A stretch of 64,000 nucleotides of DNA, taken from positions 245,109 through 309,108 of the forward strand of contig DISH01000004.1 of assembly GCA_002421665.1 (NCBI GenBank). Reading direction: 5' to 3'. Below, piece by piece: positions 1 to 64,000 of this stretch. Both the position numbers and the translations under genes were made by a program. Numbering within the stretch: the first letter of the stretch is position 1; the number at the start of each line of letters is the position of its first letter. This DNA comes from Candidatus Omnitrophica bacterium UBA6215 (GTDB lineage: Bacteria > Omnitrophota > Gorgyraeia > Pluralincolimonadales > Pluralincolimonadaceae). The notes below the pieces were generated by a model. That model was not told the origin of the DNA. It did not search any database and was given only the letters and a program-made list of their open reading frames with translations.

Positions 1-209
1 CGGGCTCCGGTATCTCTTACGCGGGTTACGGGATAGACAGCGTTACCACTTTCCTTGGGGATGTACTGGATATAGAGGAGGGAAAGAGGAGAGTATCGTG
101 GTTTGAAGGCAGGAGGCCTACTTTCAAGGATTCGATAGTTTCGACCAAAGTCCTTGAGGCCGTTAACAGGAGCCTTAAGACGGACGGTAAATGGGTGGAG
201 ATAAAGTAG
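1..209 (+). CDS. 3' end of an upstream gene (partial, unknown function)
   Basis: Frame 3 is open from the window edge to TAG at 207-209 (...VLEAVNRSLKTDGKWVEIK*). Protein-like composition, no recognisable motif. Confidence 0.35.
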   Translation, partial: GSGISYAGYGIDSVTTFLGDVLDIEEGKRRVSWFEGRRPTFKDSIVSTKVLEAVNRSLKTDGKWVEIK

Positions 210-211
210 CG

Positions 212-1267
212 ATGGGCGGCGTAAAGATATCCGGGAAAAAACTGCACTGCTTCATTAACAAGACCCTTATTAAGGCCGGCGCAAGGAAAGACGTGGCCGG
301 CTATGTGTCCGGAGGGTTGATACAGACTTCCCTGCGCGGTGTTGATTCGCACGGTGTGAGGTTACTGCCCCATTACATTGCTTCGATGAAAGCCGGCAGG
401 ATCAACCCCGATCCGAAATACAGGTTCAGGAAGACATCTTTTTCCACGGGGACCCTGGACGGCGACCATACCTTCGGTCATGCCGCAGGAATGGAAGCGG
501 CAAGGAAGGCCGTAGAGTTGGCTCGAAAATCCGGCACCGGCCATGTAGCGGTCTGTAATTCCACGCATTTCGGGGCAGCCGCATATTATTCCCTCGAAAT
601 AGCGAAGCATGACATGATAGGCCTGAGTTTTACCCATGCTGATTCGCTTATGAAGACCTACGCGGGCAAAAGGGCTTTCCTCGGCACGAACCCCATCTCG
701 TTCACCGCGCCGATACAGGGCGAAGGTCCGCTTTGCCTGGATATGGCAACAACCCTGTATAACTTCAACAAGGTTAAGCAGCTTAGGGAACATGGGCTTG
801 ACGCGCCTGAAGGTGTAGGGGCGGATGAGGGCGGTTTTGACACTACGGACCCCCACAAGATCTCAATGCTTTTGCCGATAGGCGGATACAAGGGTTACGG
901 TTTGAGCCTTATGGTCGAGGTCCTGTGCGGTATCCTTACGGGTATGCCTTATGGTCCTCATATATCCAGTATGTTCAAGGCGCCTCTTAGCCAGAAGAGG
1001 TTCTTGGGTCATTTTATATGCGCTATAAAGATCGATTGTTTCCAGGACAAGAAGGTTTTTAAGAAAAGGATGGCCGCCCTGGTAAGGGAGCTGCGCAGGG
1101 AGCCGTCCATAGAAAAAGGCCGTCAAGTCCAGGTTGCCGGGGATCCGGAGAAGAAGACCTTTGCGCGAAGGATGAAAGAGGGTATTCCTTTGAGTGCGGC
1201 TGAATTCGAGGATTTCAACAGGCTATCGGATGAATATGGTGTTAAATTGGAGATCATATCGGATTGA
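212..1267 (+). CDS. Ldh_2 family (malate/L-lactate/sulfolactate-type) 2-hydroxyacid dehydrogenase
   Basis: Family-typical N-terminus ...LRGVDSHGVRLLPHY..., then TGHVAVCNSTHFGAAAYY and GTNPISFTAP. Alternative ATG at 191 overlaps the upstream stop. Confidence 0.8.
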   Translation: MGGVKISGKKLHCFINKTLIKAGARKDVAGYVSGGLIQTSLRGVDSHGVRLLPHYIASMKAGRINPDPKYRFRKTSFSTGTLDGDHTFGHAAGMEAARKAVELARKSGTGHVAVCNSTHFGAAAYYSLEIAKHDMIGLSFTHADSLMKTYAGKRAFLGTNPISFTAPIQGEGPLCLDMATTLYNFNKVKQLREHGLDAPEGVGADEGGFDTTDPHKISMLLPIGGYKGYGLSLMVEVLCGILTGMPYGPHISSMFKAPLSQKRFLGHFICAIKIDCFQDKKVFKKRMAALVRELRREPSIEKGRQVQVAGDPEKKTFARRMKEGIPLSAAEFEDFNRLSDEYGVKLEIISD

Positions 1268-2934
1268 TTCCTGCGGCCATAAGTAAAGCCGATTTCGTCA
1301 TCATAATACCTCCTGCGGGAGTTAAGAATACCGTCTATCCGCCTTACGGGGCAATGTACATAGCCGGCGCAGTCAGGAGGATGGGACTTATCCCGGCGAT
1401 AATCAACGTCGACACCGAGAGGATATCGAACGAAGCTATAATCGACCGGGTCAGGCAGATCTCCCCGAAATATATAGGTTTCAGCGGGATAGTCGCGCCG
1501 TCGTATAAATATATAAAGGCTTTGAGCCGTCAGATAAAGTCCGCGTTCCCGGACAGGGTCCAGATACTCGGCGGCGGCCTTTCCAGCGCTGCAGGTCCGG
1601 TATTAAAGAACACCCCGATAGATTACGTTGTTGCCGGGGAAGGCGACAGGACAATAGTAGAGCTTCTAGCTGCCCTTGAGAATGGGGTCTCCGCCGACGG
1701 TGTCGCCGGGATGTATATCAGGGACGGGGAAAATTTCAGGCATACCGGCACCAGGAGACTGATAGCCCGCTTAGACGAGATCCCGTATCCGGCCTTTGAC
1801 CTTGTCGATATGGACAGGTATATGCCCGACGGCGTTGAGTTCATACGCAATTTTATCCCGGGTATCAGGGATAAGAGGATACTTGATCCGCGCAGGAAGA
1901 GTAAGATGATGACCATTCCCACGAGCAGGGGCTGTTTCGGGAAATGTTCTTTCTGTTTCAGGGCTTATCCCGGGATAAGGATCAATTCGATAAAGTATGT
2001 CTTTGACCTGATAGAATATTGTATGGACAAGTTCGGGGCAGGTTTCTTCTCGCTGGGAGATGAATGTTTCGCCCCGAATAAGGAGAGGAACTGGGAATTC
2101 ATTGAGGAATACAAGAGAAGGAAGATGGATTTTGTTTTCAGGATACTCGGGATGCGGGTGGATACCGTTGACAAGGAGATACTGAAGGCTTACAGAGAGA
2201 TAGGCTGCTGGATGATCGAGTACGGTTTTGAGGCCGGTAACCAGAAGATGCTTAACGTAATAGATAAGCGTGTTACGGTCGAACAGAACAGGCAGACTGC
2301 GCTCTGGACCAGCCAGGCCGGGATATACACTTCTCCGACGCTTGTCCTCGCGATGCCGGGAGAGACGGACAAGACGGTATCCGAATCCGCCGATTTCATC
2401 AAGTCCCTGGGGCTCGGTTATAAGCAGTACCAGTGGTCATACGCCTTGCCTATACCCGGTTCGCCCCTGTATGAGTTCGCGCGGCTTTCAGGTGCTATTG
2501 AGGATGAAGATGAGTATCTTGATTCTATTGACGGCAAGGTTGCAGGTGCTGGCGTCTTCCACGTCAACCTTACGGATGAGCCTGATGCCGTGGTGGCTTC
2601 ATGGGCGGACAGGATAAAGACCGAGATAGACGATGATTGCCTCAGGCGCCGATACGGATCACGTGTTTTGGCGGCTTTCATGGCGCTTGTCAAAAAAATA
2701 GGTATTCACTTGGCCAACGGGGATTTAGGCGCGGTGATAGCCGATAAAATGCGTTCACTTGCTTCCCCTGCGTCTCCGGTTAAAACGCCGGAAGGGTCCG
2801 TAATCAGGTTCAGGAAGAAGAGAGAGATGGTTTTTGAGGATCTAATAAAGGATATGGATTATAAGGCGATAAACAGGCAGATGGCGCTTTGCGAAGTCAA
2901 TGCGCGGCTCAGGGAGAGGCGGAATGGGGCTTAG
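1264..2934 (+). CDS. B12-binding domain radical SAM protein (class B rSAM, methyltransferase-like)
   Basis: N-terminal cobalamin-binding-like region (VVAGEGDRTIVELL), then rSAM cluster motif TSRGCFGKCSFC. TTG start overlapping the upstream stop (TTGA). Confidence 0.85.
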   Translation: MIPAAISKADFVIIIPPAGVKNTVYPPYGAMYIAGAVRRMGLIPAIINVDTERISNEAIIDRVRQISPKYIGFSGIVAPSYKYIKALSRQIKSAFPDRVQILGGGLSSAAGPVLKNTPIDYVVAGEGDRTIVELLAALENGVSADGVAGMYIRDGENFRHTGTRRLIARLDEIPYPAFDLVDMDRYMPDGVEFIRNFIPGIRDKRILDPRRKSKMMTIPTSRGCFGKCSFCFRAYPGIRINSIKYVFDLIEYCMDKFGAGFFSLGDECFAPNKERNWEFIEEYKRRKMDFVFRILGMRVDTVDKEILKAYREIGCWMIEYGFEAGNQKMLNVIDKRVTVEQNRQTALWTSQAGIYTSPTLVLAMPGETDKTVSESADFIKSLGLGYKQYQWSYALPIPGSPLYEFARLSGAIEDEDEYLDSIDGKVAGAGVFHVNLTDEPDAVVASWADRIKTEIDDDCLRRRYGSRVLAAFMALVKKIGIHLANGDLGAVIADKMRSLASPASPVKTPEGSVIRFRKKREMVFEDLIKDMDYKAINRQMALCEVNARLRERRNGA

Positions 2935-3703
2935 GATCGAAGCTGTCGGGATGATAAGGAGCGCGCTAACGCTGCTTCCGAAAGGAGCCTCATGCCTCGT
3001 TATGGGCGCCCTCGATTGTGATTTCAGCCTGAAGGACCTCATACGCAAGTACCCGGAATACGGGAAGGTGTTTAAGCCTGCCGCGGGGGATCCGCGCTCC
3101 TGCGAACTTAAGGCCGTCCTCGGGGCGCTAGGGTGCGGGGATGTCAATACGATCGATATTAACGAAAGGGCCGATATCAAGACAGACCTTTCATCAACCG
3201 TCGAAAGTTCTTTAACGGGGAAGGCCGATCTCATACTGGATTGCGGGACCCTGGAGCACATATTTGACACCAAGTCCGCCGTTGTAAATATGAACCTTAT
3301 GCTCAAGAAAGGCGGGATAATAATACATATGAGCCCTGTGTCGTTTTACGGGCACGGATTCGTAAATTTTAACCCCTCATATTTCGATTCTCTATACGCG
3401 GGATCCGGATATGACCAGATTTTTAGGATGATGAACGTGACCGTATATAATCCTTTTTTCGTGATAGACACTTCGCGGTTGTCCGCGTTCCCGGCATTTA
3501 TATGCAAGGCCGTTAATAAAATTATGGTAAGGGCCCCGCTCTTCAGGTTTAACGTAAATTTGCCGTTGCGAGGGCAGAAGAAGAGATTTTCGTTATTTGA
3601 GTCCGCCATATCGCAGTTCGGCATGCCGAAGAACCTGGTGTATTGCTGCGTGTACAGGAAGACGACGGAGGCGCTTAAGATACCCTATGACGTGTGGGAG
3701 TGA
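2924..3703 (+). CDS. putative class I SAM-dependent methyltransferase
   Basis: DLILDCGTLEHIFD ... LMLKKGGIIIH resembles post-motif-I/II regions of class I MTs. Start uncertain (the ORF is open from 2900). Confidence 0.5.
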   Translation: MGLRIEAVGMIRSALTLLPKGASCLVMGALDCDFSLKDLIRKYPEYGKVFKPAAGDPRSCELKAVLGALGCGDVNTIDINERADIKTDLSSTVESSLTGKADLILDCGTLEHIFDTKSAVVNMNLMLKKGGIIIHMSPVSFYGHGFVNFNPSYFDSLYAGSGYDQIFRMMNVTVYNPFFVIDTSRLSAFPAFICKAVNKIMVRAPLFRFNVNLPLRGQKKRFSLFESAISQFGMPKNLVYCCVYRKTTEALKIPYDVWE

Positions 3704-3705
3704 AC

Positions 3706-4743
3706 ATGCGCGTCGCTAAGAACTTATTGGGTCCCGACTACTGCTATGACCCGTCAAGGACAGCGGATACGCTCAACCCGGGGCAGAAAGAGGCGAGAGA
3801 GGAGTTCTTGAGGGAGATAGACTCAAAGGGACTTTATACAGTACTCGAGAGGTGCCCTTTTTGCGGCAATGAAGCGTGTACACAGATCTCCGAAACGGAT
3901 GCCAGGGGTCTTCCCTGCGCTATCGCGGTATGTGACAGGTGCGGCGGTTGTTTTAAGCTTAAGGTTTTTACGCCTGAGGCCGCCGCGTTTCATTATGGAA
4001 AGATATCATACCGGCTAAGGGGTAAAGACCCGTGCACGCGGGCGGTTGAGAAGCTGTTTTGGGACAGGGTGAAGATGTTCGCCTGTCCGCGCTACAATTT
4101 CATAAGGCGTTTCGTAAAACTTGAGCCCGGCAGGGACCTGGTTGCGGAGTTCGGGTGCGGTGACGGCGCGAACCTGATGCCATGGAAGAAGAACGGGTTC
4201 GATGTGCTCGGGATCGAATATGATCCGGCTATGTGCAGGTTCGGGCGCGAAAAAGGGATGGACCTGGTACCGGCTGACTTTATGACCTATGAATTCGGAG
4301 ACAGGAAGCCGAATCTGGTGATACTCTCCCATTTTCTCGAGCATGTGCCGGATATATCTGCGGTGCTCAGCCGATTGCGTTCGGTAGCCGGGCCTAAGGG
4401 AAAAGTTTTTATCGAGGTACCGGGCGCAAGGGTCCACGGGATAAGGAAACCTCTGTCGGGATTCGACGTGGAGCATAACTATTATTTTGATCTGGGCTCG
4501 CTCTCAGGAGTTCTGGAAAAGAACGGGTTTAGTAAGGATTACGGCGATGAGTTCATCCGGGTTATGTGCTCCTCGACTTGCGCCCGGCCGGCAGCCTTCC
4601 CTGCAAAACCGGGTTACAGAAGGCTCGGTGATATCATGAGAGATGCAGAGGAAGGCAGATTGAGGATAAAGCTGCTTGATAAATTCAATAATGTATATTA
4701 CAGGCTGCGCTACGCGGCCATATCCGCAGGAGCCAAATTATGA
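3706..4743 (+). CDS. SAM-dependent methyltransferase with N-terminal Cys4 zinc-ribbon (sugar C-methyltransferase-like architecture)
   Basis: CPFCGN...CDRCGG zinc ribbon followed by MT motif I EFGCGDGANL. The ATG at 3706 lies 3 nt past the upstream stop (a GTG at 3694 is also possible). Confidence 0.7.
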   Translation: MRVAKNLLGPDYCYDPSRTADTLNPGQKEAREEFLREIDSKGLYTVLERCPFCGNEACTQISETDARGLPCAIAVCDRCGGCFKLKVFTPEAAAFHYGKISYRLRGKDPCTRAVEKLFWDRVKMFACPRYNFIRRFVKLEPGRDLVAEFGCGDGANLMPWKKNGFDVLGIEYDPAMCRFGREKGMDLVPADFMTYEFGDRKPNLVILSHFLEHVPDISAVLSRLRSVAGPKGKVFIEVPGARVHGIRKPLSGFDVEHNYYFDLGSLSGVLEKNGFSKDYGDEFIRVMCSSTCARPAAFPAKPGYRRLGDIMRDAEEGRLRIKLLDKFNNVYYRLRYAAISAGAKL

Positions 4744-5471
4744 AAAAGGCAGGGACTATAGCGATGATACCCGCGAGGATGGGCAGTACGAGATTGGCCA
4801 TGAAGAACCTCGCTTTGGTAGCCGGAAAGCCTATGATCTATTACGCGATAAAGGCCGCGAAGGATTCACGCGTTTTCGACAGGATAGTAGTTAACTCGGA
4901 GAGCGATGTTTTTGCGCGAATAGCGAAACGCTACGGTGTGGATTTCTATAAAAGGCCGGAACAGTGGGCCGGTTCGACGGTCAAATCTGATTTTGTGGTC
5001 TACGATTTTATTTCAAATAACCCGTGCGATATGGTAGCCTGGGTGAACCCGACGTCGCCGTTGCAGCAAGCCGATGAGGTAAGGCGCGCGGTTGAGCATT
5101 TCAAGAAAGAAAAGCTCGATTCGATGATAACGGTCAAGGATGAGCAGGTCCATTGCGTTTACCGCGGTAAACCGGTCAATTTTGACATTAAAAAGGTGTT
5201 TGCACAGACCCAGGACCTACTTCCCGTACAACCTTTCGTGTATTCGGTGATGATGTGGAAATCTGATATATTCAGGAGCGAGTTCGAGAAGAGAGGTCGA
5301 GCTTTCTTTTGCGGAAAGACGGGATATTTTCCCGTAAGCAAGCTCTCGGCCGTCATAATAAAAAGACAGGAGGACCTTATGCTTGCGGATTACCTGTTGA
5401 AGTCATTGTCAAGAGGCGCTGCTTACAGGGTCCGTTACGATAAACTCGCCGTAAAAGGCAGGAGAGGTTAA
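4740..5471 (+). CDS. acylneuraminate/Kdo-type cytidylyltransferase (CTP_transf_3 family, CMP-sugar synthetase)
   Basis: Hallmark N-terminus IAMIPARMGSTRLAMKNL...GKPMIYYAI and ~240 aa size. ATGA overlap with the upstream gene. Confidence 0.85.
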   Translation: MKKAGTIAMIPARMGSTRLAMKNLALVAGKPMIYYAIKAAKDSRVFDRIVVNSESDVFARIAKRYGVDFYKRPEQWAGSTVKSDFVVYDFISNNPCDMVAWVNPTSPLQQADEVRRAVEHFKKEKLDSMITVKDEQVHCVYRGKPVNFDIKKVFAQTQDLLPVQPFVYSVMMWKSDIFRSEFEKRGRAFFCGKTGYFPVSKLSAVIIKRQEDLMLADYLLKSLSRGAAYRVRYDKLAVKGRRG

Positions 5472-5472
5472 A

Positions 5473-6819
5473 GTGGGAAAGCTTGTATCTATCATAATAA
5501 GGACTAAAGACGAGGAACGTTGGATAACGCAATGCCTTAACAGCGTATTTGAACAGGAATATAAGGATTTTGAGGTCATACTTGTCGATAATGAGAGCCA
5601 GGACAAAACGCTGGAGAAGGCGAGACAGTTCAAGCTGGCGAAAGTGGTCAAATGCAGCGACTACCTTCCGGGCAAAGCGCTCAACATCGGCATAAATGAA
5701 GCCAGGGGAGAGCTTATCGCCTGCCTGTCAGGGCACTGCATCCCGGTAAACGGCAATTGGCTGGGCAGCCTGGTCAGGGACTTTGATGACGACAAGGTCG
5801 CGGGCGTATACGGTCGCCAGGAACCTATGAGCTTTACCCCTGACATGGACAAACGGGACTTGGCGCTTGTGTTCGGGCTGGACAGGAGGGCGCAGGTCAA
5901 GGACAGTTTTTTCCATAACGCGAACAGCATGATACGCAGGGATATCTGGCAGAAGGAACCCTTCGATGAATCGGTGACGAACATCGAAGACAGGGTCTGG
6001 GCGCAAAAGGTGCTGCAGGCGGGTTACCGTATTATCTACGAGCCCGACGCGAGCGTTTACCATTATCACGGTATCCACCAGGACGGCAACAGGGAAAGGT
6101 GCGCGAATGTCGTGAGGATACTCGAGAACCTGCACGCGGGTTATAATTATAAGTCCATCGATGCCGCCAAGCTTAATACCGTCGCCGTTATACCGGTAAA
6201 GGGCGAGATTAAATATCTTGCCGGTAAGCCGCTGGCGGAATATACGATAAGGCGCGCGCTTGAATCTAAATACATAAAAAACGTAATCATTTCAACCGAC
6301 AACCCGGAATTGGCGAAAATAGCCCGCGATATGGGGGCCAAGGCTCCTTTCCTCAGGGATGCCTCGATGTCCAAGGAATATATAGACATCGGGCGGGTCC
6401 TGCAGTATTCCCTGGGCAGGATCGAGGAGGGAGGTATATTCCCCGACCTCATTGTGAGTCTTGAGATAACTTTTCCGTTCAGGCCCGAAGGCCTGCTTGA
6501 TGACATGATCCTGCAGTTGACGCAGAAAGGCCTCGACAGCGTCATCGCGGTCAAGCCGGAGAATAAGACCGTATGGAAAGAGAATGACGGCAGGCTCATG
6601 CAGATCGAAGGGAGCCTTACTCCCAGGCAGTTCAAGGAACCGAGTTTCCTTGAACTTAAGGGAATAGGCTGTGTTACGCATCCTGAGTTCTTGCGCGAGG
6701 GCAGTCTTTTGGGGGAAAAGGTCGGTATATATGAAATTGACAACCCGTATTCATCCATAGAGGTCAGAGGTGATGAGGATTTCAAGCTGGCGGAAAAACT
6801 CATAAAGGGGTGGTTCTAA
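5473..6819 (+). CDS. bidomain protein: N-terminal GT2 glycosyltransferase fused to C-terminal acylneuraminate-type cytidylyltransferase
   Basis: N-terminal VSIIIRTKDEERWITQCL...VILVDNESQD is a GT2 fold. The C-terminus from ~residue 235 (VAVIPVKGEIKYLAGKPL..., ISTDNPELAKIA) is CTP_transf_3-like. GTG start preceded by GGAGAGG. Confidence 0.8.
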   Translation: MGKLVSIIIRTKDEERWITQCLNSVFEQEYKDFEVILVDNESQDKTLEKARQFKLAKVVKCSDYLPGKALNIGINEARGELIACLSGHCIPVNGNWLGSLVRDFDDDKVAGVYGRQEPMSFTPDMDKRDLALVFGLDRRAQVKDSFFHNANSMIRRDIWQKEPFDESVTNIEDRVWAQKVLQAGYRIIYEPDASVYHYHGIHQDGNRERCANVVRILENLHAGYNYKSIDAAKLNTVAVIPVKGEIKYLAGKPLAEYTIRRALESKYIKNVIISTDNPELAKIARDMGAKAPFLRDASMSKEYIDIGRVLQYSLGRIEEGGIFPDLIVSLEITFPFRPEGLLDDMILQLTQKGLDSVIAVKPENKTVWKENDGRLMQIEGSLTPRQFKEPSFLELKGIGCVTHPEFLREGSLLGEKVGIYEIDNPYSSIEVRGDEDFKLAEKLIKGWF

Positions 6820-6820
6820 A

Positions 6821-7819
6821 GTGAATGTTTTCATAGGCCGCGAATTCGAGAAGTACTATGAGTCTTCTCCCCTGGTCCTGGTTGACGCAGGCGCCAGGGG
6901 AGGTCTCCAGAAGAATTGGAAGCGTGCGCGTAAACATCTTGAGATGATAGGATTTGAGCCCGACACCGCGGAATTTGAAAGACTTTCCGCTTCAAAGCCG
7001 CGCGCGGTGAGATATATAAATACCGCGCTGTACAGCAGGAAAGCGCGGATAAAATTATTCCTGACGAGGAACAGGGGTGTTTCTTCGATATACAGGCCCG
7101 ACGCAGCCTTTCTTGGAAAGTTCCCCGATAAAGAGCGTTATGATATAACCGGCGAGATCGAGACAGATGCGGAACCTCTTGACGGTGTCCTTGCTTTGAA
7201 TGGCATACCTGATGCGGATTTCTTGAAACTGGATACTCAGGGGAGCGAACTTGATATACTTAAGGGAGCTTCCGTGACCGTTGATAAAAAACTTTTTGGC
7301 ATAGAGGCGGAAGCCGAAACCGCACCTGTATATGAGAATCAGCCTCTCCTGGCGGATGTAGACGCTTTCATAAGGTCCAGGGGTTATTTTCTTTTCGATA
7401 TAAGACCGTTTTACTGGAAGAGATCCGCAGGGGTTTTTTACGGCGGTTCTAAGGGGCAAATGATCTTCGCGGACCTGCTCTATCTCAGGGAGCCGGCAAG
7501 CCTTGCGTCGATCATCTCAGGCATACCGGGCGAGGACGCGCGGAGGTCAAAAGTGATGAAAGCCGTCTCCATCTGTGTATTATACGGTTACATTGATTAT
7601 GCTATGGAGATATTCGATTCTTTCGGAGATATGTTCGGCGCCAGGGAAAGAAAGGCTTTCGAGCGCTGCACTCGCGGGAGAGTAACTATAGGAAGAATTA
7701 TACCGGGTTTCAGGGGAAGGGGCAGGCTGGCTGACGCCATACATGCCGTATACAGGATAGTCCATCCTGAATCCAGGGGATGGGTCAAACAAGGCCGCGC
7801 GCTCGGCAATACGGAATAA
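6821..7819 (+). CDS. FkbM-family methyltransferase
   Basis: VLVDAGARGG ... IGFEPD ... FLKLDTQGSELDILKGA matches the FkbM (Methyltransf_21) pattern. GTG start. Confidence 0.8.
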   Translation: MNVFIGREFEKYYESSPLVLVDAGARGGLQKNWKRARKHLEMIGFEPDTAEFERLSASKPRAVRYINTALYSRKARIKLFLTRNRGVSSIYRPDAAFLGKFPDKERYDITGEIETDAEPLDGVLALNGIPDADFLKLDTQGSELDILKGASVTVDKKLFGIEAEAETAPVYENQPLLADVDAFIRSRGYFLFDIRPFYWKRSAGVFYGGSKGQMIFADLLYLREPASLASIISGIPGEDARRSKVMKAVSICVLYGYIDYAMEIFDSFGDMFGARERKAFERCTRGRVTIGRIIPGFRGRGRLADAIHAVYRIVHPESRGWVKQGRALGNTE

Positions 7820-7834
7820 TCAACGGAGATCTTG

Positions 7835-8659
7835 ATGGAAAAATATGAATGCTGGCAAACCGGAGACCATCCGGTCCTTTTTGATTCAAAGGTCTATTAT
7901 CCTTCTTTCTGCCTTGGCAGGGTTTATTCGTTATTCAATGAGTTCAGATTGATGGAGCGCTTTATCGGGCAAGCCGCGTCCGGGACATTGTTAGAGGTCG
8001 GATGTGCAGGAGGGGAGCTCTACAGGTATTTTAAGAATGTATACCCCGGGCTTAAGTATACCGGCGCCGATGTCTCCAAGACTGCGGTTGAGATGGCCGG
8101 GAAGAAATATCCCGAAGGCAGGTTTATCGCCACGGATACCGACCTCGCCGCCCTTAAAGGAACCGGGCCGGAATACCTGTTCTCCAGGGATGTTGTACTG
8201 CATCAGGATAAACCTTTTGATTTTCTCGGGAAATTATGTTCGCTGCCATCAAAAGGGCTCTTTATCAGGTTGAGGACCAGGGACAAGGGACCTACCGAGA
8301 ACGACCCGGAGAAGTCTTGCCAGCGTTACCTGGGAAGCTGGATCCCTTACATGATAATGAATTGCGATGAGCTCATGAATTATATACGTTCACTCGGGGT
8401 TGCTTCCGAAGTCCATATCGTAAAGAACTATATGGTGCTTGGCGGACGAAACAACCGTTATCTTTCGAAAGACTGTTACCTGGAGTCGACGGGGACCTCC
8501 GAGACAGCGCTGTATATTAAGATCGGCAGATCCGCCGGGACGTCTTTTAGCGCGACATCGGCGAAAGAGGATGCGCCCATACCGGTCGTTGACAGGGCCC
8601 TCTATAAATTCATGAAACACGTCGTCAGACCGAAACCTGACGCCAAGGTTTGGTGGTGA
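7835..8659 (+). CDS. class I SAM-dependent methyltransferase
   Basis: Motif I LLEVGCAGGELY. GGAG lies 6 nt upstream of the ATG at 7835 (a TTG at 7832 is also possible). Confidence 0.75.
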   Translation: MEKYECWQTGDHPVLFDSKVYYPSFCLGRVYSLFNEFRLMERFIGQAASGTLLEVGCAGGELYRYFKNVYPGLKYTGADVSKTAVEMAGKKYPEGRFIATDTDLAALKGTGPEYLFSRDVVLHQDKPFDFLGKLCSLPSKGLFIRLRTRDKGPTENDPEKSCQRYLGSWIPYMIMNCDELMNYIRSLGVASEVHIVKNYMVLGGRNNRYLSKDCYLESTGTSETALYIKIGRSAGTSFSATSAKEDAPIPVVDRALYKFMKHVVRPKPDAKVWW

Positions 8660-9441
8660 GCGGCCGCAGGTACTTATGCGGCCTTGGCAGGAAAGTTTTC
8701 CTGCCGTCGAAAGACGACGGTATACTGTCCAGGATCTCGAGGAAGATCTTTGACCTGCGCTTTGTTCTTTTGGACCAAAAGTCCAAAGACCGCCTGAGCA
8801 GGGAAATCTGGAGCGGTGATGCCGGCGGAAGCTGGATAGAGTTCAAGCGCGTAAAATACTTAAAAGGAGAGATGGGCGGTTTCCTGCGCGATGTCCGCGG
8901 GCCGCTGGAGGCTATGGCGACGGATTACTTGAAGAATAACATGCGTTGCGGGAATGTCATTGATATCGGTACCGGCAGCGGTGAATTTTGTTTTGCCCTT
9001 GCGGGGAAGATCCCGAACGTATTATTTACGGGGCTTGACCTTAACCGCGAGGCCGTAACAAAAAACATGGCTGATGCCTGCTCTAAGGGTCTCATGGACA
9101 GGATCGGGTTCGAGTGCGCGGATGCCGTTGAATGGTTCAAGTCCCGGCCCGGGGCAGGAGAATTCCTGGCGTTATCGGTCGGCACACTAAAATTCTTCGT
9201 CCCGGCGCGGCTGAAAGAGCTGATAAAGGCGATGAAGATGTCATCAGGAAAGTTCGCTTTGGGCATCTGTGAAGAATCTGCCCCCGGTTCAACGCGTTCA
9301 ACATATTCCGGTACCATGGGTTACAGGCATGATTATATCTCGCTCTTTAAGCGCGAAGGTCTCGTTCTCGTTTCCGAGAAGAGGTTTTTTGCGGGCGGAA
9401 CGCCCATATTGTGTGCACTTGCCCGCTACGAGGGAAGATGA
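8650..9441 (+). CDS. class I SAM-dependent methyltransferase
   Basis: Motif I VIDIGTGSGEF. Start uncertain: candidates are TTG 8650, ATG 8872 or ATG 8914. Confidence 0.6.
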   Translation: MVVSGRRYLCGLGRKVFLPSKDDGILSRISRKIFDLRFVLLDQKSKDRLSREIWSGDAGGSWIEFKRVKYLKGEMGGFLRDVRGPLEAMATDYLKNNMRCGNVIDIGTGSGEFCFALAGKIPNVLFTGLDLNREAVTKNMADACSKGLMDRIGFECADAVEWFKSRPGAGEFLALSVGTLKFFVPARLKELIKAMKMSSGKFALGICEESAPGSTRSTYSGTMGYRHDYISLFKREGLVLVSEKRFFAGGTPILCALARYEGR

Positions 9442-10496
9442 TGATTTCTGCTGATTTCAGACACGAGGTCCTTGGAGTTAATAATGCTGAAGACTGGCTA
9501 AATGTCGCCGGCGAGTGCGCTTATGCCCCGTATAATGTCTTTGACCCGGATTTTATAGAACGAAACACGCGGGAGGGCTCTAACGCGTTGAGCGTGATAG
9601 TCTATGAAACCTCAAGCGGGAAACCGGCGGCCATATTCCCCGCCGAACTCTATACGAAATCGGCATCGTTGATAATTATCAGGATCGCTAAATCTTCCGC
9701 GTACGGAGGACTTATGATCGCCGGCGGGTATATGCGCGAGGCCGGTTCGATAAAGAGATATTTTTATGAAAATATCATATCAGGTTATTACCGATGTAAG
9801 GCTATTGACATGGTTGAGGTTATCCCGTCCCCTCTGCTGGAGATAGATTTTCCTGGGCTTACGCATGCTGCGGTGCCGTTCTATCGGGCGGAGGCTGAAA
9901 TAAATTCTTTGCTGTATACCGACCTGAAAGGCGATTTTACCGAAAAACTCGGTTATAACGTCAAGAGGGAATCGTTTAAGGGTATGGATGCCCTGAAAAG
10001 CCTTAAGGTGATGACAGGTTCTGAAGAAGGCGCTTTTGGGCTGTTGAAAGGGCTTGAATGCGGGAAAGCCGCGACGTTAAATGTTGAACCTATACCTGGG
10101 CGGGTCCTTGAAAAAATGCTGGGTTCACGGATGGTGGCGACAGTTATCGCGGTTTCCGGTGGTAAGGCGCTGGCCGCCGTATCTTACAGCTGCCGCGGGA
10201 AACTGGCCACTTTGCATTATAACGCGAGCACTCCGGAGGGGAAGAAGTCATTTGTCAACAAGGGTCTTATGCTTTGGTGTATTCAGGATTGCAAAAATAA
10301 GGGCGCTGACTATTTTGTGCTCGGCAACGGATGGGAACAGGGAAGGGATAAGAAAGAGAGCGAGCAACTCGAAAGGATGGCTTTTTTCAAAAAGAGTTTT
10401 TCCACTTCCGAGTCTTCCACCTTCAGGTTCAGCATGCCGCTTACTCTTAAAGGTCTCCTGGCGCAGGCGGGCAACCGCGCGATAAAGAGACGATGA
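9438..10496 (+). CDS. FemAB/CelD-like GNAT (Acetyltransf_6, BioF2-like) protein
   Basis: C-terminal ...KGADYFVLGNGWEQG... and overall FemABX-like layout. ATGATGA overlap with the upstream gene. Confidence 0.6.
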   Translation: MMISADFRHEVLGVNNAEDWLNVAGECAYAPYNVFDPDFIERNTREGSNALSVIVYETSSGKPAAIFPAELYTKSASLIIIRIAKSSAYGGLMIAGGYMREAGSIKRYFYENIISGYYRCKAIDMVEVIPSPLLEIDFPGLTHAAVPFYRAEAEINSLLYTDLKGDFTEKLGYNVKRESFKGMDALKSLKVMTGSEEGAFGLLKGLECGKAATLNVEPIPGRVLEKMLGSRMVATVIAVSGGKALAAVSYSCRGKLATLHYNASTPEGKKSFVNKGLMLWCIQDCKNKGADYFVLGNGWEQGRDKKESEQLERMAFFKKSFSTSESSTFRFSMPLTLKGLLAQAGNRAIKRR

Positions 10497-12400
10497 TGGA
10501 AAAAAAGAAAATGGAAACGGTATTTCTTGCTACGGCTTCCGAAGCCTCTCAATTCCTTGCCCCCGGAGAGTCGGACGCGGGCAGTTCCATAATTGCCATG
10601 AGCCCTTCCGTAAAGGTTTTATTGGAGAAGAACGGGCTCAAACCCGGAAGCTCGGGCTGCTATTTCGATACAGGCTCCCATAAAAAACTGCTTGAGAAGT
10701 CCGATGAGATAGTAAGATGGATAAAAGAGAACGCCAGGTTCGAGGATATGGGCCTGGGCACGGCGGAAGGATACGAAAGCTCCTTTATCTATTGGACGAG
10801 GTTCTCGGTACATCATTGTATGTGGGCAATAGAGGTGGTCTCAAGGGCGGTTGAGGACCTCAAACCGGATTCGCTTGCCGCGTTCGGTATCCCGGAAGTG
10901 CCCGTACCGAGTTTATATTTGGAGAAGGAAGATAAGGTGGCCGGCAGGCTGGCGGAAAGGGTGGCCTCTAAAAACGGACTTACCTTCAGGGAATTATCCC
11001 GCAAACCCCGCAGGTTCACCCGGCAGGTTTTGTCATGTTCTATTTACATAAATTCCGCTGTCAGGTTCCTGCTTGAGACATTCAGGTTTTACGCCTGGCT
11101 TTTAAAGAATTCATACGGCAAGGGAAAAAAGACGGCGGTTTTTACCACCTCATCCTACCAGATGGATAAGACTGCGCAAGAGATGGTAAAGGAGCGTCCC
11201 GGCCTGCGTTGTGTTATGCTCATCTATCCGATAGATACGCTTTTTTATATCCCAGGACCGCTTTTTTTTCTGGACTCTCCGACCGCAGGCATGTATATAA
11301 AACGACAAAGGGAACATTTTGCTGCGCTCGCAGAGAAAATCGAATCCGATAAGGGTATCTTTTCTTACAGGGGGATATTCTTCGGTGATATAGTGGCCCA
11401 AAGGCTCAGGATGAGCGTTTTTAACTATATTACAGGTCTTCAGATGTGGACGCTTAAACTTAATACGGCTATAAGGACTATCAACCCCGGCATTGTGGTA
11501 TCCAACGGCAATCGTGACGATGATATAATAACCGCGAAACTTTGTTCGGGGATGGGCATCGAGTCTTTAATAATCAGCCATGGTTCTCATGTAAAGCCGG
11601 GGAATTTTTACGAGAGGACGGAATGGTCTGAGCTTGGGGCAAAGCTTATAGGCGGGCCTTTTTCCTTGGTTGCCATGCAGTCCCCGTTGGCGGAGGGTTA
11701 TCTCGGGGAGTTTCCGCCGCGCGGCAGACCGGTAAAGACCGGTCCTTTGATATGGGGCAAGCCCGTTGACAGGAGCTCCGGAGAGTCTTTTGCCGCTCAG
11801 GTATTGGGGGATAAGTATGTGAAGGGGAAGACCAGGATCATCGTTCATGCCGGTACCCCAAAGCCAAGCAAGAGCCTGAGACTTTATGTTTATGAAACCC
11901 CTGAGGAATATATTAATGCCATTAGGGAATTGGCGGACGCGGTCGAACGGGTATCGGACGCGGTCCTGATAGTGAAGTTCCGTCCAAGCCCGGAGATAAG
12001 CATAGAGGATATTAAGGCGTCGGTGCCTTTTTCGAAAAAGGTTATATTGAGTGTAGGGGAGCCTTTCCTTAAGGTTCTGGCTATGGCCGACCTTCTGGTA
12101 AGTTTCTCGTCTACTACGATCGAGGAGGCCGTACAGAACGGGGTGCCGGTCCTGCTGTACGGCGGGCAGGGGAGGTATTCGCACATCCCGGCTTATGAGG
12201 TTGAAGACAGTTCTGCGCCTGTCGAAAGGAGCGCGGCGTATCATGTACGCGGCCCGGGCGGACTGCTGCCGGCCCTCGATGGCATCCTTCGTCTGGGCAT
12301 AGACGGACAGGGAAGGGACAAAGGGCTTTTTGACAAGTTCATATACCCGGAAGGGGAACGCATCCCATTGGAGAAGATAATAGATGAAGTCAGCCGATAA
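10493..12400 (+). CDS. large protein with TagF-like (glycosyl/glycerophosphate transferase, GT-B) C-terminal domain; N-terminal region of unknown function
   Basis: C-terminus LIVKFRPSP ... ADLLVSFSSTTIEEAVQNGVPVL resembles the Glyphos_transf (KPHP ... DYSS) pattern. The N-terminal ~400 aa are unrecognised. Confidence 0.5.
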   Translation: MMEKKKMETVFLATASEASQFLAPGESDAGSSIIAMSPSVKVLLEKNGLKPGSSGCYFDTGSHKKLLEKSDEIVRWIKENARFEDMGLGTAEGYESSFIYWTRFSVHHCMWAIEVVSRAVEDLKPDSLAAFGIPEVPVPSLYLEKEDKVAGRLAERVASKNGLTFRELSRKPRRFTRQVLSCSIYINSAVRFLLETFRFYAWLLKNSYGKGKKTAVFTTSSYQMDKTAQEMVKERPGLRCVMLIYPIDTLFYIPGPLFFLDSPTAGMYIKRQREHFAALAEKIESDKGIFSYRGIFFGDIVAQRLRMSVFNYITGLQMWTLKLNTAIRTINPGIVVSNGNRDDDIITAKLCSGMGIESLIISHGSHVKPGNFYERTEWSELGAKLIGGPFSLVAMQSPLAEGYLGEFPPRGRPVKTGPLIWGKPVDRSSGESFAAQVLGDKYVKGKTRIIVHAGTPKPSKSLRLYVYETPEEYINAIRELADAVERVSDAVLIVKFRPSPEISIEDIKASVPFSKKVILSVGEPFLKVLAMADLLVSFSSTTIEEAVQNGVPVLLYGGQGRYSHIPAYEVEDSSAPVERSAAYHVRGPGGLLPALDGILRLGIDGQGRDKGLFDKFIYPEGERIPLEKIIDEVSR

Positions 12401-14213
12401 ACGTTCGTCAGCCATGTGGTTCTTCCTGAAACGTTACAAAAGGATATATGTCGCCCTTTTCCTGGTTACCATTACTTATGCGGTCCTCGAGAGCATAAAT
12501 ATATCCATACTGCTGCCCCTGTTCGATACGGTCCTTAATAATACCGGCCGGGAAGGAAGACTTTTCGCGTTCATAGATGCCGTTATTTCGCATATGCCGT
12601 TCAAACAGCCTTTTATGAATGTCTTTTTGCTGGCGATCCTGCTCGTAATTTTCAAGGAGATTGCCGCTTTCGTAAGGATAAAACTTGTCGGGTACGGTGT
12701 AGGGAAGGTCGTATGCGACGTCAAAGAGGAGGTATTCGATAAATTCGCGTTTTCCGATTACCAGTTCTTCCTGGATAATAAACAAGGGAAGTTGATCTAT
12801 GACCTGCTGACCGCTTCGGGCAGGCTGGGCAATTGCCTTCAATTCTTCCCGGACCTCGTTACCGCCGTTTTGATGACGGTCACCATAGGCGTGCTTCTTT
12901 TCTCCATATCCGTCAAGATGACCATCTTCCTTATGATCGTAGGGGTGATTTACAGCGTAGCAATGCATTTCCTCGCGCAGAGGGTTTCGTACAATATAGG
13001 GGCCGAGAGGGCCATGGTCAGCACCCAGGCCAACGTGATAGCTAATGAGCTTATAGACGGCGTAAAACATATCAAGGTCTCCGGCTCATTCGATATATGG
13101 AGGGGTAATTTCCGCAGGGCGGTAAGGAAGTTCAAAGACCTGGTAATAAGGGATTTTATCTGGGTCAACGTTCCCGACAGGATGATACAGGTAATACCCG
13201 TCGTGATACTTACTGCCATCGCGTTCTACCTTTACAAGAGGGCGGATGCGGTGGAATTCCTGACCGGGAACCTGGTGACCATGGGTGTATACATATATGC
13301 GTTTTACAGGGTCAGCCCGTACCTGGCTTCTTTCGGAAGGCTCAGGATGCAGATAATGGGTTCCTTGCCGGACGTGGAACTTCTTTATGAGGACCTGTTA
13401 AAAGAGACCAATTTTATAAAGGACGGCACGCTCGACATAAGGGATTTCCGCAGGGAGATAAGGTTTAGCAGGGTCAACTTTGCCTACAAAGGCAGTAAGG
13501 AAGTGTTAAGGGACATCGACCTGAGCGTGGAAGCGGGCAAGACTACGGCTGTAGTCGGTTCTTCGGGCAGCGGTAAGACTACATTGATCAACCTAATGGT
13601 ACGGCTCTTCGACCCGGATAGCGGCAGTATCACGATAGACGGGGTTGACCTCAAGGATATCAGGCATTCCTCCCTTATACACCTTATAGGCATGGTCAGC
13701 CAGGACACGTTCATATTCAACGGGACCATAAGGGACAATATTGTCTTCGGCCTTGAAGGTATCGCGGAGGACAAATTGGTCGCGGCATCCAAGCTTGCCA
13801 ACGCCCACGGTTTTATCGAAAGTTTCCCGTCGAAATATGATACGGTCGTCGGGGATAAAGGTCTTAAGTTATCCGGAGGTCAAAGGCAGAGGATAGCCAT
13901 AGCCAGGGCGATATTGCGCGACCCGAAGATACTGATACTCGACGAGGCCACGAGCTCGCTTGACTACCACTCAGAGGTAACGGTCCAGCAGGCGATAAAC
14001 ACGGTATCCAAGAACAGGACGGTGGTAGTTATAGCCCATCGGTTGTCCACCATCATAAACGCGGATAAGATAATCGTCCTTGACAGGTTCAGGATAGCGG
14101 ACCAGGGCACGCATGCCGAACTCATGGGCCGCGAAGGGATATACAAATCACTTTATGAAAGCCAGGGGAAATTGCATAATATACAAACCGGAGGTAATGC
14201 CAGCGATGAGTGA
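12384..14213 (+). CDS. ABC transporter, fused permease/ATPase (MsbA/PglK-type exporter)
   Basis: Six predicted TM helices N-terminally; Walker A GSSGSGKTT, signature LSGGQRQRIAIARA, Walker B ILILDEATS. No C39 peptidase domain. Confidence 0.9.
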   Translation: MKSADKRSSAMWFFLKRYKRIYVALFLVTITYAVLESINISILLPLFDTVLNNTGREGRLFAFIDAVISHMPFKQPFMNVFLLAILLVIFKEIAAFVRIKLVGYGVGKVVCDVKEEVFDKFAFSDYQFFLDNKQGKLIYDLLTASGRLGNCLQFFPDLVTAVLMTVTIGVLLFSISVKMTIFLMIVGVIYSVAMHFLAQRVSYNIGAERAMVSTQANVIANELIDGVKHIKVSGSFDIWRGNFRRAVRKFKDLVIRDFIWVNVPDRMIQVIPVVILTAIAFYLYKRADAVEFLTGNLVTMGVYIYAFYRVSPYLASFGRLRMQIMGSLPDVELLYEDLLKETNFIKDGTLDIRDFRREIRFSRVNFAYKGSKEVLRDIDLSVEAGKTTAVVGSSGSGKTTLINLMVRLFDPDSGSITIDGVDLKDIRHSSLIHLIGMVSQDTFIFNGTIRDNIVFGLEGIAEDKLVAASKLANAHGFIESFPSKYDTVVGDKGLKLSGGQRQRIAIARAILRDPKILILDEATSSLDYHSEVTVQQAINTVSKNRTVVVIAHRLSTIINADKIIVLDRFRIADQGTHAELMGREGIYKSLYESQGKLHNIQTGGNASDE

Positions 14214-15135
14214 GCGAGGATACACGATACAGAACAAGGAGATAAGGTTCGAGGTTACCAACATGTGCAACGCGAACTGCGTTATGTGCCCCAGGGAGAA
14301 GATGACGCGCCCGCAGGGCATACTGGACATGGGCCTCTATATTAGGACGCTGGATGAAGCCTGTTCCATGGGCGCTACGGTCGTCAGCCTCGAGAATTTC
14401 GGTGAGACCTTCATGGATCCGCTGTTCTTCGAAAGGGCCGCGTATGCCAAGGGCAAGGGTATGAAAGTCCTTACCATTACCAACGGTTCGCTCTTCAACA
14501 AAAAGGCCGCGGAAAGGTCCCTGTATTTCATAGATAAAATAAGGTTCAGCGTTTACGGCACCACAAAGGAAGTATACGAGTCCATACACAGAGGCCTCAA
14601 GTACGACGCGGTGGTAGAGAATATCGAATACCTCCTTGACCTGAAAAAGAGGACCGGCAGCGCCGCCCCGAAGGTTGAGGTCTATTTCCTGTATATGGAC
14701 CAGAATAAACACCAGGCGGAGGAGTTTAAGGAGAAGTGGCTCGGCCGGGTCGATGACATAGCGATGTGGAAGCCCCACAATTGGAGCGACGGGCGCTCAT
14801 ACAGGCAACTCGATGGTGATAAGAAAAAGGTTACCTGCGGCAGGCCTTCCAGGGGGCCTATACAGGTGCAGTGGGACGGTCTTGTGGTCCCGTGCTGCTT
14901 CGATTACAATTCCAGCATTGTTCTCGGCGACCTGAATAAGCAGACGTTAAGGCAGGTTCTGGAAAGCAAAGATTATGATGACTTCAGGAAAGCTCACGCA
15001 AAAGCTGAATTCTCGCTCTACCCGTTCTGTGACAGCTGCGACCAGTTGAGGAAAAGGGAAGACGTCCTTGTCTTTACCACCATAAAAGACGCCAAGGTAG
15101 GGGCGGTCAATACGACCTACGAAAAAGTGGACTGA
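14206..15135 (+). CDS. radical SAM protein with C-terminal SPASM/twitch Cys-rich domain
   Basis: CNANCVMC (CxxxCxxC) near the N-terminus; C-terminal cysteines CGRP...PCCFD...CDSCDQ. Start at ATG 14206 (GGAGG 11 nt upstream) or ATG 14197; overlaps the ABC gene end. Confidence 0.85.
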   Translation: MSERGYTIQNKEIRFEVTNMCNANCVMCPREKMTRPQGILDMGLYIRTLDEACSMGATVVSLENFGETFMDPLFFERAAYAKGKGMKVLTITNGSLFNKKAAERSLYFIDKIRFSVYGTTKEVYESIHRGLKYDAVVENIEYLLDLKKRTGSAAPKVEVYFLYMDQNKHQAEEFKEKWLGRVDDIAMWKPHNWSDGRSYRQLDGDKKKVTCGRPSRGPIQVQWDGLVVPCCFDYNSSIVLGDLNKQTLRQVLESKDYDDFRKAHAKAEFSLYPFCDSCDQLRKREDVLVFTTIKDAKVGAVNTTYEKVD

Positions 15136-16742
15136 TGCCTGACTCGGCCGGCGGCACAATACTCTTCAACCCGGTAAGCGTTGTCCATTACAGGAACGTC
15201 CCGCGTTTTGCCGGGGGGCTTCCCGGTTGGAAGGTCAAGAAGATAGTCAACCCGGACATGCCCTGGTCGTCAAAGATGATCGATGATGACGATATCCGGT
15301 TCGAGCGCGGAATACTTCCCCGGAAGGCGCTTGACGGTGTCAGCGCCGTAGTAGTATTTTCCTCGCAGCCCAGGGTTCCTTCCGCTTCGCTGATAACCGG
15401 GGCTGCCGTCAGGGGCATACCCGTTATTGCGGTAGAGGAAGTGCTGCAGATGATGCTTGAACAGGGGTATGTTAACGAGTATTTCCTTCCCGTGGACAGG
15501 CTTTACGCGGGTTCCGATTACGAAAAGAATGGTTTTACGGATTTTGGGATCCCCGGTGAGGCGGTGGAATCGGCTGGTAATGTCTTCGGGCATGTGGAGC
15601 CGGGGGAAGTCCCGGAAGAAAAGAAGGACGCGATCAGGCGCAGGTTAGGCATATCTCCGGGCAGGAAGGTCGCGGTATTGAGCCTTGCTTACCAGACGCC
15701 GAGCGGAGAAACGCTCGAGGTCAGGAGGCGCCTTATCGAGACCGTATCCCGCGGGTTGCCGGCGGATTATGTTCTTGTAGTAAAGCCTCACCCTGCGGAA
15801 CAAGATGCGGGGGTATGTGATTTTATAAAAGAGTGCGCCCCTTCGGCCGCGGCGGCGGACCGCTTTACCCCTATAGGGGACATACTGGCGATAGCAGATG
15901 TCCTCTTAAACCGGGGGAATTCGCAGGTAGTTATCGACGCCTTTAACAGGAGAGTGCCGGTAATTGTTGTCCCGTTGGGGAGGAGGACATTTTTCCACGG
16001 GTTGCTGGACGGCGTGATAGCGGATGATGAGCAGGGGATAAAGAAAGCGATCGAACTGATAGGCCGTGAGGGTTTCAAGCTTTACGGAGTTGTTACATCG
16101 CTCTACGCCGGGTCTTCAGCCGATGATGTCCTGCGGAATGTTTGTGCGGGGATAGCGCAGGCCGCGCGATCACGGCAGGTATTTGAGCGGACGCAAAGGC
16201 TCTGCGACCTTGCAGTGTATTGGGCATGGATGGGATATCCCTCGCAGGCGGCCAGGATATTGCGCGAATGCGGCCATATAAGCGCCCGGCCGGCCCTGTC
16301 GAGGCTAATAGCGTCCAGGGCAACGACGGCGGATTTCGAGACGCTTAGGGATACTTGGGCTTCACGAAGATACAGGGCATGGCTGCTTAAAAGCATGCGG
16401 ATAAAGCAGGCTTTTGATTCAGGAGAACGCCTGGATGACAACCAGACGGGGTGGCTGGCCGACTATCCTCCGCGGATGAACAGGGAGTATTTCGTGGATT
16501 TTGCCTGTATGCTCTGCTGGTGCCTGCTCGGGTCCGGCAGGACGGCGGAATGTGCGGATATATTCGACAAGATAAGGGAAGAATACGGATATTTGAAGTT
16601 CGTGCGTTGTATTGGGGCCGCTTGCGCCCGCGGCAAGGCGGCGCCCGATCTCTCGTTATGGAAGACCTGCGCGGTCTCCGGACTGAAACGTAGCGCAAGG
16701 AATGCATTGTTTGAGATGAGGATGGCGATAAAAAATATATGA
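15135..16742 (+). CDS. putative TagF-like GT-B transferase (Glyphos_transf-like), otherwise unknown function
   Basis: VLVVKPHP ... ADVLLNRGNSQVVIDAFNRRVPVI resembles the TagF-family core. The C-terminal ~200 aa are an unrecognised helical region. Confidence 0.45.
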   Translation: MPDSAGGTILFNPVSVVHYRNVPRFAGGLPGWKVKKIVNPDMPWSSKMIDDDDIRFERGILPRKALDGVSAVVVFSSQPRVPSASLITGAAVRGIPVIAVEEVLQMMLEQGYVNEYFLPVDRLYAGSDYEKNGFTDFGIPGEAVESAGNVFGHVEPGEVPEEKKDAIRRRLGISPGRKVAVLSLAYQTPSGETLEVRRRLIETVSRGLPADYVLVVKPHPAEQDAGVCDFIKECAPSAAAADRFTPIGDILAIADVLLNRGNSQVVIDAFNRRVPVIVVPLGRRTFFHGLLDGVIADDEQGIKKAIELIGREGFKLYGVVTSLYAGSSADDVLRNVCAGIAQAARSRQVFERTQRLCDLAVYWAWMGYPSQAARILRECGHISARPALSRLIASRATTADFETLRDTWASRRYRAWLLKSMRIKQAFDSGERLDDNQTGWLADYPPRMNREYFVDFACMLCWCLLGSGRTAECADIFDKIREEYGYLKFVRCIGAACARGKAAPDLSLWKTCAVSGLKRSARNALFEMRMAIKNI

Positions 16743-18292
16743 AAAAGAACAAGATAATCCTGGTCAACCCCGGAGTGCATTTCCTCGAGCCGGTGGGATA
16801 CGGCATGTATCCCAACACGGCTATAATGATATTGGCAACTGTACTTAAAAATGCCGGGTTCCTTGTGAAGGTGATTGACGGCAGGTACCATCCGATAGAT
16901 AAAGCCGTCGGGCTTATCCGCTCGGAGATCGATGATGACCTGGCGTTCGTGGGTTTTTCAGTCATGACCGTCCAGGTGCCGTGGGCTTATTATGTATCAC
17001 AAGCGATAAAGGCCGAGGACCCCGGCTGTAAGATAGTGTGGGGGGGTGTACACCCTACACTCTTCCCGGACCAGACCGTGGAGGATCCCGCTATTGACGC
17101 CGTTGTAATAAACGAGGCGGCTTCTACGTCCGCGTCCCTGGCGGCCGCCTATGCCGAGGGACGGATGCCTTCCGGCATACCCGGCGTATATTACAAGGAG
17201 GGCTCGAGGGTATTCAGGAACAGTCCTAACCGTGAAGGCGATACCTTCGATAACATACCATACATAGATTTTAACCTTATAGACCACAGGCGTTATTCGA
17301 GGAATAACAACATAGCTATCGAAGAGTTCTACGCCGAGAAATATAAGGATTGCAGGGTATACCCGATCATTACATCGCTTAGTTGCACATACAAATGCAC
17401 GTTTTGCATAAACGTGATACTGGACAGGAAGTACTGCTTCAGGTCGGCGCCGGAAATAGTTGACAGGATCAAGTTCCTTAAGTCCTCGTACGGCGCGGAT
17501 TTCATACAGCCGATGGACGAGAATTTCTTCATAAACAAGAAGAGGACCTTCGAGTTCCTCGATATGCTGGAAAAGGAGGACCTGGGTATCAAATGGCGCC
17601 CGCAGGTCCGCGCGGATTATTTTAACGAGAATTACATAGATGTCGAGACAGCCAGGAGGCTAAGCCGTTCCGGGATGATCGTAGCGGCAATGGGTGTCGA
17701 GAGCGCCTCGCAGGATATACTTGATAAACTAAAGAAGCAGATGAAGGTCGAGAGCATCATGAAGGCGGTTGAGGTGCTTTCAAAGACGGACATTGTTCCC
17801 AAGATGAATTTCATGGTAGGCCTACCCGGAGAGACAAGAGAAGAGATAGAAAAGACCTATAAACTTGCCGTAGAGATACGCAAGAAGGCAAAGAAGAGCT
17901 GTGTTACTATCTCGCCTTTCAGGCCGTACCCGGGCTCGCAGCTTTATGAACAGTGCATAAACGAATACGGATATAAACCGCCTTCGAGCCTGGCCGAATG
18001 GGCCGCGCTTTCACGGGACGACCTGGTTGAGGGCAGGGGATATGAGTCTTTTGAGAATTACAAGTGGATAAAGGACCCGGTACGGCTCAAGGCCATGCAG
18101 GGCATATATGAGGAGATAGCCTGGTACAGGCCGCAGAGGGACGAGAGGTGGCACGGGAAACTGCGCAACCTGATAGCGTATTGGAGGTTCAAGACGGGTT
18201 ATTTCGGCCTCGTGCGACTTGAAAAAGGGTTTTTTGATATGTTGTCATCGTTAAAACGGTTGTTGTCGCGCGGGAGGGCCGGTGTTGCCTGA
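16739..18292 (+). CDS. B12-binding domain radical SAM protein (second copy)
   Basis: N-terminal B12-binding-like domain (VWGGVHPTLFP), rSAM motif SCTYKCTFC. ATGA overlap with the upstream gene. Confidence 0.85.
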   Translation: MKKNKIILVNPGVHFLEPVGYGMYPNTAIMILATVLKNAGFLVKVIDGRYHPIDKAVGLIRSEIDDDLAFVGFSVMTVQVPWAYYVSQAIKAEDPGCKIVWGGVHPTLFPDQTVEDPAIDAVVINEAASTSASLAAAYAEGRMPSGIPGVYYKEGSRVFRNSPNREGDTFDNIPYIDFNLIDHRRYSRNNNIAIEEFYAEKYKDCRVYPIITSLSCTYKCTFCINVILDRKYCFRSAPEIVDRIKFLKSSYGADFIQPMDENFFINKKRTFEFLDMLEKEDLGIKWRPQVRADYFNENYIDVETARRLSRSGMIVAAMGVESASQDILDKLKKQMKVESIMKAVEVLSKTDIVPKMNFMVGLPGETREEIEKTYKLAVEIRKKAKKSCVTISPFRPYPGSQLYEQCINEYGYKPPSSLAEWAALSRDDLVEGRGYESFENYKWIKDPVRLKAMQGIYEEIAWYRPQRDERWHGKLRNLIAYWRFKTGYFGLVRLEKGFFDMLSSLKRLLSRGRAGVA

Positions 18293-19214
18293 ATTCAGCG
18301 TCCAGGTCTGCTGTTATAATTCCGAAAGGTACCTGGATGAGACCATAAGGAGCGTGATCGCCCAGACATTCAAAGACTGGGAGATGGTCATAGTCAATGA
18401 CGGTTCCACCGATGCTACCGAGTCCATAGTAAGGCATTATATGGATAAAGGTGTCCCGATAACGTATTTCAGGCAGGAGAACAGGGGTTTTGCCGCTGCC
18501 AGGAACAAAGCCGTTGAGCTTTCCAGGGGAAGGTGGATCGCCATACTCGACCATGACGACGTGTGGTATCCGGGCAAGCTTAAGGCGCAGAGCGAGGCGA
18601 TAGACCGTTATCCCGGGGCCAAGCTGCATTTTGCCAATTCCGAATGGTTCCTTGATTCCGGAAGGACGGTCAGGACTACCGTGGAGGGCGGCAGGTTTAA
18701 AAGCGGCATCCTGGACAGCGCTTTTACGAGGCTGCTTACCGAAGGGTGTTTCATAGATTCGGAGACGGCGGTAATAGATAAGCAAGCCTTGCTTGAGTGC
18801 GGCGGATTCAATGAAAGGTATGCTTATATAGTCGATTACGATGCGTTCATAAAGATATCGAGGTCGAACCCCGTTTGTTATGAAGATGACATACTTGCCA
18901 GGTGGAGGATGCACGAGCGCCAGGCAAGCAGCGTAATGAAAGCGACGATGTTCGAGGAGTACGTTCTCATGTTCGAGGAGATACTCGACAGGTATGACCT
19001 GCCCGGCGATGTGCGCAGGCGCATCAGGGACGAGATCACGAGCAACTCGGTTAAATATTCGGCGTTGAGGTTAGGCGAAGGCAGGATAGGAAAATCTCTC
19101 TCGTTCGCGATAAAGAGGCTCGATCCTTATTCGATGGCGCGCTTCGCGGCGATAAAAGCGCCAAGGGCCGCCTATCGTAAGATCAAAAGTATCACGAGAA
19201 GGAAGTGGGAATAG
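18282..19214 (+). CDS. GT2 family glycosyltransferase
   Basis: FSVQVCCYNSERYLDETIRSV...VIVNDGSTD...ILDHDD (DXD). GTG/TTG start overlapping the upstream stop. Confidence 0.8.
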   Translation: MLPEFSVQVCCYNSERYLDETIRSVIAQTFKDWEMVIVNDGSTDATESIVRHYMDKGVPITYFRQENRGFAAARNKAVELSRGRWIAILDHDDVWYPGKLKAQSEAIDRYPGAKLHFANSEWFLDSGRTVRTTVEGGRFKSGILDSAFTRLLTEGCFIDSETAVIDKQALLECGGFNERYAYIVDYDAFIKISRSNPVCYEDDILARWRMHERQASSVMKATMFEEYVLMFEEILDRYDLPGDVRRRIRDEITSNSVKYSALRLGEGRIGKSLSFAIKRLDPYSMARFAAIKAPRAAYRKIKSITRRKWE

Positions 19215-19274
19215 CAATGGAAACAAAAAAAGTATTCGAAGCTGGAGGTGGCGGTTTAAATTAGGCCTCATTTG

Positions 19275-20456
19275 ATGAATTGGTTATATTTACGGGGCAT
19301 GAGCTGCAAAATGCATATTAGGACAGTTGTTATAATAATATTTATTTGTGCGGCAATTTTTGCGTTATTTCCCTTCGCGATGCTAGCGAACAAGAGCACG
19401 GCGTATTTCGCGTATAAAGAGATAACATATAAGACGATGGCCGATAGGATTGCCTGCGGCTCCAAGGCGCCGGAAGAGACAGTGCTGCGCATAGGCGAAT
19501 ATTTCCATCGATATTTGTTCACGCCTTACGGGGCAAAAGCCGTCGATAAGGACACTTATAATGACTTAATCAGGGGTATAGCATATTGTGACCAGAAGGC
19601 ATGGGGTATGTCGGCGTTCATTGCTAAAAAGGGAATTGACAGCAGGATGATAATGACAGTGAATCCCAATGGCCAGTCAAACCATACCGCATTGGAAGCG
19701 TATATTGGAGGAAAATGGAGGTATCTCGACCCGCAATACGCGCTTGTCATGCGTAAAAAGGACGGCGAACTAGCCTCATATTTGGAGGTATGTGAAAACC
19801 CGTCGCTTTTGGTTGATTCTCCAAGGATGCGCCTGATGAGGAAGGTTTGCCCGGGAGAGTTCGAGGCCGTAAGCAGGTACCTCGCAAGGAACGTTTATAA
19901 TCGAGGATCAAGACCGGTTATATGGAATAGCCCTGGCAGAAGCAAGGGGAATATAAAACGCGCCATATCTCGCGTATTAGACGCATATGTCACGCTCTTC
20001 GGAAGGAGATTCTCCTATCTTTACCAGGACGCGTACATGGGTATCTATTCCGCGGAAGGCGGCCATAATACAGATTATCTTCTGGCAAGGAATTACGATA
20101 TCTACGGAAGATACGACAGGTCGGTTTATTATTACAGGAGATTCCTCGAAAGTTCCCCTTCGGACGACAAAAGGTATCCCGCGATGCTGTACCTATCGAT
20201 AATATATACAAATAACAGGGACAATAAAGCTGCGATAGAAATTCTCCGGGTTATGATGGCAGACCCGGAGTCATCAGAATGGGCGCCATACGTATATTAT
20301 TGGCTCGGTTATAATTATGAGGCACAGAATGATGCGGGAAAGTCGGCCGACTGCTTCAGGGCCTCCATAATGGAAAGCACGAAGGCGGAGGAACCTTCTG
20401 CCAAAATAAAATTACTGGAACTTGATTCATTCGAAGGGTTTGCCAAATATAAATGA
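19275..20456 (+). CDS. membrane-anchored transglutaminase-like domain protein with TPR-like C-terminus
   Basis: N-terminal TM helix; Cys (IAYCDQKAWGM) ... His/Asp (HTALEAYIGGKWRYLDP) arrangement typical of transglutaminase-like cores. Lies in a lower-GC segment; start ambiguous (19272/19275/19311). Confidence 0.6.
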   Translation: MNWLYLRGMSCKMHIRTVVIIIFICAAIFALFPFAMLANKSTAYFAYKEITYKTMADRIACGSKAPEETVLRIGEYFHRYLFTPYGAKAVDKDTYNDLIRGIAYCDQKAWGMSAFIAKKGIDSRMIMTVNPNGQSNHTALEAYIGGKWRYLDPQYALVMRKKDGELASYLEVCENPSLLVDSPRMRLMRKVCPGEFEAVSRYLARNVYNRGSRPVIWNSPGRSKGNIKRAISRVLDAYVTLFGRRFSYLYQDAYMGIYSAEGGHNTDYLLARNYDIYGRYDRSVYYYRRFLESSPSDDKRYPAMLYLSIIYTNNRDNKAAIEILRVMMADPESSEWAPYVYYWLGYNYEAQNDAGKSADCFRASIMESTKAEEPSAKIKLLELDSFEGFAKYK

Positions 20457-20553
20457 AGATTAAATCGCTCGACATGTCTTCTTTGGTATATGCTATGACT
20501 ATTATGAGGACGGTACGGTCACGGCGCTCTTCAAGGACTGGTACCGTTTTACG

Positions 20554-20646
20554 ATGATCCCGTTCACGCATGTGTTCATGGGGGCCGGGATTGCGTGGTT
20601 GATATCGAAGGCGCGTGACGCAAAAACAGGGAAGGCAAAAGCATGA
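20554..20646 (+). CDS. possible 30-aa small membrane peptide (or remnant), translationally coupled to the downstream epimerase
   Basis: MIPFTHVFMGAGIAWLISKARDAKTGKAKA: hydrophobic helix plus basic tail. Its TGA overlaps the ATG of the next gene (ATGA). The frame is open further upstream without a start codon. Confidence 0.2.
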   Translation: MIPFTHVFMGAGIAWLISKARDAKTGKAKA

Positions 20647-21602
20647 TAAAAGGCAGCAGCATATTCATGACGGGCGGGGCCGGATTCATCGGCTCGGCAC
20701 TGATAAGGCGGCTTATCGAGAATAACAGGGTTACAGTATATGATAACCTGCACCGCGACGCGTTAAAGCATACGGGGCTCGCGGAACACCCTAACCTGAA
20801 GTTCGTGCACGGGGACGTGCTCGACGCGGCGAGCGTCGACAGGAGCATCGGCGATTCTGATATCGTGGTGCACCTGGCGGCTATCGCGGGGGTCGATACG
20901 GTGCTTTCGATGCCGGTCAGGACGATGGAAGTGGCGCTCATAGGCTCGTATAACATGCTTAAGGCGTGCGCCGGCCGCAAGGGGATAAAGAGGTTCATCG
21001 ATTTTTCCACGAGCGAAGTATACGGCGCGGTAGCGAGGGATGTGAAGGAGAGCGACGCGACACCGGTCGGCGCCGTAGGCGAGGCGAGATGGACATACGC
21101 GGTAAGCAAGCTTGCCGCCGAGCACCTCGCGTTCAGCTATTATTTACAGCAGAAATTGCCGGCCGTATCGATAAGGCCTTTTAACATATTCGGACCCATG
21201 CAGGTCGGGATAGGCGCCATACACCTGTTTGTCAAAAGCGCCCTTAAAGGAGAGACCCTGCGCTTGAACAACGGCGGAAGCCAGGTAAGGTCGTGGTGTT
21301 ATATAGACGACATTGCGGACGCGGTCCTGCTATGCATGGAGAAGGAGGCCGCCGTCGGAGAAGCGTTCAATATAGGCAACCCGCGGAACACCCTGAGTAT
21401 CAAAGAGCTCGCCGGGATGGTGGTCAGGATATCGGGCTCCTCCTCCGGGATAGTCGACGAAAAGAAGGATGCGCCGGATGTCGAGATCAGATGCCCAGAC
21501 ATATCCAAGGCAGAACGCATCCTGGGGTTCTCGCCTAAGGTCGGATTGGAGGAAGGGCTTAAGAGGACTATCGATTGGTACAGGGAGAACTTAAATGGTT
21601 AA
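20643..21602 (+). CDS. NAD-dependent sugar-nucleotide epimerase/dehydratase (extended SDR)
   Basis: TGGAGFIGS Rossmann motif and YAVSK (YxxxK). Confidence 0.85.
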   Translation: MIKGSSIFMTGGAGFIGSALIRRLIENNRVTVYDNLHRDALKHTGLAEHPNLKFVHGDVLDAASVDRSIGDSDIVVHLAAIAGVDTVLSMPVRTMEVALIGSYNMLKACAGRKGIKRFIDFSTSEVYGAVARDVKESDATPVGAVGEARWTYAVSKLAAEHLAFSYYLQQKLPAVSIRPFNIFGPMQVGIGAIHLFVKSALKGETLRLNNGGSQVRSWCYIDDIADAVLLCMEKEAAVGEAFNIGNPRNTLSIKELAGMVVRISGSSSGIVDEKKDAPDVEIRCPDISKAERILGFSPKVGLEEGLKRTIDWYRENLNG

Positions 21603-22116
21603 GAAGCCTAAGAGCCACGGGACAGGAAGATTCAGGAAAAAGGATTTCGCCAAGATAGGCAGGAATGTGGTTTTTGAAGAAGGCGCCCTCGTATTCCACC
21701 CGGAAAATGTCGAGATCGGCGACAATGTCTATATAGGCCATTATGCCGTCATAAAAGGTTATTATAAGAACAGGATGAAGATCGGCGGCGGGACATGGAT
21801 AGGCCAGCATGTGTTCCTTCACAGCGCCGGCGGGCTTGAAATTGGCAGGGATGTGGGCATAGGCCCCCATGCAGTTATAATCACATCCGTGCATAAGAGC
21901 GGGAACAAAAAACGTCCGGTCATGCATAACGAACTGGATTTTAAACCGGTGGTCATAGGTGACGGCTGCGATATAGGTATTGGCGCCATGGTCCTCCCCG
22001 GAGTGAAGATCGGAATGAACTCTATAATCGGAGCCGGGGCTGTTGTAACAAGGGATATTCCCGCGTATTGCGTAGCGGCCGGAAACCCGGCAAAGGTCAT
22101 AAAGAAGAGGATATGA
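21595..22116 (+). CDS. hexapeptide-repeat (LbH) sugar N/O-acetyltransferase
   Basis: Repeated [LIV]G-x4 hexapeptides (IGDNVYIG, IGRDVGIG, IGDGCDIGIGAMV, IGMNSIIGAGAVV). Confidence 0.8.
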   Translation: MVKKPKSHGTGRFRKKDFAKIGRNVVFEEGALVFHPENVEIGDNVYIGHYAVIKGYYKNRMKIGGGTWIGQHVFLHSAGGLEIGRDVGIGPHAVIITSVHKSGNKKRPVMHNELDFKPVVIGDGCDIGIGAMVLPGVKIGMNSIIGAGAVVTRDIPAYCVAAGNPAKVIKKRI

Positions 22117-22799
22117 AGCCTGTCTTATCGGTCTTCCTGATGGCGTATAATGAAGCCGGGTCCATAGAAGCGACGGCTTCGGAGATGATCGGCGGGTTGC
22201 TCAGCCTTGGACAGCCGTTCGAGTTCATTATAGTAGATGACGGCAGTACGGATGAGACCCCGGAGAAGGCGGAGATTATCGCATCCTCGTACGAAAATAC
22301 CCGAGTAGTGCGCCATGGCAATAATATGGGCCTGGGAGGCGTGTATCGTACCGGTTTCTCCGAGGCGGAGGGGGAATTCGTGACGTTCTTTCCCGCTGAC
22401 GGGCAATTTCCCGCGTCGATAATCGGAGAGTTCTTCGGAGCGATAAAAGATAACGATATGGTTTTAGGATACATCCCGGGACGGAAGAGCTCTATTTTGG
22501 CGAAGGGATTGTCTGCGGTCGAGAAAGCCATATATGGGATGCTCTTCGGAAGACTGCCTAAATTCCAGGGCATATTGATGTTCAGGCGGAGCCTTCTCGA
22601 CGAATTCACTCTCGTCTCGTCCGGCAGGGGATGGGCCGTCCTGATGGAGCTTATAATCAGGACCAAAAGGGCAGGCAAAAGTATCAAATGTATGCCGACG
22701 TCTATGAGGCAAAGGGGGAGCGGCGTGTCCAAAGTCAATAACCTCCCTACGATATTCGACAATTTAAAACAGGTTATAGCCTTGCGCAGGTATTTATGA
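22113..22799 (+). CDS. GT2 polyprenol-phosphate sugar synthase-like glycosyltransferase (DPM1/ArnC-like, soluble form)
   Basis: LSVFLMAYNEAGSI...FIIVDDGSTDET ... FFPADGQ. ATGA overlap; followed directly by two polytopic membrane proteins. Confidence 0.7.
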   Translation: MKPVLSVFLMAYNEAGSIEATASEMIGGLLSLGQPFEFIIVDDGSTDETPEKAEIIASSYENTRVVRHGNNMGLGGVYRTGFSEAEGEFVTFFPADGQFPASIIGEFFGAIKDNDMVLGYIPGRKSSILAKGLSAVEKAIYGMLFGRLPKFQGILMFRRSLLDEFTLVSSGRGWAVLMELIIRTKRAGKSIKCMPTSMRQRGSGVSKVNNLPTIFDNLKQVIALRRYL

Positions 22800-24316
22800 G
22801 GAGCATTTCAGTAAAGAAGAGGATATTCTTTGTTGCGGCGTTACTTGCAATCGGCCTGGCGGCGCATTTTCTGCCGTTCGAGAGAGCGGCCCTTGCTCCG
22901 GATGATTACGCTTCGCTGGTCAGGTCGCTTGGTCCGGGTTCCGGTTCTGCGGCATACGATGAAAGACCCCTGAACAGGCTTTTTCTTATGGCGCAGTCGG
23001 CTGCGGCAGGGGATAATGCCAACGCAGGGTTCGCGCTCCTGCTCCTGTCGGATGCCTTGCTGGTCATATCGGTCTATATGCTTTTGGACAAGCTGCTTAA
23101 GGATCCCTCGCTGTCTTTCCTCGCTTCGGCTTTCTTTTGCGTCATGCCCAATACATTGGAGATATACCAGTCGGCAATATACGCCAACATCGCCGTCGTT
23201 TCCGCTGTTTACGTCCTGTGCCTGCACCTGTTCCTTAAGTATATCGACGGCGGGAACGCATGGCTGCTGGTGTTTTCCGCAGCCCTTTATACCGCGGGGA
23301 TATTCTGGTACGAGACAGGATTTTTTACTCCTGCGATCGCTGCCGTTGCGGCTTTAGGGACCAAAGGCGGAAGGAAGCATTCCTGGCTTGTGTATATACC
23401 CTTAATGGCCGTTTACGCGGTCTACCGAGTTGCATCGGGGACAGCATCCTCTGCCGGTGTTGAGGCGCATGCGGTTTCGGTATCAATGGTCCCTTTCAAT
23501 ATAATGGAAACGATCCGGCATTATGCGGGAAGGTATATTGCGCGTTCGGTCATATACGGGTTTTACCGATTTGCGGCCATGGGGTTACCGCTATTGGCGT
23601 TATCTTCATTGCTGGCGCTGGCGTTTGGATATCTTGCGGCAAAGATCTCGGGTGCATGTGAAATGTCCCGTCTTAACCGCAGGCAATTACTCCTTTCTTT
23701 TGCCATGGCGGTATTTTGGCTGCTGCCGATACTGCTTAATTCCAGCGGGGGAGTGGGAGGAAGGCATCTCCTGCTGCCGTCGGTCGGAGTATCCGTGCTG
23801 GGTATCGCCGTGCTGGGTTTTTCCGGCCGCTACAGAAAGGTTATGACCGCAACGGCGTTCATATTGTTGATGGTAATTTCGCAGGGGAACGCCTGGTCTC
23901 AGGCTGTTGCTTGCAGGATAAACGCTGCCGTATACGATTACCTTAAGGAGAACCGCGCTGCGCTTTCCAATGCGAAGTGCGTGGTGATAGATACGAAGAG
24001 TTTTGCGGAGAAGATCCCTTTTACTCTCGTGAAAGGCGGTTATAATGTCCTGAACACTTATTACGGTGCGCAGGCTTTCGAGGACTGGGGACTCAAGAGC
24101 ATGGTGAAGCTTGCCTCCGGGCAGAAGGACAAGGCGGTCTATATTGCCATAACAAGGCCTGAGCGTTCGCCCGAGGGCACTTTTTTTGATATAGGCGGGT
24201 ATAAGGGTTACCGTACGATAGAGCCGGAGCATGTAGATATAAAAGGGGATTGTTTTATAGTTGATTATGCAAACGTATACGACAAGGGTTTCAGGGATGG
24301 GTTGAACGCGAGATGA
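22796..24316 (+). CDS. polytopic membrane protein, putative GT-C-fold glycosyltransferase
   Basis: More than 10 predicted TM helices; acidic motif APDDYA in the first extracytoplasmic loop after TM1. ATGA overlap. Confidence 0.45.
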   Translation: MRSISVKKRIFFVAALLAIGLAAHFLPFERAALAPDDYASLVRSLGPGSGSAAYDERPLNRLFLMAQSAAAGDNANAGFALLLLSDALLVISVYMLLDKLLKDPSLSFLASAFFCVMPNTLEIYQSAIYANIAVVSAVYVLCLHLFLKYIDGGNAWLLVFSAALYTAGIFWYETGFFTPAIAAVAALGTKGGRKHSWLVYIPLMAVYAVYRVASGTASSAGVEAHAVSVSMVPFNIMETIRHYAGRYIARSVIYGFYRFAAMGLPLLALSSLLALAFGYLAAKISGACEMSRLNRRQLLLSFAMAVFWLLPILLNSSGGVGGRHLLLPSVGVSVLGIAVLGFSGRYRKVMTATAFILLMVISQGNAWSQAVACRINAAVYDYLKENRAALSNAKCVVIDTKSFAEKIPFTLVKGGYNVLNTYYGAQAFEDWGLKSMVKLASGQKDKAVYIAITRPERSPEGTFFDIGGYKGYRTIEPEHVDIKGDCFIVDYANVYDKGFRDGLNAR

Positions 24317-25620
24317 AGATCAAAACATTTTTACTCTTGACGCTTGTATTGTCGGTTTCTATCATGTTACCCGGATTTGCCGCTGCCGTTATCTCGACTT
24401 GGATCCTGTTTATCCTGATAAGGCGAGCTACGCCGGAACGCGACAGGGGGACGTTGACCGGGCTGCTTAGCGCCGCTCTTCTTATGCGGCTGGCGCTTTT
24501 CATAATACTCCAATACCTCGTTTTTTCCAGGGGCATGACGGACATATTCGGCGATGCCAGGGATAATATCATCCAGGGGACCATCTTTGCCGATTACTTC
24601 AGGGGTGAATTCGATATAGGCAGGGTCCTGTCCGTGGACAGGTATAATACCCACAGCATGAGCGTATTCAACGGCCTTTATTTTCTGATATTTGGCATGG
24701 ATATAATATTCTTAAAGTATATCAATATGCTTGCTATGCTGGCGGCAGGCTGGCTGATATACGATTTCCTCAGGCGTACGTATTCCGCTACAGCAGGACT
24801 GACTGCTTGCGCAATAGTACTTTTTTGGCCGACGCTGGTATTCTGGTCGATAACCGGTTTGAAGGAGGCGCACCTGATCTTTTGCCTTGCAGCCATATTC
24901 TGGGTGATCAGGAGATTGGCAGACGGATTGCGGTGGACCGAAAAGTTACTGTATTTGCTGGCGCTTGCGGCATGCACAGGTTATACCGTACTCCTGAAAT
25001 ACAAGATGATGTTCCCTATATTGTTTTTGGAACTTGTGTTACTCGCCTGCTATTACATTTTGCGTAATCGCCGGACGGCGAGGGCAAGGGGGAGGCTGGT
25101 ATTCTTTGCATCGGTTCTTTTTGCGGCCGGGGTGTTGACCTTCCACGGCCTTGTCTTCCAGAAACTGAAAGATCTCTACGGGGTAGTATTCAGCTATTAT
25201 GTGGGGTCCTTGAATACTCTCGGATGGAATTATGTTATAGTCCCGCCGGACAGCTCCCAGATGTATAACCCTGCGTTCATAGTAAAGTACTTCGCCGGGG
25301 CATGGTTGCATTTTCTTGCGGAACCATTTCCGTGGCATATGTATTCCCCCAGCCTTCTGTCAACCGTGCCGGAGATGGCGGTTTGGTACATGCTGCTCCT
25401 GTTCTCGGCAGCGGGCCTTATTAAGCTTAAGCGCCGCGGCAAGATAGCAGATTTCGTCCCGATGCTCATATTTTTTGTCTTGTATGTCTCCTCGCTGGGA
25501 ATGTCGGTTGCGAATATAGGTACGGTCATCAGGTTCAGGGACGCCGTCATGCCGATAACGGCCATACTTGCGGCTTGCGCTTTCTTTGAACCTTCGGGAA
25601 GGACGGCGGATGGAGATTAG
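24313..25620 (+). CDS. polytopic membrane protein, putative GT-C-fold glycosyltransferase (ArnT/PMT-like)
   Basis: About 11 TM helices; DIFGDARDN loop motif. ATGA overlap. Confidence 0.45.
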   Translation: MKIKTFLLLTLVLSVSIMLPGFAAAVISTWILFILIRRATPERDRGTLTGLLSAALLMRLALFIILQYLVFSRGMTDIFGDARDNIIQGTIFADYFRGEFDIGRVLSVDRYNTHSMSVFNGLYFLIFGMDIIFLKYINMLAMLAAGWLIYDFLRRTYSATAGLTACAIVLFWPTLVFWSITGLKEAHLIFCLAAIFWVIRRLADGLRWTEKLLYLLALAACTGYTVLLKYKMMFPILFLELVLLACYYILRNRRTARARGRLVFFASVLFAAGVLTFHGLVFQKLKDLYGVVFSYYVGSLNTLGWNYVIVPPDSSQMYNPAFIVKYFAGAWLHFLAEPFPWHMYSPSLLSTVPEMAVWYMLLLFSAAGLIKLKRRGKIADFVPMLIFFVLYVSSLGMSVANIGTVIRFRDAVMPITAILAACAFFEPSGRTADGD

Positions 25621-26746
25621 CGAGCGTTTTCCCGGGAAGAAAGTATTTCTTTTTGCCCTTGGCCGGAATGCGATGTATGCGGCGTGTACTTCTGCCGGGC
25701 TGAAGGAGGGCGATAAAGTGCTTACTCCTGCCTTTGACTGTGACGGCTCCTTGCAGCCGTTCAGGGTATTGGGCCTGGAACCCGTTTTTTACAAATCCGA
25801 CCCCCGCACCTTCAGGGTCGATATGGAAGACCTGGCTGCGAAACTAAAATGCGGGGTTAGGATCGTCCACGTGATAAACCATTTCGGGTTTCCCCAGCAA
25901 TGGGAAGATATCATGCCGTTGTGCCGTAAAGCAGGTTTGCCGGTCCTCGAGGATAATGCGTATTCGTTGTTTTCGGAACATAACGGTTCGGTCTTCGGTT
26001 CATTCGGAGATTTTTCTATCTTCTCCCTCAGGAAGAACCTGCCGGTCATCGATGGCGGGATGCTGGTAATAAATAACGACAAGTACAGTTTTTCGCCGGA
26101 AAGAAAAACCGTCCCGCTCTTTTACCGGGCCGAGTGGGCTAACGTCCTTACCCTTATAAAGTCGTCGCTCGGTTATTATAAGGCCCCGGAGGGGCTCAGG
26201 CGGATCATGAGGATGGCGAACCCGGCAGTAGAGCCTCCCGTGCCGTTGTACTCGGAGGGGGATAAGGGCCATCCGGATTGGCCGTTGCGCGATCGAATAG
26301 GCGAAGAGTTCATGTGCGATTACCTAAGGCCCATGTCCAGGCTGGCGCTGCGCCAGCTGAACGGTCTGCCCGGCGGTTATCTTGGCGAGGTTTCGCTGGC
26401 AAAGCGGGCATACTATTCGCAGATCGCCTCTGCCCTTGAAGGAGCGCAGGGTATAAGCCTGCTGTGGCGGGAACTTCCTTCGGGGATTGTCCCGTTCTGT
26501 GTGCCATTGTTCCTTGAGGCAGGCAGGGACAGGATCTTTGGCCGTCTGAGGAAGAGATATGATGTCATGGTATGGCCTACGCTGCCCGGGGCCGTGCTCG
26601 ATGAACTTGGGAAGTATCCGGATGTTGAGATGCTTGGCAGGAAACTGCTCCAGGTTAACCTGCCGGCATCGAAGGTATTGAGAAAGGATTTCCTGTCATA
26701 TGTCATGCGGCTTACGGAAGAATTGAAATCCTTGGCGGGGGAATAG
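25610..26746 (+). CDS. DegT/DnrJ/EryC1-family PLP-dependent sugar aminotransferase
   Basis: Family-like FSLRKNLPVIDGGMLV (Lys in S-x-x-K-N-L context) and overall size/layout. Confidence 0.65.
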   Translation: MEISERFPGKKVFLFALGRNAMYAACTSAGLKEGDKVLTPAFDCDGSLQPFRVLGLEPVFYKSDPRTFRVDMEDLAAKLKCGVRIVHVINHFGFPQQWEDIMPLCRKAGLPVLEDNAYSLFSEHNGSVFGSFGDFSIFSLRKNLPVIDGGMLVINNDKYSFSPERKTVPLFYRAEWANVLTLIKSSLGYYKAPEGLRRIMRMANPAVEPPVPLYSEGDKGHPDWPLRDRIGEEFMCDYLRPMSRLALRQLNGLPGGYLGEVSLAKRAYYSQIASALEGAQGISLLWRELPSGIVPFCVPLFLEAGRDRIFGRLRKRYDVMVWPTLPGAVLDELGKYPDVEMLGRKLLQVNLPASKVLRKDFLSYVMRLTEELKSLAGE

Positions 26747-27844
26747 ATGGATTACCGTTGGATAGAGGATATCGATGAGTTCTCCGGGATAGCGGATGAG
26801 TGGGATGCGCTTGTTGCTTCAAGTGATCCCCAGCCGTTCCTGCTGTCGGATTTCATAATAACATGGTGGAAGCATTTTGGTAAAGGCAGGAAGCTCAGGA
26901 TATTCGTGTTGCATGAAGGAGCAAAGATAAAAGGGGGGCTTGCGCTCTGCATTGAGAGGGGCGGCGCAAGGGAGGGTTTTGCGAATATCCTCCGTCACAT
27001 CGGGGGCGTGGCCGCTAACTATACAGAACCGCTGTATGCTTGCGAAGACGCTCCGGTCCTTGCCAGGCTCGTTGGCGCTCTTTCCCTGCGCAGGGATTGG
27101 GATGTCCTTTGTCTTACGGATATAAGGGAAGGCAGCAAGCTGCTTGCCGAGATAGCCGCCCCTGCCGGCGGCAAAAAATTTCCGGTATCCGCCGTCAACG
27201 ACCATATGAATTACGCCATAGACCTAAGTATGGGGCTTGATAGATATCTCTCGGGCCTGTCGCCTAAGCTCAGGAGGGACCTCAGGTCCAAGAGGAAGCG
27301 CCTTACGGAAAAATTCGGGCAGGTCAGGCTTTCGGAGGTGAAGGGCAGAGAGGAAGTCGACAGGTGTGCGGACCTTTACAGGGATTTTTCACGGGCCGCT
27401 TTCGCCGCAAGGAACAGGAAAAGTAATTTTGAGAATGACAGGTATGCGGATTTTTTCAGGGAATTCCTTATTCTTATGGACGGCGCGGGCAGGCTGGATG
27501 CGCATCTCCTTGAGGCCGGTGATAAAGCTATTGCAATAAGTTTCGCGTACAGGTTCGGGAAAGGGTTTAACTGGGTGCTGACCGCTTTCGATTATGAGTA
27601 TAAATATTACAGGCCGGGCTATATCCTTATAGAGGAGCTGCTGAAAATGATATCGGCCAGGGGAGAGGCCTGCTATAACTGGTACGGACACGGCCGGTTT
27701 TACAAGGACCAGTTGTGCAACCGGTTGACTCCGTTATACAAGGTAGTCATGGCAAGGAAGACGCCGGGAGGGTTATCGTTCATCCTTGCGCAGAGGATCA
27801 AAGATATGCTTAAATCCGTAAGAAAGGCGGCGGATGCTAAATAG
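26747..27844 (+). CDS. FemAB/CelD-like GNAT (Acetyltransf_6) protein, second copy
   Basis: N-terminal W..L......PF.S..W...W pattern (DEWDALVASSDPQPFLLSDFIITWWKHF) and C-terminal FemAB-like core. Confidence 0.6.
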   Translation: MDYRWIEDIDEFSGIADEWDALVASSDPQPFLLSDFIITWWKHFGKGRKLRIFVLHEGAKIKGGLALCIERGGAREGFANILRHIGGVAANYTEPLYACEDAPVLARLVGALSLRRDWDVLCLTDIREGSKLLAEIAAPAGGKKFPVSAVNDHMNYAIDLSMGLDRYLSGLSPKLRRDLRSKRKRLTEKFGQVRLSEVKGREEVDRCADLYRDFSRAAFAARNRKSNFENDRYADFFREFLILMDGAGRLDAHLLEAGDKAIAISFAYRFGKGFNWVLTAFDYEYKYYRPGYILIEELLKMISARGEACYNWYGHGRFYKDQLCNRLTPLYKVVMARKTPGGLSFILAQRIKDMLKSVRKAADAK

Positions 27845-28805
27845 TGCCTTGCGGAATTTTGCCAGGGTAAACTACCACGGGATAAGGCGCGCGGTCCGGC
27901 ACGCTAAAAATAAATTTACCGACCGCGCCCCTAAGCTTATAGTTCTGGCTTACCATAGGGTCCTTCCGGAGACCGGAGATAACCTGCTCAATACGGCGGT
28001 CTCAGTAAAGACTTTCTCGAAACAGATCGAGAGCATATCCAAGAACATGAAGATACTTCCCTTGTCGGAGGCCGCCGCGAAATCCGGGGGCCGTTTGCCG
28101 GGCGACGGGATTATCGCTGCCTTGACTTTTGATGATGCCTATTCGGACAATTATTCCGTTGTGTTCCCCTTATTGAAGAAGAAAGGTATCAGCGCCTCTT
28201 TCTTCGTGCCGACCGGTTATGCCGGCAAGGACATACCCATGTGGGATTACGAGGTCGTAGAGCGGATATCGCGCAGCGGGGTCGAACGTATAGAGGCAGG
28301 TGATTACAGGCAGCAAAGGCGCGTGAATGAATCCGGGCTTTCCTTTGCCTTCAGGGTTTTTAATGACCTTAAGTCGAGAGATTTCCATATTATTGATGAA
28401 GCGTTGACCTTTCTCAGGCGCAAAACCCCCGGGATAGGCCCCGGTATGGGCCGCTGTATGTCCTGGGAAGAGATAAAAGAACTTTCCGAGGCGGGCATGG
28501 AAATAGGTTCACACGCGGTAACGCACAGGTCCCTGGCGAGGATACCTTTACCTGAGGCTGCCGGGGAGATAAGAAGGAGCAAGGCGGATATAGAAGAGAA
28601 GACAGGTGCCGCGTGCCTGCACTTTGCTTTTCCCTTCGGAAGCCGTCTGGATTATAACAGTGCCCTGGTAGATGAGGTGAGGAAGGCCGGATATTCCACC
28701 TGTATCTTGAATATCCACGGTTATAACAGGGCAGATCCCGGGATATTCACTTTTAAGAGGATCATCATGGAAGAACATACCGATACCAGGTTCATACTGG
28801 GTTGA
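27834..28805 (+). CDS. polysaccharide deacetylase (NodB homology domain, CE4)
   Basis: NodB motif 1 ALTFDDAYSDNY; His-containing motifs (IGSHAVTH). Confidence 0.8.
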   Translation: MLNSALRNFARVNYHGIRRAVRHAKNKFTDRAPKLIVLAYHRVLPETGDNLLNTAVSVKTFSKQIESISKNMKILPLSEAAAKSGGRLPGDGIIAALTFDDAYSDNYSVVFPLLKKKGISASFFVPTGYAGKDIPMWDYEVVERISRSGVERIEAGDYRQQRRVNESGLSFAFRVFNDLKSRDFHIIDEALTFLRRKTPGIGPGMGRCMSWEEIKELSEAGMEIGSHAVTHRSLARIPLPEAAGEIRRSKADIEEKTGAACLHFAFPFGSRLDYNSALVDEVRKAGYSTCILNIHGYNRADPGIFTFKRIIMEEHTDTRFILG

Positions 28806-28813
28806 GCGGATAT

Positions 28814-29869
28814 ATGTTTCCGGAGATAGATATAATAGTGCTCAGCTACCTGGAATCCGACCGCCTGATCAAATGCGTCGACTCGGTGCTTATGTCCACC
28901 TATCCGAACATACGGGTCTTTATAGTGGATAACGGATCAGGGCCTGAGGTCACGGCGAGGATAAAGGACAGGTACTCGGGCCGGGCCAAAGTGGTCCTGA
29001 TAGAGAACGGCAGGAACCTGGGTTACGCCGGAGGAAATAACATAGCCTTGAAGATAGCCGAGGGCAGGTATTGCGTAATGCTCAACAACGACGCGATTGT
29101 CGACTGCAACTGGCTGGAACCTATGGTTGAGCTTATGGAGAAGAACCCCGGTGCCGGCGCCTGCCAGCCGAAGATACTGAATATAAATGACCCCGGAAGG
29201 TTCGAATATGCCGGCGCGGCAGGGGGCTATATCGATATATACGGTTATCCTTTTATGAGAGGCAGGATTTTTGACACAATAGAATCTGACAACGGACAAT
29301 ACGATGATAATGCCGAATTAGACTGGTGTTCGGGAGCCGCTTTTATGGTAAGGACAGACGTTTTTAAAAAGACGGGATTTTTTGATCCGGCTTTTTTTAT
29401 GTATGCGGAAGAGATAGATCTCTGCTGGAGAATAAGGCGATGCTCATATCGCATCCTGTTTGTCCCAAGGTCAAAGGTATATCACGAGGGGATGGGGTCC
29501 ATAAAGAACAGGCAGATATTTAAACTGCATCTGAATTACAGGAACAACTTGATATTGCTGCTAAAGAACTACAGTTTTATGCATTTACTTAGCAGGATGC
29601 CGGTGAGGATGATTTTGGATTGCGTGAGCGCGGTTTATTTCCTGCTGAATAAGCCTGCGAAGATGCGTTTTCTCGCCATATTGTGGGCCTACGGCGAACT
29701 TATCATCATGCTGCCAAGGATCATCTATGCGAGATATTCCGTTCAGCGGTTGTTCAAAGATCGCTGTCCTGAACCCGTGAAGTACCCGCTTTTTGACGTG
29801 AACATAACGTTTCAGTACTTCATTTTAGGTAAAAAGAAGTTCAATGAATTGATCTTAAGGAGGAGATGA
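28814..29869 (+). CDS. GT2 family glycosyltransferase
   Basis: IDIIVLSYLESDRLIKCVDSV...VFIVDNGS ... MLNNDA (DXD-like) ... CSGAAFMVR. A TTG at 28802 is also possible. Confidence 0.8.
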   Translation: MFPEIDIIVLSYLESDRLIKCVDSVLMSTYPNIRVFIVDNGSGPEVTARIKDRYSGRAKVVLIENGRNLGYAGGNNIALKIAEGRYCVMLNNDAIVDCNWLEPMVELMEKNPGAGACQPKILNINDPGRFEYAGAAGGYIDIYGYPFMRGRIFDTIESDNGQYDDNAELDWCSGAAFMVRTDVFKKTGFFDPAFFMYAEEIDLCWRIRRCSYRILFVPRSKVYHEGMGSIKNRQIFKLHLNYRNNLILLLKNYSFMHLLSRMPVRMILDCVSAVYFLLNKPAKMRFLAILWAYGELIIMLPRIIYARYSVQRLFKDRCPEPVKYPLFDVNITFQYFILGKKKFNELILRRR

Positions 29870-29870
29870 G

Positions 29871-30821
29871 ATGGGTAGTTTTATGTCCTTGGTTATCCCC
29901 GTTTATAACGAACAGGACAACCTGCAGTATTTGTATGAGAGGATAGTGAAAACGCTCGATCCGCGTAAAAGTATTTTTGAGATAATTTTTGTCAATGACG
30001 GCAGCACAGACGGTTCATTGGATATATTGAAGGACCTTCACGGGAAAGATGCGCGCGTTAAAATAGTGGACCTGTCAAGGAATTTTGGACACGAGATAGC
30101 CACGAGCGCCGGGTTGAGATATGCAAAAGGAGATGTTGTAGTTGTAATGGAATCCGATCTCCAAAGGCCTCCGGAATTCATTCCCGTGCTTTTATCAAAA
30201 TATGAAGAAGGGTTCGACGTAGTCTGCGCTTTGAGGAAGCAGCGAAGGGCGGAATCGTTTTATAAAGTGGTGGTATCCAAACTGTTCTACAGGCTGATCA
30301 ACAGGATAATAGAGATCCGGTTGCCGCAGGATTCTACGGAATTTATATTGCTTAACAGGAAGGCGGTTGATGCGATATTGAGGTTTGACGAAAACATCCG
30401 ATTCTTTAGGGGGATCGTATCGTGGATCGGGTTCAAATCCGCGGTTGTATACTACGAAGAGGATTCGCGCTACAAGGGGCGGTCAAAGTATGATCTTTCA
30501 GGCCTTTTGAAATTGGCGGTTGATATTATAACGGGCTATTCCATCAAGCCGCTGGCTTTCGTTACATATACCGGTTTCACGGTATTTTTGGCCAGTTTCG
30601 TCATGATCCTGTATTATTTTATCAAGACCATAGTGAGCGGGATATCCTTTCCCGGTTATGCCTCTCTTATGATCACGATATTGATGATAGGCGGAGTTCA
30701 ATTGCTTTCCATAGGTATAATAGGACAATATATCGGCAGGATTTATACGGAAACGCAGAGAAGGCCGCTTTATCTTGTAAATGATCTTATAGGGATAAAT
30801 GATAAAGATAATGCGCGTTAA
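29871..30821 (+). CDS. GT2 polyprenol-phosphate glycosyltransferase (ArnC/GtrB-like, C-terminal TM helices)
   Basis: SLVIPVYNEQDNL...IFVNDGSTDGS ... two C-terminal TM helices. Strong SD AAGGAGGAG upstream. Confidence 0.8.
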   Translation: MGSFMSLVIPVYNEQDNLQYLYERIVKTLDPRKSIFEIIFVNDGSTDGSLDILKDLHGKDARVKIVDLSRNFGHEIATSAGLRYAKGDVVVVMESDLQRPPEFIPVLLSKYEEGFDVVCALRKQRRAESFYKVVVSKLFYRLINRIIEIRLPQDSTEFILLNRKAVDAILRFDENIRFFRGIVSWIGFKSAVVYYEEDSRYKGRSKYDLSGLLKLAVDIITGYSIKPLAFVTYTGFTVFLASFVMILYYFIKTIVSGISFPGYASLMITILMIGGVQLLSIGIIGQYIGRIYTETQRRPLYLVNDLIGINDKDNAR

Positions 30822-32529
30822 AAAGGCGTTCTTTGTTCTTGCGGCCGTAGCTGTGTTGGCTGCCCTGCACTTTGCTTCCGTTGTGTCCAAGATGCCCAAT
30901 AAGTTTGACAATGAGCCTTCTGCCGGCGCCTTCGGAGGTATCCGCCTGCATTACTTGAACGTACTTAATTTTGACTTTTCGCGCGGCGTCTCTTCCCCGG
31001 AGGGGACTTCGCACATACTGGATAATTTTTTCAAATCGGCCGTAAGCGGGACCCATGGCCTCCTGGATTTCGCGCACTGGTATATCTATTCGGGAATATA
31101 CGACATGTTTGGGATACCCGTGAACGAGTTTTGGATGATTATGGCCCAGGCCATCGCGATGTTCACAGGTGTGCTTATCATGTCGTTCTTGGTTTATAAA
31201 GTTTATGATAGTGGAATTATAGCGTTGTTCTTTCTGGCTATGTCGTCGGCATTGTTTGTGCATCATTCGATAAATTTCTATATAATACCGGTTAACACCT
31301 TTTACGAAGGCCTGTTGTTGCTGGTCCTGTATTATTATGATTGGAAGGGACCTTCGGCCCGGGCCAGGTTGTTTTTACTGTTCACGCTCCTCGTAAATTC
31401 AGCATCGGGTAACGTAATCAAGCTTCCCTTATATGCCTATTTTGCCTGGTCGGCCGCCTATAAGCGCGACGGGTATGGGATCGTCCGTTCTTGCGGCGAA
31501 TACCTGGTAAAGAGGGCCGCGAACCTCATTGTGTTATTCCCGGTCGGGTTGGCCGTTGCCGCACATCTTTATGTTTACAAGCGCATCGGAGACAGCAACC
31601 TGGGGCTTCTCGGGTGGGTATCCCAGAAGGTGGGGATAGGGGCGCCTATGGTCTCAAGGTTTTCAGCTTTTGGAAACACCATCTCGAGCATGATATTCAA
31701 CAAGACCTGGCAATGGTGGGTATTTGTCGTGGCAGCGGTCTTCTATGCCCTGGCCGTCATCAGGGGAAGAAGGAAAGCGCCTCTGCTGCTCTTTCCTTTC
31801 CTTTACTATGCTTATATAATAAATTTCGAGCCGAATTCGGCTCTTCTGCCGCTGCTGGTCCTCATGAGCATAGGATCGGCCCAGATGTTCGTTATGGCCC
31901 GCGGCATAAACAGGCAAGGGGCCCTGAGATCCCTGTGTATTGCCTTTTGCATGATATTTACCGTCTATATGATCGCGGCGCCGATAGTATCGGATATATA
32001 TTCCATGAAGGCGGCGGGGAACCGTACACCTAATTATCTTAAGGCGGCCGGATACTTCCTCAGGGAGCATATGTCTGCAGGCGACAAGATCGCCAGCCTT
32101 CTTGATGAGAAGCAGAATATCCTGAACGAATATTATTACGGAAAGAATTTCTTCAAAAGCCCGGTTTACGGTAAGTATATATACGACATGAGGAACATTA
32201 CTGAGCCATTCTCGCCTTCGAACCCGGTTGAGCGCGGAGAGATCCCCGGGACATTCGCTTTCTATGTGATATCTCCGTACCTTTACGCCTCCGACGGCGG
32301 TTACCGGGCGTTTGTGGACAATGAGATAAGGGCTCATTCTCTGAAGAAAGCCGCGGATATAGCCGACGGGAAAACGGTATACCTTTGGATCTATTCGTCA
32401 GGGAAACCGGGCTATGAAAGGGTGGAAGTCTCTGAAGCCAACAGGTTATTTGACAGCGAGTACGCCAACCTGAAGAACCTATTCTATAACAGGCACGTGG
32501 GCGTTGCCTCTACCTGGGGGTTCTATTGA
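30811..32529 (+). CDS. large polytopic membrane protein, putative GT-C-fold glycosyltransferase
   Basis: More than 12 TM helices plus a large C-terminal soluble domain. Immediately follows the polyprenol-P GT, giving an ArnC/ArnT-like gene pair. Confidence 0.5.
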   Translation: MRVKKAFFVLAAVAVLAALHFASVVSKMPNKFDNEPSAGAFGGIRLHYLNVLNFDFSRGVSSPEGTSHILDNFFKSAVSGTHGLLDFAHWYIYSGIYDMFGIPVNEFWMIMAQAIAMFTGVLIMSFLVYKVYDSGIIALFFLAMSSALFVHHSINFYIIPVNTFYEGLLLLVLYYYDWKGPSARARLFLLFTLLVNSASGNVIKLPLYAYFAWSAAYKRDGYGIVRSCGEYLVKRAANLIVLFPVGLAVAAHLYVYKRIGDSNLGLLGWVSQKVGIGAPMVSRFSAFGNTISSMIFNKTWQWWVFVVAAVFYALAVIRGRRKAPLLLFPFLYYAYIINFEPNSALLPLLVLMSIGSAQMFVMARGINRQGALRSLCIAFCMIFTVYMIAAPIVSDIYSMKAAGNRTPNYLKAAGYFLREHMSAGDKIASLLDEKQNILNEYYYGKNFFKSPVYGKYIYDMRNITEPFSPSNPVERGEIPGTFAFYVISPYLYASDGGYRAFVDNEIRAHSLKKAADIADGKTVYLWIYSSGKPGYERVEVSEANRLFDSEYANLKNLFYNRHVGVASTWGFY

Positions 32530-32530
32530 T

Positions 32531-33484
32531 ATGGCAAAGATAAGCGTAATCATACCTACTTACAACAGGGCCGCTTACATAAAAGAAGCCATAGACAGCG
32601 TGCTTGCCCAAATTCACGAGGATATCGAGGTCATAGTCGTTGACGACAGCTCCCGCGACGGCACCGCCGGGATCGTCTCCGCTTACGGGGACAGGGTCAG
32701 GTATATACTCCAGGATAACAGGGAGAGGGGCGCGGCAAGGAATACCGGCATAAGGAATTCTACGGGCGAGTATATAGCGTTCCTCGATTCGGATGATTCA
32801 TGGCTTCCCGGACACCTGGCATCCTGCCTTGAGACGCTTTTGCGCGTTCCCGGCGCGGGCGCGGCTTATTCGGGCTCGTACATGACGGATGAGACCGGAA
32901 AGATAATCGGGAAACTGCCCGCAGCGGCTTTCGGCGACGACCCGCTCAGGGAGATCGTTTCGGGTTTTTCCTCGCGCGGATGCAATGCATCATCCGTGCT
33001 TGTCAGGAGGCAGGTCTTCGAAAATGCCGGTATGTTCAGCGAGGTCAGGGATCTCTCGGGTTCCGAGGACTGGGAGATGTGGACCAGGATAGCGGCCTGT
33101 TCGAAATTGGCATTCAGCGGGAATTTTACGGCGAAGATACGGTTCCACGGCGGGAAATCTTCAATAGATCCGGTCAGGATGGAGAAGTCCATGAAACTTG
33201 CCATGCACCTGGTTTTTGCGAACCCATGCATCGCCCCGAAGGCAGAATCCTTAAAAGGAAAAGCCTATTCCGGCCTTTATACCATAATAGCCGTGAATTA
33301 TTATGCGGCAGGGAGGATGAAGGATGCCAGGCATAACCTCATGATGGCCCTTAAAGCGCGGCCGTCGTCATTATTGAGCAATCCGTTGTTGGCCTATACA
33401 TTCCTGAGGAGCCTGACAGGCCGCGGGGTATCTGCAACCATGAGGAAGATGAAATGGGGATTAGGGGCGAGGCTGGGAAGATGA
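32531..33484 (+). CDS. GT2 family glycosyltransferase
   Basis: ISVIIPTYNRAAYIKEAIDSVLAQ...VIVVDDSSRDGT ... FLDSDD. Confidence 0.8.
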   Translation: MAKISVIIPTYNRAAYIKEAIDSVLAQIHEDIEVIVVDDSSRDGTAGIVSAYGDRVRYILQDNRERGAARNTGIRNSTGEYIAFLDSDDSWLPGHLASCLETLLRVPGAGAAYSGSYMTDETGKIIGKLPAAAFGDDPLREIVSGFSSRGCNASSVLVRRQVFENAGMFSEVRDLSGSEDWEMWTRIAACSKLAFSGNFTAKIRFHGGKSSIDPVRMEKSMKLAMHLVFANPCIAPKAESLKGKAYSGLYTIIAVNYYAAGRMKDARHNLMMALKARPSSLLSNPLLAYTFLRSLTGRGVSATMRKMKWGLGARLGR

Positions 33485-34713
33485 AAACCTTATTCATAAC
33501 ATATAACGGGGCTACCGAACCCCTGATAAGGTCCCAGGGCATCCCGTATCTAAAGGGCCTCTCGAAAAACGGGATAAATTGTGTTATCATGAGTTTCGAG
33601 AAAACCTCTGCCGACAAGAAAGTCCAGGAAGAGATAGAGAAAGAATTACATGAGGCAGGTATCGAATGGGTAAGTTTGCGTTATCATAAGAGCCCTTCGC
33701 TGCCGGCCACGTTTTTTGATATTATCTGCGGCGTCGTCTACGGTACCGGACTGGCAGTTTCCAGGGGCGTGGACGTTATACACGCAAGGGCTACGGTCCC
33801 GGCAGTAATGGCTTTTTTCATATCCCGGCTTTCACGTAAGAAGTTCATATACGATGAAAGGGGATTGATGGCCGAGGAATACGCCGACGGCGGCATGTGG
33901 AAGCGAGGCGGTCTCCTGTACAAGGCGGCAAGATATATAGAAAGAAGGTTGCTTGTAGGAGCCGATTCGGTCATTGTCCTGACGCAGAACATAAAGAAGT
34001 TCCTGACGGAAGGCAGTTACCTTCCGAGTGTACGCCGTTTGCCGCCGATAGATGTCATAGCCTGTTGCGTGGACCTGGGGAGGTTCTCCTACCGGCCTGA
34101 ATATAAGCGCCAGGCGAGGGAATCTGTGGCGCCAAGCCTGGGGGACGGGTTTGTGTTCATATATACGGGTTCCCTCGGGACGTGGTACATGCTTGATGAA
34201 ATGCTTGATTTCTATGCCGTCGCGAGGCGGGTTATTCCGGGAGCGCGCCTGCTTATCGTTACGCATAGCGACCGCAAGACGGTAGCCGCTTCGGCGGCCA
34301 AGCGGGGGTTTGCTCCGGATGAGGTAATTGCGGTCTCCGCCGGTTTCGACGAGATGTCTGTGTATCTTAATGCCGCCGACGCAGGCCTGTTCTTTATAAA
34401 ACCGGTACTTTCCAAGAGGTCGTCATGTCCCATAAAGTTTGCGGAATATCTTGCCTGCGGACTTCCCGTGGTAATCAATTCCGGCATAGGGGATACGGCT
34501 GCCGTCGTCAATGACGGTCCGCTCGGCGCGGTGGTTAAAGGTTTCTCGCGCGCGGAATATGAAAAGGCGGCGCTTGAAATCGTAAAACTTACCGGGGACG
34601 GCAATACCCCGCGTCTTTGCCGCTTGGCCGCTGAAAGGATGTTTTCGCTGGATTCGGGTATAGAGAAGTACCAAGAGGTCTATAACAGGTTGTCGATCAC
34701 GGGAAAGGGATAG
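33481..34713 (+). CDS. GT4 family (GT-B) glycosyltransferase
   Basis: Glycos_transf_1-like C-terminus (FAEYLACGLPVVINSGIGDTAAVVNDG). ATGA overlap. Confidence 0.75.
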   Translation: MKTLFITYNGATEPLIRSQGIPYLKGLSKNGINCVIMSFEKTSADKKVQEEIEKELHEAGIEWVSLRYHKSPSLPATFFDIICGVVYGTGLAVSRGVDVIHARATVPAVMAFFISRLSRKKFIYDERGLMAEEYADGGMWKRGGLLYKAARYIERRLLVGADSVIVLTQNIKKFLTEGSYLPSVRRLPPIDVIACCVDLGRFSYRPEYKRQARESVAPSLGDGFVFIYTGSLGTWYMLDEMLDFYAVARRVIPGARLLIVTHSDRKTVAASAAKRGFAPDEVIAVSAGFDEMSVYLNAADAGLFFIKPVLSKRSSCPIKFAEYLACGLPVVINSGIGDTAAVVNDGPLGAVVKGFSRAEYEKAALEIVKLTGDGNTPRLCRLAAERMFSLDSGIEKYQEVYNRLSITGKG

Positions 34714-34717
34714 ATAC

Positions 34718-35590
34718 ATGGCAAAGAAAGTGCTTGTTACCGGCGCCAACGGTATGTTGGCGGACGCGCTGTGTCCGTTGCTAAGGAAGGCCGGTTATGA
34801 TGTAGCCGCTACCGATATAAACGGGGACAGCGGTATCATCAAAAGCGACATCAGGCAGGTCAACAGCATGCTCTCAGTTGTAAAGGAACACCGGCCGGAG
34901 ATAATATTCCATCTTGCCGCCGAGACCGACGTCGATAAATGCGAGTTACAACCCGAGCACGCATATAATACGAACTGGCAGGGCACGGAGAACATAGCCA
35001 CCATATGTAAGGAACTCGACTTGACGATGGTGTATATAAGTACCGGCGCAGTATTTGACGGAGGGAAGGAGGGCGGTTACATAGAAACGGACAAGCCGGA
35101 TCCCATAAGCATATACGGCATGAGCAAGCTTAAAGGGGAAGAGGCGGTACGCAGTCTTTTGAGTAAATACTACATAGTCCGGGCCGGGTGGATGATAGGC
35201 GGGCATAACAAGGACAAGAAATTCGTGTGGAAGATCGTGCAACTGCTCAACTCCAAGCCGGAGATATCTGTTGTTACCGACAAGACGGGCAGCCCGACGT
35301 TCACATCCGATTTTTCCCGGGGAATAGTTGACATCGTAGGCAGCGGAAAATACGGCCTTTACCATTGCGTCAATAAAGGGATATGCACCCGTTACGATAT
35401 AGCCGTCAAGATAGCGGAGTTCCTGGGAAAGAAAGAGGTCGTGATAAAGCCGGTTACTTCGGATGCCTTCCCTTTGCCTGCGCCAAGAGGCAAGTCCGAA
35501 GCTATGCTCAACCACAACCTGTCCAAACTCGGGCTCGACAAGGCCAGGCCTTGGCAGGAAGCCCTGAAGGAATACCTGAAAAACATATAA
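34718..35590 (+). CDS. rfbD: dTDP-4-dehydrorhamnose reductase
   Basis: VLVTGANGMLA, YGMSKLKGE (YxxxK), RAGWMIG; about 290 aa as for RmlD. Confidence 0.85.
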   Translation: MAKKVLVTGANGMLADALCPLLRKAGYDVAATDINGDSGIIKSDIRQVNSMLSVVKEHRPEIIFHLAAETDVDKCELQPEHAYNTNWQGTENIATICKELDLTMVYISTGAVFDGGKEGGYIETDKPDPISIYGMSKLKGEEAVRSLLSKYYIVRAGWMIGGHNKDKKFVWKIVQLLNSKPEISVVTDKTGSPTFTSDFSRGIVDIVGSGKYGLYHCVNKGICTRYDIAVKIAEFLGKKEVVIKPVTSDAFPLPAPRGKSEAMLNHNLSKLGLDKARPWQEALKEYLKNI

Positions 35591-36672
35591 TGAAGATATT
35601 ATTCCTGGAGCCGTATCCTACGCAAGGCCCTAGCAGCAGGTACAGGGTGGAACAGTATATCCCTTACCTGAGATCAATGGGTATAGAATGCCTGGTGAGC
35701 CCTTTCATCAGCCCTTCATTTTACAGGATCCTGTATAAAAAAGGTATGTATGCCAGAAAATGCGCCTATTTTTGCGCAGGGGTCCTGAGAAGGGTCGTAG
35801 ACCTGTTCAGGGCCGTTACCTGTGACGCCGTTTTTATACATCTTGAGGCCTTTCCGCTCGGGCCTCCCGTAATGGAATGGCTGTTATCTGCCATGGGCAA
35901 GAAGATAATATATGACCTGGATGACGCGATATATCTCGGAGTGGCCAGCCAGAACAACAGCTTCCTGAAAAAGCTGAAGTGCCCCTGGAAGATACCCGTT
36001 ATAATATCCATGAGCAGGCACGTGATAACCTGCAACGAACACCTCGCGCAATATTCCCGGAAATTCAACAAGAACGTAACTATAATACATACATCCGTCG
36101 ATACGGACAGGTTCAAGCCTTCAAGCGGCGTTTCGCCCGGGCCGTTGACGATCGGCTGGATAGGAAGCCATAGCACGGCAAAATATTTCGAATCGCTTAA
36201 AGAGGTTTTTGCGGCGCTCCATGCCCGCGGGCTTGGATTCAGGGTAAAGGTAATAGGGGCCTTTCGTAAGGTCTTTGAGATCCCCGGCGTGGAGATAATT
36301 TACAAGGACTGGAGCCTTGAGGATGAGATAACCGAGTTCCAGTCACTGGATATCGGGGTCTATCCGCTTCCTGACGATGAATGGACCGCAGGGAAGACGG
36401 GTTTCAAGACGATACAGTACATGAGCGTGGCGGTCCCTTGCGTGGCCTCGAACGCCGGCCCTAACCGTATGATAATAGAAGAGGGGATCAACGGTTTCCT
36501 GGCAAAGGACACGGGGGAATGGGTCGATAAATTATCGGCTTTGATCAGCGATACCGGTTTGAGGGGCAGGATAGGCCGTGAGGGGCGAAAGACGGTCCTG
36601 GAGAAATATTCGCTCCAGGTGAACGCGCCAAAGATATTGGAGATAATACGTTCGGCGGCGGAGGCGAAATAG
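35590..36672 (+). CDS. GT4 family (GT-B) glycosyltransferase
   Basis: IGWIGSHSTAKYF ... EGINGFLA. The ATG at 35590 overlaps the rfbD stop (TAATG); the longer ORF from 35383 is an in-frame upstream extension. Confidence 0.75.
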   Translation: MKILFLEPYPTQGPSSRYRVEQYIPYLRSMGIECLVSPFISPSFYRILYKKGMYARKCAYFCAGVLRRVVDLFRAVTCDAVFIHLEAFPLGPPVMEWLLSAMGKKIIYDLDDAIYLGVASQNNSFLKKLKCPWKIPVIISMSRHVITCNEHLAQYSRKFNKNVTIIHTSVDTDRFKPSSGVSPGPLTIGWIGSHSTAKYFESLKEVFAALHARGLGFRVKVIGAFRKVFEIPGVEIIYKDWSLEDEITEFQSLDIGVYPLPDDEWTAGKTGFKTIQYMSVAVPCVASNAGPNRMIIEEGINGFLAKDTGEWVDKLSALISDTGLRGRIGREGRKTVLEKYSLQVNAPKILEIIRSAAEAK

Positions 36673-36673
36673 A

Positions 36674-38563
36674 TTGTGCGGGATATGCGGTATAGTCGAT
36701 TATAGCGGAAAGCCCGTTGAGAAAGGCGCCGTAGGGAGGATGTGCATGGCCCTTGAGCACAGAGGTCCTGACGGCGAGGGGATATATATAGACCCTCCGG
36801 GTTCAGTCGGCCTGGGGCACAGGAGATTGAGTATAATAGACCTTTCTGACGAAGCTTCACAGCCCATGCATAACGAGGACAGCAGCGTATGGCTTGTCTT
36901 CAACGGCGAGATATATAATTTCCATGAATTGCGTCCCGGATTGGAGAAGAAAGGGCACCGCTTTGTGTCCCACTCGGATACGGAGACGATAGTGCATTTA
37001 TACGAGGAATACGGGGAAGATTGCGTGAACCGTCTGCGCGGGATGTTCGCTTTCGCCATCTGGGATGCCGGCAAGAAGAAGATTTTTGCCGCAAGGGACA
37101 GGGCAGGCAAGAAACCTTTCCTATATTCGTGGGATGGGCAGCGTTTTGTGTTCGCTTCGGAATTTTGCGCGATGCTTGAGAGCGGCAGCGTCCGCAGGGA
37201 CATAGAGGAGAACGCTGTCAGCTATTACATGAGCCTCGGGTATATACCGGCGCCTATGACGATATTCAAGGGTATAAGGAAGCTCATGCCTGCGCATACC
37301 CTTATCGCCGATGCTTCGGGCGTCAGGACCCGGAAATATTGGGACCTCGATTATACCTCTAAATTGCGCATAGGAGAGGACGAAGCTGCGGAGAGGTTCC
37401 TGGAACTTTTCAGGGAAGCGGTAAAGATAAGGCTCTATAGCGATGTGCCGCTCGGGGCTTTCCTAAGCGGCGGCGTAGATTCAAGCTGCGTTGTCGCGAT
37501 GATGAGCGAGTTTACCAGGGTAAAGACCTTCTCGATAGGTTTCGAGGAACAGGATTACAGCGAGATAGAGTACGCGCGCCAGGTATCACGCATCTTCGGG
37601 ACAGAACACCGCGAATTCATAGTAAAGCCCGACGCCCTGGATATAATAAGCCTTCTTACGCAAAGGTACGGCGAGCCGTACGCCGATTCCTCGTGCATAC
37701 CTACGTATTACGTGTCGCAGGAAACAAGGAAATTCGTAACAGTTGCCTTGAACGGTGACGGAGGCGATGAATCGTTCGGCGGATATGAGCGCTACCAGGC
37801 GATGAATGCGGCGGATAAGATAGGCAGGCCGGGCCTTAGGGATATTTCGAGGGTTGTTTCCGGCCTGTTGCCGGATTCGACGGAACCCAAGAGTTTTTCT
37901 AGAAGGGTAAAGCGTTTCCTTGGGAATGCCGGGCTTCCTGCGGCAGAAAGATACCTAAGGTGGGTCGGTATATCCGGCGACATACGGTTGGCAGACCTCT
38001 ATTCGCGTGACTTTGCGGCAAAGACGGATATTAACGCTCCCCTGGAGTTATTGAAGCCGTATTTTTCTATGCCGGGAAAGATGGACCTGCTGGACAGGCT
38101 TCTCAAGGCCGACGTGAACACCTATCTTCCTAACGATTTGCTCGTGAAAGTGGATATTGCAGCCATGGCCAATTCACTGGAAGGGCGATCTCCTTTCCTG
38201 GACCATATGGTCATGGAGTTCGCGGCCGGGCTGCCGTCGTCATACAAGATAAGGGGTTCGATCAAAAAATATATAGTAAAGAAAGCCTTTTCAAACAAGC
38301 TCCCGGGCGCTATACTGGGCAGGAGGAAGATGGGCTTCGGCTTGCCCGTAGGCAGGTGGTTCAGGGGAGAACTGAAAGATTACCTGCGCCAGACATTGCT
38401 TTCGGAAACTTCGTTGGGCAGGGGATATTTTGACCGGGACAAGGTCAGGTCGATGGTCGATTCCCATACGGAAGGCCGCCGCGACCTGTCTTTCCAGTTA
38501 TGGGCCATGCTTATGCTTGAGCTCTGGCATAAAAAATTCATCGACGAGAGGACCGTATGCTGA
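36674..38563 (+). CDS. asnB: asparagine synthase (glutamine-hydrolysing) family amidotransferase
   Basis: N-terminal MCGICGI nucleophile Cys2 (needs the TTG start at 36674), then SGGVDSS PP-loop. Confidence 0.9.
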   Translation: MCGICGIVDYSGKPVEKGAVGRMCMALEHRGPDGEGIYIDPPGSVGLGHRRLSIIDLSDEASQPMHNEDSSVWLVFNGEIYNFHELRPGLEKKGHRFVSHSDTETIVHLYEEYGEDCVNRLRGMFAFAIWDAGKKKIFAARDRAGKKPFLYSWDGQRFVFASEFCAMLESGSVRRDIEENAVSYYMSLGYIPAPMTIFKGIRKLMPAHTLIADASGVRTRKYWDLDYTSKLRIGEDEAAERFLELFREAVKIRLYSDVPLGAFLSGGVDSSCVVAMMSEFTRVKTFSIGFEEQDYSEIEYARQVSRIFGTEHREFIVKPDALDIISLLTQRYGEPYADSSCIPTYYVSQETRKFVTVALNGDGGDESFGGYERYQAMNAADKIGRPGLRDISRVVSGLLPDSTEPKSFSRRVKRFLGNAGLPAAERYLRWVGISGDIRLADLYSRDFAAKTDINAPLELLKPYFSMPGKMDLLDRLLKADVNTYLPNDLLVKVDIAAMANSLEGRSPFLDHMVMEFAAGLPSSYKIRGSIKKYIVKKAFSNKLPGAILGRRKMGFGLPVGRWFRGELKDYLRQTLLSETSLGRGYFDRDKVRSMVDSHTEGRRDLSFQLWAMLMLELWHKKFIDERTVC

Positions 38564-40416
38564 AGAACAACGACATCATATGCATATCATCAATAGATTG
38601 GGATTTTATCTGGCAGGGCCACCAGGAGATAATGTCGGTTTTTGCCGCCAATGGCAACCGTGTCCTCTTCATAGAGAACACCGGGGTCAGGTCCCCGGGC
38701 ATAAGGGATATATCCAGGCTTGGCAAGAGGTTCAGTAATTACTTCAGGGGTGTCAAAGGGATACGCAGGGAATCCGAAAACCTCTACGTATATTCCCCGA
38801 TAGTCCTTCCTTTCCCGTATTCAAGGATAGCCAGGTGGATAAACAAGCAAATACTGCTTTCGGTTATAAAAAGGTGGATGAAGGCGGTCCGGTTCTCCGA
38901 TCCGATAATATGGACGTTCCTGCCTACAGGTACCGCCCTCGATATTATAGAGAACATAAACAGGAAACTCCTTGTCTATTATTGTATAGACAGTTTTGCG
39001 GCCAGCTCTTCATCTGCCAAAAAGATAAAAGCATACGAGAAGAAGCTGATCTCATCCGCTGACCTTGTCTTCGTGACATCGCAGGCTTTGCATGATTATT
39101 GCTCGCAGTTCAGCTCCAGCGTGAGCATGTTCCCGTTCGGCGTTAATATCACGAGTTTCGAGGAAGTCAGGAACCGCGATACCGTTGCACCCCAGGGGAT
39201 GGAAGGGATAAATGGTCCGGTCATAGGCTATGTAGGCGGTATACATAAATGGATAGACCAGCGCCTCGTCAGGGAAGCTGCCCTGAAGCATCCCGAACAT
39301 ACTTTTGTTTTCGTCGGGCCTGTTCAAACCGATGTATCGGAGCTTTCTTCCCTTGCGAATGTAAGGTTCCTGGGGGGCAAGAAACATTCCGAGCTGCCGT
39401 ATTACGTGAAATACTTTTCGGTTTGTATCATACCCTACCTTATGACCGAATATACAAAGAACGTATATCCCACGAAACTGAATGAGTATTTGTCAATGGG
39501 CAAACCGGTCGTTTCCACGGCGCTCCCCGAGGTAATAAGGTTCAACAATGAGAACGGCGGTATAGTCTCCGTAGGCGATGGTACGGACGGGTTCATATCC
39601 AGTATAGAGGAGGCGCTTTTGCCCGGGGCTTCCGCGCTTACAGGCAGGCGCATGGAAGCAGCCGCCCTCAACAGTTGGAACAGGAGGATAGAGGATATGA
39701 GCGGGCTTATAAATGCCCGCATGGAGAGCAAAACCTCCTTGAACGCGAACAGATGGAGAGAGGAGCTGGTATCCTTCTATAAGTCGGCTCGCAGCAGGTT
39801 TATAAAGATCGCCGCGGCCATCGCGGTCCTTTATGTCGCGGTCTTTTACACCCCGCTGGTATGGTACGTGGCCGAGCCCCTGAAGGTCTCGGATGCTCTC
39901 GGGAAGTCTGATGCCATAGTCGTGTTTGCGGGAGGCGTAGGAGAATCCGGACGGGCCGGACAGGGTTCGATGGAGAGGCTCGGCTATGCGGTGAGCCTCT
40001 ACCATGAGGGTTATGCGCCTTACCTTGTGTTCTCATCCGGCTATACCAACGTGTATAGGGAGGCGGATGTGATGAAGGCCGTAGCGGTATCCCTGGGCGT
40101 TCCTTCCTCGCGCATAATCCTCGATGAGGACGCAAGCAATACTTATGAGAACGTCGAGTCCGCCGATGAGATCGCCCGTAAGATGTCCTGGCGAAGGATC
40201 ATGGTGGTCAGTTCGCCTTACCATATGAGGCGCGTTGTCCTGACTTTCAGCAAAAGCGCACCGGGGCTGGATGTAATATGTGCACCGGTACCTCAGAGTT
40301 CTTTTTATTCGCACCGCATGATAGAAGGGCTTCGGCAGACGAACATCAGGCAGATTAAAGCTATTTTACACGAATACCTTAGTATAGTATATTATTGGGC
40401 GAAGGGTTATATTTAA
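38557..40416 (+). CDS. fusion protein: N-terminal GT4-like glycosyltransferase, TM helix, C-terminal DUF218 (SanA/YdcF/ElyC-like) domain
   Basis: GT-B region (IGYVGGIHKWID...GKPVVST), TM helix (FIKIAAAIAVLYVAVFY), then DAIVVFAGG...ENTYENV...VVSSPYHMRR typical of DUF218. Confidence 0.7.
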   Translation: MLKNNDIICISSIDWDFIWQGHQEIMSVFAANGNRVLFIENTGVRSPGIRDISRLGKRFSNYFRGVKGIRRESENLYVYSPIVLPFPYSRIARWINKQILLSVIKRWMKAVRFSDPIIWTFLPTGTALDIIENINRKLLVYYCIDSFAASSSSAKKIKAYEKKLISSADLVFVTSQALHDYCSQFSSSVSMFPFGVNITSFEEVRNRDTVAPQGMEGINGPVIGYVGGIHKWIDQRLVREAALKHPEHTFVFVGPVQTDVSELSSLANVRFLGGKKHSELPYYVKYFSVCIIPYLMTEYTKNVYPTKLNEYLSMGKPVVSTALPEVIRFNNENGGIVSVGDGTDGFISSIEEALLPGASALTGRRMEAAALNSWNRRIEDMSGLINARMESKTSLNANRWREELVSFYKSARSRFIKIAAAIAVLYVAVFYTPLVWYVAEPLKVSDALGKSDAIVVFAGGVGESGRAGQGSMERLGYAVSLYHEGYAPYLVFSSGYTNVYREADVMKAVAVSLGVPSSRIILDEDASNTYENVESADEIARKMSWRRIMVVSSPYHMRRVVLTFSKSAPGLDVICAPVPQSSFYSHRMIEGLRQTNIRQIKAILHEYLSIVYYWAKGYI

Positions 40417-40436
40417 ACAGGTAACCGGAGGTTCCG

Positions 40437-40937
40437 ATGGTAATTGACGAAAGAGGAAGGTTGTTCGGAAAATTCAACGTGATAGATATTGCCGTTGTCC
40501 TGATCGTATTTGCGATGGTTCCGATGTTTATCATCGGAGGTAAGATAATGGGGGCCAAGAAGGTTGAGTCCGAGGTCAAGCATGAGACCCTTACGGTCGC
40601 TGTCAAGTTCACGAAGATAATTCCCGAGCTTGCCGGTGTCATGAAGGAAGGGGACGTAGAGAAGGCCGAAAACAATAAGCCTATAGGTAAGCTGGTAAAG
40701 ATAATTAGTAATGAGCCCCAAAAGTTGCTGGCGATAGACGTGAACATGAGCGGCGACAAGCTGGGACTTGCCACCGACATGAGTTATCGCGAGATAAAAG
40801 CCCTTTTCGAGTTGGATTGCGTTGTGGATAAAAGGGCGCCTGTCTACCGCGGTTACGTGGTCAAAATAGGCAATTCGCTTACTTTTTCCACGGACTTGTA
40901 CAGCCTTCAGGGAACGATAACCGAAATAAGGAAATGA
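40437..40937 (+). CDS. DUF4330-like small membrane-anchored protein
   Basis: N-terminus ERGRLFGKFNVIDIAVVLIVFAMV (signal-anchor) resembles the DUF4330 family. GGAGG SD upstream. Confidence 0.5.
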   Translation: MVIDERGRLFGKFNVIDIAVVLIVFAMVPMFIIGGKIMGAKKVESEVKHETLTVAVKFTKIIPELAGVMKEGDVEKAENNKPIGKLVKIISNEPQKLLAIDVNMSGDKLGLATDMSYREIKALFELDCVVDKRAPVYRGYVVKIGNSLTFSTDLYSLQGTITEIRK

Positions 40938-41328
40938 CATCCTGTGTTCTGCTCCGACAGAAGCACTTCCATAAGCATCCTTGTTTTCTTAAAAGCTAAG
41001 TACCTTTCAGCCGAAGAGACGCTGGTATCTTGCTGCCATTCAAGCGCCGCAGGCGCTTTGGCGAAGTCGCTGGCGGCGATATCGGCAAAAACTTTTTACG
41101 GCTGTTTCCTTAGCATACTTTCCGAGGAACGCAGGTATTCCGAGTTCTTCTCGGGCAGTCTGGCAGTTCAAAAGTTAAGAGCATTGTTTTCCCGGACGGC
41201 AGGTATCCTCAAAGCTGCCTGCGTATCAAGTAAGGCATGCGGCATGGTATCTTCCGCGAACCGGGCGGTGGGCGCCGTGGGTTGGAAAAAAGCCGTGAAT
41301 GAAAGTTTTTTCTTAGGCTGGTTATACC

Positions 41329-42522
41329 GTGTCTGACGGCAAAACCAGGATACTCAGGATCATCGCGCGTCTCAATGTGGGCGGCCCGGCCATACATACC
41401 ATCCTTTTGACTTCCGCCTTGAACGACGACGCATATGAATCCGTTCTCCTTTGCGGCAGGGTGGAAGATGATGAAAAAGATATGTCGTACCTTGCCGAAA
41501 CAAAGGGCGTGAAGCCTGTCATGATAAGCGGGCTGGGCAGAAAGATAGACCCGATGGGCGATATCAGGGCTTTCGTGCAGATATACAGGTATATAAGGGA
41601 TTTTAAACCGGATATAGTACATACGCATACCGCTAAAGCCGGTGCCTTAGGCCGTATTGCCGCGGTCCTGGCAGGCGTGCCGGTAAGGGTCCACACTTTT
41701 CACGGGCATATCTTCGACGGTTATTTCGGCAGGGTAAAGACATCGATTTTCCTATCGATCGAGAGGGTACTCGCGTTCTTTACCCGTTATATTATAGTCG
41801 TAAGCGACGCGCAAAAACGCGATATATCAGGTAAATACGCGATCGCCGGAGGGGATAAAGTAAGGGTAATAAACCTGGGGCTGGAACTTGAGGAGTTCGC
41901 CGATGACGATTATCCCTCCGGGATAAGAAAAAAATTTGGGATAGGCGCCGGCTCAATAGTGGTGTCCATCGTAGGCCGGCTTGTCCCCATAAAGAACCAC
42001 AGGATGTTCCTTGATGCGGCGCGCAGGTTGGTTGCACAGGCCCCGGGCTTGGATGTAAAATTCCTCGTGGTAGGCGACGGCGAACAAAGACCGTTTCTCG
42101 AGAGATATTCATCGGAGATAGGGCTTGGCGACAGGGTCATATTTTGCGGCTGGGTAGAGGACATGCGGGAAGTATATTCAAGCTCGGATATAATAGCTCT
42201 GACATCTTTGAATGAAGGCACACCGGTCGCCGTGATAGAAGCCATGGCGTCAGGCAGGCCGGTGGTCGCTACCGATGTAGGCGGGGTCAGGGATGTCGTG
42301 GAAGATTCTGTTACGGGTTATCTCGTGCGCTCCGGCGATGACTCCGTTCTTTCCGAGAAGATCATGGAGCTGGCTTCCGACAAGTGCAAGAGGGAATCGT
42401 TCGGAAAGGCAGGCAGGTCGTCAGTAATAAGAAGATATTCGAAAGAACGGTTGGTAGATGACATAAAACGGCTTTACAGGGAAGCGCTTATAGACTATAA
42501 TAAGTGCAAAAAAGGAGTCTAA
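41329..42522 (+). CDS. GT4 family (GT-B) glycosyltransferase
   Basis: KPDIVHTHTAKAG ... EGTPVAVIEAMASGRPVVATDVGG (E-x7-E region). GTG start. Confidence 0.8.
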   Translation: MSDGKTRILRIIARLNVGGPAIHTILLTSALNDDAYESVLLCGRVEDDEKDMSYLAETKGVKPVMISGLGRKIDPMGDIRAFVQIYRYIRDFKPDIVHTHTAKAGALGRIAAVLAGVPVRVHTFHGHIFDGYFGRVKTSIFLSIERVLAFFTRYIIVVSDAQKRDISGKYAIAGGDKVRVINLGLELEEFADDDYPSGIRKKFGIGAGSIVVSIVGRLVPIKNHRMFLDAARRLVAQAPGLDVKFLVVGDGEQRPFLERYSSEIGLGDRVIFCGWVEDMREVYSSSDIIALTSLNEGTPVAVIEAMASGRPVVATDVGGVRDVVEDSVTGYLVRSGDDSVLSEKIMELASDKCKRESFGKAGRSSVIRRYSKERLVDDIKRLYREALIDYNKCKKGV

Positions 42523-42525
42523 ATA

Positions 42526-43491
42526 GTGCATTATCTTATAACCGGCGGAGCCGGTTTTATCGGTTCCCACCTTTCTGACAGGCTGATAAGCGAAGGCCAT
42601 AAGGTTACCGTTCTTGATAATTTTTCCACCGGCAAGTCCGATAACGTAAAGCATCTCGAGAATAAAGCCGGGTTTGAACTGGTCGTGGGCTCTATACTTA
42701 ACGAATTCCTGGTGGATAAGCTCGCGGAACGCTGCGACGCTATTTTTCACCTGGCAGCTGCTGTCGGTGTCGAGTTGATAGTCAACCATCCTTTGGAATC
42801 ACTTACCACGAATATTAAGGGCAGCGAGATAGTCCTTAACATGGCATTCCGTTATCACAAGAAGGTCCTTATAACCTCGACCTCCGAGATATACGGAAAG
42901 AACACGCAAGGGCCCCTTAAGGAGGACCAGGACCGGATACTCGGTTCACCGCTGAAATCAAGATGGAGCTATTCCACCGCTAAGGCCGTCGATGAGATGC
43001 TTGCCTATGTCTACTGGAAGACAAAGGACGTGCCTACGGTCATCGTGCGTCTTTTTAATACCGTTGGTCCCAGGCAGTCCGGCGCCTACGGCATGGTAGT
43101 GCCCAGGTTCGTCAGGCAGGCCCTCGAAGGAAAGGACATAACTGTATACGGTTCCGGCAAGCAGTCGAGGTGTTTCCTGCACGTGAAAGATGTGGTGTCA
43201 GCGCTGCCAAAACTCATAGAGAATCCCAAGGCCTATGGCCAGGTCTTTAATATCGGAAGTCAGGAGGAAGTAACGATAGAAGACCTCGCCCGCAAGGTGA
43301 TCGAAATAACCAAGAGTAAATCGAAGTTGGTCAATATACCGTATGAGAAGGCGTATGAAGAAGGATTCGAGGACATGGAGAGAAGGATCCCGGACACTTC
43401 CAAGATACGCGACCTTATAGGGTTCAAGCCCACGGCCGACCTCAAGGCTATCATAGAAGACGTGGTAAGCTACACGAGGGAAAACAAGTAA
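42526..43491 (+). CDS. NAD-dependent sugar-nucleotide epimerase/dehydratase (GalE/WbpP-like SDR)
   Basis: ITGGAGFIGSHL and YSTAK; about 320 aa. GTG start. Confidence 0.85.
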   Translation: MHYLITGGAGFIGSHLSDRLISEGHKVTVLDNFSTGKSDNVKHLENKAGFELVVGSILNEFLVDKLAERCDAIFHLAAAVGVELIVNHPLESLTTNIKGSEIVLNMAFRYHKKVLITSTSEIYGKNTQGPLKEDQDRILGSPLKSRWSYSTAKAVDEMLAYVYWKTKDVPTVIVRLFNTVGPRQSGAYGMVVPRFVRQALEGKDITVYGSGKQSRCFLHVKDVVSALPKLIENPKAYGQVFNIGSQEEVTIEDLARKVIEITKSKSKLVNIPYEKAYEEGFEDMERRIPDTSKIRDLIGFKPTADLKAIIEDVVSYTRENK

Positions 43492-43493
43492 CC

Positions 43494-45284
43494 GTGAATC
43501 ATGTTTACCTTTTTATCTCCGCATTCCTGTTGTCTTTTCTCGCCACTCCCGCCGTCAAGGCTGTAGCGGGAAGCCTCGGCATAGTAGCAAAGCCCAAAGA
43601 GGACAGATGGCATAAGAAGGTGATTCCCCTTATGGGCGGTATAGCCATATACCTTGCCTTTACGGCTGTTTATGTTGTTTCGACCTGGGGCGGCAAGATG
43701 AACCCGGGTCTCCTGATAGGCGCTACCTCCATATTCATCCTCGGGGTTATCGATGACATAAGAGGCCTGAGCCCGCAAACCAAGCTGATCGGCCAGATCG
43801 TGTGCGCGTCCCTTGCCGTAATTTTCGGCGTTACCATAAAGGTCATACCTTTTGCCGCTATATCCGTGCCTGTTACCATTTTGTGGATGGTAGGGATAAC
43901 CAATTCGTTCAATCTGCTAGATAATATGGACGGCCTTTCTGCGGGTGTTGCGGCGATAGCTTCGATGACGCTCTTCGCCTGTGCCGTGGCCTTGAACAGC
44001 CCGGAGACGGCTGCGGTATCGGTCATACTGGCCGGGGCGGCCACGGGTTTCCTTCCGCACAATTTCCATCCGGCCAAAATATTCATGGGCGATTGCGGCG
44101 CGATGTTCCTGGGTTTTTCGCTTTCGGCCCTGACCATAATGGGTACATGGAAAGAGGCCTCGCACCTGTTTATGGTCCTGCTTATACCGGTGCTAGCATT
44201 GGCGGTGCCTATATTCGATACGCTTTTCGTTGCTATAACCAGGACCATTGACGGCAGGTCTGTAGCAAAAGGGGGGAAGGACCATACCTCGCACAGGATG
44301 GTCTTCCTTGGCTGGCAGGAAAAGAAAGCCGTAACGGCCCTTTATCTCATATCCATACTTTTCGGCGCGGCCGCGTATATATCTCTCCATGTCAAGGTCT
44401 ATGTCAGCGCGATAATAATGTCATTGCTGGTAATGGTGGTATCCGCTTTTGCCATGTTCCTGAACCACTACACCAAGGCTAAGCGCACGCAAAAGGACGG
44501 GATGTCAAAGGATGTCTCGTATTATAAGAACGAATCGGACCTGATCGAGGCGTTGATAAAATACAAGAGAGTGATCTTTGAGGTCGTCTGCGATTTCGTG
44601 CTCATATGTATTGCCTATATCTCCAGTTACATAATTCGTTACGACGGCGTCGTCGACCATTACAATTTCGGGCTTATTGCCAAGTCCCTCCCGATCATTA
44701 TCGTGATCAAGCTGACGGCGTTTTCGGTCAGCGGTGTCTACGGTAATATATGGAGATATATAGGGCTTAACGAACTGCTTAATATAGTAAAGGGGATCCT
44801 CATCGGTTCCGTTACTTCAGTGGTCGCCCTGCTGGTTGCATACAGGTTTGTGGGTTTCTCAAGGATGATATTCATCCTTGATGCAATGGTCCTGCTGATA
44901 CTTATGTCCTCCGTGAGGATAGCTTTCAGGATATTCAGGGAACAGGTCTTCGTCTCCTTCGACGACGGCGGCAGAAGGGTATTGATCTTCGGCGCCGGCG
45001 ATGCGGGCGACGCCTTCCTGAGGGAAGTCAGGAAGAACAGGTCCCTTAGCTATCGTCCCGTGGGTTTTATCGATGACGATATCTCCAAGCAGGGTAGGAG
45101 GATACAGGGTATACCGGTCATAGGAGTTCGTTCGGATATACCCAGGCTTTCCGTAGAGAAGAAGATCGACGAGATAATATTGGCTATTCCCTCGGCTGAC
45201 CGCAAGACAAAGGATGATATTGAGGCCATATGCAGGGAGAGCGGGGTGGAATATCACCAGATAAGCGGGATATACCTTAAGTGA
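43494..45284 (+). CDS. polyprenol-phosphate N-acetylhexosamine-1-phosphate transferase (WecA/MraY family) fused to C-terminal TM + CoA_binding_3-like Rossmann domain
   Basis: VIDDIRGLSP, NSFNLLDNMDGL, FMGDCGAMFLG are the PNPT hallmarks. The C-terminal ~240 aa carry 4 TM helices plus VLIFGAGDAG...YRPVGFIDDD, as in the N-termini of WbaP/CapD-type proteins. Confidence 0.8.
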   Translation: MNHVYLFISAFLLSFLATPAVKAVAGSLGIVAKPKEDRWHKKVIPLMGGIAIYLAFTAVYVVSTWGGKMNPGLLIGATSIFILGVIDDIRGLSPQTKLIGQIVCASLAVIFGVTIKVIPFAAISVPVTILWMVGITNSFNLLDNMDGLSAGVAAIASMTLFACAVALNSPETAAVSVILAGAATGFLPHNFHPAKIFMGDCGAMFLGFSLSALTIMGTWKEASHLFMVLLIPVLALAVPIFDTLFVAITRTIDGRSVAKGGKDHTSHRMVFLGWQEKKAVTALYLISILFGAAAYISLHVKVYVSAIIMSLLVMVVSAFAMFLNHYTKAKRTQKDGMSKDVSYYKNESDLIEALIKYKRVIFEVVCDFVLICIAYISSYIIRYDGVVDHYNFGLIAKSLPIIIVIKLTAFSVSGVYGNIWRYIGLNELLNIVKGILIGSVTSVVALLVAYRFVGFSRMIFILDAMVLLILMSSVRIAFRIFREQVFVSFDDGGRRVLIFGAGDAGDAFLREVRKNRSLSYRPVGFIDDDISKQGRRIQGIPVIGVRSDIPRLSVEKKIDEIILAIPSADRKTKDDIEAICRESGVEYHQISGIYLK

Positions 45285-46759
45285 ACACGCGCGGTAACAG
45301 GATCTGTTCGGGTTGCGACAAGTTCATAGAATACCTCCTTTATACGCTTTTCTTCTTCATATCTTCTTCAAAGAGCGTCCTGGAGGTATTTGCCACCATA
45401 GCCATACTGCTTTGGTTCGTAAAGAAATTCATAGAGTTCAGGGATTTGGCGGCGGTAAGGATATCGGAGTATAAGCCTTCCGCTACGGGAATCAGGTCTT
45501 ACGCGGTTTTCCTGGCCTCGGGGCTAGCTACAATGGTGATGGTCTACGCCGCCATAGTCATGACCATGGGCGTGGTGTCTAAGCATGTTGAGCATGGCTA
45601 TAACCTTTTCGCCCCGCATGTGTTCATACCAATAGTGCTGGCGAGCGCCCTGCTTCTTTCGCTATTCTGCCTTACCATATTTTCGATGGTACACTCCAGA
45701 CAGTTAGGCGCTAACTTAAAGTTGGCTTCCCTGGCGTTCCTCGCGGTAAGCGTTATTACCGCTGGTTTTACGACTTCCAATATAACCATAAGCGGCGGGA
45801 CCCTGATATTCAAGACGATGGAATATTTCCTGCTGTTTTTGGTTATAGTAGATGTCATCAACACACGAGAGAAAGTGGCCAAGGCTGCCATAGCGTTCAT
45901 TGCGCAGGTTTTTATCGTAGGCCTGGACGGGATATACCAGTATTTTTCCGGTCACGATATCTTCAGGCATTTCCCTTTATTCGAGAACATAAAGGTGACC
46001 GCTACCTTCAAGTTCTCCAACAGCGCGGGCACTTTTTTTGCAACCGTCTTGCCGGTCCCTCTATCGCTGGTGCTTTTTAATGCTGTTGGCCGCAGGAAGA
46101 AATTGCTGTTGCTGCTGGTATCGTTTGTCGTTTTTGTTTCCCTTCTTTTGACACAAGCCAGGGCGGCTTGGTTAGGATTTTTTGTCGCGTTCCTTTTTAT
46201 GTGCGTTCTGGCGGGCAGGAAGAAGTTCTTTTCTATTATAGGTGTGTTATCCCTGGTCGTTGTTTTAACGGCCCTATTCGGACCCCAGGGCATAAAGGAC
46301 CAGCTTAAGTCTTTTGCGGAAATAGGCAAGGACCAGTCGAGCCAGGACAGGCTGATAATTTGGGATACGGGGTGGCGGATGTTCACGGACAAGCCTTTGT
46401 TCGGCCTTGGCCTGGGTACTTTCATGAACGAATTCGAAAGATACCGGCCAGCCGGGTATTCGGAGATAGTATATGCCCATAATTGCCTGTTACAAACAGC
46501 CGTCGAGACCGGAATAACTGGTGTGGCCGTGTCTTTGTGGATCGCAGCAGGCATTTTCCTATCGGCCCTAAGGAGATACTTCAGCCAGAAAGATGTTTTT
46601 GTGAAAGCTGTTTCCATAGGTTTCTTGGCGGGAGTGGCAGCGACTCTCGTTAACAGTCTTTTTGACACTAACCTTTATTCCCTTCCTTTGGCCGTTCTCT
46701 TTTGGTCGGTCGCGGGATTGTCGGTGACTAAAATACAAGATAAGCTGCCTGACAATTGA
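45281..46759 (+). CDS. Wzy_C-domain membrane protein (O-antigen ligase WaaL / polymerase / O-oligosaccharyltransferase family)
   Basis: Polytopic; LLTQARAAWLG and periplasmic loop GLGLGTF...YAHNCLLQTAVETGITG typical of Wzy_C. GTG start overlapping the upstream stop. Confidence 0.75.
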   Translation: MNTRGNRICSGCDKFIEYLLYTLFFFISSSKSVLEVFATIAILLWFVKKFIEFRDLAAVRISEYKPSATGIRSYAVFLASGLATMVMVYAAIVMTMGVVSKHVEHGYNLFAPHVFIPIVLASALLLSLFCLTIFSMVHSRQLGANLKLASLAFLAVSVITAGFTTSNITISGGTLIFKTMEYFLLFLVIVDVINTREKVAKAAIAFIAQVFIVGLDGIYQYFSGHDIFRHFPLFENIKVTATFKFSNSAGTFFATVLPVPLSLVLFNAVGRRKKLLLLLVSFVVFVSLLLTQARAAWLGFFVAFLFMCVLAGRKKFFSIIGVLSLVVVLTALFGPQGIKDQLKSFAEIGKDQSSQDRLIIWDTGWRMFTDKPLFGLGLGTFMNEFERYRPAGYSEIVYAHNCLLQTAVETGITGVAVSLWIAAGIFLSALRRYFSQKDVFVKAVSIGFLAGVAATLVNSLFDTNLYSLPLAVLFWSVAGLSVTKIQDKLPDN

Positions 46760-47739
46760 ACCCTAAAAAAATCTTGCTCATAAGGACAGACAGGATCGGC
46801 GAATTGATCTTGACGGCGCCAGCCATAAACTCTGTCCGCGCCGCGTTCCCGGAAGCGGAGATATCGCTTATAGTCTCGGCCTCTTCATTCGAGGCGGTTG
46901 AGGGGATGCGCTCAGTAGATAAGGTCTTGGTTATCGATCCTGCCTCTGAATTCTCGTCCTTAAGGAAAGTGTTGGAGTTCGTTCTCGGCCTGAGAAAGAA
47001 GAACTTCGACATGGCCGTGATATTCAATCCTTCCAAGCTTATGAACTTGGCCGTATTCCTGGCAGGTATCCCTGTAAGGGCGGGATACGACCGGAAGCTC
47101 GGTTTTTTGCTTAACAGGCGTATAGCCGACAGGAAATTCCTTTGCGAAAAGCATGAGGTTGAATACAACCTGGACCTTATAAAGGCGTCCGGCATAGAAC
47201 CTTTGGGCAAAGACCTTTCTTTCGATGTCTTTCCGGCTGATGAGGAAACTGCCGGAGTGATTGCCCGTACCGCAGGACTGTGTTCCCGGAAAAAGTTCAT
47301 TGTCGTGCATGCGGCTACCAGCAACCCCGAGAAAGTCTGGCCTGCCGACCGTTTTGCGACACTATGTAATATGGTTGAAGCCGGGCTGGGAGTGAAGGTG
47401 GTTTTGGCGGGAGGGAAGGATGAGGAGCGGGTATCGCAGGAAGTCAAGGATAAGGCAGGGAACCCTTTTTGTGACCTTACAGGTAAATTGGATTTGAAGG
47501 AATTTGCCGCTCTTTTGAGGATGGCGATCCTGCTGGTCTCGTGTGATTCCGGCCCGGTGCATGTCAGCGTGGCCGTTGGGACGCCGGTAGTCGCACTGTT
47601 CGGCGAATCCAGGCCCGGAGGTTCGTCGCGCAGGTGGGGACCATACGGCACCGGACATACGGTTGTAGGAAAGCCTGCGGTGATCGATATATCCGTTGAA
47701 GAAGTCTTCGAGGCCGTAAAAGCAAGGATATTACAATGA
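46756..47739 (+). CDS. GT9 family LPS heptosyltransferase
   Basis: KILLIRTDRIGELILTAPAINSVR (N-terminal GT9 signature) and C-terminal ...VSCDSGPVHVSVAVGTPVVALFG. TTG start, TTGA overlap. Confidence 0.85.
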   Translation: MNPKKILLIRTDRIGELILTAPAINSVRAAFPEAEISLIVSASSFEAVEGMRSVDKVLVIDPASEFSSLRKVLEFVLGLRKKNFDMAVIFNPSKLMNLAVFLAGIPVRAGYDRKLGFLLNRRIADRKFLCEKHEVEYNLDLIKASGIEPLGKDLSFDVFPADEETAGVIARTAGLCSRKKFIVVHAATSNPEKVWPADRFATLCNMVEAGLGVKVVLAGGKDEERVSQEVKDKAGNPFCDLTGKLDLKEFAALLRMAILLVSCDSGPVHVSVAVGTPVVALFGESRPGGSSRRWGPYGTGHTVVGKPAVIDISVEEVFEAVKARILQ

Positions 47740-48815
47740 GCGGCGGCGGGTACCTTATAATCAATCCTTTCGGGATAGGCGACGTTCTTTTTACTACTCC
47801 CGTGATAGAGTCAATAAAGGAAAGCGGACGGGACAGGAAGATAGGCTACCTCTGCAACCGTAGGACGGAGCCGCTGTTGAGGGCGAACCCTAATGTCAGC
47901 CGGGTATTTGTGTATGAAAAAGACGAGCTCAGGCAGCTCTGGAAGGCGTCGAAACTTAGATTTGTCTCGAAAATGCTGTCGTTTATATCTGAAATAAGGC
48001 GCGAGAATTTTGAAACGGCCATAGACCTTTCCCTCAACAGGGAATACGGTTTCATATGTGTTTTAGCCGGGATAAAGAACAGGATAGGTTTTAATTACAG
48101 GAATAGGGGTATATACCTGACCAAGAAAATAGATACAGAAGGTTACTCCGGAAAACATATAATAGAACATTACCTTGAATTGCTCGAATTAGCCGGCATA
48201 AAGCCTTCAGGGAAAGAGGCCCGTCTTTACATACCTGATGCGGATATGAAATGGGCGCGGGATTTCCTTATGCTCAATAATGTCTCCGAAGACCGGATAC
48301 TTGTCGGCCTGGCACCGGCAGGCGGTGCCAGCTGGGGAAAGGATGCGCGTATCAAGCACTGGCGAATAGACGGTTTCGCCGAAGTAGCCGACAGGATAGC
48401 CGACTCCTTCGGCGCCCGCATAATTCTATTCGGCAGCCCAACTGAGGCCAAAGCCTGCGAGAACATGGCCTCTGTCATGCGTAATAGCCCCATAAATGTT
48501 TGCGGGAAAACGTCGCTGATGCAAGCGGCGGCGCTTTTGAGTAGATGCAGGCTGGTTATAGCTAATGATGGCGGCCTGTTGCATCTAGCGGCGGCAGCCG
48601 GGGCAGGGACGGTGGGTATATTCGGGCCGGTTGACGAAAAGGTCTACGGACAGTATCCCTGCGGCCCCGCCCACAGGACCGTAAGGGAGGAGGTCTCGTG
48701 CCGTCCGTGTTACGTGAATTTCAGGATGAAAGATTGCCCGGACAGGATATGCTTGAGCAGGATAGAACCGGACATGGTCTTTAAAGAGGCATCGGAGGTC
48801 ATTTTACTGAAATGA
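47736..48815 (+). CDS. GT9 family LPS heptosyltransferase (second copy)
   Basis: YLIINPFGIGDVLFTTPVIESIK ... VIANDGGLLHLAAAAGAGTVGIFGP. ATGA overlap. Confidence 0.85.
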   Translation: MSGGGYLIINPFGIGDVLFTTPVIESIKESGRDRKIGYLCNRRTEPLLRANPNVSRVFVYEKDELRQLWKASKLRFVSKMLSFISEIRRENFETAIDLSLNREYGFICVLAGIKNRIGFNYRNRGIYLTKKIDTEGYSGKHIIEHYLELLELAGIKPSGKEARLYIPDADMKWARDFLMLNNVSEDRILVGLAPAGGASWGKDARIKHWRIDGFAEVADRIADSFGARIILFGSPTEAKACENMASVMRNSPINVCGKTSLMQAAALLSRCRLVIANDGGLLHLAAAAGAGTVGIFGPVDEKVYGQYPCGPAHRTVREEVSCRPCYVNFRMKDCPDRICLSRIEPDMVFKEASEVILLK

Positions 48816-49645
48816 AGCTGGCGTTGATATTCAATAAAGACAGGGAAGATACCATAGGCTGTTATTTCGAGAACGCCGCCGGCGCCCTCAAGCTGGATTA
48901 CGGCCATTTTTGGACGAATGATCCGGCAATACCCGCAGGTTATGACCTTTATCTGCGCATAGACCACGGGGATTACAAATACGACATACCGGATCATCTC
49001 AAACCTTGCGCGTTCTATGCCATAGATACCCATCTGGAAAAACCTTACCGCAAGATCCGCGCCCAGGCTGCCCACTATGACTACCTGTTCTGCGCCCAGA
49101 AGTCAGGCGCAGAGAAGATAAGCCGTGACACAGGCAAGAAGGCTTGCTGGGTACCTATAGCCTGTGACCCCGAAACGCATAAGGATCTCGGGATAAAAAG
49201 GCGCCTCGACCTGGCTTTCGTGGGGACGGAGGGAAAAAAGAACCCGCGGGGGGAATTACTTAAGGCGTTGTCCCGCAGGTATACGAACAGTTTCATAGGC
49301 AGGGCCGAGTCGCGGCTTATGTCCAATATATACAGCAGCGCAAAAATAGGGTTCAATTATTCGATAAATAACGATATAAACATGAGGATGTTCGAAGTCA
49401 TGTCGTGCGGTGCGCTCCTGGTGACCAACAGGATCAGTGACAACGGTTTCGAGGAGCTTTTTTCCGAGGACGAGAACGTGATCGTATATGACAACAAAGA
49501 TAGTCTGTTCGCCAAGATAGACCGTTTCCTTTCCGATGACAAGGCCAGGGAAAAGATAGCCGGGGCGGGCAAGCGCCTGGCTGTATCCAGGTATACGTAT
49601 ACGGACAGGTTAAAGATGATGCTGGAGGCTTGCGGATGGAAGTAA
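48812..49645 (+). CDS. CgeB-like glycosyltransferase (Glyco_trans_1_2 C-terminal domain)
   Basis: RMFEVMSCGALLVTN...ENVIVYDNKDSLFAKIDRFLSDDKAREKIAGAGKRLAVSRYTYTDR matches the CgeB/DUF3880-associated GT pattern. Confidence 0.6.
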   Translation: MKLALIFNKDREDTIGCYFENAAGALKLDYGHFWTNDPAIPAGYDLYLRIDHGDYKYDIPDHLKPCAFYAIDTHLEKPYRKIRAQAAHYDYLFCAQKSGAEKISRDTGKKACWVPIACDPETHKDLGIKRRLDLAFVGTEGKKNPRGELLKALSRRYTNSFIGRAESRLMSNIYSSAKIGFNYSINNDINMRMFEVMSCGALLVTNRISDNGFEELFSEDENVIVYDNKDSLFAKIDRFLSDDKAREKIAGAGKRLAVSRYTYTDRLKMMLEACGWK

Positions 49646-50667
49646 AATGCGACCTTATACTCTTGAGTTGGAATAACCTGGATATCCTAAAAAGATGCGT
49701 CGGGTCCGTGCTCAACTGCACTCGGGAACGCTGCCGCCTCATCATTGTCGATAATGCTTCTTCGGAGCGCGGAATCAGGGAATATCTTTGTTCGCTGAAA
49801 GGGAGCCGAACGGTTGATATAGAGGTAATGTTCAATACGGTAAATGAAGGTTTCGCGCGCGGCATGAACAAAGGGCTCATGGCTTCAAGAGCGCCGTTCG
49901 CCTGTATAATGAACAACGACCTTATTGTGACGGACAGCTGGCTTACCGAGATGATAAAGGTAGCGGAGAGCGATTTTTCCATCGGGCTGGTCAACCCCTC
50001 GTCGAACAATTTCGGCCTGAGACCGCCCAAAGGATCGAGCCTTGAGAAATTTGCCTCCGGACTGGCAGGGGAGTCCGGACGGTGGACCGAGATGAATGCC
50101 TGCGTCGGGTTTTGCATGCTGATAAAGAGGGAAGTGATAGATAAGATAGGTTACCTGGACGACGAGTTCGGGTACGCGTATTTCGAGGATACCGACTACA
50201 GCAGGAGGGCGCAGGCCTCCGGTTATAAATGCGTCCTTGCAAGAGGCTGCTATGTGTTCCACGAGGAAGGAAGATCGGGCGTGTTCCTCAGGAGCAAGAA
50301 GGATACCTTTGACAGGAGCGCGAACATATTTGCGAAAAAATGGGGTAAGGTATTACGTGTCGCGTATGTGCTTACAAAAGTCGGTCCCGACCTTCCGGTA
50401 AAAGCTATGAACAGCATAAAGGGCGAGTTGGACGGGCATAATCGCGTCTGGCTATTTGTAGGGAAAGGCCTGGATACAGGTTCTTTGCCGGATCACCTGG
50501 ACCTTATGGTAGAGTCGAAGCCCATTAATTTCTTTAAGTTGAGGTCGTTTTGGAATATCATAGTAAAGAAGAAAAAGTTCGATAGGATATATTGTGCGGA
50601 CCCCGTCCTGAAAACGGCGCTTTCGGGCTACGGGTTCCTGCGAAAAACGCAGATAAAGAGGATATGA
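49636..50667 (+). CDS. GT2 family glycosyltransferase
   Basis: LILLSWNNLDILKRCVGSV...LIIVDNASS ... MNNDL ... CVGFCMLIKREV. Confidence 0.8.
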   Translation: MEVKCDLILLSWNNLDILKRCVGSVLNCTRERCRLIIVDNASSERGIREYLCSLKGSRTVDIEVMFNTVNEGFARGMNKGLMASRAPFACIMNNDLIVTDSWLTEMIKVAESDFSIGLVNPSSNNFGLRPPKGSSLEKFASGLAGESGRWTEMNACVGFCMLIKREVIDKIGYLDDEFGYAYFEDTDYSRRAQASGYKCVLARGCYVFHEEGRSGVFLRSKKDTFDRSANIFAKKWGKVLRVAYVLTKVGPDLPVKAMNSIKGELDGHNRVWLFVGKGLDTGSLPDHLDLMVESKPINFFKLRSFWNIIVKKKKFDRIYCADPVLKTALSGYGFLRKTQIKRI

Positions 50668-51437
50668 TCATGCCTTCAATAAAGTCACCGCTTTCCGTGG
50701 TGGTCATCGTCAGGAACGAGGAGAAGAAACTTGATGCTTGCCTCGGGAGCGTTACATGGGCCGATGAAATAATCGTGGTCGATGATATGAGCACGGATAA
50801 CACCATCGCTATAGCGCGGCGTTATACCGACATGATATTCACGCGCAAGATGGATAATGAAGGCCGGCATAGGAATTGGGCGTATGCCCAGGCGAAGAAT
50901 AAATGGGTTTTAAGCCTCGACGCCGATGAGGTTGTGACCCCTGAACTGAAGGATGAGATAGCGTCAGTACTTTCCGCGGATCCCGTAGAGAACGGTTTTA
51001 CAATCCCGAGAAGGAACTATATCGGGAGCCACTGGGTCAAATACGGCGGGTGGTATCCGAGCCCGCAATTGAGGCTTTTTAAGAAGGACAATTTCAAGTA
51101 TGAGGAGGTTGGTGTTCATCCGCGGGCTATAATGCCCGGCCCCTGCGGCCACCTGAAAAGCGATATGCTTCATTTCTCCTATGATGATATCGCCGAACTC
51201 GTGAGGTCGCTTAACGGGCAAACGACCAAGGAAGCCGAAAAATGGATATCCGGCGGCAGGAAGATGCGGATGTCTAAGGCCATTTGGAGGGCTATTGACA
51301 GGTTTTACAGGGCTTATATAGGCAAAAAAGGCCGTCGTGACGGGGTCATCGGACTTATCGTTGCCGTTAACGGCGCGATGTATCAGGTGCTTAGCTATGC
51401 GAAATATAGGATAAAAAATGCAGAACCAAAAACTTAG
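50664..51437 (+). CDS. GT2 LPS-core-type glycosyltransferase (WaaE/KdtX-like)
   Basis: LSVVVIVRNEEKKLDACLGSVTWADEIIVVDDMSTDNT ... LSLDADE. ATGA overlap with the upstream gene. Confidence 0.75.
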   Translation: MIMPSIKSPLSVVVIVRNEEKKLDACLGSVTWADEIIVVDDMSTDNTIAIARRYTDMIFTRKMDNEGRHRNWAYAQAKNKWVLSLDADEVVTPELKDEIASVLSADPVENGFTIPRRNYIGSHWVKYGGWYPSPQLRLFKKDNFKYEEVGVHPRAIMPGPCGHLKSDMLHFSYDDIAELVRSLNGQTTKEAEKWISGGRKMRMSKAIWRAIDRFYRAYIGKKGRRDGVIGLIVAVNGAMYQVLSYAKYRIKNAEPKT

Positions 51438-52188
51438 CGTAGTCATACTGACTAAGAACGCCCAAGATTGCGTGGAAGCCTGCCTCGAGAGCGTAAAATG
51501 GGCCGACGAGATCGTCGTAATAGACGGATTCTCTACCGATAAGACCTTTGAGATATGCAGGAGGTACACCGACAGGATAATCAGAAGCGAATTCGAGGGT
51601 TTTGCCCTTGAAAGGAACAAAGGGATCGATAACTCTACAGGCGATTGGATACTGCAACTCGACGCCGATGAGGTCGTTACCCCCCGGCTTACCTCGGCGC
51701 TTAAAGAGGCGATGGCTTCCGGTTCAAGCGCCGTCGGGTACAAGTTCAGGAGAAAGAACTATTTCCTGGGCCACCCCATGAAATACGGCGGGTGGTACCA
51801 TTATTCAGCCCATTTTTTTAAGAGAGGCTGCGGCAGGTATGAGGGCCTTATACATGAAAGGCTCAAGCTTACCGGGCCTCAGGGGGTCATCGAAGCGGAG
51901 ATAGAGCACAGGCCGTTCAACTCCATGGAGCAATTCCTGGAAAGGCAGAACAGGTATACGGGTTACGAGGCAAAGGACATTTTTAACGAGAAAGGCGTTC
52001 TGCCGCTGAAAATAGTACTATATAACCTTAAGGTCAAGCCGCTTAAATTGTTCTGGAAGCTCTATATAAAGAAACAGGGTTTCAGAGAAGGCAGGATAGG
52101 CTTCATATTCTGCATAATGTTCGCATATGTGCATTTCATGAAATGGGCAAAATATTGGGAGCTCACCTATGGTGAAAAGGCAGGATAA
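51418..52188 (+). CDS. GT2 LPS-core-type glycosyltransferase (WaaE/KdtX-like), tandem paralog
   Basis: LSVVILTKNAQDCVEACLESVKWADEIVVIDGFSTDKT ... LQLDADE; clearly paralogous to the preceding gene. Confidence 0.75.
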   Translation: MQNQKLSVVILTKNAQDCVEACLESVKWADEIVVIDGFSTDKTFEICRRYTDRIIRSEFEGFALERNKGIDNSTGDWILQLDADEVVTPRLTSALKEAMASGSSAVGYKFRRKNYFLGHPMKYGGWYHYSAHFFKRGCGRYEGLIHERLKLTGPQGVIEAEIEHRPFNSMEQFLERQNRYTGYEAKDIFNEKGVLPLKIVLYNLKVKPLKLFWKLYIKKQGFREGRIGFIFCIMFAYVHFMKWAKYWELTYGEKAG

Positions 52189-52762
52189 GGTAATATTCCT
52201 CGACAGGGACGGCGTAATAAATGTCGATCCCGAATTCATAAATGATTACAGGTATGTCACTAAGTGGAATGAGTTCAGGTTCCTGCCGAGGGTAAAACGC
52301 GCCATCCGCCGTCTTTCCGGGAACGGGTATGCAATATATATCATATCGAACCAGGCGGGCATCGGAAAGGGGTATTTTACGTTAAAGGACCTTAAGGACG
52401 TGACGGACAGGATGAAGAGGCAGATCGAAAAGGCGGGAGGCAGGATCGCGGATGCTTTTTACTGTCCGCATCGGCAGGAAGACAACTGCGCCTGCAGGAA
52501 GCCTAAGGCCGGCCTTTTTAAGAAAGCTCTCAAACGCGGTAAGATAGATTTCAGCAAGACATATTTCATAGGGGATAATATACGGGATGTCGAAGCAGGC
52601 CATGCCATAGGTTGCAGGACAATCCTGGTGTTGTCCGGGAAGACCAGGAAGAGTGACATAAGCAAGAGGGCGTGGAATGCAGGATCGAAGCCGGATTTCA
52701 TAAAACAAGACCTGTTCGATGCTGTCGACCTGGTACTCAAGGGAGATAAAAAGAACCGATGA
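52169..52762 (+). CDS. gmhB: D-glycero-D-manno-heptose 1,7-bisphosphate 7-phosphatase (HAD family)
   Basis: FLDRDGVIN (HAD motif I) and Zn motif CPHRQEDNCACRKPK characteristic of GmhB. Confidence 0.8.
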   Translation: MVKRQDKVIFLDRDGVINVDPEFINDYRYVTKWNEFRFLPRVKRAIRRLSGNGYAIYIISNQAGIGKGYFTLKDLKDVTDRMKRQIEKAGGRIADAFYCPHRQEDNCACRKPKAGLFKKALKRGKIDFSKTYFIGDNIRDVEAGHAIGCRTILVLSGKTRKSDISKRAWNAGSKPDFIKQDLFDAVDLVLKGDKKNR

Positions 52763-53883
52763 AAATATTCATTGTTCACGCGCCGGCAGGGGCCGGCCAT
52801 AAGAGCGCGGCATTCGCGATAAAAGATGCTTTTGATAAGGCAAAGACCGGACATGACGTGAGGGTGATAGACTCCCTCGAATATACCAACGGGCTCTTCC
52901 GCTGGATGTATATATGGGGATACAATTTTATGGTATCGAAAGCTTCGTTCCTTTGGAGCTTCTCGTTCTATATTACCGACTTCAAGCCTATAAGACCGCT
53001 TATCAGGTCATTCAGGCGTATGGTGAATTTCGTCAACGGATACGCTTTTTACCGCCTGGTGAGGAAGGAGAGGCCTGATTGTATCGTGACCACGCATTTT
53101 TTTGCTACGGAGATAGTATCGAACCTTAAACTTTCCAAGATGTACGCCGGCGAACTGGTCACCGTCATTACCGATTACGGCGTGCATGATTTCTGGATAT
53201 CTTCCCAGGTTGACATATATGCGGTTGCCTCCGAATATACGAAAAAAGAACTTATCTCAAAAGGGATACCTTCCGAGAAGATAAGGGTGCTTGGCATACC
53301 CGTACAGGAGAAATTCACCCGCAGGTGGGAAAGGACGGAAGCGGCCCGTAACCTGGGCCTTGAGGAAGGTTTGTTCACGGTGTTGATCATAGGCGGAGGT
53401 CTTGGGGTCGGGCCGATAGCACAGATGGTCGAGACCATAGCGCATACACAGGAGCCTTTCCAGCTAATGGTGGTATGCGGCAAGAACGAATCCCTTAAAA
53501 AAGAGATAGAAGAGATAGCCTCTAAAGCCAGGACCCCCATGAAGGTATACGGTTTTGCGGATAATGTCAACGAGCTCATGGATGCTTGTGACGTCATGAT
53601 ATCCAAACCGGGAGGGCTGAGCATATCCGAGGCTATGGTAAAAGGGGTCCCGGTAATAGTGAACACCTTTATCCCCGGCCAGGAAGAGAATAACCTGAAC
53701 TTCCTGGAAAAGAACGGCGTCGGCGTGGGTACGAAGACGATCGCCCAAACCCTGGACAAACTCGAATATCTTTTCAGACATAAGGAACTTCTCGACGGAA
53801 TGAGGGCAAAGGCCAAGCAGCTTGGCAAGCCGTCTTCGGCCAGTGATATTGTCCTGCTGGTATTGGAGACCGTAGAAAAATGA
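52759..53883 (+). CDS. GT28 family glycosyltransferase (MGDG synthase / UgtP-like diacylglycerol glycosyltransferase)
   Basis: N-terminus KIFIVHAPAGAGHKSAAFAI (MGDG_synth-like), C-terminus MISKPGGLSISEAMVKGVPVIV (GT28 C-terminal). Confidence 0.7.
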   Translation: MKIFIVHAPAGAGHKSAAFAIKDAFDKAKTGHDVRVIDSLEYTNGLFRWMYIWGYNFMVSKASFLWSFSFYITDFKPIRPLIRSFRRMVNFVNGYAFYRLVRKERPDCIVTTHFFATEIVSNLKLSKMYAGELVTVITDYGVHDFWISSQVDIYAVASEYTKKELISKGIPSEKIRVLGIPVQEKFTRRWERTEAARNLGLEEGLFTVLIIGGGLGVGPIAQMVETIAHTQEPFQLMVVCGKNESLKKEIEEIASKARTPMKVYGFADNVNELMDACDVMISKPGGLSISEAMVKGVPVIVNTFIPGQEENNLNFLEKNGVGVGTKTIAQTLDKLEYLFRHKELLDGMRAKAKQLGKPSSASDIVLLVLETVEK

Positions 53884-54560
53884 GTTCTCAGGAGCATAAG
53901 AAGGAGTTGATGTCCATACTTAAAGATATCAGGGCATATGTGGGTTCCGAAAAAGCCTGCGGCATAGAGATGCTCACGATATCGGGAAGCACTGGATGCA
54001 AGAAGGGTGTTGACCGTATTTCGGCGTTGAAGGAAGAAGTTCTCTCATGCCGCGCCTGCCCGCTTCACCGGACTAAAAAGAATTATGTCTTCTCGGACGG
54101 AGACCCCCGCGCCAAGCTTATGTTCGTCGGGGAAGCCCCCGGAGAGGACGAAGATATCCAGGGCAGACCTTTTGTCGGACGCGCAGGCCAGCTGCTTACA
54201 AAGATGATAGAAGCGATGGGCCTCAAGAGGCAGGAAGTCTATATCTGCAATGTTCTCAAATGCAGACCCCCCAATAACAGGAGCCCGCAACCCGAAGAGG
54301 TATCTGCGTGCAAAGGCTTCCTTTTGCGCCAAATTGATATAGTTTCACCCAGAATTATCTGCTGCCTTGGCAAGCATGCCGCCCAGGCTTTACTTGATAT
54401 GGAAGTCCCTATAACTAAGATCAGGGGAAAGGAGATGGATTTTTACGGCAGGATAATGATACCTACATACCATCCCGCTTATCTGCTCAGGAACCCTTCA
54501 GCCAAGAAAGAAGCCTGGGACGACCTTAAGAAGATCATGAAGATGCTATCGGAGGTTTGA
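53880..54560 (+). CDS. uracil-DNA glycosylase, family 4 (Fe-S)
   Basis: CRACPL, FVGEAPGEDEDIQGRPFVGRAGQLL, YHPAYLLRNP. Confidence 0.85.
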   Translation: MSSQEHKKELMSILKDIRAYVGSEKACGIEMLTISGSTGCKKGVDRISALKEEVLSCRACPLHRTKKNYVFSDGDPRAKLMFVGEAPGEDEDIQGRPFVGRAGQLLTKMIEAMGLKRQEVYICNVLKCRPPNNRSPQPEEVSACKGFLLRQIDIVSPRIICCLGKHAAQALLDMEVPITKIRGKEMDFYGRIMIPTYHPAYLLRNPSAKKEAWDDLKKIMKMLSEV

Positions 54561-56569
54561 TCTTGTCCGAAAAAGATTACGTTGAGATCGCTATCGGGCT
54601 TCCGGTAAGGAAGCCTTTTCATTACAGGGTGCCCGAGGGCCTTAAAGAGAAGGCCTTCCTGGGCAAAAGGGTACTTGTACCGTTCGGCCCCCGAAAGGTT
54701 GTGGGTTATATCGTCGGGTTCCCCGGGAATACGGACGTGGAGACGGTCAAGGACATCATAACCGTGATAGATGAGGCCGAGCCTGTCCTTGATGCTGAAA
54801 TGTTGTCTTTAACGAAGTGGATATCAGACCGGTACCATTCTTCATGGGGTGAGGCGATCGAGGCAGCCCTTCCCGGACCGATAAAGAAAGGAAAGATAAA
54901 AGCCGCTCCCAGGCATCCCGAGCCGGAAGATAACTACCGGCCGACCAGGCGGCATGAGCCTACCGGAGAGCAAGCCGCAGCACTAAAACCGATTATAGCC
55001 TCTCTGTCAAAGGATGGCGGCGATATCTTTCTGTTACACGGAATAACGGGAAGCGGGAAGACCGAGGTGTACCTGCAGGCGATCGAGGCGGTTCTGAAGA
55101 TGGGCAGGTCATCGATAGTCCTTGTCCCTGAGATATCGCTTACCCCGCAGACCGTCGAATGGTTCAAATCCAGGTTTGGGGGGATCGTTGCAGTGCTGCA
55201 CAGCCGGCTTCTGGATACCGAAAGGTTCGTAGAGTGGAAAAAACTCAAGGACGGTAAGGCCCGTATAGCGGTCGGGGCGCGCTCAGCGGTCTTTGCGCCC
55301 GTTAAAGACCTGGGCCTGATAGTTATCGATGAAGAACAAGAGACCTCTTATAAACAGGACGAGACCCCCCGCTATAACGCCAGGGATGTGGCGGTCGAGA
55401 GGGCGAGGATTTCCGGGGCTACCGTCATATTCGGCGGGGCAACCCCTTCGATAGAGACTTACAAGAAGGCCCTTGACGGTGAATACAAATTGCTCAGGAT
55501 GACGGAGAGGATAGAAAAGCGTTCTCTTCCGAAGGTAAGTATCATAGACATGCGTCAGGAGATGATAGACGTAAAGGGATCGAGGGTATTTTCCAGAGCC
55601 CTCGAACACGCGGTCTCTCAGGTACTAAGGAAAAAGGGACAAGTCATGTTGTTCATGAACCGCAGGGGTTTTTCGACTTTCATAAATTGCAAGAAATGCG
55701 GCCATGTTGTCAGGTGCAAAAATTGCAATGTCTCGCTTACCTATCATTTTGACACCAAGAAGTTGAGCTGCCATTATTGCGGTTATCAGGCCGACCCTCC
55801 GCTAAAATGCCCCAGATGCAAGAGCGAAGATATCCGTTATTTCGGCGCCGGCACCCAGAAGATAGAGAGTGAGGCCGCCAGGCTCTTCCCCGAAGCGCGA
55901 ATTGCCAGGATGGATACGGATGCCACGGCAAAGAGGGGCTCGCATAAGCAGATACTGGGGGATTTCAGGAAGCACAAGATCGATATCCTTATCGGGACGC
56001 AGATGATAGCCAAGGGCCATGATTTTCCGTGTGTCATGCTCGTCGGCGTCATATCGGCGGATACGGCCTTGAACCTTCCCGATTTTCGGGCCGGAGAGAG
56101 GACATTTAACCTGCTTACGCAGGTAGCCGGAAGGGCCGGAAGGGGTGAAGAACCCGGTAAGGTGATAATCCAGACTTTTTCGCCGGCGCATTATGCCATC
56201 GAAAAGAGCGTGAACCATGACTACAAGGGATTTTTTGATGAGGAGATAAAGTTCAGGGAAGAATTAGCGTATCCTCCTTTTACGAGGATCGTTGAGGTGA
56301 AATTAAAGGGGAGAAATGAGGAGAAGCTTATAAAGTCTGCCCATGACCTGGCATCGTTGATATCGGCGCTTATCCCCGGAACGGATACCGAACTTGTCGG
56401 TCCGGCGCCCGAGTTTATATCCAGGATGAAGGGACAGTTCAGGTGGGCTATGATGCTTAAAGGCAAAGACCCGCGTGCCATGTGCGAGGTTATAGATAAA
56501 GCGCTTGGTTCATTGAAGGGGAGGTCCGGCGTTACGATAACGATCGACGTGGACCCGCTCGGGCTTTAG
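54557..56569 (+). CDS. priA: primosomal protein N' (replication restart helicase)
   Basis: HGITGSGKTEVYL (Walker A), DEEQE, and zinc-binding cysteines CKKCGHVVRCKNCNVSLTYH...CHYCG. TTG start, TTGA overlap. Confidence 0.95.
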   Translation: MILSEKDYVEIAIGLPVRKPFHYRVPEGLKEKAFLGKRVLVPFGPRKVVGYIVGFPGNTDVETVKDIITVIDEAEPVLDAEMLSLTKWISDRYHSSWGEAIEAALPGPIKKGKIKAAPRHPEPEDNYRPTRRHEPTGEQAAALKPIIASLSKDGGDIFLLHGITGSGKTEVYLQAIEAVLKMGRSSIVLVPEISLTPQTVEWFKSRFGGIVAVLHSRLLDTERFVEWKKLKDGKARIAVGARSAVFAPVKDLGLIVIDEEQETSYKQDETPRYNARDVAVERARISGATVIFGGATPSIETYKKALDGEYKLLRMTERIEKRSLPKVSIIDMRQEMIDVKGSRVFSRALEHAVSQVLRKKGQVMLFMNRRGFSTFINCKKCGHVVRCKNCNVSLTYHFDTKKLSCHYCGYQADPPLKCPRCKSEDIRYFGAGTQKIESEAARLFPEARIARMDTDATAKRGSHKQILGDFRKHKIDILIGTQMIAKGHDFPCVMLVGVISADTALNLPDFRAGERTFNLLTQVAGRAGRGEEPGKVIIQTFSPAHYAIEKSVNHDYKGFFDEEIKFREELAYPPFTRIVEVKLKGRNEEKLIKSAHDLASLISALIPGTDTELVGPAPEFISRMKGQFRWAMMLKGKDPRAMCEVIDKALGSLKGRSGVTITIDVDPLGL

Positions 56570-56574
56570 ATGTT

Positions 56575-57183
56575 TTACTGCTGGTTGTCGAAGCTGCCCT
56601 TAAGGGTCTTTATGGCATCGAGTTCTTTTATCCCGTGCTCGGCATCCATGTCGTTCGGGTTTACTTTAAGGGTTGCGCTGAAGAAAGCCCTGGCTTTATC
56701 GTAATTCTCTATACTCTTGTAAAGCTCCCCAAGCCTCTTTAAAGCCGCGAAATTCTTGTTATCCATTATAGGAACGCCCTCAATGATCTTGATCGCTCCC
56801 ATAGTATCCCCTTCACTTATAAGGCAGTCGGCTATGGCGTTCAGGATGGCAGGGTTTGAAGGGTCTGCCCTCATAGCTTTTTCATATTTGTATACAGCCT
56901 GGGATGTCTTTCCCGTTTTTTGAAGGGAGAACGCCTGCATCATGATTATAAAGCCGGTGACCTTACCTATCAGCATGGATATGACGTTGGAATGGCGCTT
57001 GCTGTTCTCCCAAAGCGAAAGCCAAAGATAATAACGGGCTTCTGCAAAATCCTCTTTCAGGGCCAGGGCGGCGCCGAAGAGTTCTATGGCATACGCAAAA
57101 TTCTCTCTCTGTATTGCCGCTATGCCTTTGTCGTAATAGTCTTTGATCTGTTTTGGAAGGGCATTGAGGGAACCTTCTTCCAT
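56575..57183 (-). CDS. TPR-repeat protein
   Basis: The only clear minus-strand gene. Repeated TPR-like helices (AYAIELFGAALALKEDFAEARYYLWLSL; ALKRLGELYKSIENYDKARAFF). AAGGAGA SD 7 nt upstream of the ATG on the minus strand. Confidence 0.7.
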   Translation of the reverse strand: MEEGSLNALPKQIKDYYDKGIAAIQRENFAYAIELFGAALALKEDFAEARYYLWLSLWENSKRHSNVISMLIGKVTGFIIMMQAFSLQKTGKTSQAVYKYEKAMRADPSNPAILNAIADCLISEGDTMGAIKIIEGVPIMDNKNFAALKRLGELYKSIENYDKARAFFSATLKVNPNDMDAEHGIKELDAIKTLKGSFDNQQ

Positions 57184-57240
57184 CGGAGTTCTCCTTTTTT
57201 AGAATTATAGAGCATAGGTAAGCAAGGTGTCAATCCTTTT

Positions 57241-57270
57241 TTGGATTTGGAATTTATCGCCGTTTATAGT
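57241..57270 (+). promoter_or_regulatory. candidate sigma70-like promoter for def-fmt in the divergent intergenic region (TTGGAT-N18-TATAGT)
   Basis: Hexamers read directly from the sequence. The -10 ends ~12 nt before the def ATG (57282), implying a very short leader. Confidence 0.25.
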
Positions 57271-57281
57271 AAAATAATGCC

Positions 57282-57776
57282 ATGGCAACACTAAAGATAC
57301 GTAAATATCCCGAGCCTGTTCTCAGGAAGAGGGCGGCCGAGGTAAAAGCTTTGTCCGATGCCGACAGGAAGCTCATCGATGACATGATCGAGACGATGAA
57401 GACCTCCGACGGCGTGGGGCTTGCAGCAAACCAGGTTGGGGTCCTCAAGAGGATCATAACCTATAATCCTTCGACAGACGGTTGGCGTGCGGACGCGCTG
57501 ATCAATCCTTGCATAGTAAAGAGGCGCGGGAGCGAGACGAAGGAAGAGGGTTGCCTGAGCCTTCCGGGAATTAACGGGTCGGTCCGTCGCAGCCTTTCCG
57601 TGGTCGTCGAAGGTATCGATATCAAAGGCAAGCCTGTCTGCTACGAGGCGACAGGGCTTCTTGCCAGGGTGTTCCAGCATGAGATAGACCATCTTGACGG
57701 TATCCTTTTTATAGACAGGCTGAATCCGTTGAAACGCATGATGGCAAAGCGCAATCTCAAGAAAGAGTCTAAATGA
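57282..57776 (+). CDS. def: peptide deformylase
   Basis: GLAANQVG, EGCLSLPG, HEIDHLDG metal-binding motifs. Confidence 0.95.
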   Translation: MATLKIRKYPEPVLRKRAAEVKALSDADRKLIDDMIETMKTSDGVGLAANQVGVLKRIITYNPSTDGWRADALINPCIVKRRGSETKEEGCLSLPGINGSVRRSLSVVVEGIDIKGKPVCYEATGLLARVFQHEIDHLDGILFIDRLNPLKRMMAKRNLKKESK

Positions 57777-58708
57777 AGATAGTTTTCTTCGGTACTTCGG
57801 GATTCGCGGTGCCGAGCCTTGAGAGGCTAAGCCAGTTCCACGGTATCGAGGCGGTAATAACAAAGCCGGACAAGCCCCGGGGCAGGCGGCTTATAAGCGC
57901 TCCTTCGCCTGTAAAAAAAGCGGCCGCGGGTTTGGGCATTCCAGTAATGTCGATCGAGGGGCTGCCGCTTGCCGAATCCGAGAAGCTGTTAAAGGATTAT
58001 TGCGCCGACCTGTTTGTAGTAATAGCTTACGGCCGGATCCTTCCGCTTAAGCTACTTTGCCTCCCAAAGGTATATTCGATAGGCCTGCATGCGTCGCTGC
58101 TTCCCGCTTACAGGGGGGCTTCTCCCATAAACTGGGCCTTGATAAACGGCGAGAAGGAGAGCGGGGTCAGCGTATTCCGCCTTAACGAGAAGATGGACGC
58201 GGGCGAGGTCGTGATGCAGAAAAGGACGGATATATCGCAGGACGACAACGCCGAGACTCTTTCCGGCAGACTTGCAGCCATAGGTTCGGACCTGCTGGTA
58301 GAAGCGGTAGATGCCATTGCCGCAGGTACAGCCGTGCTGTCATTGCAGGACGAATCGAGGGCAACGGTGACCCCAAAGCTAAAGAAGGATGACGGCAGGA
58401 TAGATTGGGAAAGATCGTCGGGCGAGATACATAACCGTATAAGGGGCATGTATGGCTGGCCGGGGGCCTTCTCAAATCTCGGGAACAAGACCATTAAGAT
58501 ATGGTCATCAATCCCTGATGATACCTCGGATAAGGGGAGAGCAGTCCCCGGGGAGATAACTGCGGCAGGCTCGGGTGTAATAAAAGTCGCTTGCGGCAGG
58601 GGGACCCTCGATATACTGGAGATACAGGCCGAAGGCGGAAAGAGGATGAAGGCTTCAGAATACGCTCTCGGACATGCGATACGGCCGGGATCAAAATTTG
58701 TCAAATGA
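57773..58708 (+). CDS. fmt: methionyl-tRNA formyltransferase
   Basis: MKIVFFGTSGFAVPSLERL N-terminus, HASLLPAYRGASPI (formyltransferase core), and position immediately after def (ATGA overlap). Confidence 0.95.
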   Translation: MKIVFFGTSGFAVPSLERLSQFHGIEAVITKPDKPRGRRLISAPSPVKKAAAGLGIPVMSIEGLPLAESEKLLKDYCADLFVVIAYGRILPLKLLCLPKVYSIGLHASLLPAYRGASPINWALINGEKESGVSVFRLNEKMDAGEVVMQKRTDISQDDNAETLSGRLAAIGSDLLVEAVDAIAAGTAVLSLQDESRATVTPKLKKDDGRIDWERSSGEIHNRIRGMYGWPGAFSNLGNKTIKIWSSIPDDTSDKGRAVPGEITAAGSGVIKVACGRGTLDILEIQAEGGKRMKASEYALGHAIRPGSKFVK

Positions 58709-58709
58709 C

Positions 58710-58737
58710 TTGCATTGACGCCCGTATATGATATAAT
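58710..58737 (+). promoter_or_regulatory. candidate sigma70 promoter TTGCAT-N16-TATAAT upstream of the CBS-protein/galT/gap operon
   Basis: TTGCAT at 58710-58715, TATAAT at 58732-58737, in the 58-nt gap after fmt; the ATG follows at 58767. Confidence 0.4.
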
Positions 58738-58766
58738 ATCAAACTGTTTATCCTAGACCTACTTAT

Positions 58767-60095
58767 ATGATCAATAATAAAGTCGCGCCAAGCGAATTAA
58801 TTCGTCGGGATTTCCAGCATCTTAAGGAGACCGAGGAATTATATACTACAGATGAGATAGCGGACCTTCTATTCGTCCAGTCGCTGGAGGGAAGGGCCCA
58901 CAATGGGGCCGGTGCCTTCCAGAAGAGTTTTTATGTAAACACGACGATAGATGATATCGTGCGTGCCCTTAAACTCGACCCGGACGACGTGAAGACGCGC
59001 CGCCAGATGCTGATAGACGACATCGCGGTTTTCGTGGATGATACTATAAAGGGTAAACCCCGCAAGAGGCTGGTTAACGCGAAGGGAGAACCGTTCATAG
59101 GCGTACCGGCCCTGCGCGATATAGAAGTCGATGCCGGGGATGTGCTCAAGGGTATCTATATAGGCGGCCTTAGGGATGATCCCGGCCCCCGTGCCGCAGC
59201 GGAAAAGAAATACGGTATCACCATCGGTTACGGTAAATGTTACCCCGTTAATATCGAGGTCATGGAGAGGATGTCCCTTGACGGGGAGATACTCGCCCAC
59301 CGCGAGAATGCCGGGTCGATAGAGGCCTTCAAGAGGGCCGGATTGATCCTGGCGGAAGAGAACCTCAGGTCAATTCCCGCAGATAAGGTGAGGTACCTTT
59401 ATATCAGGCATAAGATCGGACCGGGACAGTCCGACGACGGCGCTATAGTAGCCAGCGGGATGGTCTATAATAAGGACGTTGCACTTGGCATATTCCTTGC
59501 AGATGCCATTGATACGCTTGAGAAATATGTGCACGTATACAGGGACCAGGATGACGATCTTGGCTACAGGATCCAGAAAGAATACCCTGACCTCGGGGTT
59601 ACAATGGACCAGGTCCTTGAGATAACATACCTGGCGGCGGTCCCGGAGGAGCTTGATGCGCAGACCCCGGACAGTTCATTGAGATATTTTCTTACAATAG
59701 ACAGGCAGGTAGGCCAATGTGCTTTGCAAAGCCATTTTAACTTTATCGAAAAGAAGCCGTATTTCCCTATGTTCCTGAGCTTTAACAGGTCGTTGTCAAC
59801 GGATTTTTATGCTTATATAAGGAATAAGGTCGCCGGACTCAAGAACTTGCAGGCGGTAGTGACCTCCGACGTAGTCCTTAAAGGTTTGGAGGCGCCGGTA
59901 GATAATTTCCTTAAAAGGCCCGCTGTAATAGTAAAGCCTGGCGTTTCGCTTAAGGATGCTGTCGCTAAGATGCGTTCCAGCGGCGCGGAGTTCCTTATAA
60001 TCCAGGATGACTGTAATTCGGTCCAGGGCGTTATATCGATGAATGATCTTCTTAAGCTGATGATGGAGAACGGCAGAAGAGAGAATAATGCCTGA
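58767..60095 (+). CDS. hypothetical protein with C-terminal CBS domain
   Basis: C-terminus PAVIVKPGVSLKDAVAKMRSSGAEFLIIQDDCNSVQGVISMNDLLKLM is CBS-like. The N-terminal ~370 aa are unrecognised. Confidence 0.55.
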   Translation: MINNKVAPSELIRRDFQHLKETEELYTTDEIADLLFVQSLEGRAHNGAGAFQKSFYVNTTIDDIVRALKLDPDDVKTRRQMLIDDIAVFVDDTIKGKPRKRLVNAKGEPFIGVPALRDIEVDAGDVLKGIYIGGLRDDPGPRAAAEKKYGITIGYGKCYPVNIEVMERMSLDGEILAHRENAGSIEAFKRAGLILAEENLRSIPADKVRYLYIRHKIGPGQSDDGAIVASGMVYNKDVALGIFLADAIDTLEKYVHVYRDQDDDLGYRIQKEYPDLGVTMDQVLEITYLAAVPEELDAQTPDSSLRYFLTIDRQVGQCALQSHFNFIEKKPYFPMFLSFNRSLSTDFYAYIRNKVAGLKNLQAVVTSDVVLKGLEAPVDNFLKRPAVIVKPGVSLKDAVAKMRSSGAEFLIIQDDCNSVQGVISMNDLLKLMMENGRRENNA

Positions 60096-61119
60096 ATTCA
60101 GGAAGGATCCTATCATAGGCAGGTGGGTTATTGTAGCGACCGAGAGGGCGCGCAGGCCGAGCGATTTTGTGCCCCATTCCGTTTCGGACGAGAGGTCCGC
60201 GGAGATACCTTGTCCGTTCTGCGAGGGTAAGGAAGACCAGACGCCCCCGCCGGAAATATTTGCCATCAGGTCCCAGGGCAGCAAGCCGAATACGCCAGGT
60301 TGGCAGGTAAGGGTCGTACCCTCCGTTTCGCCGGCGCTCAAGATCGAGGGCAAGATAGAGCGGCGCGGAAGAGGAGTATACGACGTCATGAACGGCATCG
60401 GCGCGCATGAGATAATAATCGAGACCCCTCATCATATATATAATTTAGCCGATCTTCCGGAAGAACAGATATCTGCTTCGGTGAACGCCTATATCGAACG
60501 CATGACCGACCTGAGCAAAGACCCCAGGTTCAAATATGCGCTCTTGTTCAAGAATTATGGTTTGGCCGCCGGGGCAGGCAGGATCTTCCACGCCCATTCT
60601 CAGCTTATAGCTATGCCCGTAAATCCCATAAGGCTTAAGGATGAGTTGGTCGGTTCAAGGCAGTATTTCGAGTATAAGGAGCGCTGTATTTTTTGCGATA
60701 TCATAAGGCAGGAGATGGATTCAGGAAAGAGGATAATCGCCGATGTGGACGGGTTCATAGCCTTTGCTCCGTTCGCGTCCAGGTTCCCGTTCGAGATCTG
60801 CGTTTTGCCGAAAAAGCATAGCGCGGATTTTACGAGCCTGCCTAAGGACAAGAGGCTGGATTTCGCCAGGATCCTGAAAGTTGTCCTATCCAAACTTAAG
60901 AAGGCCCTGGTAGACCCGCCTTATAATATCATATTGCATACGGCGCCTTTCAGGGTCCCAAAGGCGGGCTACTGGAAGACTATTGACGAGGATTTCCACT
61001 GGCATATGGAGATCATGCCGCGGCTTACGCGCGTTGCCGGTTTTGAATGGGGCAGCGGGTTCTACATAAATCCCACGCCGCCGGAAGACGCTGCTAAATA
61101 CCTCAGCGAGATGGAGTAA
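60088..61119 (+). CDS. galT: GalT-like HIT-family nucleotidyltransferase (galactose-1-phosphate uridylyltransferase family), copy 1
   Basis: DPIIGRWVIVATERARRP, zinc site CPFCEG, active-site HAHSQLIA (variant of HPHGQ), second half-site C..C..H. Confidence 0.8.
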   Translation: MPEFRKDPIIGRWVIVATERARRPSDFVPHSVSDERSAEIPCPFCEGKEDQTPPPEIFAIRSQGSKPNTPGWQVRVVPSVSPALKIEGKIERRGRGVYDVMNGIGAHEIIIETPHHIYNLADLPEEQISASVNAYIERMTDLSKDPRFKYALLFKNYGLAAGAGRIFHAHSQLIAMPVNPIRLKDELVGSRQYFEYKERCIFCDIIRQEMDSGKRIIADVDGFIAFAPFASRFPFEICVLPKKHSADFTSLPKDKRLDFARILKVVLSKLKKALVDPPYNIILHTAPFRVPKAGYWKTIDEDFHWHMEIMPRLTRVAGFEWGSGFYINPTPPEDAAKYLSEME

Positions 61120-61122
61120 CGT

Positions 61123-62121
61123 ATGGCCGAGCTCAGGCGAGACCCTATAACAGGCAGGTGGGTCATAATCGAGATAGATAAGGCGAAGAACCCGTCCGAT
61201 TATCCGGCCGAAGAACATACGAAGAGGGGAGGCATCTGTCCTTTTTGTCCCGGGAACGAACGTATGACGCCCCCGGAGATATTCGCCTACCGCGACGAAA
61301 AAACGAAGGCGAATACTCCCGGCTGGCAGACACGCGTAATACCCAACAAGTTCCCCGCCCTGAGGGTCGAAGGCAACCTCGACAGGATCGGCATCGGGAT
61401 GTACGACATGATGAACGGCATCGGCGCGCACGAGGTCATTATCGAGAACCCGGACCATGACAGGGAGCTCTGTGACCTGATGGACGAGGAAGTGGAGCGG
61501 GTTATATGGGCATACCGCAACAGGTGTCTTGACCTTAAAGGCGACAAGAGGTTCAAGTATATCCTCGTTTTCAAGAATTTCGGGCTTTCGGCCGGGGCCT
61601 CGCTTGAACACCCGCATTCGCAGCTGATCGCCCTGCCGATCATTCCCAAGAGGGTGATAGAAGAGTTGCGCTGGTCGGAGAAATATTACGATTACAGGGA
61701 AAGGTGTGTTTTTTGCGACGTTATACACCAGGAGATCGAGGAGAGGGAGAGGGTCATCACGGAGAACAAGAGCTTCATAGCCTTCGCGCCTTTCGTATCG
61801 AGGTTCCCGTTCGAGTACTCGATATTCCCGAAGATGCACTCAGCGGATTTCAGCAATATACAGAAGGAGGAGGTCACCGACCTCGCGAGGATACTTAAGG
61901 AGACGCTCATGAGGATGAAGCTTGCCCTTAATAATCCTTCATATAATTTCATAATTCATACTGCCCCCCTGGATTCCAGCGAGAGGGCGGATTACCACTG
62001 GCATATAGAAGTAATGCCCAGGATGGGACGGACCGCCGGATTCGAATGGGGGACGGGATTCTATCTTAACCCCACTCCCCCGGAGATAGCGGCTTGGGCT
62101 TTGAGGGAAGTATCACTTTAA
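61123..62121 (+). CDS. galT: GalT-like HIT-family nucleotidyltransferase, copy 2 (tandem paralog)
   Basis: [32 protein letters not shown]; same layout as copy 1. Confidence 0.8.
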
Positions 62122-62161
62122 CGAAAAGACAAAACAAATAAACAGAAAGGGAGGGTTAGAA

Positions 62162-63214
62162 ATGGCTGTAAAAGTCGGTATCAATGGTTTTGGAAGGATA
62201 GGTCGTCTTGTGGCGAGAGCCATTCTTGAAAAGAAGAGCAAAGATCTTGAACTCGTAGCGATCAACGATATCACCGATGCGAAGACCAATGCATACCTTT
62301 TCCAGTATGATTCCGTTCATGGAAGGTTCCCCGGCGTGGTAAAGGCCGTTTCGGACGATACGATCTCCGCAGACGGGAAAACGATCAAGGTCCTTGCGAA
62401 GAGGGACCCGGGTGAGCTTCCCTGGAAGGAACTGGGTGTTGAGATAGTTGTGGAGTCGACGGGCCTCTTCACGATAAAGAAGGACGGCGTGAACAAGAAG
62501 GGCAAAGAAGTGAAAGGCGCCGAGAACCATATAACCAAAGGCGGGGCAAAGAAGGTCATTATATCTGCGCCCGCGCAGGACGAGGACATCACGATAGTCA
62601 TGGGTGTGAATGAGGACAAATACGATCCGAAGAACCACAACGTCGTATCCAACGCATCGTGTACGACCAACTGCCTCGCGCCTGTGGCAAAAGTCCTTCA
62701 CGAGAAATACGGTATCGTCAAAGGTCTCATGACGACGATACACGCATATACGAACGACCAGAGGGTCCAGGACCAGGCGCATTCGGACCTGCGTCGTTCG
62801 CGTGCCGCCGCAGTATCCATGATACCGACAACGACCGGCGCCGCGAAAGCTATATCGCTGGTCATCCCTGAGCTTAAAGGTAAGCTTGACGGATTCTCAA
62901 TGCGGGTCCCGGTAGCGAACGTCTCGGTTGTGGACCTTTCCTGCTCGCTCGGCAAGAAAGCCACTGCCGAAGAGATCAATGCCGCCATGAAAGAAGCCTC
63001 TGAGGGCAAACTCAAGGGCATACTCGGCTATACCGAAGACCCGGTCGTCTCGGTAGATTTCAACCATTGCTCGCTAAGTTCTATTGTTGACGCGAAGAGC
63101 ACCAAGGTTATCGGTGATGATTTCGTCAAGGTCCTTTCGTGGTATGACAACGAATGGGGCTACTCCAACAGGGTCGTTGACCTCTGCGAGTATATGGTAA
63201 AGAAGGGTCTTTAA
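62162..63214 (+). CDS. gap: glyceraldehyde-3-phosphate dehydrogenase (type I)
   Basis: [21 protein letters not shown] catalytic Cys. SD GGGAGGG upstream. Confidence 0.97.
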
Positions 63215-63232
63215 GGAAAGGAGTCCTGCGAT

Positions 63233-64000
<768 letters not shown>

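What the first reader, a model, noticed from the sequence alone, without database searches (positions are those of the whole stretch)
1264..18292. Dense tailoring arsenal: five SAM methyltransferases, two B12-radical SAM enzymes and a radical SAM/SPASM enzyme inside a glycan cluster
Within 17 kb there are class I MTs at 2924, 3706 (Zn-ribbon, sugar C-methyltransferase-like), 6821 (FkbM), 7835 and 8650, plus B12-binding rSAMs at 1264 and 16739, and an rSAM-SPASM at 14206. From established knowledge of these families, B12-rSAMs typically methylate unactivated carbon/phosphorus centres, and SPASM enzymes are mostly known for peptide or cofactor maturation. Three radical enzymes embedded in a sugar pathway points to a heavily C-/O-methylated or otherwise radical-modified glycan residue with no obvious characterised counterpart.
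Basis: partly seen in the sequence, partly recalled or inferred. Interest (0 to 1): 0.7.

Follow-up and report, generated by a model that had tools for sequence, protein, structure and literature searches.

The report
Radical-SAM tailoring cassette in glycan operon
An uncultured Omnitrophota bacterium carries, inside one very long surface-sugar operon, a conserved but uncharacterised gene cassette with three radical enzymes that most likely reshape and methylate a sialic-acid-like sugar without oxygen, and no studied system matches it.

Summary
Two B12-binding radical SAM (rSAM) genes (1264, 16739) and one rSAM/SPASM gene (14206) carry intact CxxxCxxC motifs. Four of the five methyltransferases (MTs) pass a Pfam threshold; the fifth (2924) is only weakly MT-like.

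- **Operon.** The stretch is the middle of one tightly coupled operon of a Candidatus Omnitrophota genome. An LPS-type glycan cluster lies downstream. A NeuB/NeuC/WbuXYZ nonulosonic-acid locus lies directly upstream, outside the window.
- **Conserved cassette.** The three rSAMs are orthologous parts of a cassette: GFO oxidoreductase, Ldh_2, B12-rSAM, (Zn-ribbon MT), cytidylyltransferase, GT2-cytidylyltransferase fusion, 635-aa GT-B protein, ABC exporter, twitch rSAM, 535-aa GT-B protein, B12-rSAM. It recurs in Omnitrophota, Nitrospirae and, partly, Leptospiraceae MAGs.
- **Variable part.** FkbM and the other MTs are a lineage-specific insert.
- **The "SPASM" enzyme.** It is BtrN-like (twitch, one auxiliary cluster), so a carbohydrate-type rSAM, not a peptide maturase.
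- **No named family.** No rSAM reaches any curated family cutoff, and no paper links rSAMs with nonulosonic acids.

The substrate and the chemistry (redox and C-methyl tailoring of a CMP-activated ulosonic acid) are inferred, not shown. It is a new variant of a known kind, of moderately high interest.

The parts
191..1267 (+). Ldh_2-family 2-hydroxyacid/keto-acid dehydrogenase; first cassette gene inside the window (its GFO_IDH_MocA partner lies just upstream of the window)
   Evidence: Pfam Ldh_2 at 342 bits. The best PDB relatives are type-2 malate, ureidoglycolate and sulfolactate dehydrogenases. Orthologues sit next to the cassette in L010 (68%), L092 (50%), L066 (41%), L090 and L091.
1264..2934 (+). 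B12-binding radical SAM enzyme 'B12a' (556 aa), an orphan clade
   Evidence: Pfam B12-binding plus Radical_SAM, with motif C224xxxC228xxC231. The best NCBIfam hit is BchE at 145 bits against a cutoff of 481. The best PDB hit is AprD4, over the core only. Only one full-length 50%-identity cluster lies above 50% identity among 1.8 billion representatives. Orthologues occur in L006 (58%), L010 (60%) and L090 (44%).
2924..3703 (+). Possible degenerate class I methyltransferase-like protein 'MTa'
   Evidence: Only Methyltransf_12 at 21.4 bits, below the cutoff of 30 (E 4e-4). No PDB match. No orthologue in the other cassettes.
3706..4743 (+). Zn-ribbon + class I SAM methyltransferase 'MTb', distantly like sugar 3-C-methyltransferases
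   Evidence: Methyltransf_23 at 64 bits. CPFC...CDRC at residues 54-84 of the 349-aa ORF that starts at 3694. The best PDB hits are D-mycarose 3-C-MT 4rv9 (E 1e-7), TcaB9 and KijD1-type enzymes. Orthologues occur in L010 (42%) and L066 (33%).
4740..5471 (+). CMP-ulosonic-acid-synthetase-type cytidylyltransferase 'CT1'
   Evidence: CTP_transf_3 at 73 bits. The best PDB hits are CMP-Neu5Ac synthetases (1qwj, 5.6e-14), ahead of KdsB. It falls below the PseF and KdsB cutoffs. Orthologues at 56-62% occur in L006, L010, L066 and L092.
5473..6819 (+). Fusion of a GT2 glycosyltransferase and a cytidylyltransferase domain; the most conserved cassette protein
   Evidence: Glycos_transf_2 at 85.5 bits plus CTP_transf_3 at 34.3 bits. 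In the PDB the C-terminal half matches NeuA and the N-terminal half matches GT2 enzymes. It is 61-68% identical in L005, L006, L010 and L092.
6821..7819 (+). FkbM-family methyltransferase (variable insert)
   Evidence: Methyltransf_21 at 60 bits; TIGR01444 at 54.7 bits, above its cutoff of 37.7. It is absent between the GT2-CT fusion and the 635-aa protein in L005, L006, L010, L090 and L092.
7835..8659 (+). Class I methyltransferase 'MTc' (variable insert)
   Evidence: Methyltransf_11 at 21.4 bits against a cutoff of 21.2; motif I is LEVGCAGG.
8656..9441 (+). Class I methyltransferase 'MTd' (variable insert)
   Evidence: Methyltransf_31 at 30.7 and Methyltransf_25 at 29 bits, both above cutoff; motif I is IDIGTGSGE.
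9441..10496 (+). 351-aa protein of unknown function (variable insert)
   Evidence: No Pfam or NCBIfam hit. Not similar to the Acetyltransf_6 protein at 26747.
10493..12400 (+). 635-aa orphan GT-B-fold protein 'unk635' (glycosyl/ulosonyl transferase or nucleotide-sugar hydrolase-epimerase type)
12384..14213 (+). Fused TMD-NBD ABC exporter of the MsbA/PglK/HepA type
   Evidence: ABC_membrane plus ABC_tran. HepA 408 bits, MsbA 365 bits and PglK 227 bits, all below their cutoffs. Present at the same position in L005, L006, L008, L010 and L090.
14206..15135 (+). Twitch-type (BtrN-like) radical SAM enzyme, annotated SPASM
   Evidence: Radical_SAM plus SPASM. Invariant residues are C21/C25/C28 plus C211, C230, C231, C275 and C278. 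The family profile matches BtrN at E 2.6e-19 across both domains, with BtrN's four auxiliary-cluster cysteines aligned; DesII and BlsE come next. 194 homologues were found in the protein search; the genome scan confirmed 162 encoding stretches, of which the best 80 loci were kept.
15135..16742 (+). 535-aa orphan GT-B-fold protein 'unk535' with an invariant HP motif and a helical C-terminal domain
16739..18292 (+). B12-binding radical SAM enzyme 'B12b' (517 aa)
   Evidence: Pfam B12-binding at 63.8 and Radical_SAM at 68.4 bits, with motif C216xxxCxxC. BchE 127 and HpnJ 117 bits, both below cutoff. PDB hits are AprD4 and TsrM. Orthologues occur in L008 (92%), L009 (69%), L010 (62%), L092 (61%) and L090 (45%).
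18285..19214 (+). GT2 glycosyltransferase that follows B12b; last gene before the first real intergenic gap
   Evidence: Glycos_transf_2 at 118 bits. It follows the B12b orthologue in L008 and L009. A 96-nt gap comes after it.

Best explanation
The stretch is the core of one long operon of a Candidatus Omnitrophota genome. The operon builds a lipid-linked, LPS-type surface glycan that carries a tailored, CMP-activated ulosonic (sialic-acid-like, nonulosonic) acid.

Shown:
- The genes are translationally coupled.
- A NeuC/NeuB/cytidylyltransferase/WbuXYZ (acetamidino) locus lies directly upstream.
- WecA-like, WaaL and heptosyltransferase genes lie downstream.
- The three radical SAM genes are orthologous members of a cassette that recurs in other phyla.

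Inferred mechanism:
1. The GFO oxidoreductase and the Ldh_2 dehydrogenase oxidise and re-reduce a position of the sugar acid, giving a transient keto group.
2. The Zn-ribbon, TcaB9-like MT and/or B12a add a C-methyl group.
3. CT1 and the GT2-cytidylyltransferase fusion activate the acid as a CMP-sugar and transfer it.
4. The two orphan GT-B proteins act as further ulosonyl transferases or nucleotide-sugar hydrolases.
5. The BtrN-like twitch rSAM abstracts a hydrogen from a secondary carbinol carbon of the sugar, giving O2-independent oxidation or epimerisation.
6. B12b, probably a class B methylase, methylates an unactivated carbon.
7. The PglK/MsbA-type ABC protein flips the lipid-linked product.
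8. FkbM and the other class I MTs, a lineage-specific insert, add O- or N-methyl groups.
For: - **Operon.** Gene gaps run from -17 to +15 nt between 191 and 19214.
- **Upstream locus.** It holds Epimerase_2, HisF/HisH-like proteins, WbuX (367 bits against a cutoff of 203), a PseF-like CT, a NeuB-like synthase, a kinase and GFO.
- **Downstream LPS genes**.
- **Cassette synteny.** Seen in L005, L006, L010, L008/L009/L012 (contig ends), L090 and L092 (Nitrospirae), and partly in L066 (Leptospiraceae) and L091.
- **Cytidylyltransferases.** CT1 and the fusion are closest to CMP-Neu5Ac synthetases.
- **Twitch rSAM.** The profile matches BtrN at E 2.6e-19 with all four auxiliary cysteines aligned; DesII and BlsE come next.
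- **Neighbourhoods of the twitch family.** 20 of 49 long loci around family members hold CT, NeuB or KdsD-like genes, and 16 of 49 hold B12-rSAMs.
- **GT-B folds.** Both orphan proteins adopt a GT-B fold.
- **Nonulosonic-transferase features.** unk535 has an invariant HP motif. Relatives carry the polysialyltransferase model or a weak match to the Tannerella Pse/Leg-transferase model.
- **MTb.** Its best solved relatives are sugar 3-C-MTs.
- **B12 enzymes.** Most Cbl-rSAMs are methylases; several methylate sugars, and Fom3 methylates a cytidylylated substrate.
Against: - No substrate or product is known.
- The B12 enzymes score best against the non-methylases BchE, HpnJ and AprD4.
- The GT-B folds equally resemble UDP-GlcNAc 2-epimerases and TagF/TarL phosphotransferases.
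- The D/E-D/E-G sialyltransferase motif is not evident in either GT-B protein.
- Only about 40% of twitch-rSAM loci show ulosonic-acid genes within 10 kb, and no baseline was available.
- L091 has the redox/CT/GT-B core without any rSAM, and L090 lacks the twitch enzyme. The rSAM layer is therefore separable from the core.
- The order of the steps is guesswork.
Confidence: 0.5

Rival explanations
1. The tailoring acts on a side chain. The redox enzymes, MTs and B12 enzymes would build an unusual methylated hydroxyacyl N-substituent (glyceroyl- or hydroxybutyryl-like) that is attached to a Pse/Leg-type sugar, rather than modifying the sugar skeleton.
For: - Ldh_2 is a 2-hydroxyacid dehydrogenase family.
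- L005 carries KARI, SDR and 2-Hacid_dh genes at the equivalent place.
- L090 adds an aldo-keto reductase and an HMGL-like aldolase.
- N-glyceroyl and acetimidoyl nonulosonic acids are known in Tannerella (Pse5Am7Gra).
- The acetamidino genes WbuXYZ lie upstream.
Against: - No acyl-CoA ligase, ACP, ATP-grasp or N-acyltransferase is conserved in the cassette.
- GFO_IDH_MocA and BtrN-like enzymes typically act on ring carbinols.
- The 351-aa unknown is not GNAT-like by sequence.
Confidence: 0.2
2. The B12-binding enzymes are not methylases. They would carry out a rearrangement, dehydration or ring contraction on a sugar, like HpnJ, OxsB or AprD4. The cassette would then make a carbocyclic or deoxygenated residue.
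For: - The best NCBIfam scores are to BchE and HpnJ.
- The only significant solved relative over the core is the diol-dehydratase AprD4.
- Non-methylase Cbl-rSAMs are documented.
Against: - All these scores are far below the family cutoffs.
- Most Cbl-rSAMs are methylases.
- The G-x-S and GG features of the cobalamin domain are conserved, unlike the expectation for an AprD4-type enzyme that does not use cobalamin (author's knowledge).
Confidence: 0.2
3. The cassette makes a teichoic-acid-like or phosphodiester-linked polymer. The cytidylyltransferases would make CDP-activated polyols or hydroxy acids, and the orphan GT-B proteins would be TagF/TarL-type phosphotransferase polymerases.
For: - The upstream 377-aa protein weakly matches Glyphos_transf (E 7e-4).
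Against: - All the cytidylyltransferase domains here (CT1, the fusion's C-terminal domain and the upstream CT) belong to CTP_transf_3 (the CMP-ulosonate type), not to the TagD/TarI/IspD types.
- A NeuB synthase lies upstream.
- Glyphos_transf does not hit unk535 or unk635.
Confidence: 0.1
4. The cassette adds a phosphonate or phosphinate decoration. The B12 enzymes would be P- or C-methyltransferases acting on a cytidylylated phosphonate, as in the Fom3, PhpK or Sden_1168 systems.
For: Weak NCBIfam hits to the Sden_1168 and PhpK P-methyltransferases (100-109 and 77-91 bits). Fom3 uses a cytidylylated substrate.
Against: - No PEP mutase, phosphonopyruvate decarboxylase or related gene in any scanned ORF of the window or in the 10 kb upstream.
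- The scores are 5-7-fold below the cutoffs.
Confidence: 0.03
5. The SPASM enzyme matures a peptide or a cofactor, and sits in the glycan operon by chance.
For: A Pfam SPASM hit, and weak NCBIfam hits to the tungsten-cofactor maturase and sactipeptide maturases.
Against: - Only a twitch-type cysteine set is conserved.
- BtrN is by far the best solved relative.
- All 83 loci clustered lie among glycan genes, with a conserved GT-B neighbour in 31.
- The gene overlaps both of its neighbours.
- No precursor-peptide-like ORF was apparent, though small ORFs were not searched specifically.
Confidence: 0.02

Closest known systems
BtrN (butirosin pathway 2-deoxy-scyllo-inosamine dehydrogenase, twitch-domain radical SAM enzyme; PDB 4m7s/4m7t)
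   Same: It has the CxxxCxxC core plus a C-terminal domain with four cysteines for a single auxiliary [4Fe-4S] cluster, and all four align. It is a small protein (about 250-310 aa). It acts on a carbohydrate-type secondary alcohol. The profile match is E 2.6e-19 over both domains.
   Different: The match is detectable only at profile level. The genomic context is different: an LPS/ulosonic-acid operon rather than an aminoglycoside cluster. This family has an extra invariant cysteine (C231) and its own conserved motifs (WKPHNW, QVQWDG). The substrate and the outcome (oxidation, epimerisation or other) are unknown.
Cobalamin-dependent (class B) radical SAM enzymes acting on sugars or cytidylylated substrates: GenK/GenD1, Fms7, MoeK5, Fom3; and the non-methylases HpnJ, BchE, AprD4
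   Same: An N-terminal B12-binding Rossmann domain followed by a radical SAM core, placed in a carbohydrate pathway and next to cytidylyltransferases, as Fom3's substrate logic would suggest.
   Different: No curated family cutoff is approached (the best is 145 bits against 481). B12a forms a very narrow clade. The context is a cell-surface glycan, not an antibiotic, a pigment or a hopanoid.
Nonulosonic-acid (pseudaminic/legionaminic) glycan loci with acetamidino and acyl/methyl decorations, e.g. Tannerella forsythia Pse5Am7Gra/Leg loci and their GT-B transferases (Tanf_01245 / BFO_1060 family)
   Same: NeuB-type synthase, NeuC-type epimerase, CMP-synthetase and WbuXYZ-type amidotransferase genes are present. 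There are GT-B proteins with an HP motif, and methyltransferases lie nearby.
   Different: None of the few characterised Pse/Leg loci the author knows (Tannerella, Campylobacter, Legionella) is reported to contain radical SAM enzymes, and no paper in the library holds both 'radical SAM' and 'nonulosonic'. The NeuB and CT proteins here are divergent and below the equivalog cutoffs. There are three cytidylyltransferase domains, one of them fused to a GT2.
TcaB9/TylC3-type NDP-hexose 3-C-methyltransferases
   Same: An N-terminal four-cysteine Zn module followed by a class I MT core. These are the best solved relatives of the protein at 3706.
   Different: The similarity is weak (34 bits). The protein is about 70 aa shorter and lacks detectable Methyltransf_13/14 domains. 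The presumed substrate is not an NDP-4-ketohexose.
PglK / Wzk / MsbA-type ABC flippase-dependent assembly of lipid-linked glycans with WaaL ligation
   Same: A single-polypeptide TMD-NBD exporter sits inside the glycan operon. A WecA-like initiating enzyme and a WaaL-type ligase are in the same cluster.
   Different: It is below every equivalog cutoff. In the Nitrospirae version of the cassette a Wzx-type flippase gene is present and the ABC gene is missing.

Membership tests
Radical SAM superfamily (PF04055) | CxxxCxxC motif for the SAM-binding [4Fe-4S] cluster, and a domain score above the Pfam gathering threshold | tested here: met
   All three proteins score 43-68 bits against a cutoff of 29.5. 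The motifs start at C224 (B12a), C216 (B12b) and C21 (twitch enzyme, 309-aa numbering), and they are invariant in homologues.
Cobalamin-dependent (class B) radical SAM enzymes | N-terminal B12-binding Rossmann domain (PF02310) preceding the radical SAM core | tested here: met
   47.5 and 63.8 bits against a cutoff of 32.1. G72-x-S74 and G103-G104 are invariant or near-invariant in relatives.
Cobalamin-dependent (class B) radical SAM enzymes | Actual cobalamin binding and methyl transfer | not testable with these tools
   This needs reconstituted protein. The sequence cannot separate methylases from HpnJ/BchE/OxsB-type enzymes.
Named B12-rSAM equivalogs (BchE, HpnJ, HpnR, Sden_1168, PhpK, BzaD, AprD4, GenK-like, TsrM) | Score at or above the NCBIfam curated cutoff | tested here: not met
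   The best scores are 145 against 481 (BchE) for B12a and 127 against 481 for B12b. All other families score lower relative to their cutoffs.
SPASM-domain radical SAM enzymes (two auxiliary clusters) | Seven-cysteine motif CX9-15GX4C...CX2CX5CX3C...C | tested here: not met
   Pfam SPASM hits at 52 bits, but only five C-terminal cysteines are conserved (C211, C230, C231, C275, C278), and there is no CX2CX5CX3C block.
Twitch-domain radical SAM enzymes (BtrN type, one auxiliary cluster) | Four cysteines that align with the auxiliary-cluster ligands of BtrN (C169, C187, C232, C235; residue numbers from the author's knowledge) | tested here: met
   The profile alignment pairs the family's four conserved auxiliary cysteines with the four cysteines in BtrN's C-terminal domain. 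E 2.6e-19.
BtrN orthologue (DOIA dehydrogenase) | 2-deoxystreptamine/butirosin gene context and the DOIA substrate | tested here: not met
   No aminoglycoside genes are present. The context is LPS and ulosonic-acid genes.
CMP-ulosonic acid synthetases (CTP_transf_3: NeuA/KdsB/PseF/LegF) | Domain above the Pfam cutoff, with the N-terminal PAR-GS-K nucleotide loop | tested here: met
   CT1 scores 73 bits and the fusion 34 bits against a cutoff of 22.6. CT1 has the sequence IPARMGSTRLAMKN. The nearest solved proteins are CMP-Neu5Ac synthetases.
CMP-ulosonic acid synthetases (specific equivalogs PseF, KdsB) | NCBIfam curated cutoff | tested here: not met
   PseF scores 82 against a cutoff of 206. 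The KdsB models score 38-52 against cutoffs of 155-281.
Bacterial GT-B sialyl/nonulosonyl transferases (GT38/52/80, Tannerella BFO_1060 family) | GT-B fold with a conserved HP motif | tested here: met
Bacterial GT-B sialyl/nonulosonyl transferases (GT38/52/80, Tannerella BFO_1060 family) | D/E-D/E-G motif and a family-model score | tested here: inconclusive
   No contiguous D/E-D/E-G motif is seen. Only one relative carries PF07388, and one neighbour-family member hits the BFO_1060 model at 24.8 bits against a cutoff of 200.
TcaB9/TylC3 sugar 3-C-methyltransferases | Zn-binding N-domain (PF08421), MT core and C-terminal domain (PF08484) | tested here: not met
   A four-cysteine N-terminal module and weak MT-core similarity are present (4rv9, E 1e-7). 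Neither PF08421 nor PF08484 hits, and the protein is about 70 aa shorter.
Class I SAM methyltransferases (five claimed) | Pfam score above gathering threshold and a glycine-rich motif I | tested here: inconclusive
   The test is met for 3706, 6821 and 8656, and met marginally for 7835. It is not met for 2924 (21.4 bits against 30, a degenerate motif I and no PDB hit).

The most novel reading that the evidence does not exclude
The cassette encodes an oxygen-independent, radical-SAM-based route to a C-methylated, C-branched or epimerised nonulosonic acid. That would be a class of bacterial surface sugar not yet described. In addition, the pair 'twitch rSAM + ~600-aa GT-B protein' would be a widespread two-gene glycan-tailoring module, seen here in 31 of the 83 loci clustered, from bacteria of many phyla.
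Probability: 0.3. Interest if true: 0.75.

Novelty: new variant of a known kind. Interest (0 to 1): 0.6.

Why it matters
- **New enzymology.** Radical SAM tailoring of sugars has been worked out almost only in antibiotic pathways (BtrN, DesII, GenK, AprD4). Here three orphan rSAM clades and two orphan GT-B families (50 and 107 known members) are fixed parts of a cell-surface glycan operon next to nonulosonic-acid genes. If the inferred chemistry is right, sialic-acid-like sugars gain a new layer of carbon-skeleton modification made without O2.
- **Concrete targets.** The cassette gives enzymologists defined targets: a BtrN-like enzyme and two cobalamin enzymes with a short list of candidate CMP-sugar substrates.
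- **Surface chemistry of an uncultured phylum.** It also says something about the surface of Omnitrophota, whose cell-cell interactions are of current interest.
- **Limit.** The function is inferred from context only, and the host is not cultured.

Tried and rejected
- **NCBIfam equivalog assignment.** Nothing reached a cutoff for any of the three rSAMs, the CTs or the ABC protein.
- **unk635 by sequence.** The sequence profile against the PDB found nothing, so structure prediction was needed.
- **AlphaFold-database fold search.** The library was not available.
- **MTa.** The PDB search returned no hit.
- **The 351-aa unknown.** It shows no similarity to the Acetyltransf_6 protein at 26747 and no Pfam hit.
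- **Promoter and terminator scan of 1-20000.** The counts do not exceed those of shuffled sequence.
- **Rfam and tRNA scans.** Nothing was found, so there is no cobalamin riboswitch in the window.
- **Literature.** No paper combines 'radical SAM' with 'nonulosonic', or BtrN/twitch with polysaccharide. The Omnitrophota genome preprint mentions radical SAM only in a general Pfam module.
- **Phosphonate reading.** Rejected, because no PEP mutase was found in any scanned ORF or in the 10 kb upstream.
- **RiPP or cofactor reading of the SPASM protein.** Rejected on its cysteine pattern, its best solved relatives and its context.
- **L005.** Its B12-rSAM genes at the cassette positions are not orthologues of B12a or B12b, so position is conserved there but sequence is not.

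Full report
**1. What is in the sequence**

The window is coded almost entirely on the + strand at about 51% G+C. Between 191 and 19214 sixteen genes follow one another with gaps of -17 to +15 nt, most of them with overlapping stop and start codons. This is one transcription and translation unit. A consensus promoter/terminator scan finds no more sites than in shuffled sequence.

- B12-binding + Radical_SAM at 1264-2934 and at 16739-18292.
- Radical_SAM + SPASM at 14206-15135.
- Class I methyltransferases at 3706, 6821 (FkbM) and 8650/8656.
- A marginal methyltransferase at 7835, which has a good motif I.
- Only a weak methyltransferase-like signal at 2924 (21.4 bits against a cutoff of 30). 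It has no solved relative.

All three CxxxCxxC motifs are present. They are invariant in homologues.

The remaining genes of the stretch are:
- an Ldh_2 dehydrogenase (191);
- a CTP_transf_3 cytidylyltransferase (4740);
- a GT2-cytidylyltransferase fusion (5473);
- an MsbA/PglK/HepA-type ABC exporter (12384);
- a GT2 (18285);
- three proteins without any family hit (9441, 10493, 15135).

**2. The wider locus**

Downstream genes:
- sugar-nucleotide enzymes: a dehydratase/epimerase, a hexapeptide acetyltransferase, a DegT aminotransferase, an Acetyltransf_6 protein and a polysaccharide deacetylase;
- many GT2 and GT4 genes, and an AsnB-like amidotransferase;
- a WecA-like initiating transferase (43494);
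- an O-antigen ligase (45281);
- two GT9 heptosyltransferases (46756, 47736);
- then housekeeping genes.

The same genome is present in public metagenome assemblies. Looking up the Ldh_2 protein gave the 10 kb upstream of the window. That region holds:
- a NeuC-type Epimerase_2;
- HisF- and HisH-like proteins and a WbuX N-acetyl-sugar amidotransferase (367 bits against a cutoff of 203), which are the acetamidino-forming trio;
- a PseF-like cytidylyltransferase;
- a divergent NeuB/PseI-like synthase;
- an APH-type kinase;
- two unknowns;
- a GFO_IDH_MocA oxidoreductase that abuts Ldh_2.

The finding therefore sits between a nonulosonic-acid synthesis block and an LPS-type assembly block. Source names for identical or near-identical proteins are only generic: 'radical SAM protein', 'SPASM domain-containing protein' and 'CMP-N-acetylneuraminic acid synthetase' [Candidatus Omnitrophota bacterium].

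**3. The three radical enzymes**

None reaches a curated NCBIfam cutoff:
- B12a scores best against BchE (145 bits against 481), then HpnJ (104) and the Sden_1168 P-methyltransferase (101).
- B12b scores best against BchE (127), then HpnJ (117), Sden_1168 (109) and BzaD (108).
- The SPASM protein's best score is the N-terminal half of the tungsten-cofactor maturase (100 bits against 380).

Solved structures related to the B12 enzymes are AprD4, an unnamed rSAM (9ccb) and, weakly, TsrM. Only the radical SAM core aligns.

A scan of 1.84 billion cluster representatives with B12a gave 36,825 relatives at E<=1e-3. Only one full-length cluster lies above 50% identity, and the next is at 42%. B12a is therefore a narrow orphan clade in a huge superfamily.

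The SPASM protein belongs to a well-conserved family of about 300 aa. The protein search found 194 homologues, and the genome scan confirmed 162 encoding stretches, of which the best 80 loci were kept. Its C-terminal domain conserves only five cysteines and lacks the CX2CX5CX3C block of true SPASM domains.

A profile of the family finds BtrN as by far the best solved relative (E 2.6e-19). Both the core and the auxiliary-cluster domain align. C211, C230, C275 and C278 pair with the four cysteines of BtrN's C-terminal domain, its auxiliary-cluster ligands C169, C187, C232 and C235 (numbering from the author's knowledge). DesII (2e-6) and the cytosylglucuronate decarboxylase BlsE (1.6e-5) follow, then viperin-like enzymes at similar E-values (about 3e-5). 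Peptide and cofactor maturases (PqqE, YydG, SkfB) come lower, at about 1e-4 to 1e-3. It is thus a twitch-type, carbohydrate-style radical SAM enzyme.

**4. The conserved cassette**

Loci around homologues were fetched and compared by BLAST/phmmer and by clustering.

The order is: (unknown ~640 aa) - GFO - Ldh_2 - B12a - (Zn-ribbon MT) - CT1 - GT2-CT fusion - unk635 - ABC - twitch rSAM - unk535 - ... - B12b - GT2.

Where it recurs:
- L010: all parts at 38-68% identity.
- L006 and L005.
- The contig-end fragments L008, L009 and L012.
- L090: B12a 44%, B12b 45%, GFO 61%. The twitch gene is replaced by an HMGL-like/MptE-like gene.
- L092, a Nitrospirae MAG: GFO 56%, Ldh_2 50%, CT1 58%, fusion 61%, twitch 58%, B12b 61%. 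It has no B12a. It has no ABC gene, but a Wzx-type gene is present. Its downstream gene order matches that of the window, up to DUF218.
- L066, a Leptospiraceae MAG: Ldh_2, CT1, GFO, separate GT2 and CT genes, an unk635-like gene, a KdsD-like SIS+CBS gene, the twitch rSAM (35%) and an MTb orthologue.
- L091: the redox/CT/unk635/ABC core without any rSAM.

There is thus a deep core (GFO, Ldh_2, CT, GT2-CT, unk635, exporter). On top of it lies a radical layer (twitch rSAM + unk535 + B12 enzymes) that is conserved but separable.

The genes for FkbM, MTc, MTd and the 351-aa unknown lie between the fusion and unk635 only in this genome. The weak MT at 2924 is also absent from the others. These five genes are a lineage-specific insert.

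Across 83 loci clustered (80 from the genome scan plus three fetched earlier), the recurrent partners are:

| Partner | Loci |
|---|---|
| ~600-aa protein, directly downstream in most of them | 31 |
| NDP-sugar dehydratases | 25 |
| GT4 | 21 |
| B12-rSAMs (34 genes) | 20 |
| ABC exporters | 15 |
| ~340-aa unknown directly upstream | 15 |
| KdsD/KpsF-like SIS+CBS isomerases | 11 |

Among the 49 loci of at least 15 kb, 20 hold a CTP_transf_3, NeuB-like or KdsD-like gene, and 16 hold a B12-rSAM. I had no baseline set of glycan loci, so these frequencies are suggestive only.

**5. The two conserved unknowns**

The families are small: unk535 has only 50 relatives and unk635 only 107 among 5.8 billion proteins. 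All are 'hypothetical' and most come from Omnitrophota.

The ~600-aa protein that follows twitch rSAMs elsewhere is homologous to the C-terminal half of unk635 (hhalign 93%, E 3.7e-7) and more weakly to unk535 (75%). It is a remote relative of the Leptospira-type 'surface carbohydrate biosynthesis protein' TIGR04326. In one case it is also a remote relative of the BFO_1060 model (24.8 bits against a cutoff of 200). That model stands for the genetically proven Pse/Leg-derivative transferases of Tannerella forsythia, GT-B/TagB-like proteins with D/E-D/E-G and HP motifs (PMC5420450).

unk535 has an invariant K-P-H-P, and one relative carries the polysialyltransferase model PF07388. unk635 lacks the His. 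I could not decide between three roles: glycosyl or ulosonyl transferase, nucleotide-sugar hydrolase/epimerase (PseG/NeuC type), or TagF-like phosphotransferase.

**6. Other parts**

- CT1 and the C-terminal half of the fusion are closest to CMP-Neu5Ac synthetases, ahead of KdsB.
- Ldh_2 is closest to type-2 malate, ureidoglycolate and sulfolactate dehydrogenases.
- The MT at 3706 has a CPFC...CDRC module in front of the MT core. Its best solved relatives are D-mycarose 3-C-methyltransferase (E 1e-7), TcaB9 and a further sugar 3-C-methyltransferase. The family's Zn-domain and C-terminal Pfam models do not hit, and the protein is shorter.

**7. How it most likely works**

Shown:
- one operon;
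- nonulosonic-acid genes upstream and LPS assembly genes downstream;
- a conserved cassette;
- a BtrN-like twitch enzyme;
- two cobalamin-type rSAMs;
- three CMP-synthetase-type domains (counting the upstream one);
- two GT-B proteins;
- a PglK/MsbA-type exporter.

Inferred: the cassette tailors and installs a CMP-activated ulosonic acid.
- GFO and Ldh_2 would oxidise and re-reduce a ring position. From my own knowledge, GFO-family enzymes of the NanY/RgNanOx type oxidise C4 of sialic acids. I could not test this resemblance here.
- A keto group would allow enolate C-methylation by the TcaB9-like MT.
- The cobalamin enzymes would methylate unactivated carbons. According to the review PMC9204698, most Cbl-rSAMs are methylases, GenK, GenD1, Fms7 and MoeK5 methylate sugars, and Fom3 acts on a cytidylylated substrate.
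- The twitch enzyme would oxidise or epimerise a secondary alcohol without O2, as BtrN does.
- The fusion and the GT-B proteins would activate and transfer the acid.
- The ABC protein would flip the lipid-linked product for ligation by WaaL.
- The extra class I MTs would add O- or N-methyl groups, for example on the acetamidino group.

I put about 0.5 on this general picture and much less on any single step.

**8. Rivals**

- **(a) Side-chain tailoring.** The redox, MT and B12 enzymes build a methylated hydroxyacyl N-substituent. L005 has KARI, SDR and 2-Hacid_dh genes at the same place, and Tannerella has an N-glyceroyl Pse. Against it, no acyl-activating or N-acyl-transfer enzyme is conserved.
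- **(b) Non-methylating B12 enzymes.** They would act like HpnJ, BchE or AprD4. This fits the ranking of the weak hits but not the prior for the superfamily.
- **(c) A teichoic-acid-like phosphodiester polymer.** It rests on structural matches to TagF and TarL and a weak Glyphos_transf hit of the upstream 377-aa protein. It is contradicted by the CTP_transf_3 type of all the cytidylyltransferase domains and by NeuB.
- **(d) Phosphonate tailoring.** It rests only on weak Sden_1168 and PhpK hits, and no PEP mutase was found anywhere that was scanned.
- **(e) Peptide or cofactor maturation by the SPASM protein.** It is contradicted by the cysteine pattern, the solved relatives, the operon structure and 83 glycan contexts.

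**9. Comparison with what is known, and novelty**

The parts belong to known superfamilies, and the logic (tailoring, activation, transfer, export) is that of ordinary glycan clusters. What is not known:
- a conserved set of three rSAM enzymes in an LPS/nonulosonic-acid operon;
- the two orphan GT-B families;
- the twitch-rSAM/GT-B pairing.

No paper in the searchable library contains both 'radical SAM' and 'nonulosonic'. Related searches also returned nothing relevant. I rate it a new variant of a known kind, with interest 0.6. It is a well-defined, conserved and experimentally approachable lead to new sugar chemistry, but its function is inferred from context alone in an uncultured organism.

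Noticed in passing
outside the window: L088/L089 1-10019 (the 10 kb upstream of window position 191 in the same genome): A nonulosonic-acid block lies here. It holds a NeuC-type epimerase, the HisF/HisH/WbuX acetamidino trio, a PseF-like cytidylyltransferase, a divergent NeuB-like synthase, an APH-type kinase, a 377-aa protein with a weak TagF-like (Glyphos_transf) hit, a 661-aa unknown and a GFO_IDH_MocA oxidoreductase. The 661-aa unknown has an orthologue at the same place in L090.
   Followed up: partly
L092 (Nitrospirae MAG GCA_016212185.1) 1-21632 vs window 191-40416: Gene order is shared between an Omnitrophota and a Nitrospirae genome over more than 20 kb. It runs from GFO/Ldh_2 through the twitch rSAM and B12b to DegT, Acetyltransf_6, Polysacc_deac_1, GT2 and DUF218. 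This suggests transfer of the whole glycan locus between phyla. L092 also has a DUF386 (YhcH-like) gene next to GFO.
   Followed up: partly
L090 13733-15469: In one cassette the twitch rSAM position is occupied by a 578-aa protein with an HMGL-like (pyruvate aldolase/carboxyltransferase) domain and a faint MptE-like (Maf/DUF115) domain. This may be an alternative C-C bond-forming or nonulosonic-acid-transfer solution.
   Followed up: no
protein P0166 (JGI 3300072015): A 747-aa relative of unk535 is fused to a B12-binding domain. It sits among ATP-grasp, PhyH dioxygenase, FkbM and MT genes. This hints at functional coupling between this GT-B family and cobalamin enzymes.
   Followed up: no
window 43494-45284: The initiating transferase combines a Glycos_transf_4 (WecA/MraY-type) domain with a C-terminal CoA_binding_3 domain. 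That domain is usually seen in WbaP/PglC-type sugar transferases, so the architecture is unusual.
   Followed up: no
window 38557-40416 and 36674-38563: A GT4-like domain is fused to DUF218. An AsnB-type glutamine amidotransferase (asparagine synthase family) is embedded in the glycan cluster, which may amidate a uronic or ulosonic acid.
   Followed up: no
window 19311-20456: A transglutaminase-core + TPR protein sits inside the operon, flanked by the only two sizeable intergenic gaps of the region (96 and 186 nt). It has no counterpart in the near relative L008, where the epimerase follows the GT2 directly.
   Followed up: partly
window 22796-24316 and 30799-32529: Two large proteins (506 and 576 aa) have no Pfam hit. 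They lie next to a PMT_2 (GT-C-like) gene and are candidates for Wzy-, Wzx- or GT-C-type membrane proteins.
   Followed up: no
whole window 1-64000: GC skew is positive in every 2-kb bin (0.06-0.19), and nearly all genes are on the + strand. There is no tRNA and no Rfam family, so no cobalamin riboswitch despite two B12-type enzymes.
   Followed up: partly
L071, L073, L079, L083 (Woesearchaeota and other archaeal MAGs): Distant twitch-rSAM homologues (29-33% identity) in DPANN archaea are surrounded by two to four B12-binding rSAM genes each. The rSAM pairing therefore extends to archaeal glycan loci.
   Followed up: no

What the first reader, a model, noticed from the sequence alone, without database searches (positions are those of the whole stretch)
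4740..16742. Two CMP-sugar synthetase domains plus two TagF-like GT-B proteins suggest a nonulosonate/Kdo-containing or phosphodiester-linked polymer
Two CTP_transf_3 (NeuA/KdsB-type) cytidylyltransferase domains lie back to back at 4740–5471 and the C-terminal half of 5473–6819, but no nonulosonic-acid/Kdo synthase is visible in the window. The two large proteins at 10493–12400 and 15135–16742 share TagF-like (KPHP ... DYSS-type) C-terminal cores. From established knowledge, that family makes glycerol/ribitol-phosphate or sugar-phosphate polymers and capsule polymerases, yet both proteins have long unrecognised extra regions. Together this hints at a teichoic-acid-like or CMP-activated acidic sugar polymer built on an LPS-type scaffold.
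Basis: partly seen in the sequence, partly recalled or inferred. Interest (0 to 1): 0.6.

Follow-up and report, generated by a model that had tools for sequence, protein, structure and literature searches.

The report
Uncharacterised CMP-acid-sugar glycan cassette
The flagged genes are the core of a conserved, unstudied gene cassette, found mostly in uncultivated bacteria, that probably makes, activates with CMP, decorates and attaches an acidic sialic-acid-like sugar to a surface glycan; the "teichoic-acid polymerase" label holds only loosely, for one of the two large proteins.

Summary
All four ORFs exist as described. Both cytidylyltransferase (CT) domains pass Pfam CTP_transf_3, but neither is canonical. 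CT1 keeps the CTP loop and has lost the C-terminal acidic pair. CT2, fused to a DXD-less GT2, lacks the CTP loop.

The "missing" synthase lies about 6.4 kb upstream of the window: a NeuB-family gene beside a canonical third CT, with acetamidino genes WbuX/HisH/WbuZ and an Epimerase_2 gene.

Neither large protein passes the TagF HMM. Confident models show both are GT-B proteins.
- B (15135-16742) has an invariant K-P-H-P motif. TagF ranks among its top fold hits. Its relatives hit the polysialyltransferase and Glyphos_transf models and carry TPR tails.
- A (10493-12400) is a rare family of about 100 clusters, closest to UDP-GlcNAc 2-epimerase/MurG folds, with Arg where B has His.

In 45 loci carrying an A homologue, A travels with CT1 (33), GT2-CT2 (28), a GFO_IDH_MocA (27) and an Ldh_2 dehydrogenase (27), and an ABC exporter (23). 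B forms a sub-module with two radical-SAM enzymes.

Most likely this is a cytoplasmic pathway for a tailored CMP-ulosonic sugar, exported by the ABC transporter and here probably ligated to LPS. It is a new variant of a known kind, of moderate interest.

The parts
191..1267 (+). Ldh_2-family 2-hydroxyacid/ketoacid dehydrogenase; core cassette member
   Evidence: PF02615 at 4e-102. Orthologues (231-578 bits) lie next to A homologues in 27 of 45 loci. Family motifs are conserved.
1264..2934 (+). B12-binding radical-SAM enzyme 'a' (probable C-methyltransferase or tailoring enzyme)
   Evidence: PF02310 and PF04055. Below every NCBIfam equivalog cutoff. Present in 16 of 45 loci.
2900..4743 (+). Two SAM-dependent methyltransferases (2900-3703 and 3694-4743)
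   Evidence: Methyltransf_23/11/12 hits. The second recurs in 12 of 45 loci.
4740..5471 (+). CT1: atypical CTP_transf_3 cytidylyltransferase
   Evidence: PF02348, 73 bits, N-terminal half only. PseF model 82 bits against a 205.7 cutoff. Best solved relatives are CMP-Neu5Ac synthetases, aligned over aa 6-133. The P-loop AMIPARxGSxRLxxKN is conserved. The C-terminal D-x-D seen in the upstream CT is I-I-K in 29 orthologues. Present in 33 of 45 loci.
5473..6819 (+). GT2-CT2 fusion: GT2 domain without DXD, plus a degenerate CTP_transf_3 domain (about 6190-6816)
   Evidence: PF00535 at 5e-24 and PF02348 at 2.8e-8. The CT2 N-terminus reads IPVKGE--IKYL, an 8-residue deletion that removes the GSxxxxKN loop. 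LSGHC stands where GT2 enzymes carry DXD. Both features are conserved in 28 orthologues. 56-68% identical between Omnitrophota and a Margulisiibacteriota-type locus.
6821..9441 (+). FkbM-type methyltransferase and two further methyltransferases (6821-7819, 7832-8659, 8650-9441)
   Evidence: Pfam hits. Lineage-specific: found in 0-2 of 45 loci.
9411..10496 (+). 361-aa protein with no family assignment
   Evidence: No Pfam or NCBIfam hit above threshold. Not found in other loci.
10493..12400 (+). Protein A: new GT-B family related to Epimerase_2/MurG, with a helix-rich N-terminal region of about 330 aa; signature gene of the cassette
   Evidence: No curated family. About 100 clusters among 5.8 billion proteins, all labelled 'hypothetical'. 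AlphaFold model pLDDT 92.5. Foldseek top hits are UDP-GlcNAc 2-epimerases, NeuC, BshA and MurG. hhalign to E. coli WecB is colinear over A 322-557. Invariant residues include H363, G364, A453, T455, R497, S537, S540, E544, E545.
12384..14213 (+). Fused TMD-NBD ABC exporter (MsbA/PglK/HepA type)
   Evidence: PF00664 and PF00005. HepA family 408 bits and MsbA 365 bits, both below cutoff. At least four hydrophobic segments by a Kyte-Doolittle scan. Present in 23 of 45 loci.
14113..15135 (+). Radical-SAM/SPASM enzyme. The gene calls on record give a 309-aa or 326-aa product, shorter than the 340-aa ORF.
   Evidence: PF04055 and PF13186. Gene calls. Sits immediately upstream of B in the window, L005 and L050.
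15135..16742 (+). Protein B: HP-motif GT-B transferase (aa 1-330) with an all-helical, TPR-like C-terminal domain (aa 330-535)
   Evidence: Model pLDDT 91.5. Foldseek: UDP-sugar 2-epimerases and TagF (3l7l at rank 4, E 1.7e-8). Invariant H18, E102, K217-P-H219-P220, R260, G261, S263. Relative P0155 hits polysialyltransferase PF07388 at 29.4 bits, above the 23.3 cutoff. 887 remote relatives. Of 46 scanned, 16 carry TPR repeats and 5 hit Glyphos_transf.
16739..18292 (+). B12-binding radical-SAM enzyme 'b', immediately downstream of B
   Evidence: PF02310 and PF04055. Same position in L005 and L050. One B homologue, P0153, carries an N-terminal B12-binding domain.
18282..19214 (+). Conventional GT2 glycosyltransferase that closes the module
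   Evidence: PF00535 at 4e-34. Recurs in the closest loci, L010 and L012.
45281..46759 (+). Context: Wzy_C-type O-antigen ligase or polymerase, followed by two GT9 heptosyltransferases (46756-48815)
   Evidence: PF04932 at 1.6e-24 and PF01075 twice. About 12 predicted membrane segments.

Best explanation
Window 191-19214, together with about 10 kb upstream of the window, encodes a cytoplasmic pathway. It makes, CMP-activates, tailors and transfers an acidic 2-ulosonic (nonulosonate-type) sugar.

Shown:
- A NeuB-family synthase with its own canonical cytidylyltransferase, acetamidino genes and an Epimerase_2 gene lies just upstream.
- The finding's genes belong to a conserved cassette: GFO_IDH_MocA, Ldh_2, CT1, GT2-CT2 and A, often with an ABC exporter. 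A sub-module consists of radical-SAM/SPASM, B and B12-radical-SAM.
- All the enzymes are soluble.

Inferred:
- The two dehydrogenases, the radical-SAM enzymes and the methyltransferases remodel the acid sugar or its CMP ester.
- CT1 activates the remodelled or a second ulosonic acid.
- CT2 has lost catalysis and serves as a CMP or CMP-sugar binding module for the DXD-less, hence probably metal-independent, GT2 domain.
- B is a sialyltransferase/TagB-like transferase. Its invariant His-Pro handles the CMP phosphate, and H18 and E102 act on the acceptor. It adds the residue to a lipid-linked glycan.
- A is a second GT-B enzyme acting on a nucleotide sugar, either a transferase or a PseG/NeuC-like hydrolase.
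- The MsbA/PglK-type exporter moves the product across the inner membrane. In this organism the Wzy_C-type enzyme then joins it to lipid A-core.
For: - Upstream module: Epimerase_2, WbuZ, HisH, WbuX (367 bits), a full-length PseF-like CT and NeuB (174 bits).
- CT1 retains the CTP loop, and its best solved relatives are CMP-Neu5Ac synthetases.
- Cassette co-occurrence in 45 loci: CT1 33, GT2-CT2 28, GFO 27, Ldh_2 27, ABC 23. The same gene order appears in L005, L007, L050 and L051.
- B: the HP motif is invariant even across remote relatives. TagF is among the top fold hits. Family members hit the polysialyltransferase and Glyphos_transf models.
- Published precedent: the Tannerella Pse/Leg transferases are TagB-superfamily GT-B proteins with D/E-D/E-G and HP motifs (PMC5420450).
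- GT-B plus TPR architecture is known in TagF-like capsule polymerases and in the pseudaminic-acid flagellin transferase FlmG (PMC5974469; PMC7591256; preprint abstract).
- The paper read states that DXD motifs are usually absent from sialyltransferases, which need no divalent metal. This fits the DXD-less GT2.
- No TM segments or signal peptides in A, B, CT1 or GT2-CT2.
- Other cassette loci carry alternative 2-oxoacid-forming enzymes: HpcH/HpaI aldolase in 8 and HMGL-like in 6.
Against: - There is no biochemical evidence for any of these proteins.
- CT1 lacks the C-terminal acidic pair, which from my knowledge of CMP-Neu5Ac synthetase and KdsB binds Mg2+. It may not be a standard synthetase.
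- NeuB lies within 10 kb of A in only 4 of 45 loci, so the cassette's substrate need not be a NeuB product.
- B itself misses every curated HMM. Its acidic pair (E101-E102) is not an exact D/E-D/E-G motif.
- A's closest folds are epimerases and hydrolases, not transferases.
- The tight SPASM-B-B12 linkage, and the one fusion of B to a B12-binding domain, could mean that B serves the radical-SAM chemistry rather than glycosyl transfer.
Confidence: 0.5

Rival explanations
1. A teichoic-acid-like phosphodiester polymer. B, and perhaps A, would be TagF-type phosphotransferases that polymerise a CDP-activated polyol phosphate or sugar phosphate, as TagF-like capsule polymerases do. The product would leave through the ABC transporter.
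For: - TagF structures rank 4-6 among B's fold hits.
- 5 of 46 remote relatives of B hit Glyphos_transf, best E 4.4e-7.
- B has two conserved histidines (H18, H219), and two catalytic histidines define the TagF family. A TPR-like tail is common in TagF-like capsule polymerases (PMC5974469).
- An APH-type kinase and a 377-aa protein that weakly hits Glyphos_transf (19.1 bits) lie upstream.
Against: - B scores 11 bits against the Glyphos_transf cutoff of 22.1, and A gives no hit.
- None of the proteins I scanned in or just upstream of the window looks like a TagD/TarI-type CDP-glycerol or CDP-ribitol synthase or a polyol-phosphate dehydrogenase. All three CTs are CTP_transf_3, the CMP-ulosonate type.
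- A B relative passes the polysialyltransferase model, not the TagF model.
Confidence: 0.15
2. A and/or B are not glycosyltransferases.
- A would be a PseG/NeuC-like nucleotide-sugar hydrolase that feeds a NeuB-independent route: free sugar, oxidised by GFO_IDH_MocA and Ldh_2 to a 2-ulosonic acid, activated by CT1 and transferred by GT2-CT2.
- B would be a CMP-sugar-binding partner of the two flanking radical-SAM enzymes.
For: - A's best fold hits are UDP-GlcNAc 2-epimerases, including the hydrolysing NeuC.
- A's motif SFSSTTIEEA aligns with TDSGGIQEEA of WecB.
- A, GFO, Ldh_2, CT1 and GT2-CT2 form the invariant core, while NeuB is rarely adjacent.
- The Ldh_2 protein matches the 3-dehydro-L-gulonate 2-dehydrogenase model at 132 bits, below its cutoff, so the family includes sugar-acid 2-dehydrogenases.
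- SPASM-B-B12 synteny, and a fusion of a B12-binding domain to B.
Against: - In the hhalign alignment the WecB residues D95 and E117, catalytic from my knowledge, are N and S in A. That alignment is weak: E 0.0057, probability 6%.
- HP-motif GT-B proteins with TPR tails are known transferases.
- Only one B fusion was seen.
- NeuB could simply lie beyond the 10-kb flanks, as it does in this genome.
Confidence: 0.2
3. A protein-glycosylation module. B would use its helical TPR-like domain to bind a protein substrate such as flagellin, pilin or an S-layer protein and attach the nonulosonate, as FlmG does.
For: - FlmG combines TPR repeats with a GT-B domain and modifies flagellin with pseudaminic acid; related FlmG enzymes handle legionaminic acid (PMC7591256; preprint abstract).
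- The cassette occurs in lineages that I do not expect to make LPS.
Against: - Here the module sits inside a glycan locus of more than 50 kb with a WecA-like initiating enzyme, an ABC exporter, a ligase and heptosyltransferases.
- I saw no flagellar or S-layer genes among the proteins I scanned.
- Domain order is reversed relative to FlmG.
Confidence: 0.08

Closest known systems
Tannerella forsythia Pse/Leg-derivative transferases Tanf_01245 / TFUB4_00887 (PMC5420450)
   Same: They are GT-B proteins that databases call TagB-like. They carry an HP motif and an acidic motif, are encoded near CMP-nonulosonate synthesis genes, and use CMP-activated acid sugars.
   Different: They are about 445 aa with no helical tail. 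I could not compare sequences directly. B's acidic pair is E-E without the Gly. B misses all curated HMMs.
TagF and TagF-like capsule polymerases (Cps1B, Cps7D, Bcs3; PMC5974469)
   Same: GT-B fold with a K-x-H-P-type histidine. TagF is a top structural hit for B. TPR domains are common in this family. They work with ABC-transporter-dependent export.
   Different: B and A fail the Glyphos_transf HMM. I found no CDP-polyol supply genes. The five TagF motifs were not demonstrated. A has Arg in place of the His.
Bacterial polysialyltransferases (GT38, PF07388) and the HP-motif sialyltransferases
   Same: CMP-sugar donors, the HP motif and the GT-B fold. A B-family member passes PF07388 at 29.4 bits against a cutoff of 23.3.
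   Different: B itself does not hit the model. No GT38 structure appeared in B's top 50 fold hits. The C-terminal helical domain is different.
UDP-GlcNAc 2-epimerase / NeuC / PseG / MurG group of GT-B enzymes
   Same: They are the best fold matches for A. The C-domain motif S-x-S-x-x-x-x-E-E-A is shared, and the hhalign alignment to WecB is colinear.
   Different: A is 635 aa, with about 250 extra residues. It is below the Epimerase_2 threshold (10 bits against 30.6). The WecB carboxylates D95 and E117 are not conserved in the alignment.
CMP-Neu5Ac / CMP-Pse / CMP-Kdo synthetases (CTP_transf_3: NeuA, PseF, KdsB)
   Same: CT1 and CT2 both pass PF02348. CT1 keeps the R...GS...KN CTP loop and a PTSPL-like motif.
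   Different: CT1 replaces the C-terminal D-x-D with I-I-K. CT2 lacks the CTP loop and is fused to a GT2 domain. Neither reaches any equivalog cutoff. The canonical enzyme is a third gene upstream of the window.

Membership tests
CTP_transf_3 (PF02348), CT1 = 4740-5471 | Profile HMM above the gathering score | tested here: met
   73 bits against 22.6, but only the N-terminal half aligns.
CTP_transf_3 (PF02348), CT1 = 4740-5471 | CTP-binding loop with conserved Arg and Lys (R12 and K21 of N. meningitidis CMP-Neu5Ac synthetase; numbering from my knowledge) | tested here: met
   AMIPARMGSTRLAMKN aligns with ILARQNSKGLPLKN of 1eyr. Conserved in 29 orthologues.
CTP_transf_3 (PF02348), CT1 = 4740-5471 | C-terminal acidic pair that binds Mg2+ (D-x-D in NeuA, D-T-x-E-D-L in KdsB; from my knowledge) | tested here: not met
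   VDID of the upstream CT aligns with VIIK in CT1. I-i-K is conserved across the family.
CTP_transf_3 (PF02348), CT1 = 4740-5471 | Equivalog-level assignment (PseF, KdsB) | tested here: not met
   PseF 82 bits against 205.7; KdsB models 38-52 bits against 155-281.
CTP_transf_3 (PF02348), CT2 = C-terminal half of 5473-6819 | Profile HMM above the gathering score | tested here: met
   34.3 bits against 22.6, aa 246-353.
CTP_transf_3 (PF02348), CT2 = C-terminal half of 5473-6819 | CTP-binding loop ARxGSxxxxxKN | tested here: not met
   IPVKGE--------IKYLAGKPL shows an 8-residue deletion, conserved in 28 orthologues.
TagF-like / Glyphos_transf (PF04464) | Profile HMM above the gathering score (22.1 bits) | tested here: not met
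   B: 11 bits, E 0.2. A: no hit. Five of 46 remote relatives of B do hit.
TagF-like / Glyphos_transf (PF04464) | Two catalytic histidines (H444 and H584 of S. epidermidis TagF; PMC5974469) | tested here: inconclusive
   B has an invariant H18 after the first strand and an invariant H219 in K-P-H-P. I could not superpose them on TagF. A has R497 at the aligned position.
TagF-like / Glyphos_transf (PF04464) | Five active-site sequence motifs | not tested
   No TagF sequence alignment was available. The Foldseek output gives no residue mapping.
TagF-like / Glyphos_transf (PF04464) | GT-B fold similar to TagF | tested here: met
   B: 3l7l_D at rank 4, E 1.7e-8, target-normalised TM 0.57. A: TagF is not in the top 50.
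TagF-like / Glyphos_transf (PF04464) | CDP-glycerol or CDP-ribitol donor supply encoded nearby | tested here: not met
   No TagD/TarI/TarJ-type protein among those scanned from the window or the 10 kb upstream.
Bacterial sialyltransferase-type GT-B (HP and D/E-D/E-G motifs; PF07388 for GT38) | HP motif | tested here: met
   B: K217-P218-H219-P220 invariant in 45 family members, and H-P invariant in 46 remote relatives. A: R-P instead.
Bacterial sialyltransferase-type GT-B (HP and D/E-D/E-G motifs; PF07388 for GT38) | D/E-D/E-G motif | tested here: inconclusive
   B has A-V-E101-E102-V, with E102 invariant, but no Gly follows.
Bacterial sialyltransferase-type GT-B (HP and D/E-D/E-G motifs; PF07388 for GT38) | Profile HMM PF07388 above the gathering score | tested here: not met
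   B itself gives no hit. Family member P0155 scores 29.4 bits against 23.3.
KpsC/KpsS Capsule_synth (PF05159) | Profile HMM above the gathering score (20 bits) | tested here: not met
   No hit for A or B. P0155 scores 16 bits.
UDP-GlcNAc 2-epimerase (PF02350), for A | Profile HMM above the gathering score, and the catalytic carboxylates D95 and E117 (my knowledge) | tested here: not met
   A: 10 bits against 30.6. hhalign to WecB places N and S at D95 and E117; this is a low-confidence alignment, E 0.0057.
Nonulosonic-acid pathway | NeuB-family synthase with a CMP-synthetase and a hydrolysing-epimerase-type gene in the locus | tested here: met
   PF03102 NeuB at L002 3587-4660, a CT at 2883-3590 and Epimerase_2 at the locus start. 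NeuB scores 174 and 171 bits, below the NeuB and PseI equivalog cutoffs, so the type of sugar is unresolved.

The most novel reading that the evidence does not exclude
The invariant five-gene core (GFO_IDH_MocA, Ldh_2, the Asp-less cytidylyltransferase CT1, the DXD-less GT2 fused to a pseudo-cytidylyltransferase, and the GT-B family A) would encode an undescribed route. That route would produce and transfer a new CMP-activated 2-ulosonic acid that does not depend on NeuB or KdsA. The sugar would be fed by oxidation of a free sugar or by HpcH/HMGL-type aldolases. The route would be shared by Omnitrophota, Nitrospirota, CPR bacteria and even a DPANN archaeon. Families A and B would then be founding members of new glycosyltransferase families.
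Probability: 0.25. Interest if true: 0.7.

Novelty: new variant of a known kind. Interest (0 to 1): 0.5.

Why it matters
Few transferases for nonulosonic and other ulosonic acids are known; the paper read calls knowledge of them scarce. Surface glycans of Omnitrophota, CPR and other uncultivated lineages are, to my knowledge, essentially unstudied.

This work defines a compact, testable gene set. It contains two GT-B families absent from the curated profile libraries, a cytidylyltransferase that has swapped its acidic pair for Ile-Lys, and a GT2 fused to a degenerate cytidylyltransferase. If the products are active, they would widen the enzyme toolbox for CMP-sugars. They would also explain a recurrent block of 'hypothetical' genes in metagenomes.

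The work also shows that 'TagF-like' motif spotting cannot tell phosphodiester polymerases from CMP-sugar transferases.

Tried and rejected
- Pfam and NCBIfam scans of A and B, including at E up to 1, gave only sub-threshold hits: DUF6716, Epimerase_2, Glyphos_transf and TIGR04326.
- Profile searches of A1 and A2 against PDB sequences gave nothing for A and only UgtP for B, at 1.9e-5.
- The A5 profile was swamped by TPR proteins.
- The 661-aa upstream protein is not detectably related to A or B.
- A metagenome scan with NeuB, meant to extend further upstream, found nothing.
- Cluster look-ups and contig look-ups did not name the organism. The Omnitrophota assignment rests on homologues 72-77% identical.
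- Literature searches for this gene combination returned nothing.
- PDB searches for the GFO and Ldh_2 proteins gave only generic relatives, with no sialic-acid oxidoreductase among the hits, so they give no substrate clue.
- I rejected a Kdo reading: no KdsA or WaaA among the proteins I scanned, and CT1 has the NeuA-type PTSPL motif rather than the KdsB-type QGDEP motif (the latter from my knowledge).

Full report
**Setting**

The whole window is one long + strand operon-like array with uniformly positive GC skew. From position 191 to about 54.5 kb it is a surface-glycan locus. It holds many GT2 and GT4 glycosyltransferases, sugar-nucleotide dehydratases, aminotransferases and acetyltransferases, an AsnB-type amidotransferase and a WecA-like initiating enzyme. 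It also holds a Wzy_C-type ligase or polymerase (45281-46759) and two GT9 heptosyltransferases. PriA and housekeeping genes follow. The closest homologues of the two large proteins, 72-81% identical, come from Candidatus Omnitrophota metagenome-assembled genomes.

**Checking the observation**

The four ORFs exist as stated.

- 4740-5471 (CT1) hits CTP_transf_3 at 4e-20.
- 5473-6819 is a fusion of a GT2 domain (5e-24) and a CTP_transf_3 domain (CT2; 2.8e-8, aa 246-353).
- 10493-12400 (protein A, 635 aa) has no Pfam or NCBIfam hit above threshold. Its best hits are DUF6716 at E 0.005 and Epimerase_2 at E 0.3.
- 15135-16742 (protein B, 535 aa) also has none. Its best hits are Glyphos_transf at E 0.2 (11 bits against a cutoff of 22.1) and TIGR04326 at 2.6e-4.

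A and B are nevertheless distant homologues of each other. BLASTP gives 25% identity over 273 aa at E 5e-4. hhalign gives E 1e-4 at 56% probability. That alignment places B's V-K-P-H-P on A's V-K-F-R-P, and B's N-R-G-N-S on A's S-F-S-S-T. The 'KPHP' belongs to B only, and the 'DYSS-like' SFSS belongs to A only.

**The missing synthase**

The contig that carries the window is a 388-kb JGI contig, and the 10 kb upstream of the window could be read from it (locus L002). It encodes, in order:

- the end of an Epimerase_2 gene;
- WbuZ/HisF-like, HisH and WbuX, the N-acetyl-sugar amidotransferase set that makes acetamidino groups;
- a full-length PseF-like CTP_transf_3;
- a NeuB-family synthase (174 bits for the NeuB model and 171 bits for PseI, both below the equivalog cutoffs);
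- an APH-type kinase;
- a 377-aa protein that weakly hits Glyphos_transf (19.1 bits);
- a 661-aa unknown protein;
- a GFO_IDH_MocA oxidoreductase that abuts the Ldh_2 gene at window 191.

A nonulosonic-acid pathway with its own canonical cytidylyltransferase therefore lies about 6.4 kb outside the window. The Epimerase_2 gene together with NeuB suggests a legionaminic- or neuraminic-type rather than a pseudaminic-type route. That is my inference from the known pathways, and I did not test it.

**The cytidylyltransferase domains**

The upstream CT has all the canonical elements: AVIPARGGSKGLPRKN, LQCTTPLR and VDIDYEIEF.

CT1 keeps the CTP loop. AMIPARMGSTRLAMKN aligns with the R12 and K21 region of N. 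meningitidis CMP-Neu5Ac synthetase. Only its N-terminal half resembles known enzymes. At the position of the C-terminal D-x-D, all 29 orthologues read I-I-K.

CT2 has an 8-residue deletion that removes the GSxxxxKN loop (IPVKGE--IKYL). This is conserved in 28 orthologues. The fused GT2 domain carries L-S-G-H-C where GT2 enzymes normally have DXD.

CT2 is best read as a degenerate, probably non-catalytic, nucleotide-binding domain. CT1 is an atypical enzyme.

**Proteins A and B**

Both gave confident AlphaFold models from family alignments: pLDDT 92.5 for A and 91.5 for B.

*Protein B.* B is a GT-B domain (aa 1-330) followed by an all-helical domain.

- Its Foldseek hits interleave UDP-sugar 2-epimerases with TagF (3l7l at rank 4, E 1.7e-8, target-normalised TM 0.57).
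- Invariant residues in the family include H18, just after the first strand, E102 in an E-E pair, K217-P-H219-P220, R260, G261 and S263.
- An exhaustive profile search found 887 relatives.
- In 46 remote relatives the Glu corresponding to E102 and the H-P remain invariant.
- Of those 46, 16 carry C-terminal TPR repeats and 5 hit Glyphos_transf, best E 4.4e-7.
- One closer relative, P0155, passes the polysialyltransferase model PF07388 at 29.4 bits against a cutoff of 23.3. It hits Glyphos_transf and Capsule_synth below threshold.

B therefore belongs to the clade of HP-motif GT-B enzymes whose donors release CMP: TagB/TagF, sialyltransferases and KpsC/S.

*Protein A.* A is a closed, rare family of about 100 clusters among 5.8 billion proteins, all annotated 'hypothetical'.

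- Its best fold matches are UDP-GlcNAc 2-epimerases, including NeuC, then BshA and MurG. TagF is not in the top 50.
- hhalign against E. coli WecB, whose sequence I verified against 1F6D, is colinear over A 322-557.
- That alignment pairs SFSSTTIEEA with TDSGGIQEEA. It places N and S at WecB D95 and E117. The alignment is weak: E 0.0057, probability 6%.

*Both.* A, B, CT1 and GT2-CT2 have no transmembrane segments or signal peptides.

**Genomic context**

I compared 45 loci that encode an A homologue with the window's proteins. Forty-two came from GTDB species representatives and three from metagenome contigs. Several sit on short contigs.

| Partner of A | Loci with an orthologue (of 45) |
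|---|---|
| CT1 | 33 |
| GT2-CT2 | 28 |
| GFO_IDH_MocA | 27 |
| Ldh_2 | 27 |
| ABC exporter | 23 |
| B12 radical-SAM 'a' | 16 |
| 661-aa protein | 13 |
| SPASM radical-SAM | 11 |
| NeuB | 4, weakly |

Bit scores for the four core partners were mostly in the range expected of orthologues.

B homologues nearly always share contigs with A homologues. B sits in the order SPASM, B, B12-radical-SAM in the window, L005 and L050. One B homologue has an N-terminal B12-binding domain.

The cassette occurs mostly in Omnitrophota. It also occurs in Nitrospirota, CPR bacteria (Nomurabacteria, Uhrbacteria, Vogelbacteria), Elusimicrobia, Saganbacteria and Margulisiibacteriota, Latescibacterota, Dehalococcoidia, Desulfobacterota, Desulfotomaculaceae, Leptospiraceae, SAR86, SAR324 and one Micrarchaeota genome.

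Other recurrent neighbours are SDR epimerases (17 loci), NTP_transferases (13), D-2-hydroxyacid dehydrogenases (8), HpcH/HpaI pyruvate aldolases (8) and HMGL-like enzymes (6). Nine of the 20 loci with full flanks have NeuB, HpcH or HMGL within 10 kb.

**Interpretation**

The best-supported reading is a cytoplasmic pathway for a tailored, CMP-activated 2-ulosonic (nonulosonate-type) sugar.

Shown:
- the upstream NeuB/CT/acetamidino module;
- the conserved cassette;
- the HP-motif GT-B nature of B;
- the soluble nature of the enzymes;
- the fused MsbA/PglK-type exporter, with a Wzy_C-type enzyme and heptosyltransferases downstream.

Inferred:
- The dehydrogenases, three radical-SAM enzymes and five methyltransferases remodel the sugar.
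- CT1 activates it.
- The DXD-less GT2, with its pseudo-CT domain, and B transfer it.
- A is a further GT-B enzyme, either a transferase or a PseG/NeuC-like hydrolase.
- The product is exported and, in this organism, joined to LPS.

Published precedent supports reading a 'TagB/F-like' protein next to CMP-sugar genes as a nonulosonate transferase. The Tannerella Pse/Leg transferases are TagB-superfamily GT-B proteins with HP and D/E-D/E-G motifs (PMC5420450). GT-B plus TPR occurs both in TagF-like capsule polymerases (PMC5974469) and in the flagellin transferase FlmG (PMC7591256).

**Rivals**

- *A true teichoic-acid-like phosphodiester polymer* (0.15). This is weakened by the failed HMMs and by the lack of any CDP-polyol supply genes among the proteins scanned.
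- *Non-transferase roles for A and B* (0.2). A would be a nucleotide-sugar hydrolase feeding a NeuB-independent oxidation route. B would be a partner of the radical-SAM enzymes.
- *Protein glycosylation* (0.08).

None of these can be excluded without biochemistry.

**Verdict**

What is there is a new variant of a known kind: an uncharacterised but widely conserved glycan cassette. It contains two uncatalogued GT-B families and two non-canonical cytidylyltransferase domains. Interest is moderate (0.5).

Noticed in passing
Upstream of the window: L002 1-10019 (L002 position 10001 = window 191): A complete-looking nonulosonate module lies here: Epimerase_2, WbuZ, HisH, WbuX, a canonical CT and NeuB. 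It is followed by an APH-type kinase, a 377-aa protein that weakly hits Glyphos_transf (19.1 bits), a 661-aa unknown protein and GFO_IDH_MocA. The kinase with a TagF-like small protein could be a separate phosphotransfer step.
   Followed up: partly
window 5473-6100 (GT2 domain of the fusion): The GT2 domain has L-S-G-H-C where the DXD metal-binding motif normally sits. This is conserved in 28 orthologues. It is consistent with a metal-independent donor such as a CMP-sugar, but this is untested.
   Followed up: partly
P0153 (B homologue, JGI 3300072015; no DNA available): This single homologue of B carries an N-terminal B12-binding domain without a radical-SAM core. It hints at a physical link between B and the cobalamin radical-SAM enzyme that normally follows it.
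   Followed up: partly
window 1264-9441 and 14113-18292: Tailoring enzymes are unusually dense: two B12 radical-SAM enzymes, one SPASM radical-SAM enzyme and five SAM methyltransferases (one of FkbM type) within 18 kb. This implies a heavily methylated or rearranged sugar.
   Followed up: no
window 43494-45284: The initiating enzyme is a Glycos_transf_4 (WecA/MraY-like) domain fused to a CoA_binding_3 domain. From my knowledge that domain usually accompanies the other (WbaP-type) class of phosphoglycosyl transferases.
   Followed up: no
window 38557-40416 and 19272-20456: Two odd fusions or architectures: a GT1-family glycosyltransferase fused to DUF218, and a membrane-anchored transglutaminase-like protein with TPR repeats directly after the cassette.
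   Followed up: no
Loci L011, L013, L019, L024, L035, L037, L045, L046 (HpcH/HpaI) and L010, L012, L019, L022, L027, L035 (HMGL-like): Cassette loci without a nearby NeuB often carry a class II pyruvate aldolase or an HMGL-like enzyme on the same strand. These are possible alternative synthases for a 2-keto-3-deoxy acid.
   Followed up: partly
L050 1956-2411 (Nitrospirae MAG GCA_016212185.1): A DUF386 gene sits directly upstream of GFO_IDH_MocA and Ldh_2 in this cassette copy. From my knowledge this is the YhcH family, linked to sialic-acid metabolism in E. coli.
   Followed up: no
window 14113-14213: The mechanical ORF for the SPASM radical-SAM gene overlaps the end of the ABC transporter gene by about 100 nt. 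The gene calls on record use later starts (309 or 326 aa).
   Followed up: no
window 22796-24316 and 30799-32529: Two polytopic membrane proteins (506 and 576 aa, 6-7 hydrophobic segments) have no family hit. They are candidates for a Wzy-like polymerase or a flippase.
   Followed up: no
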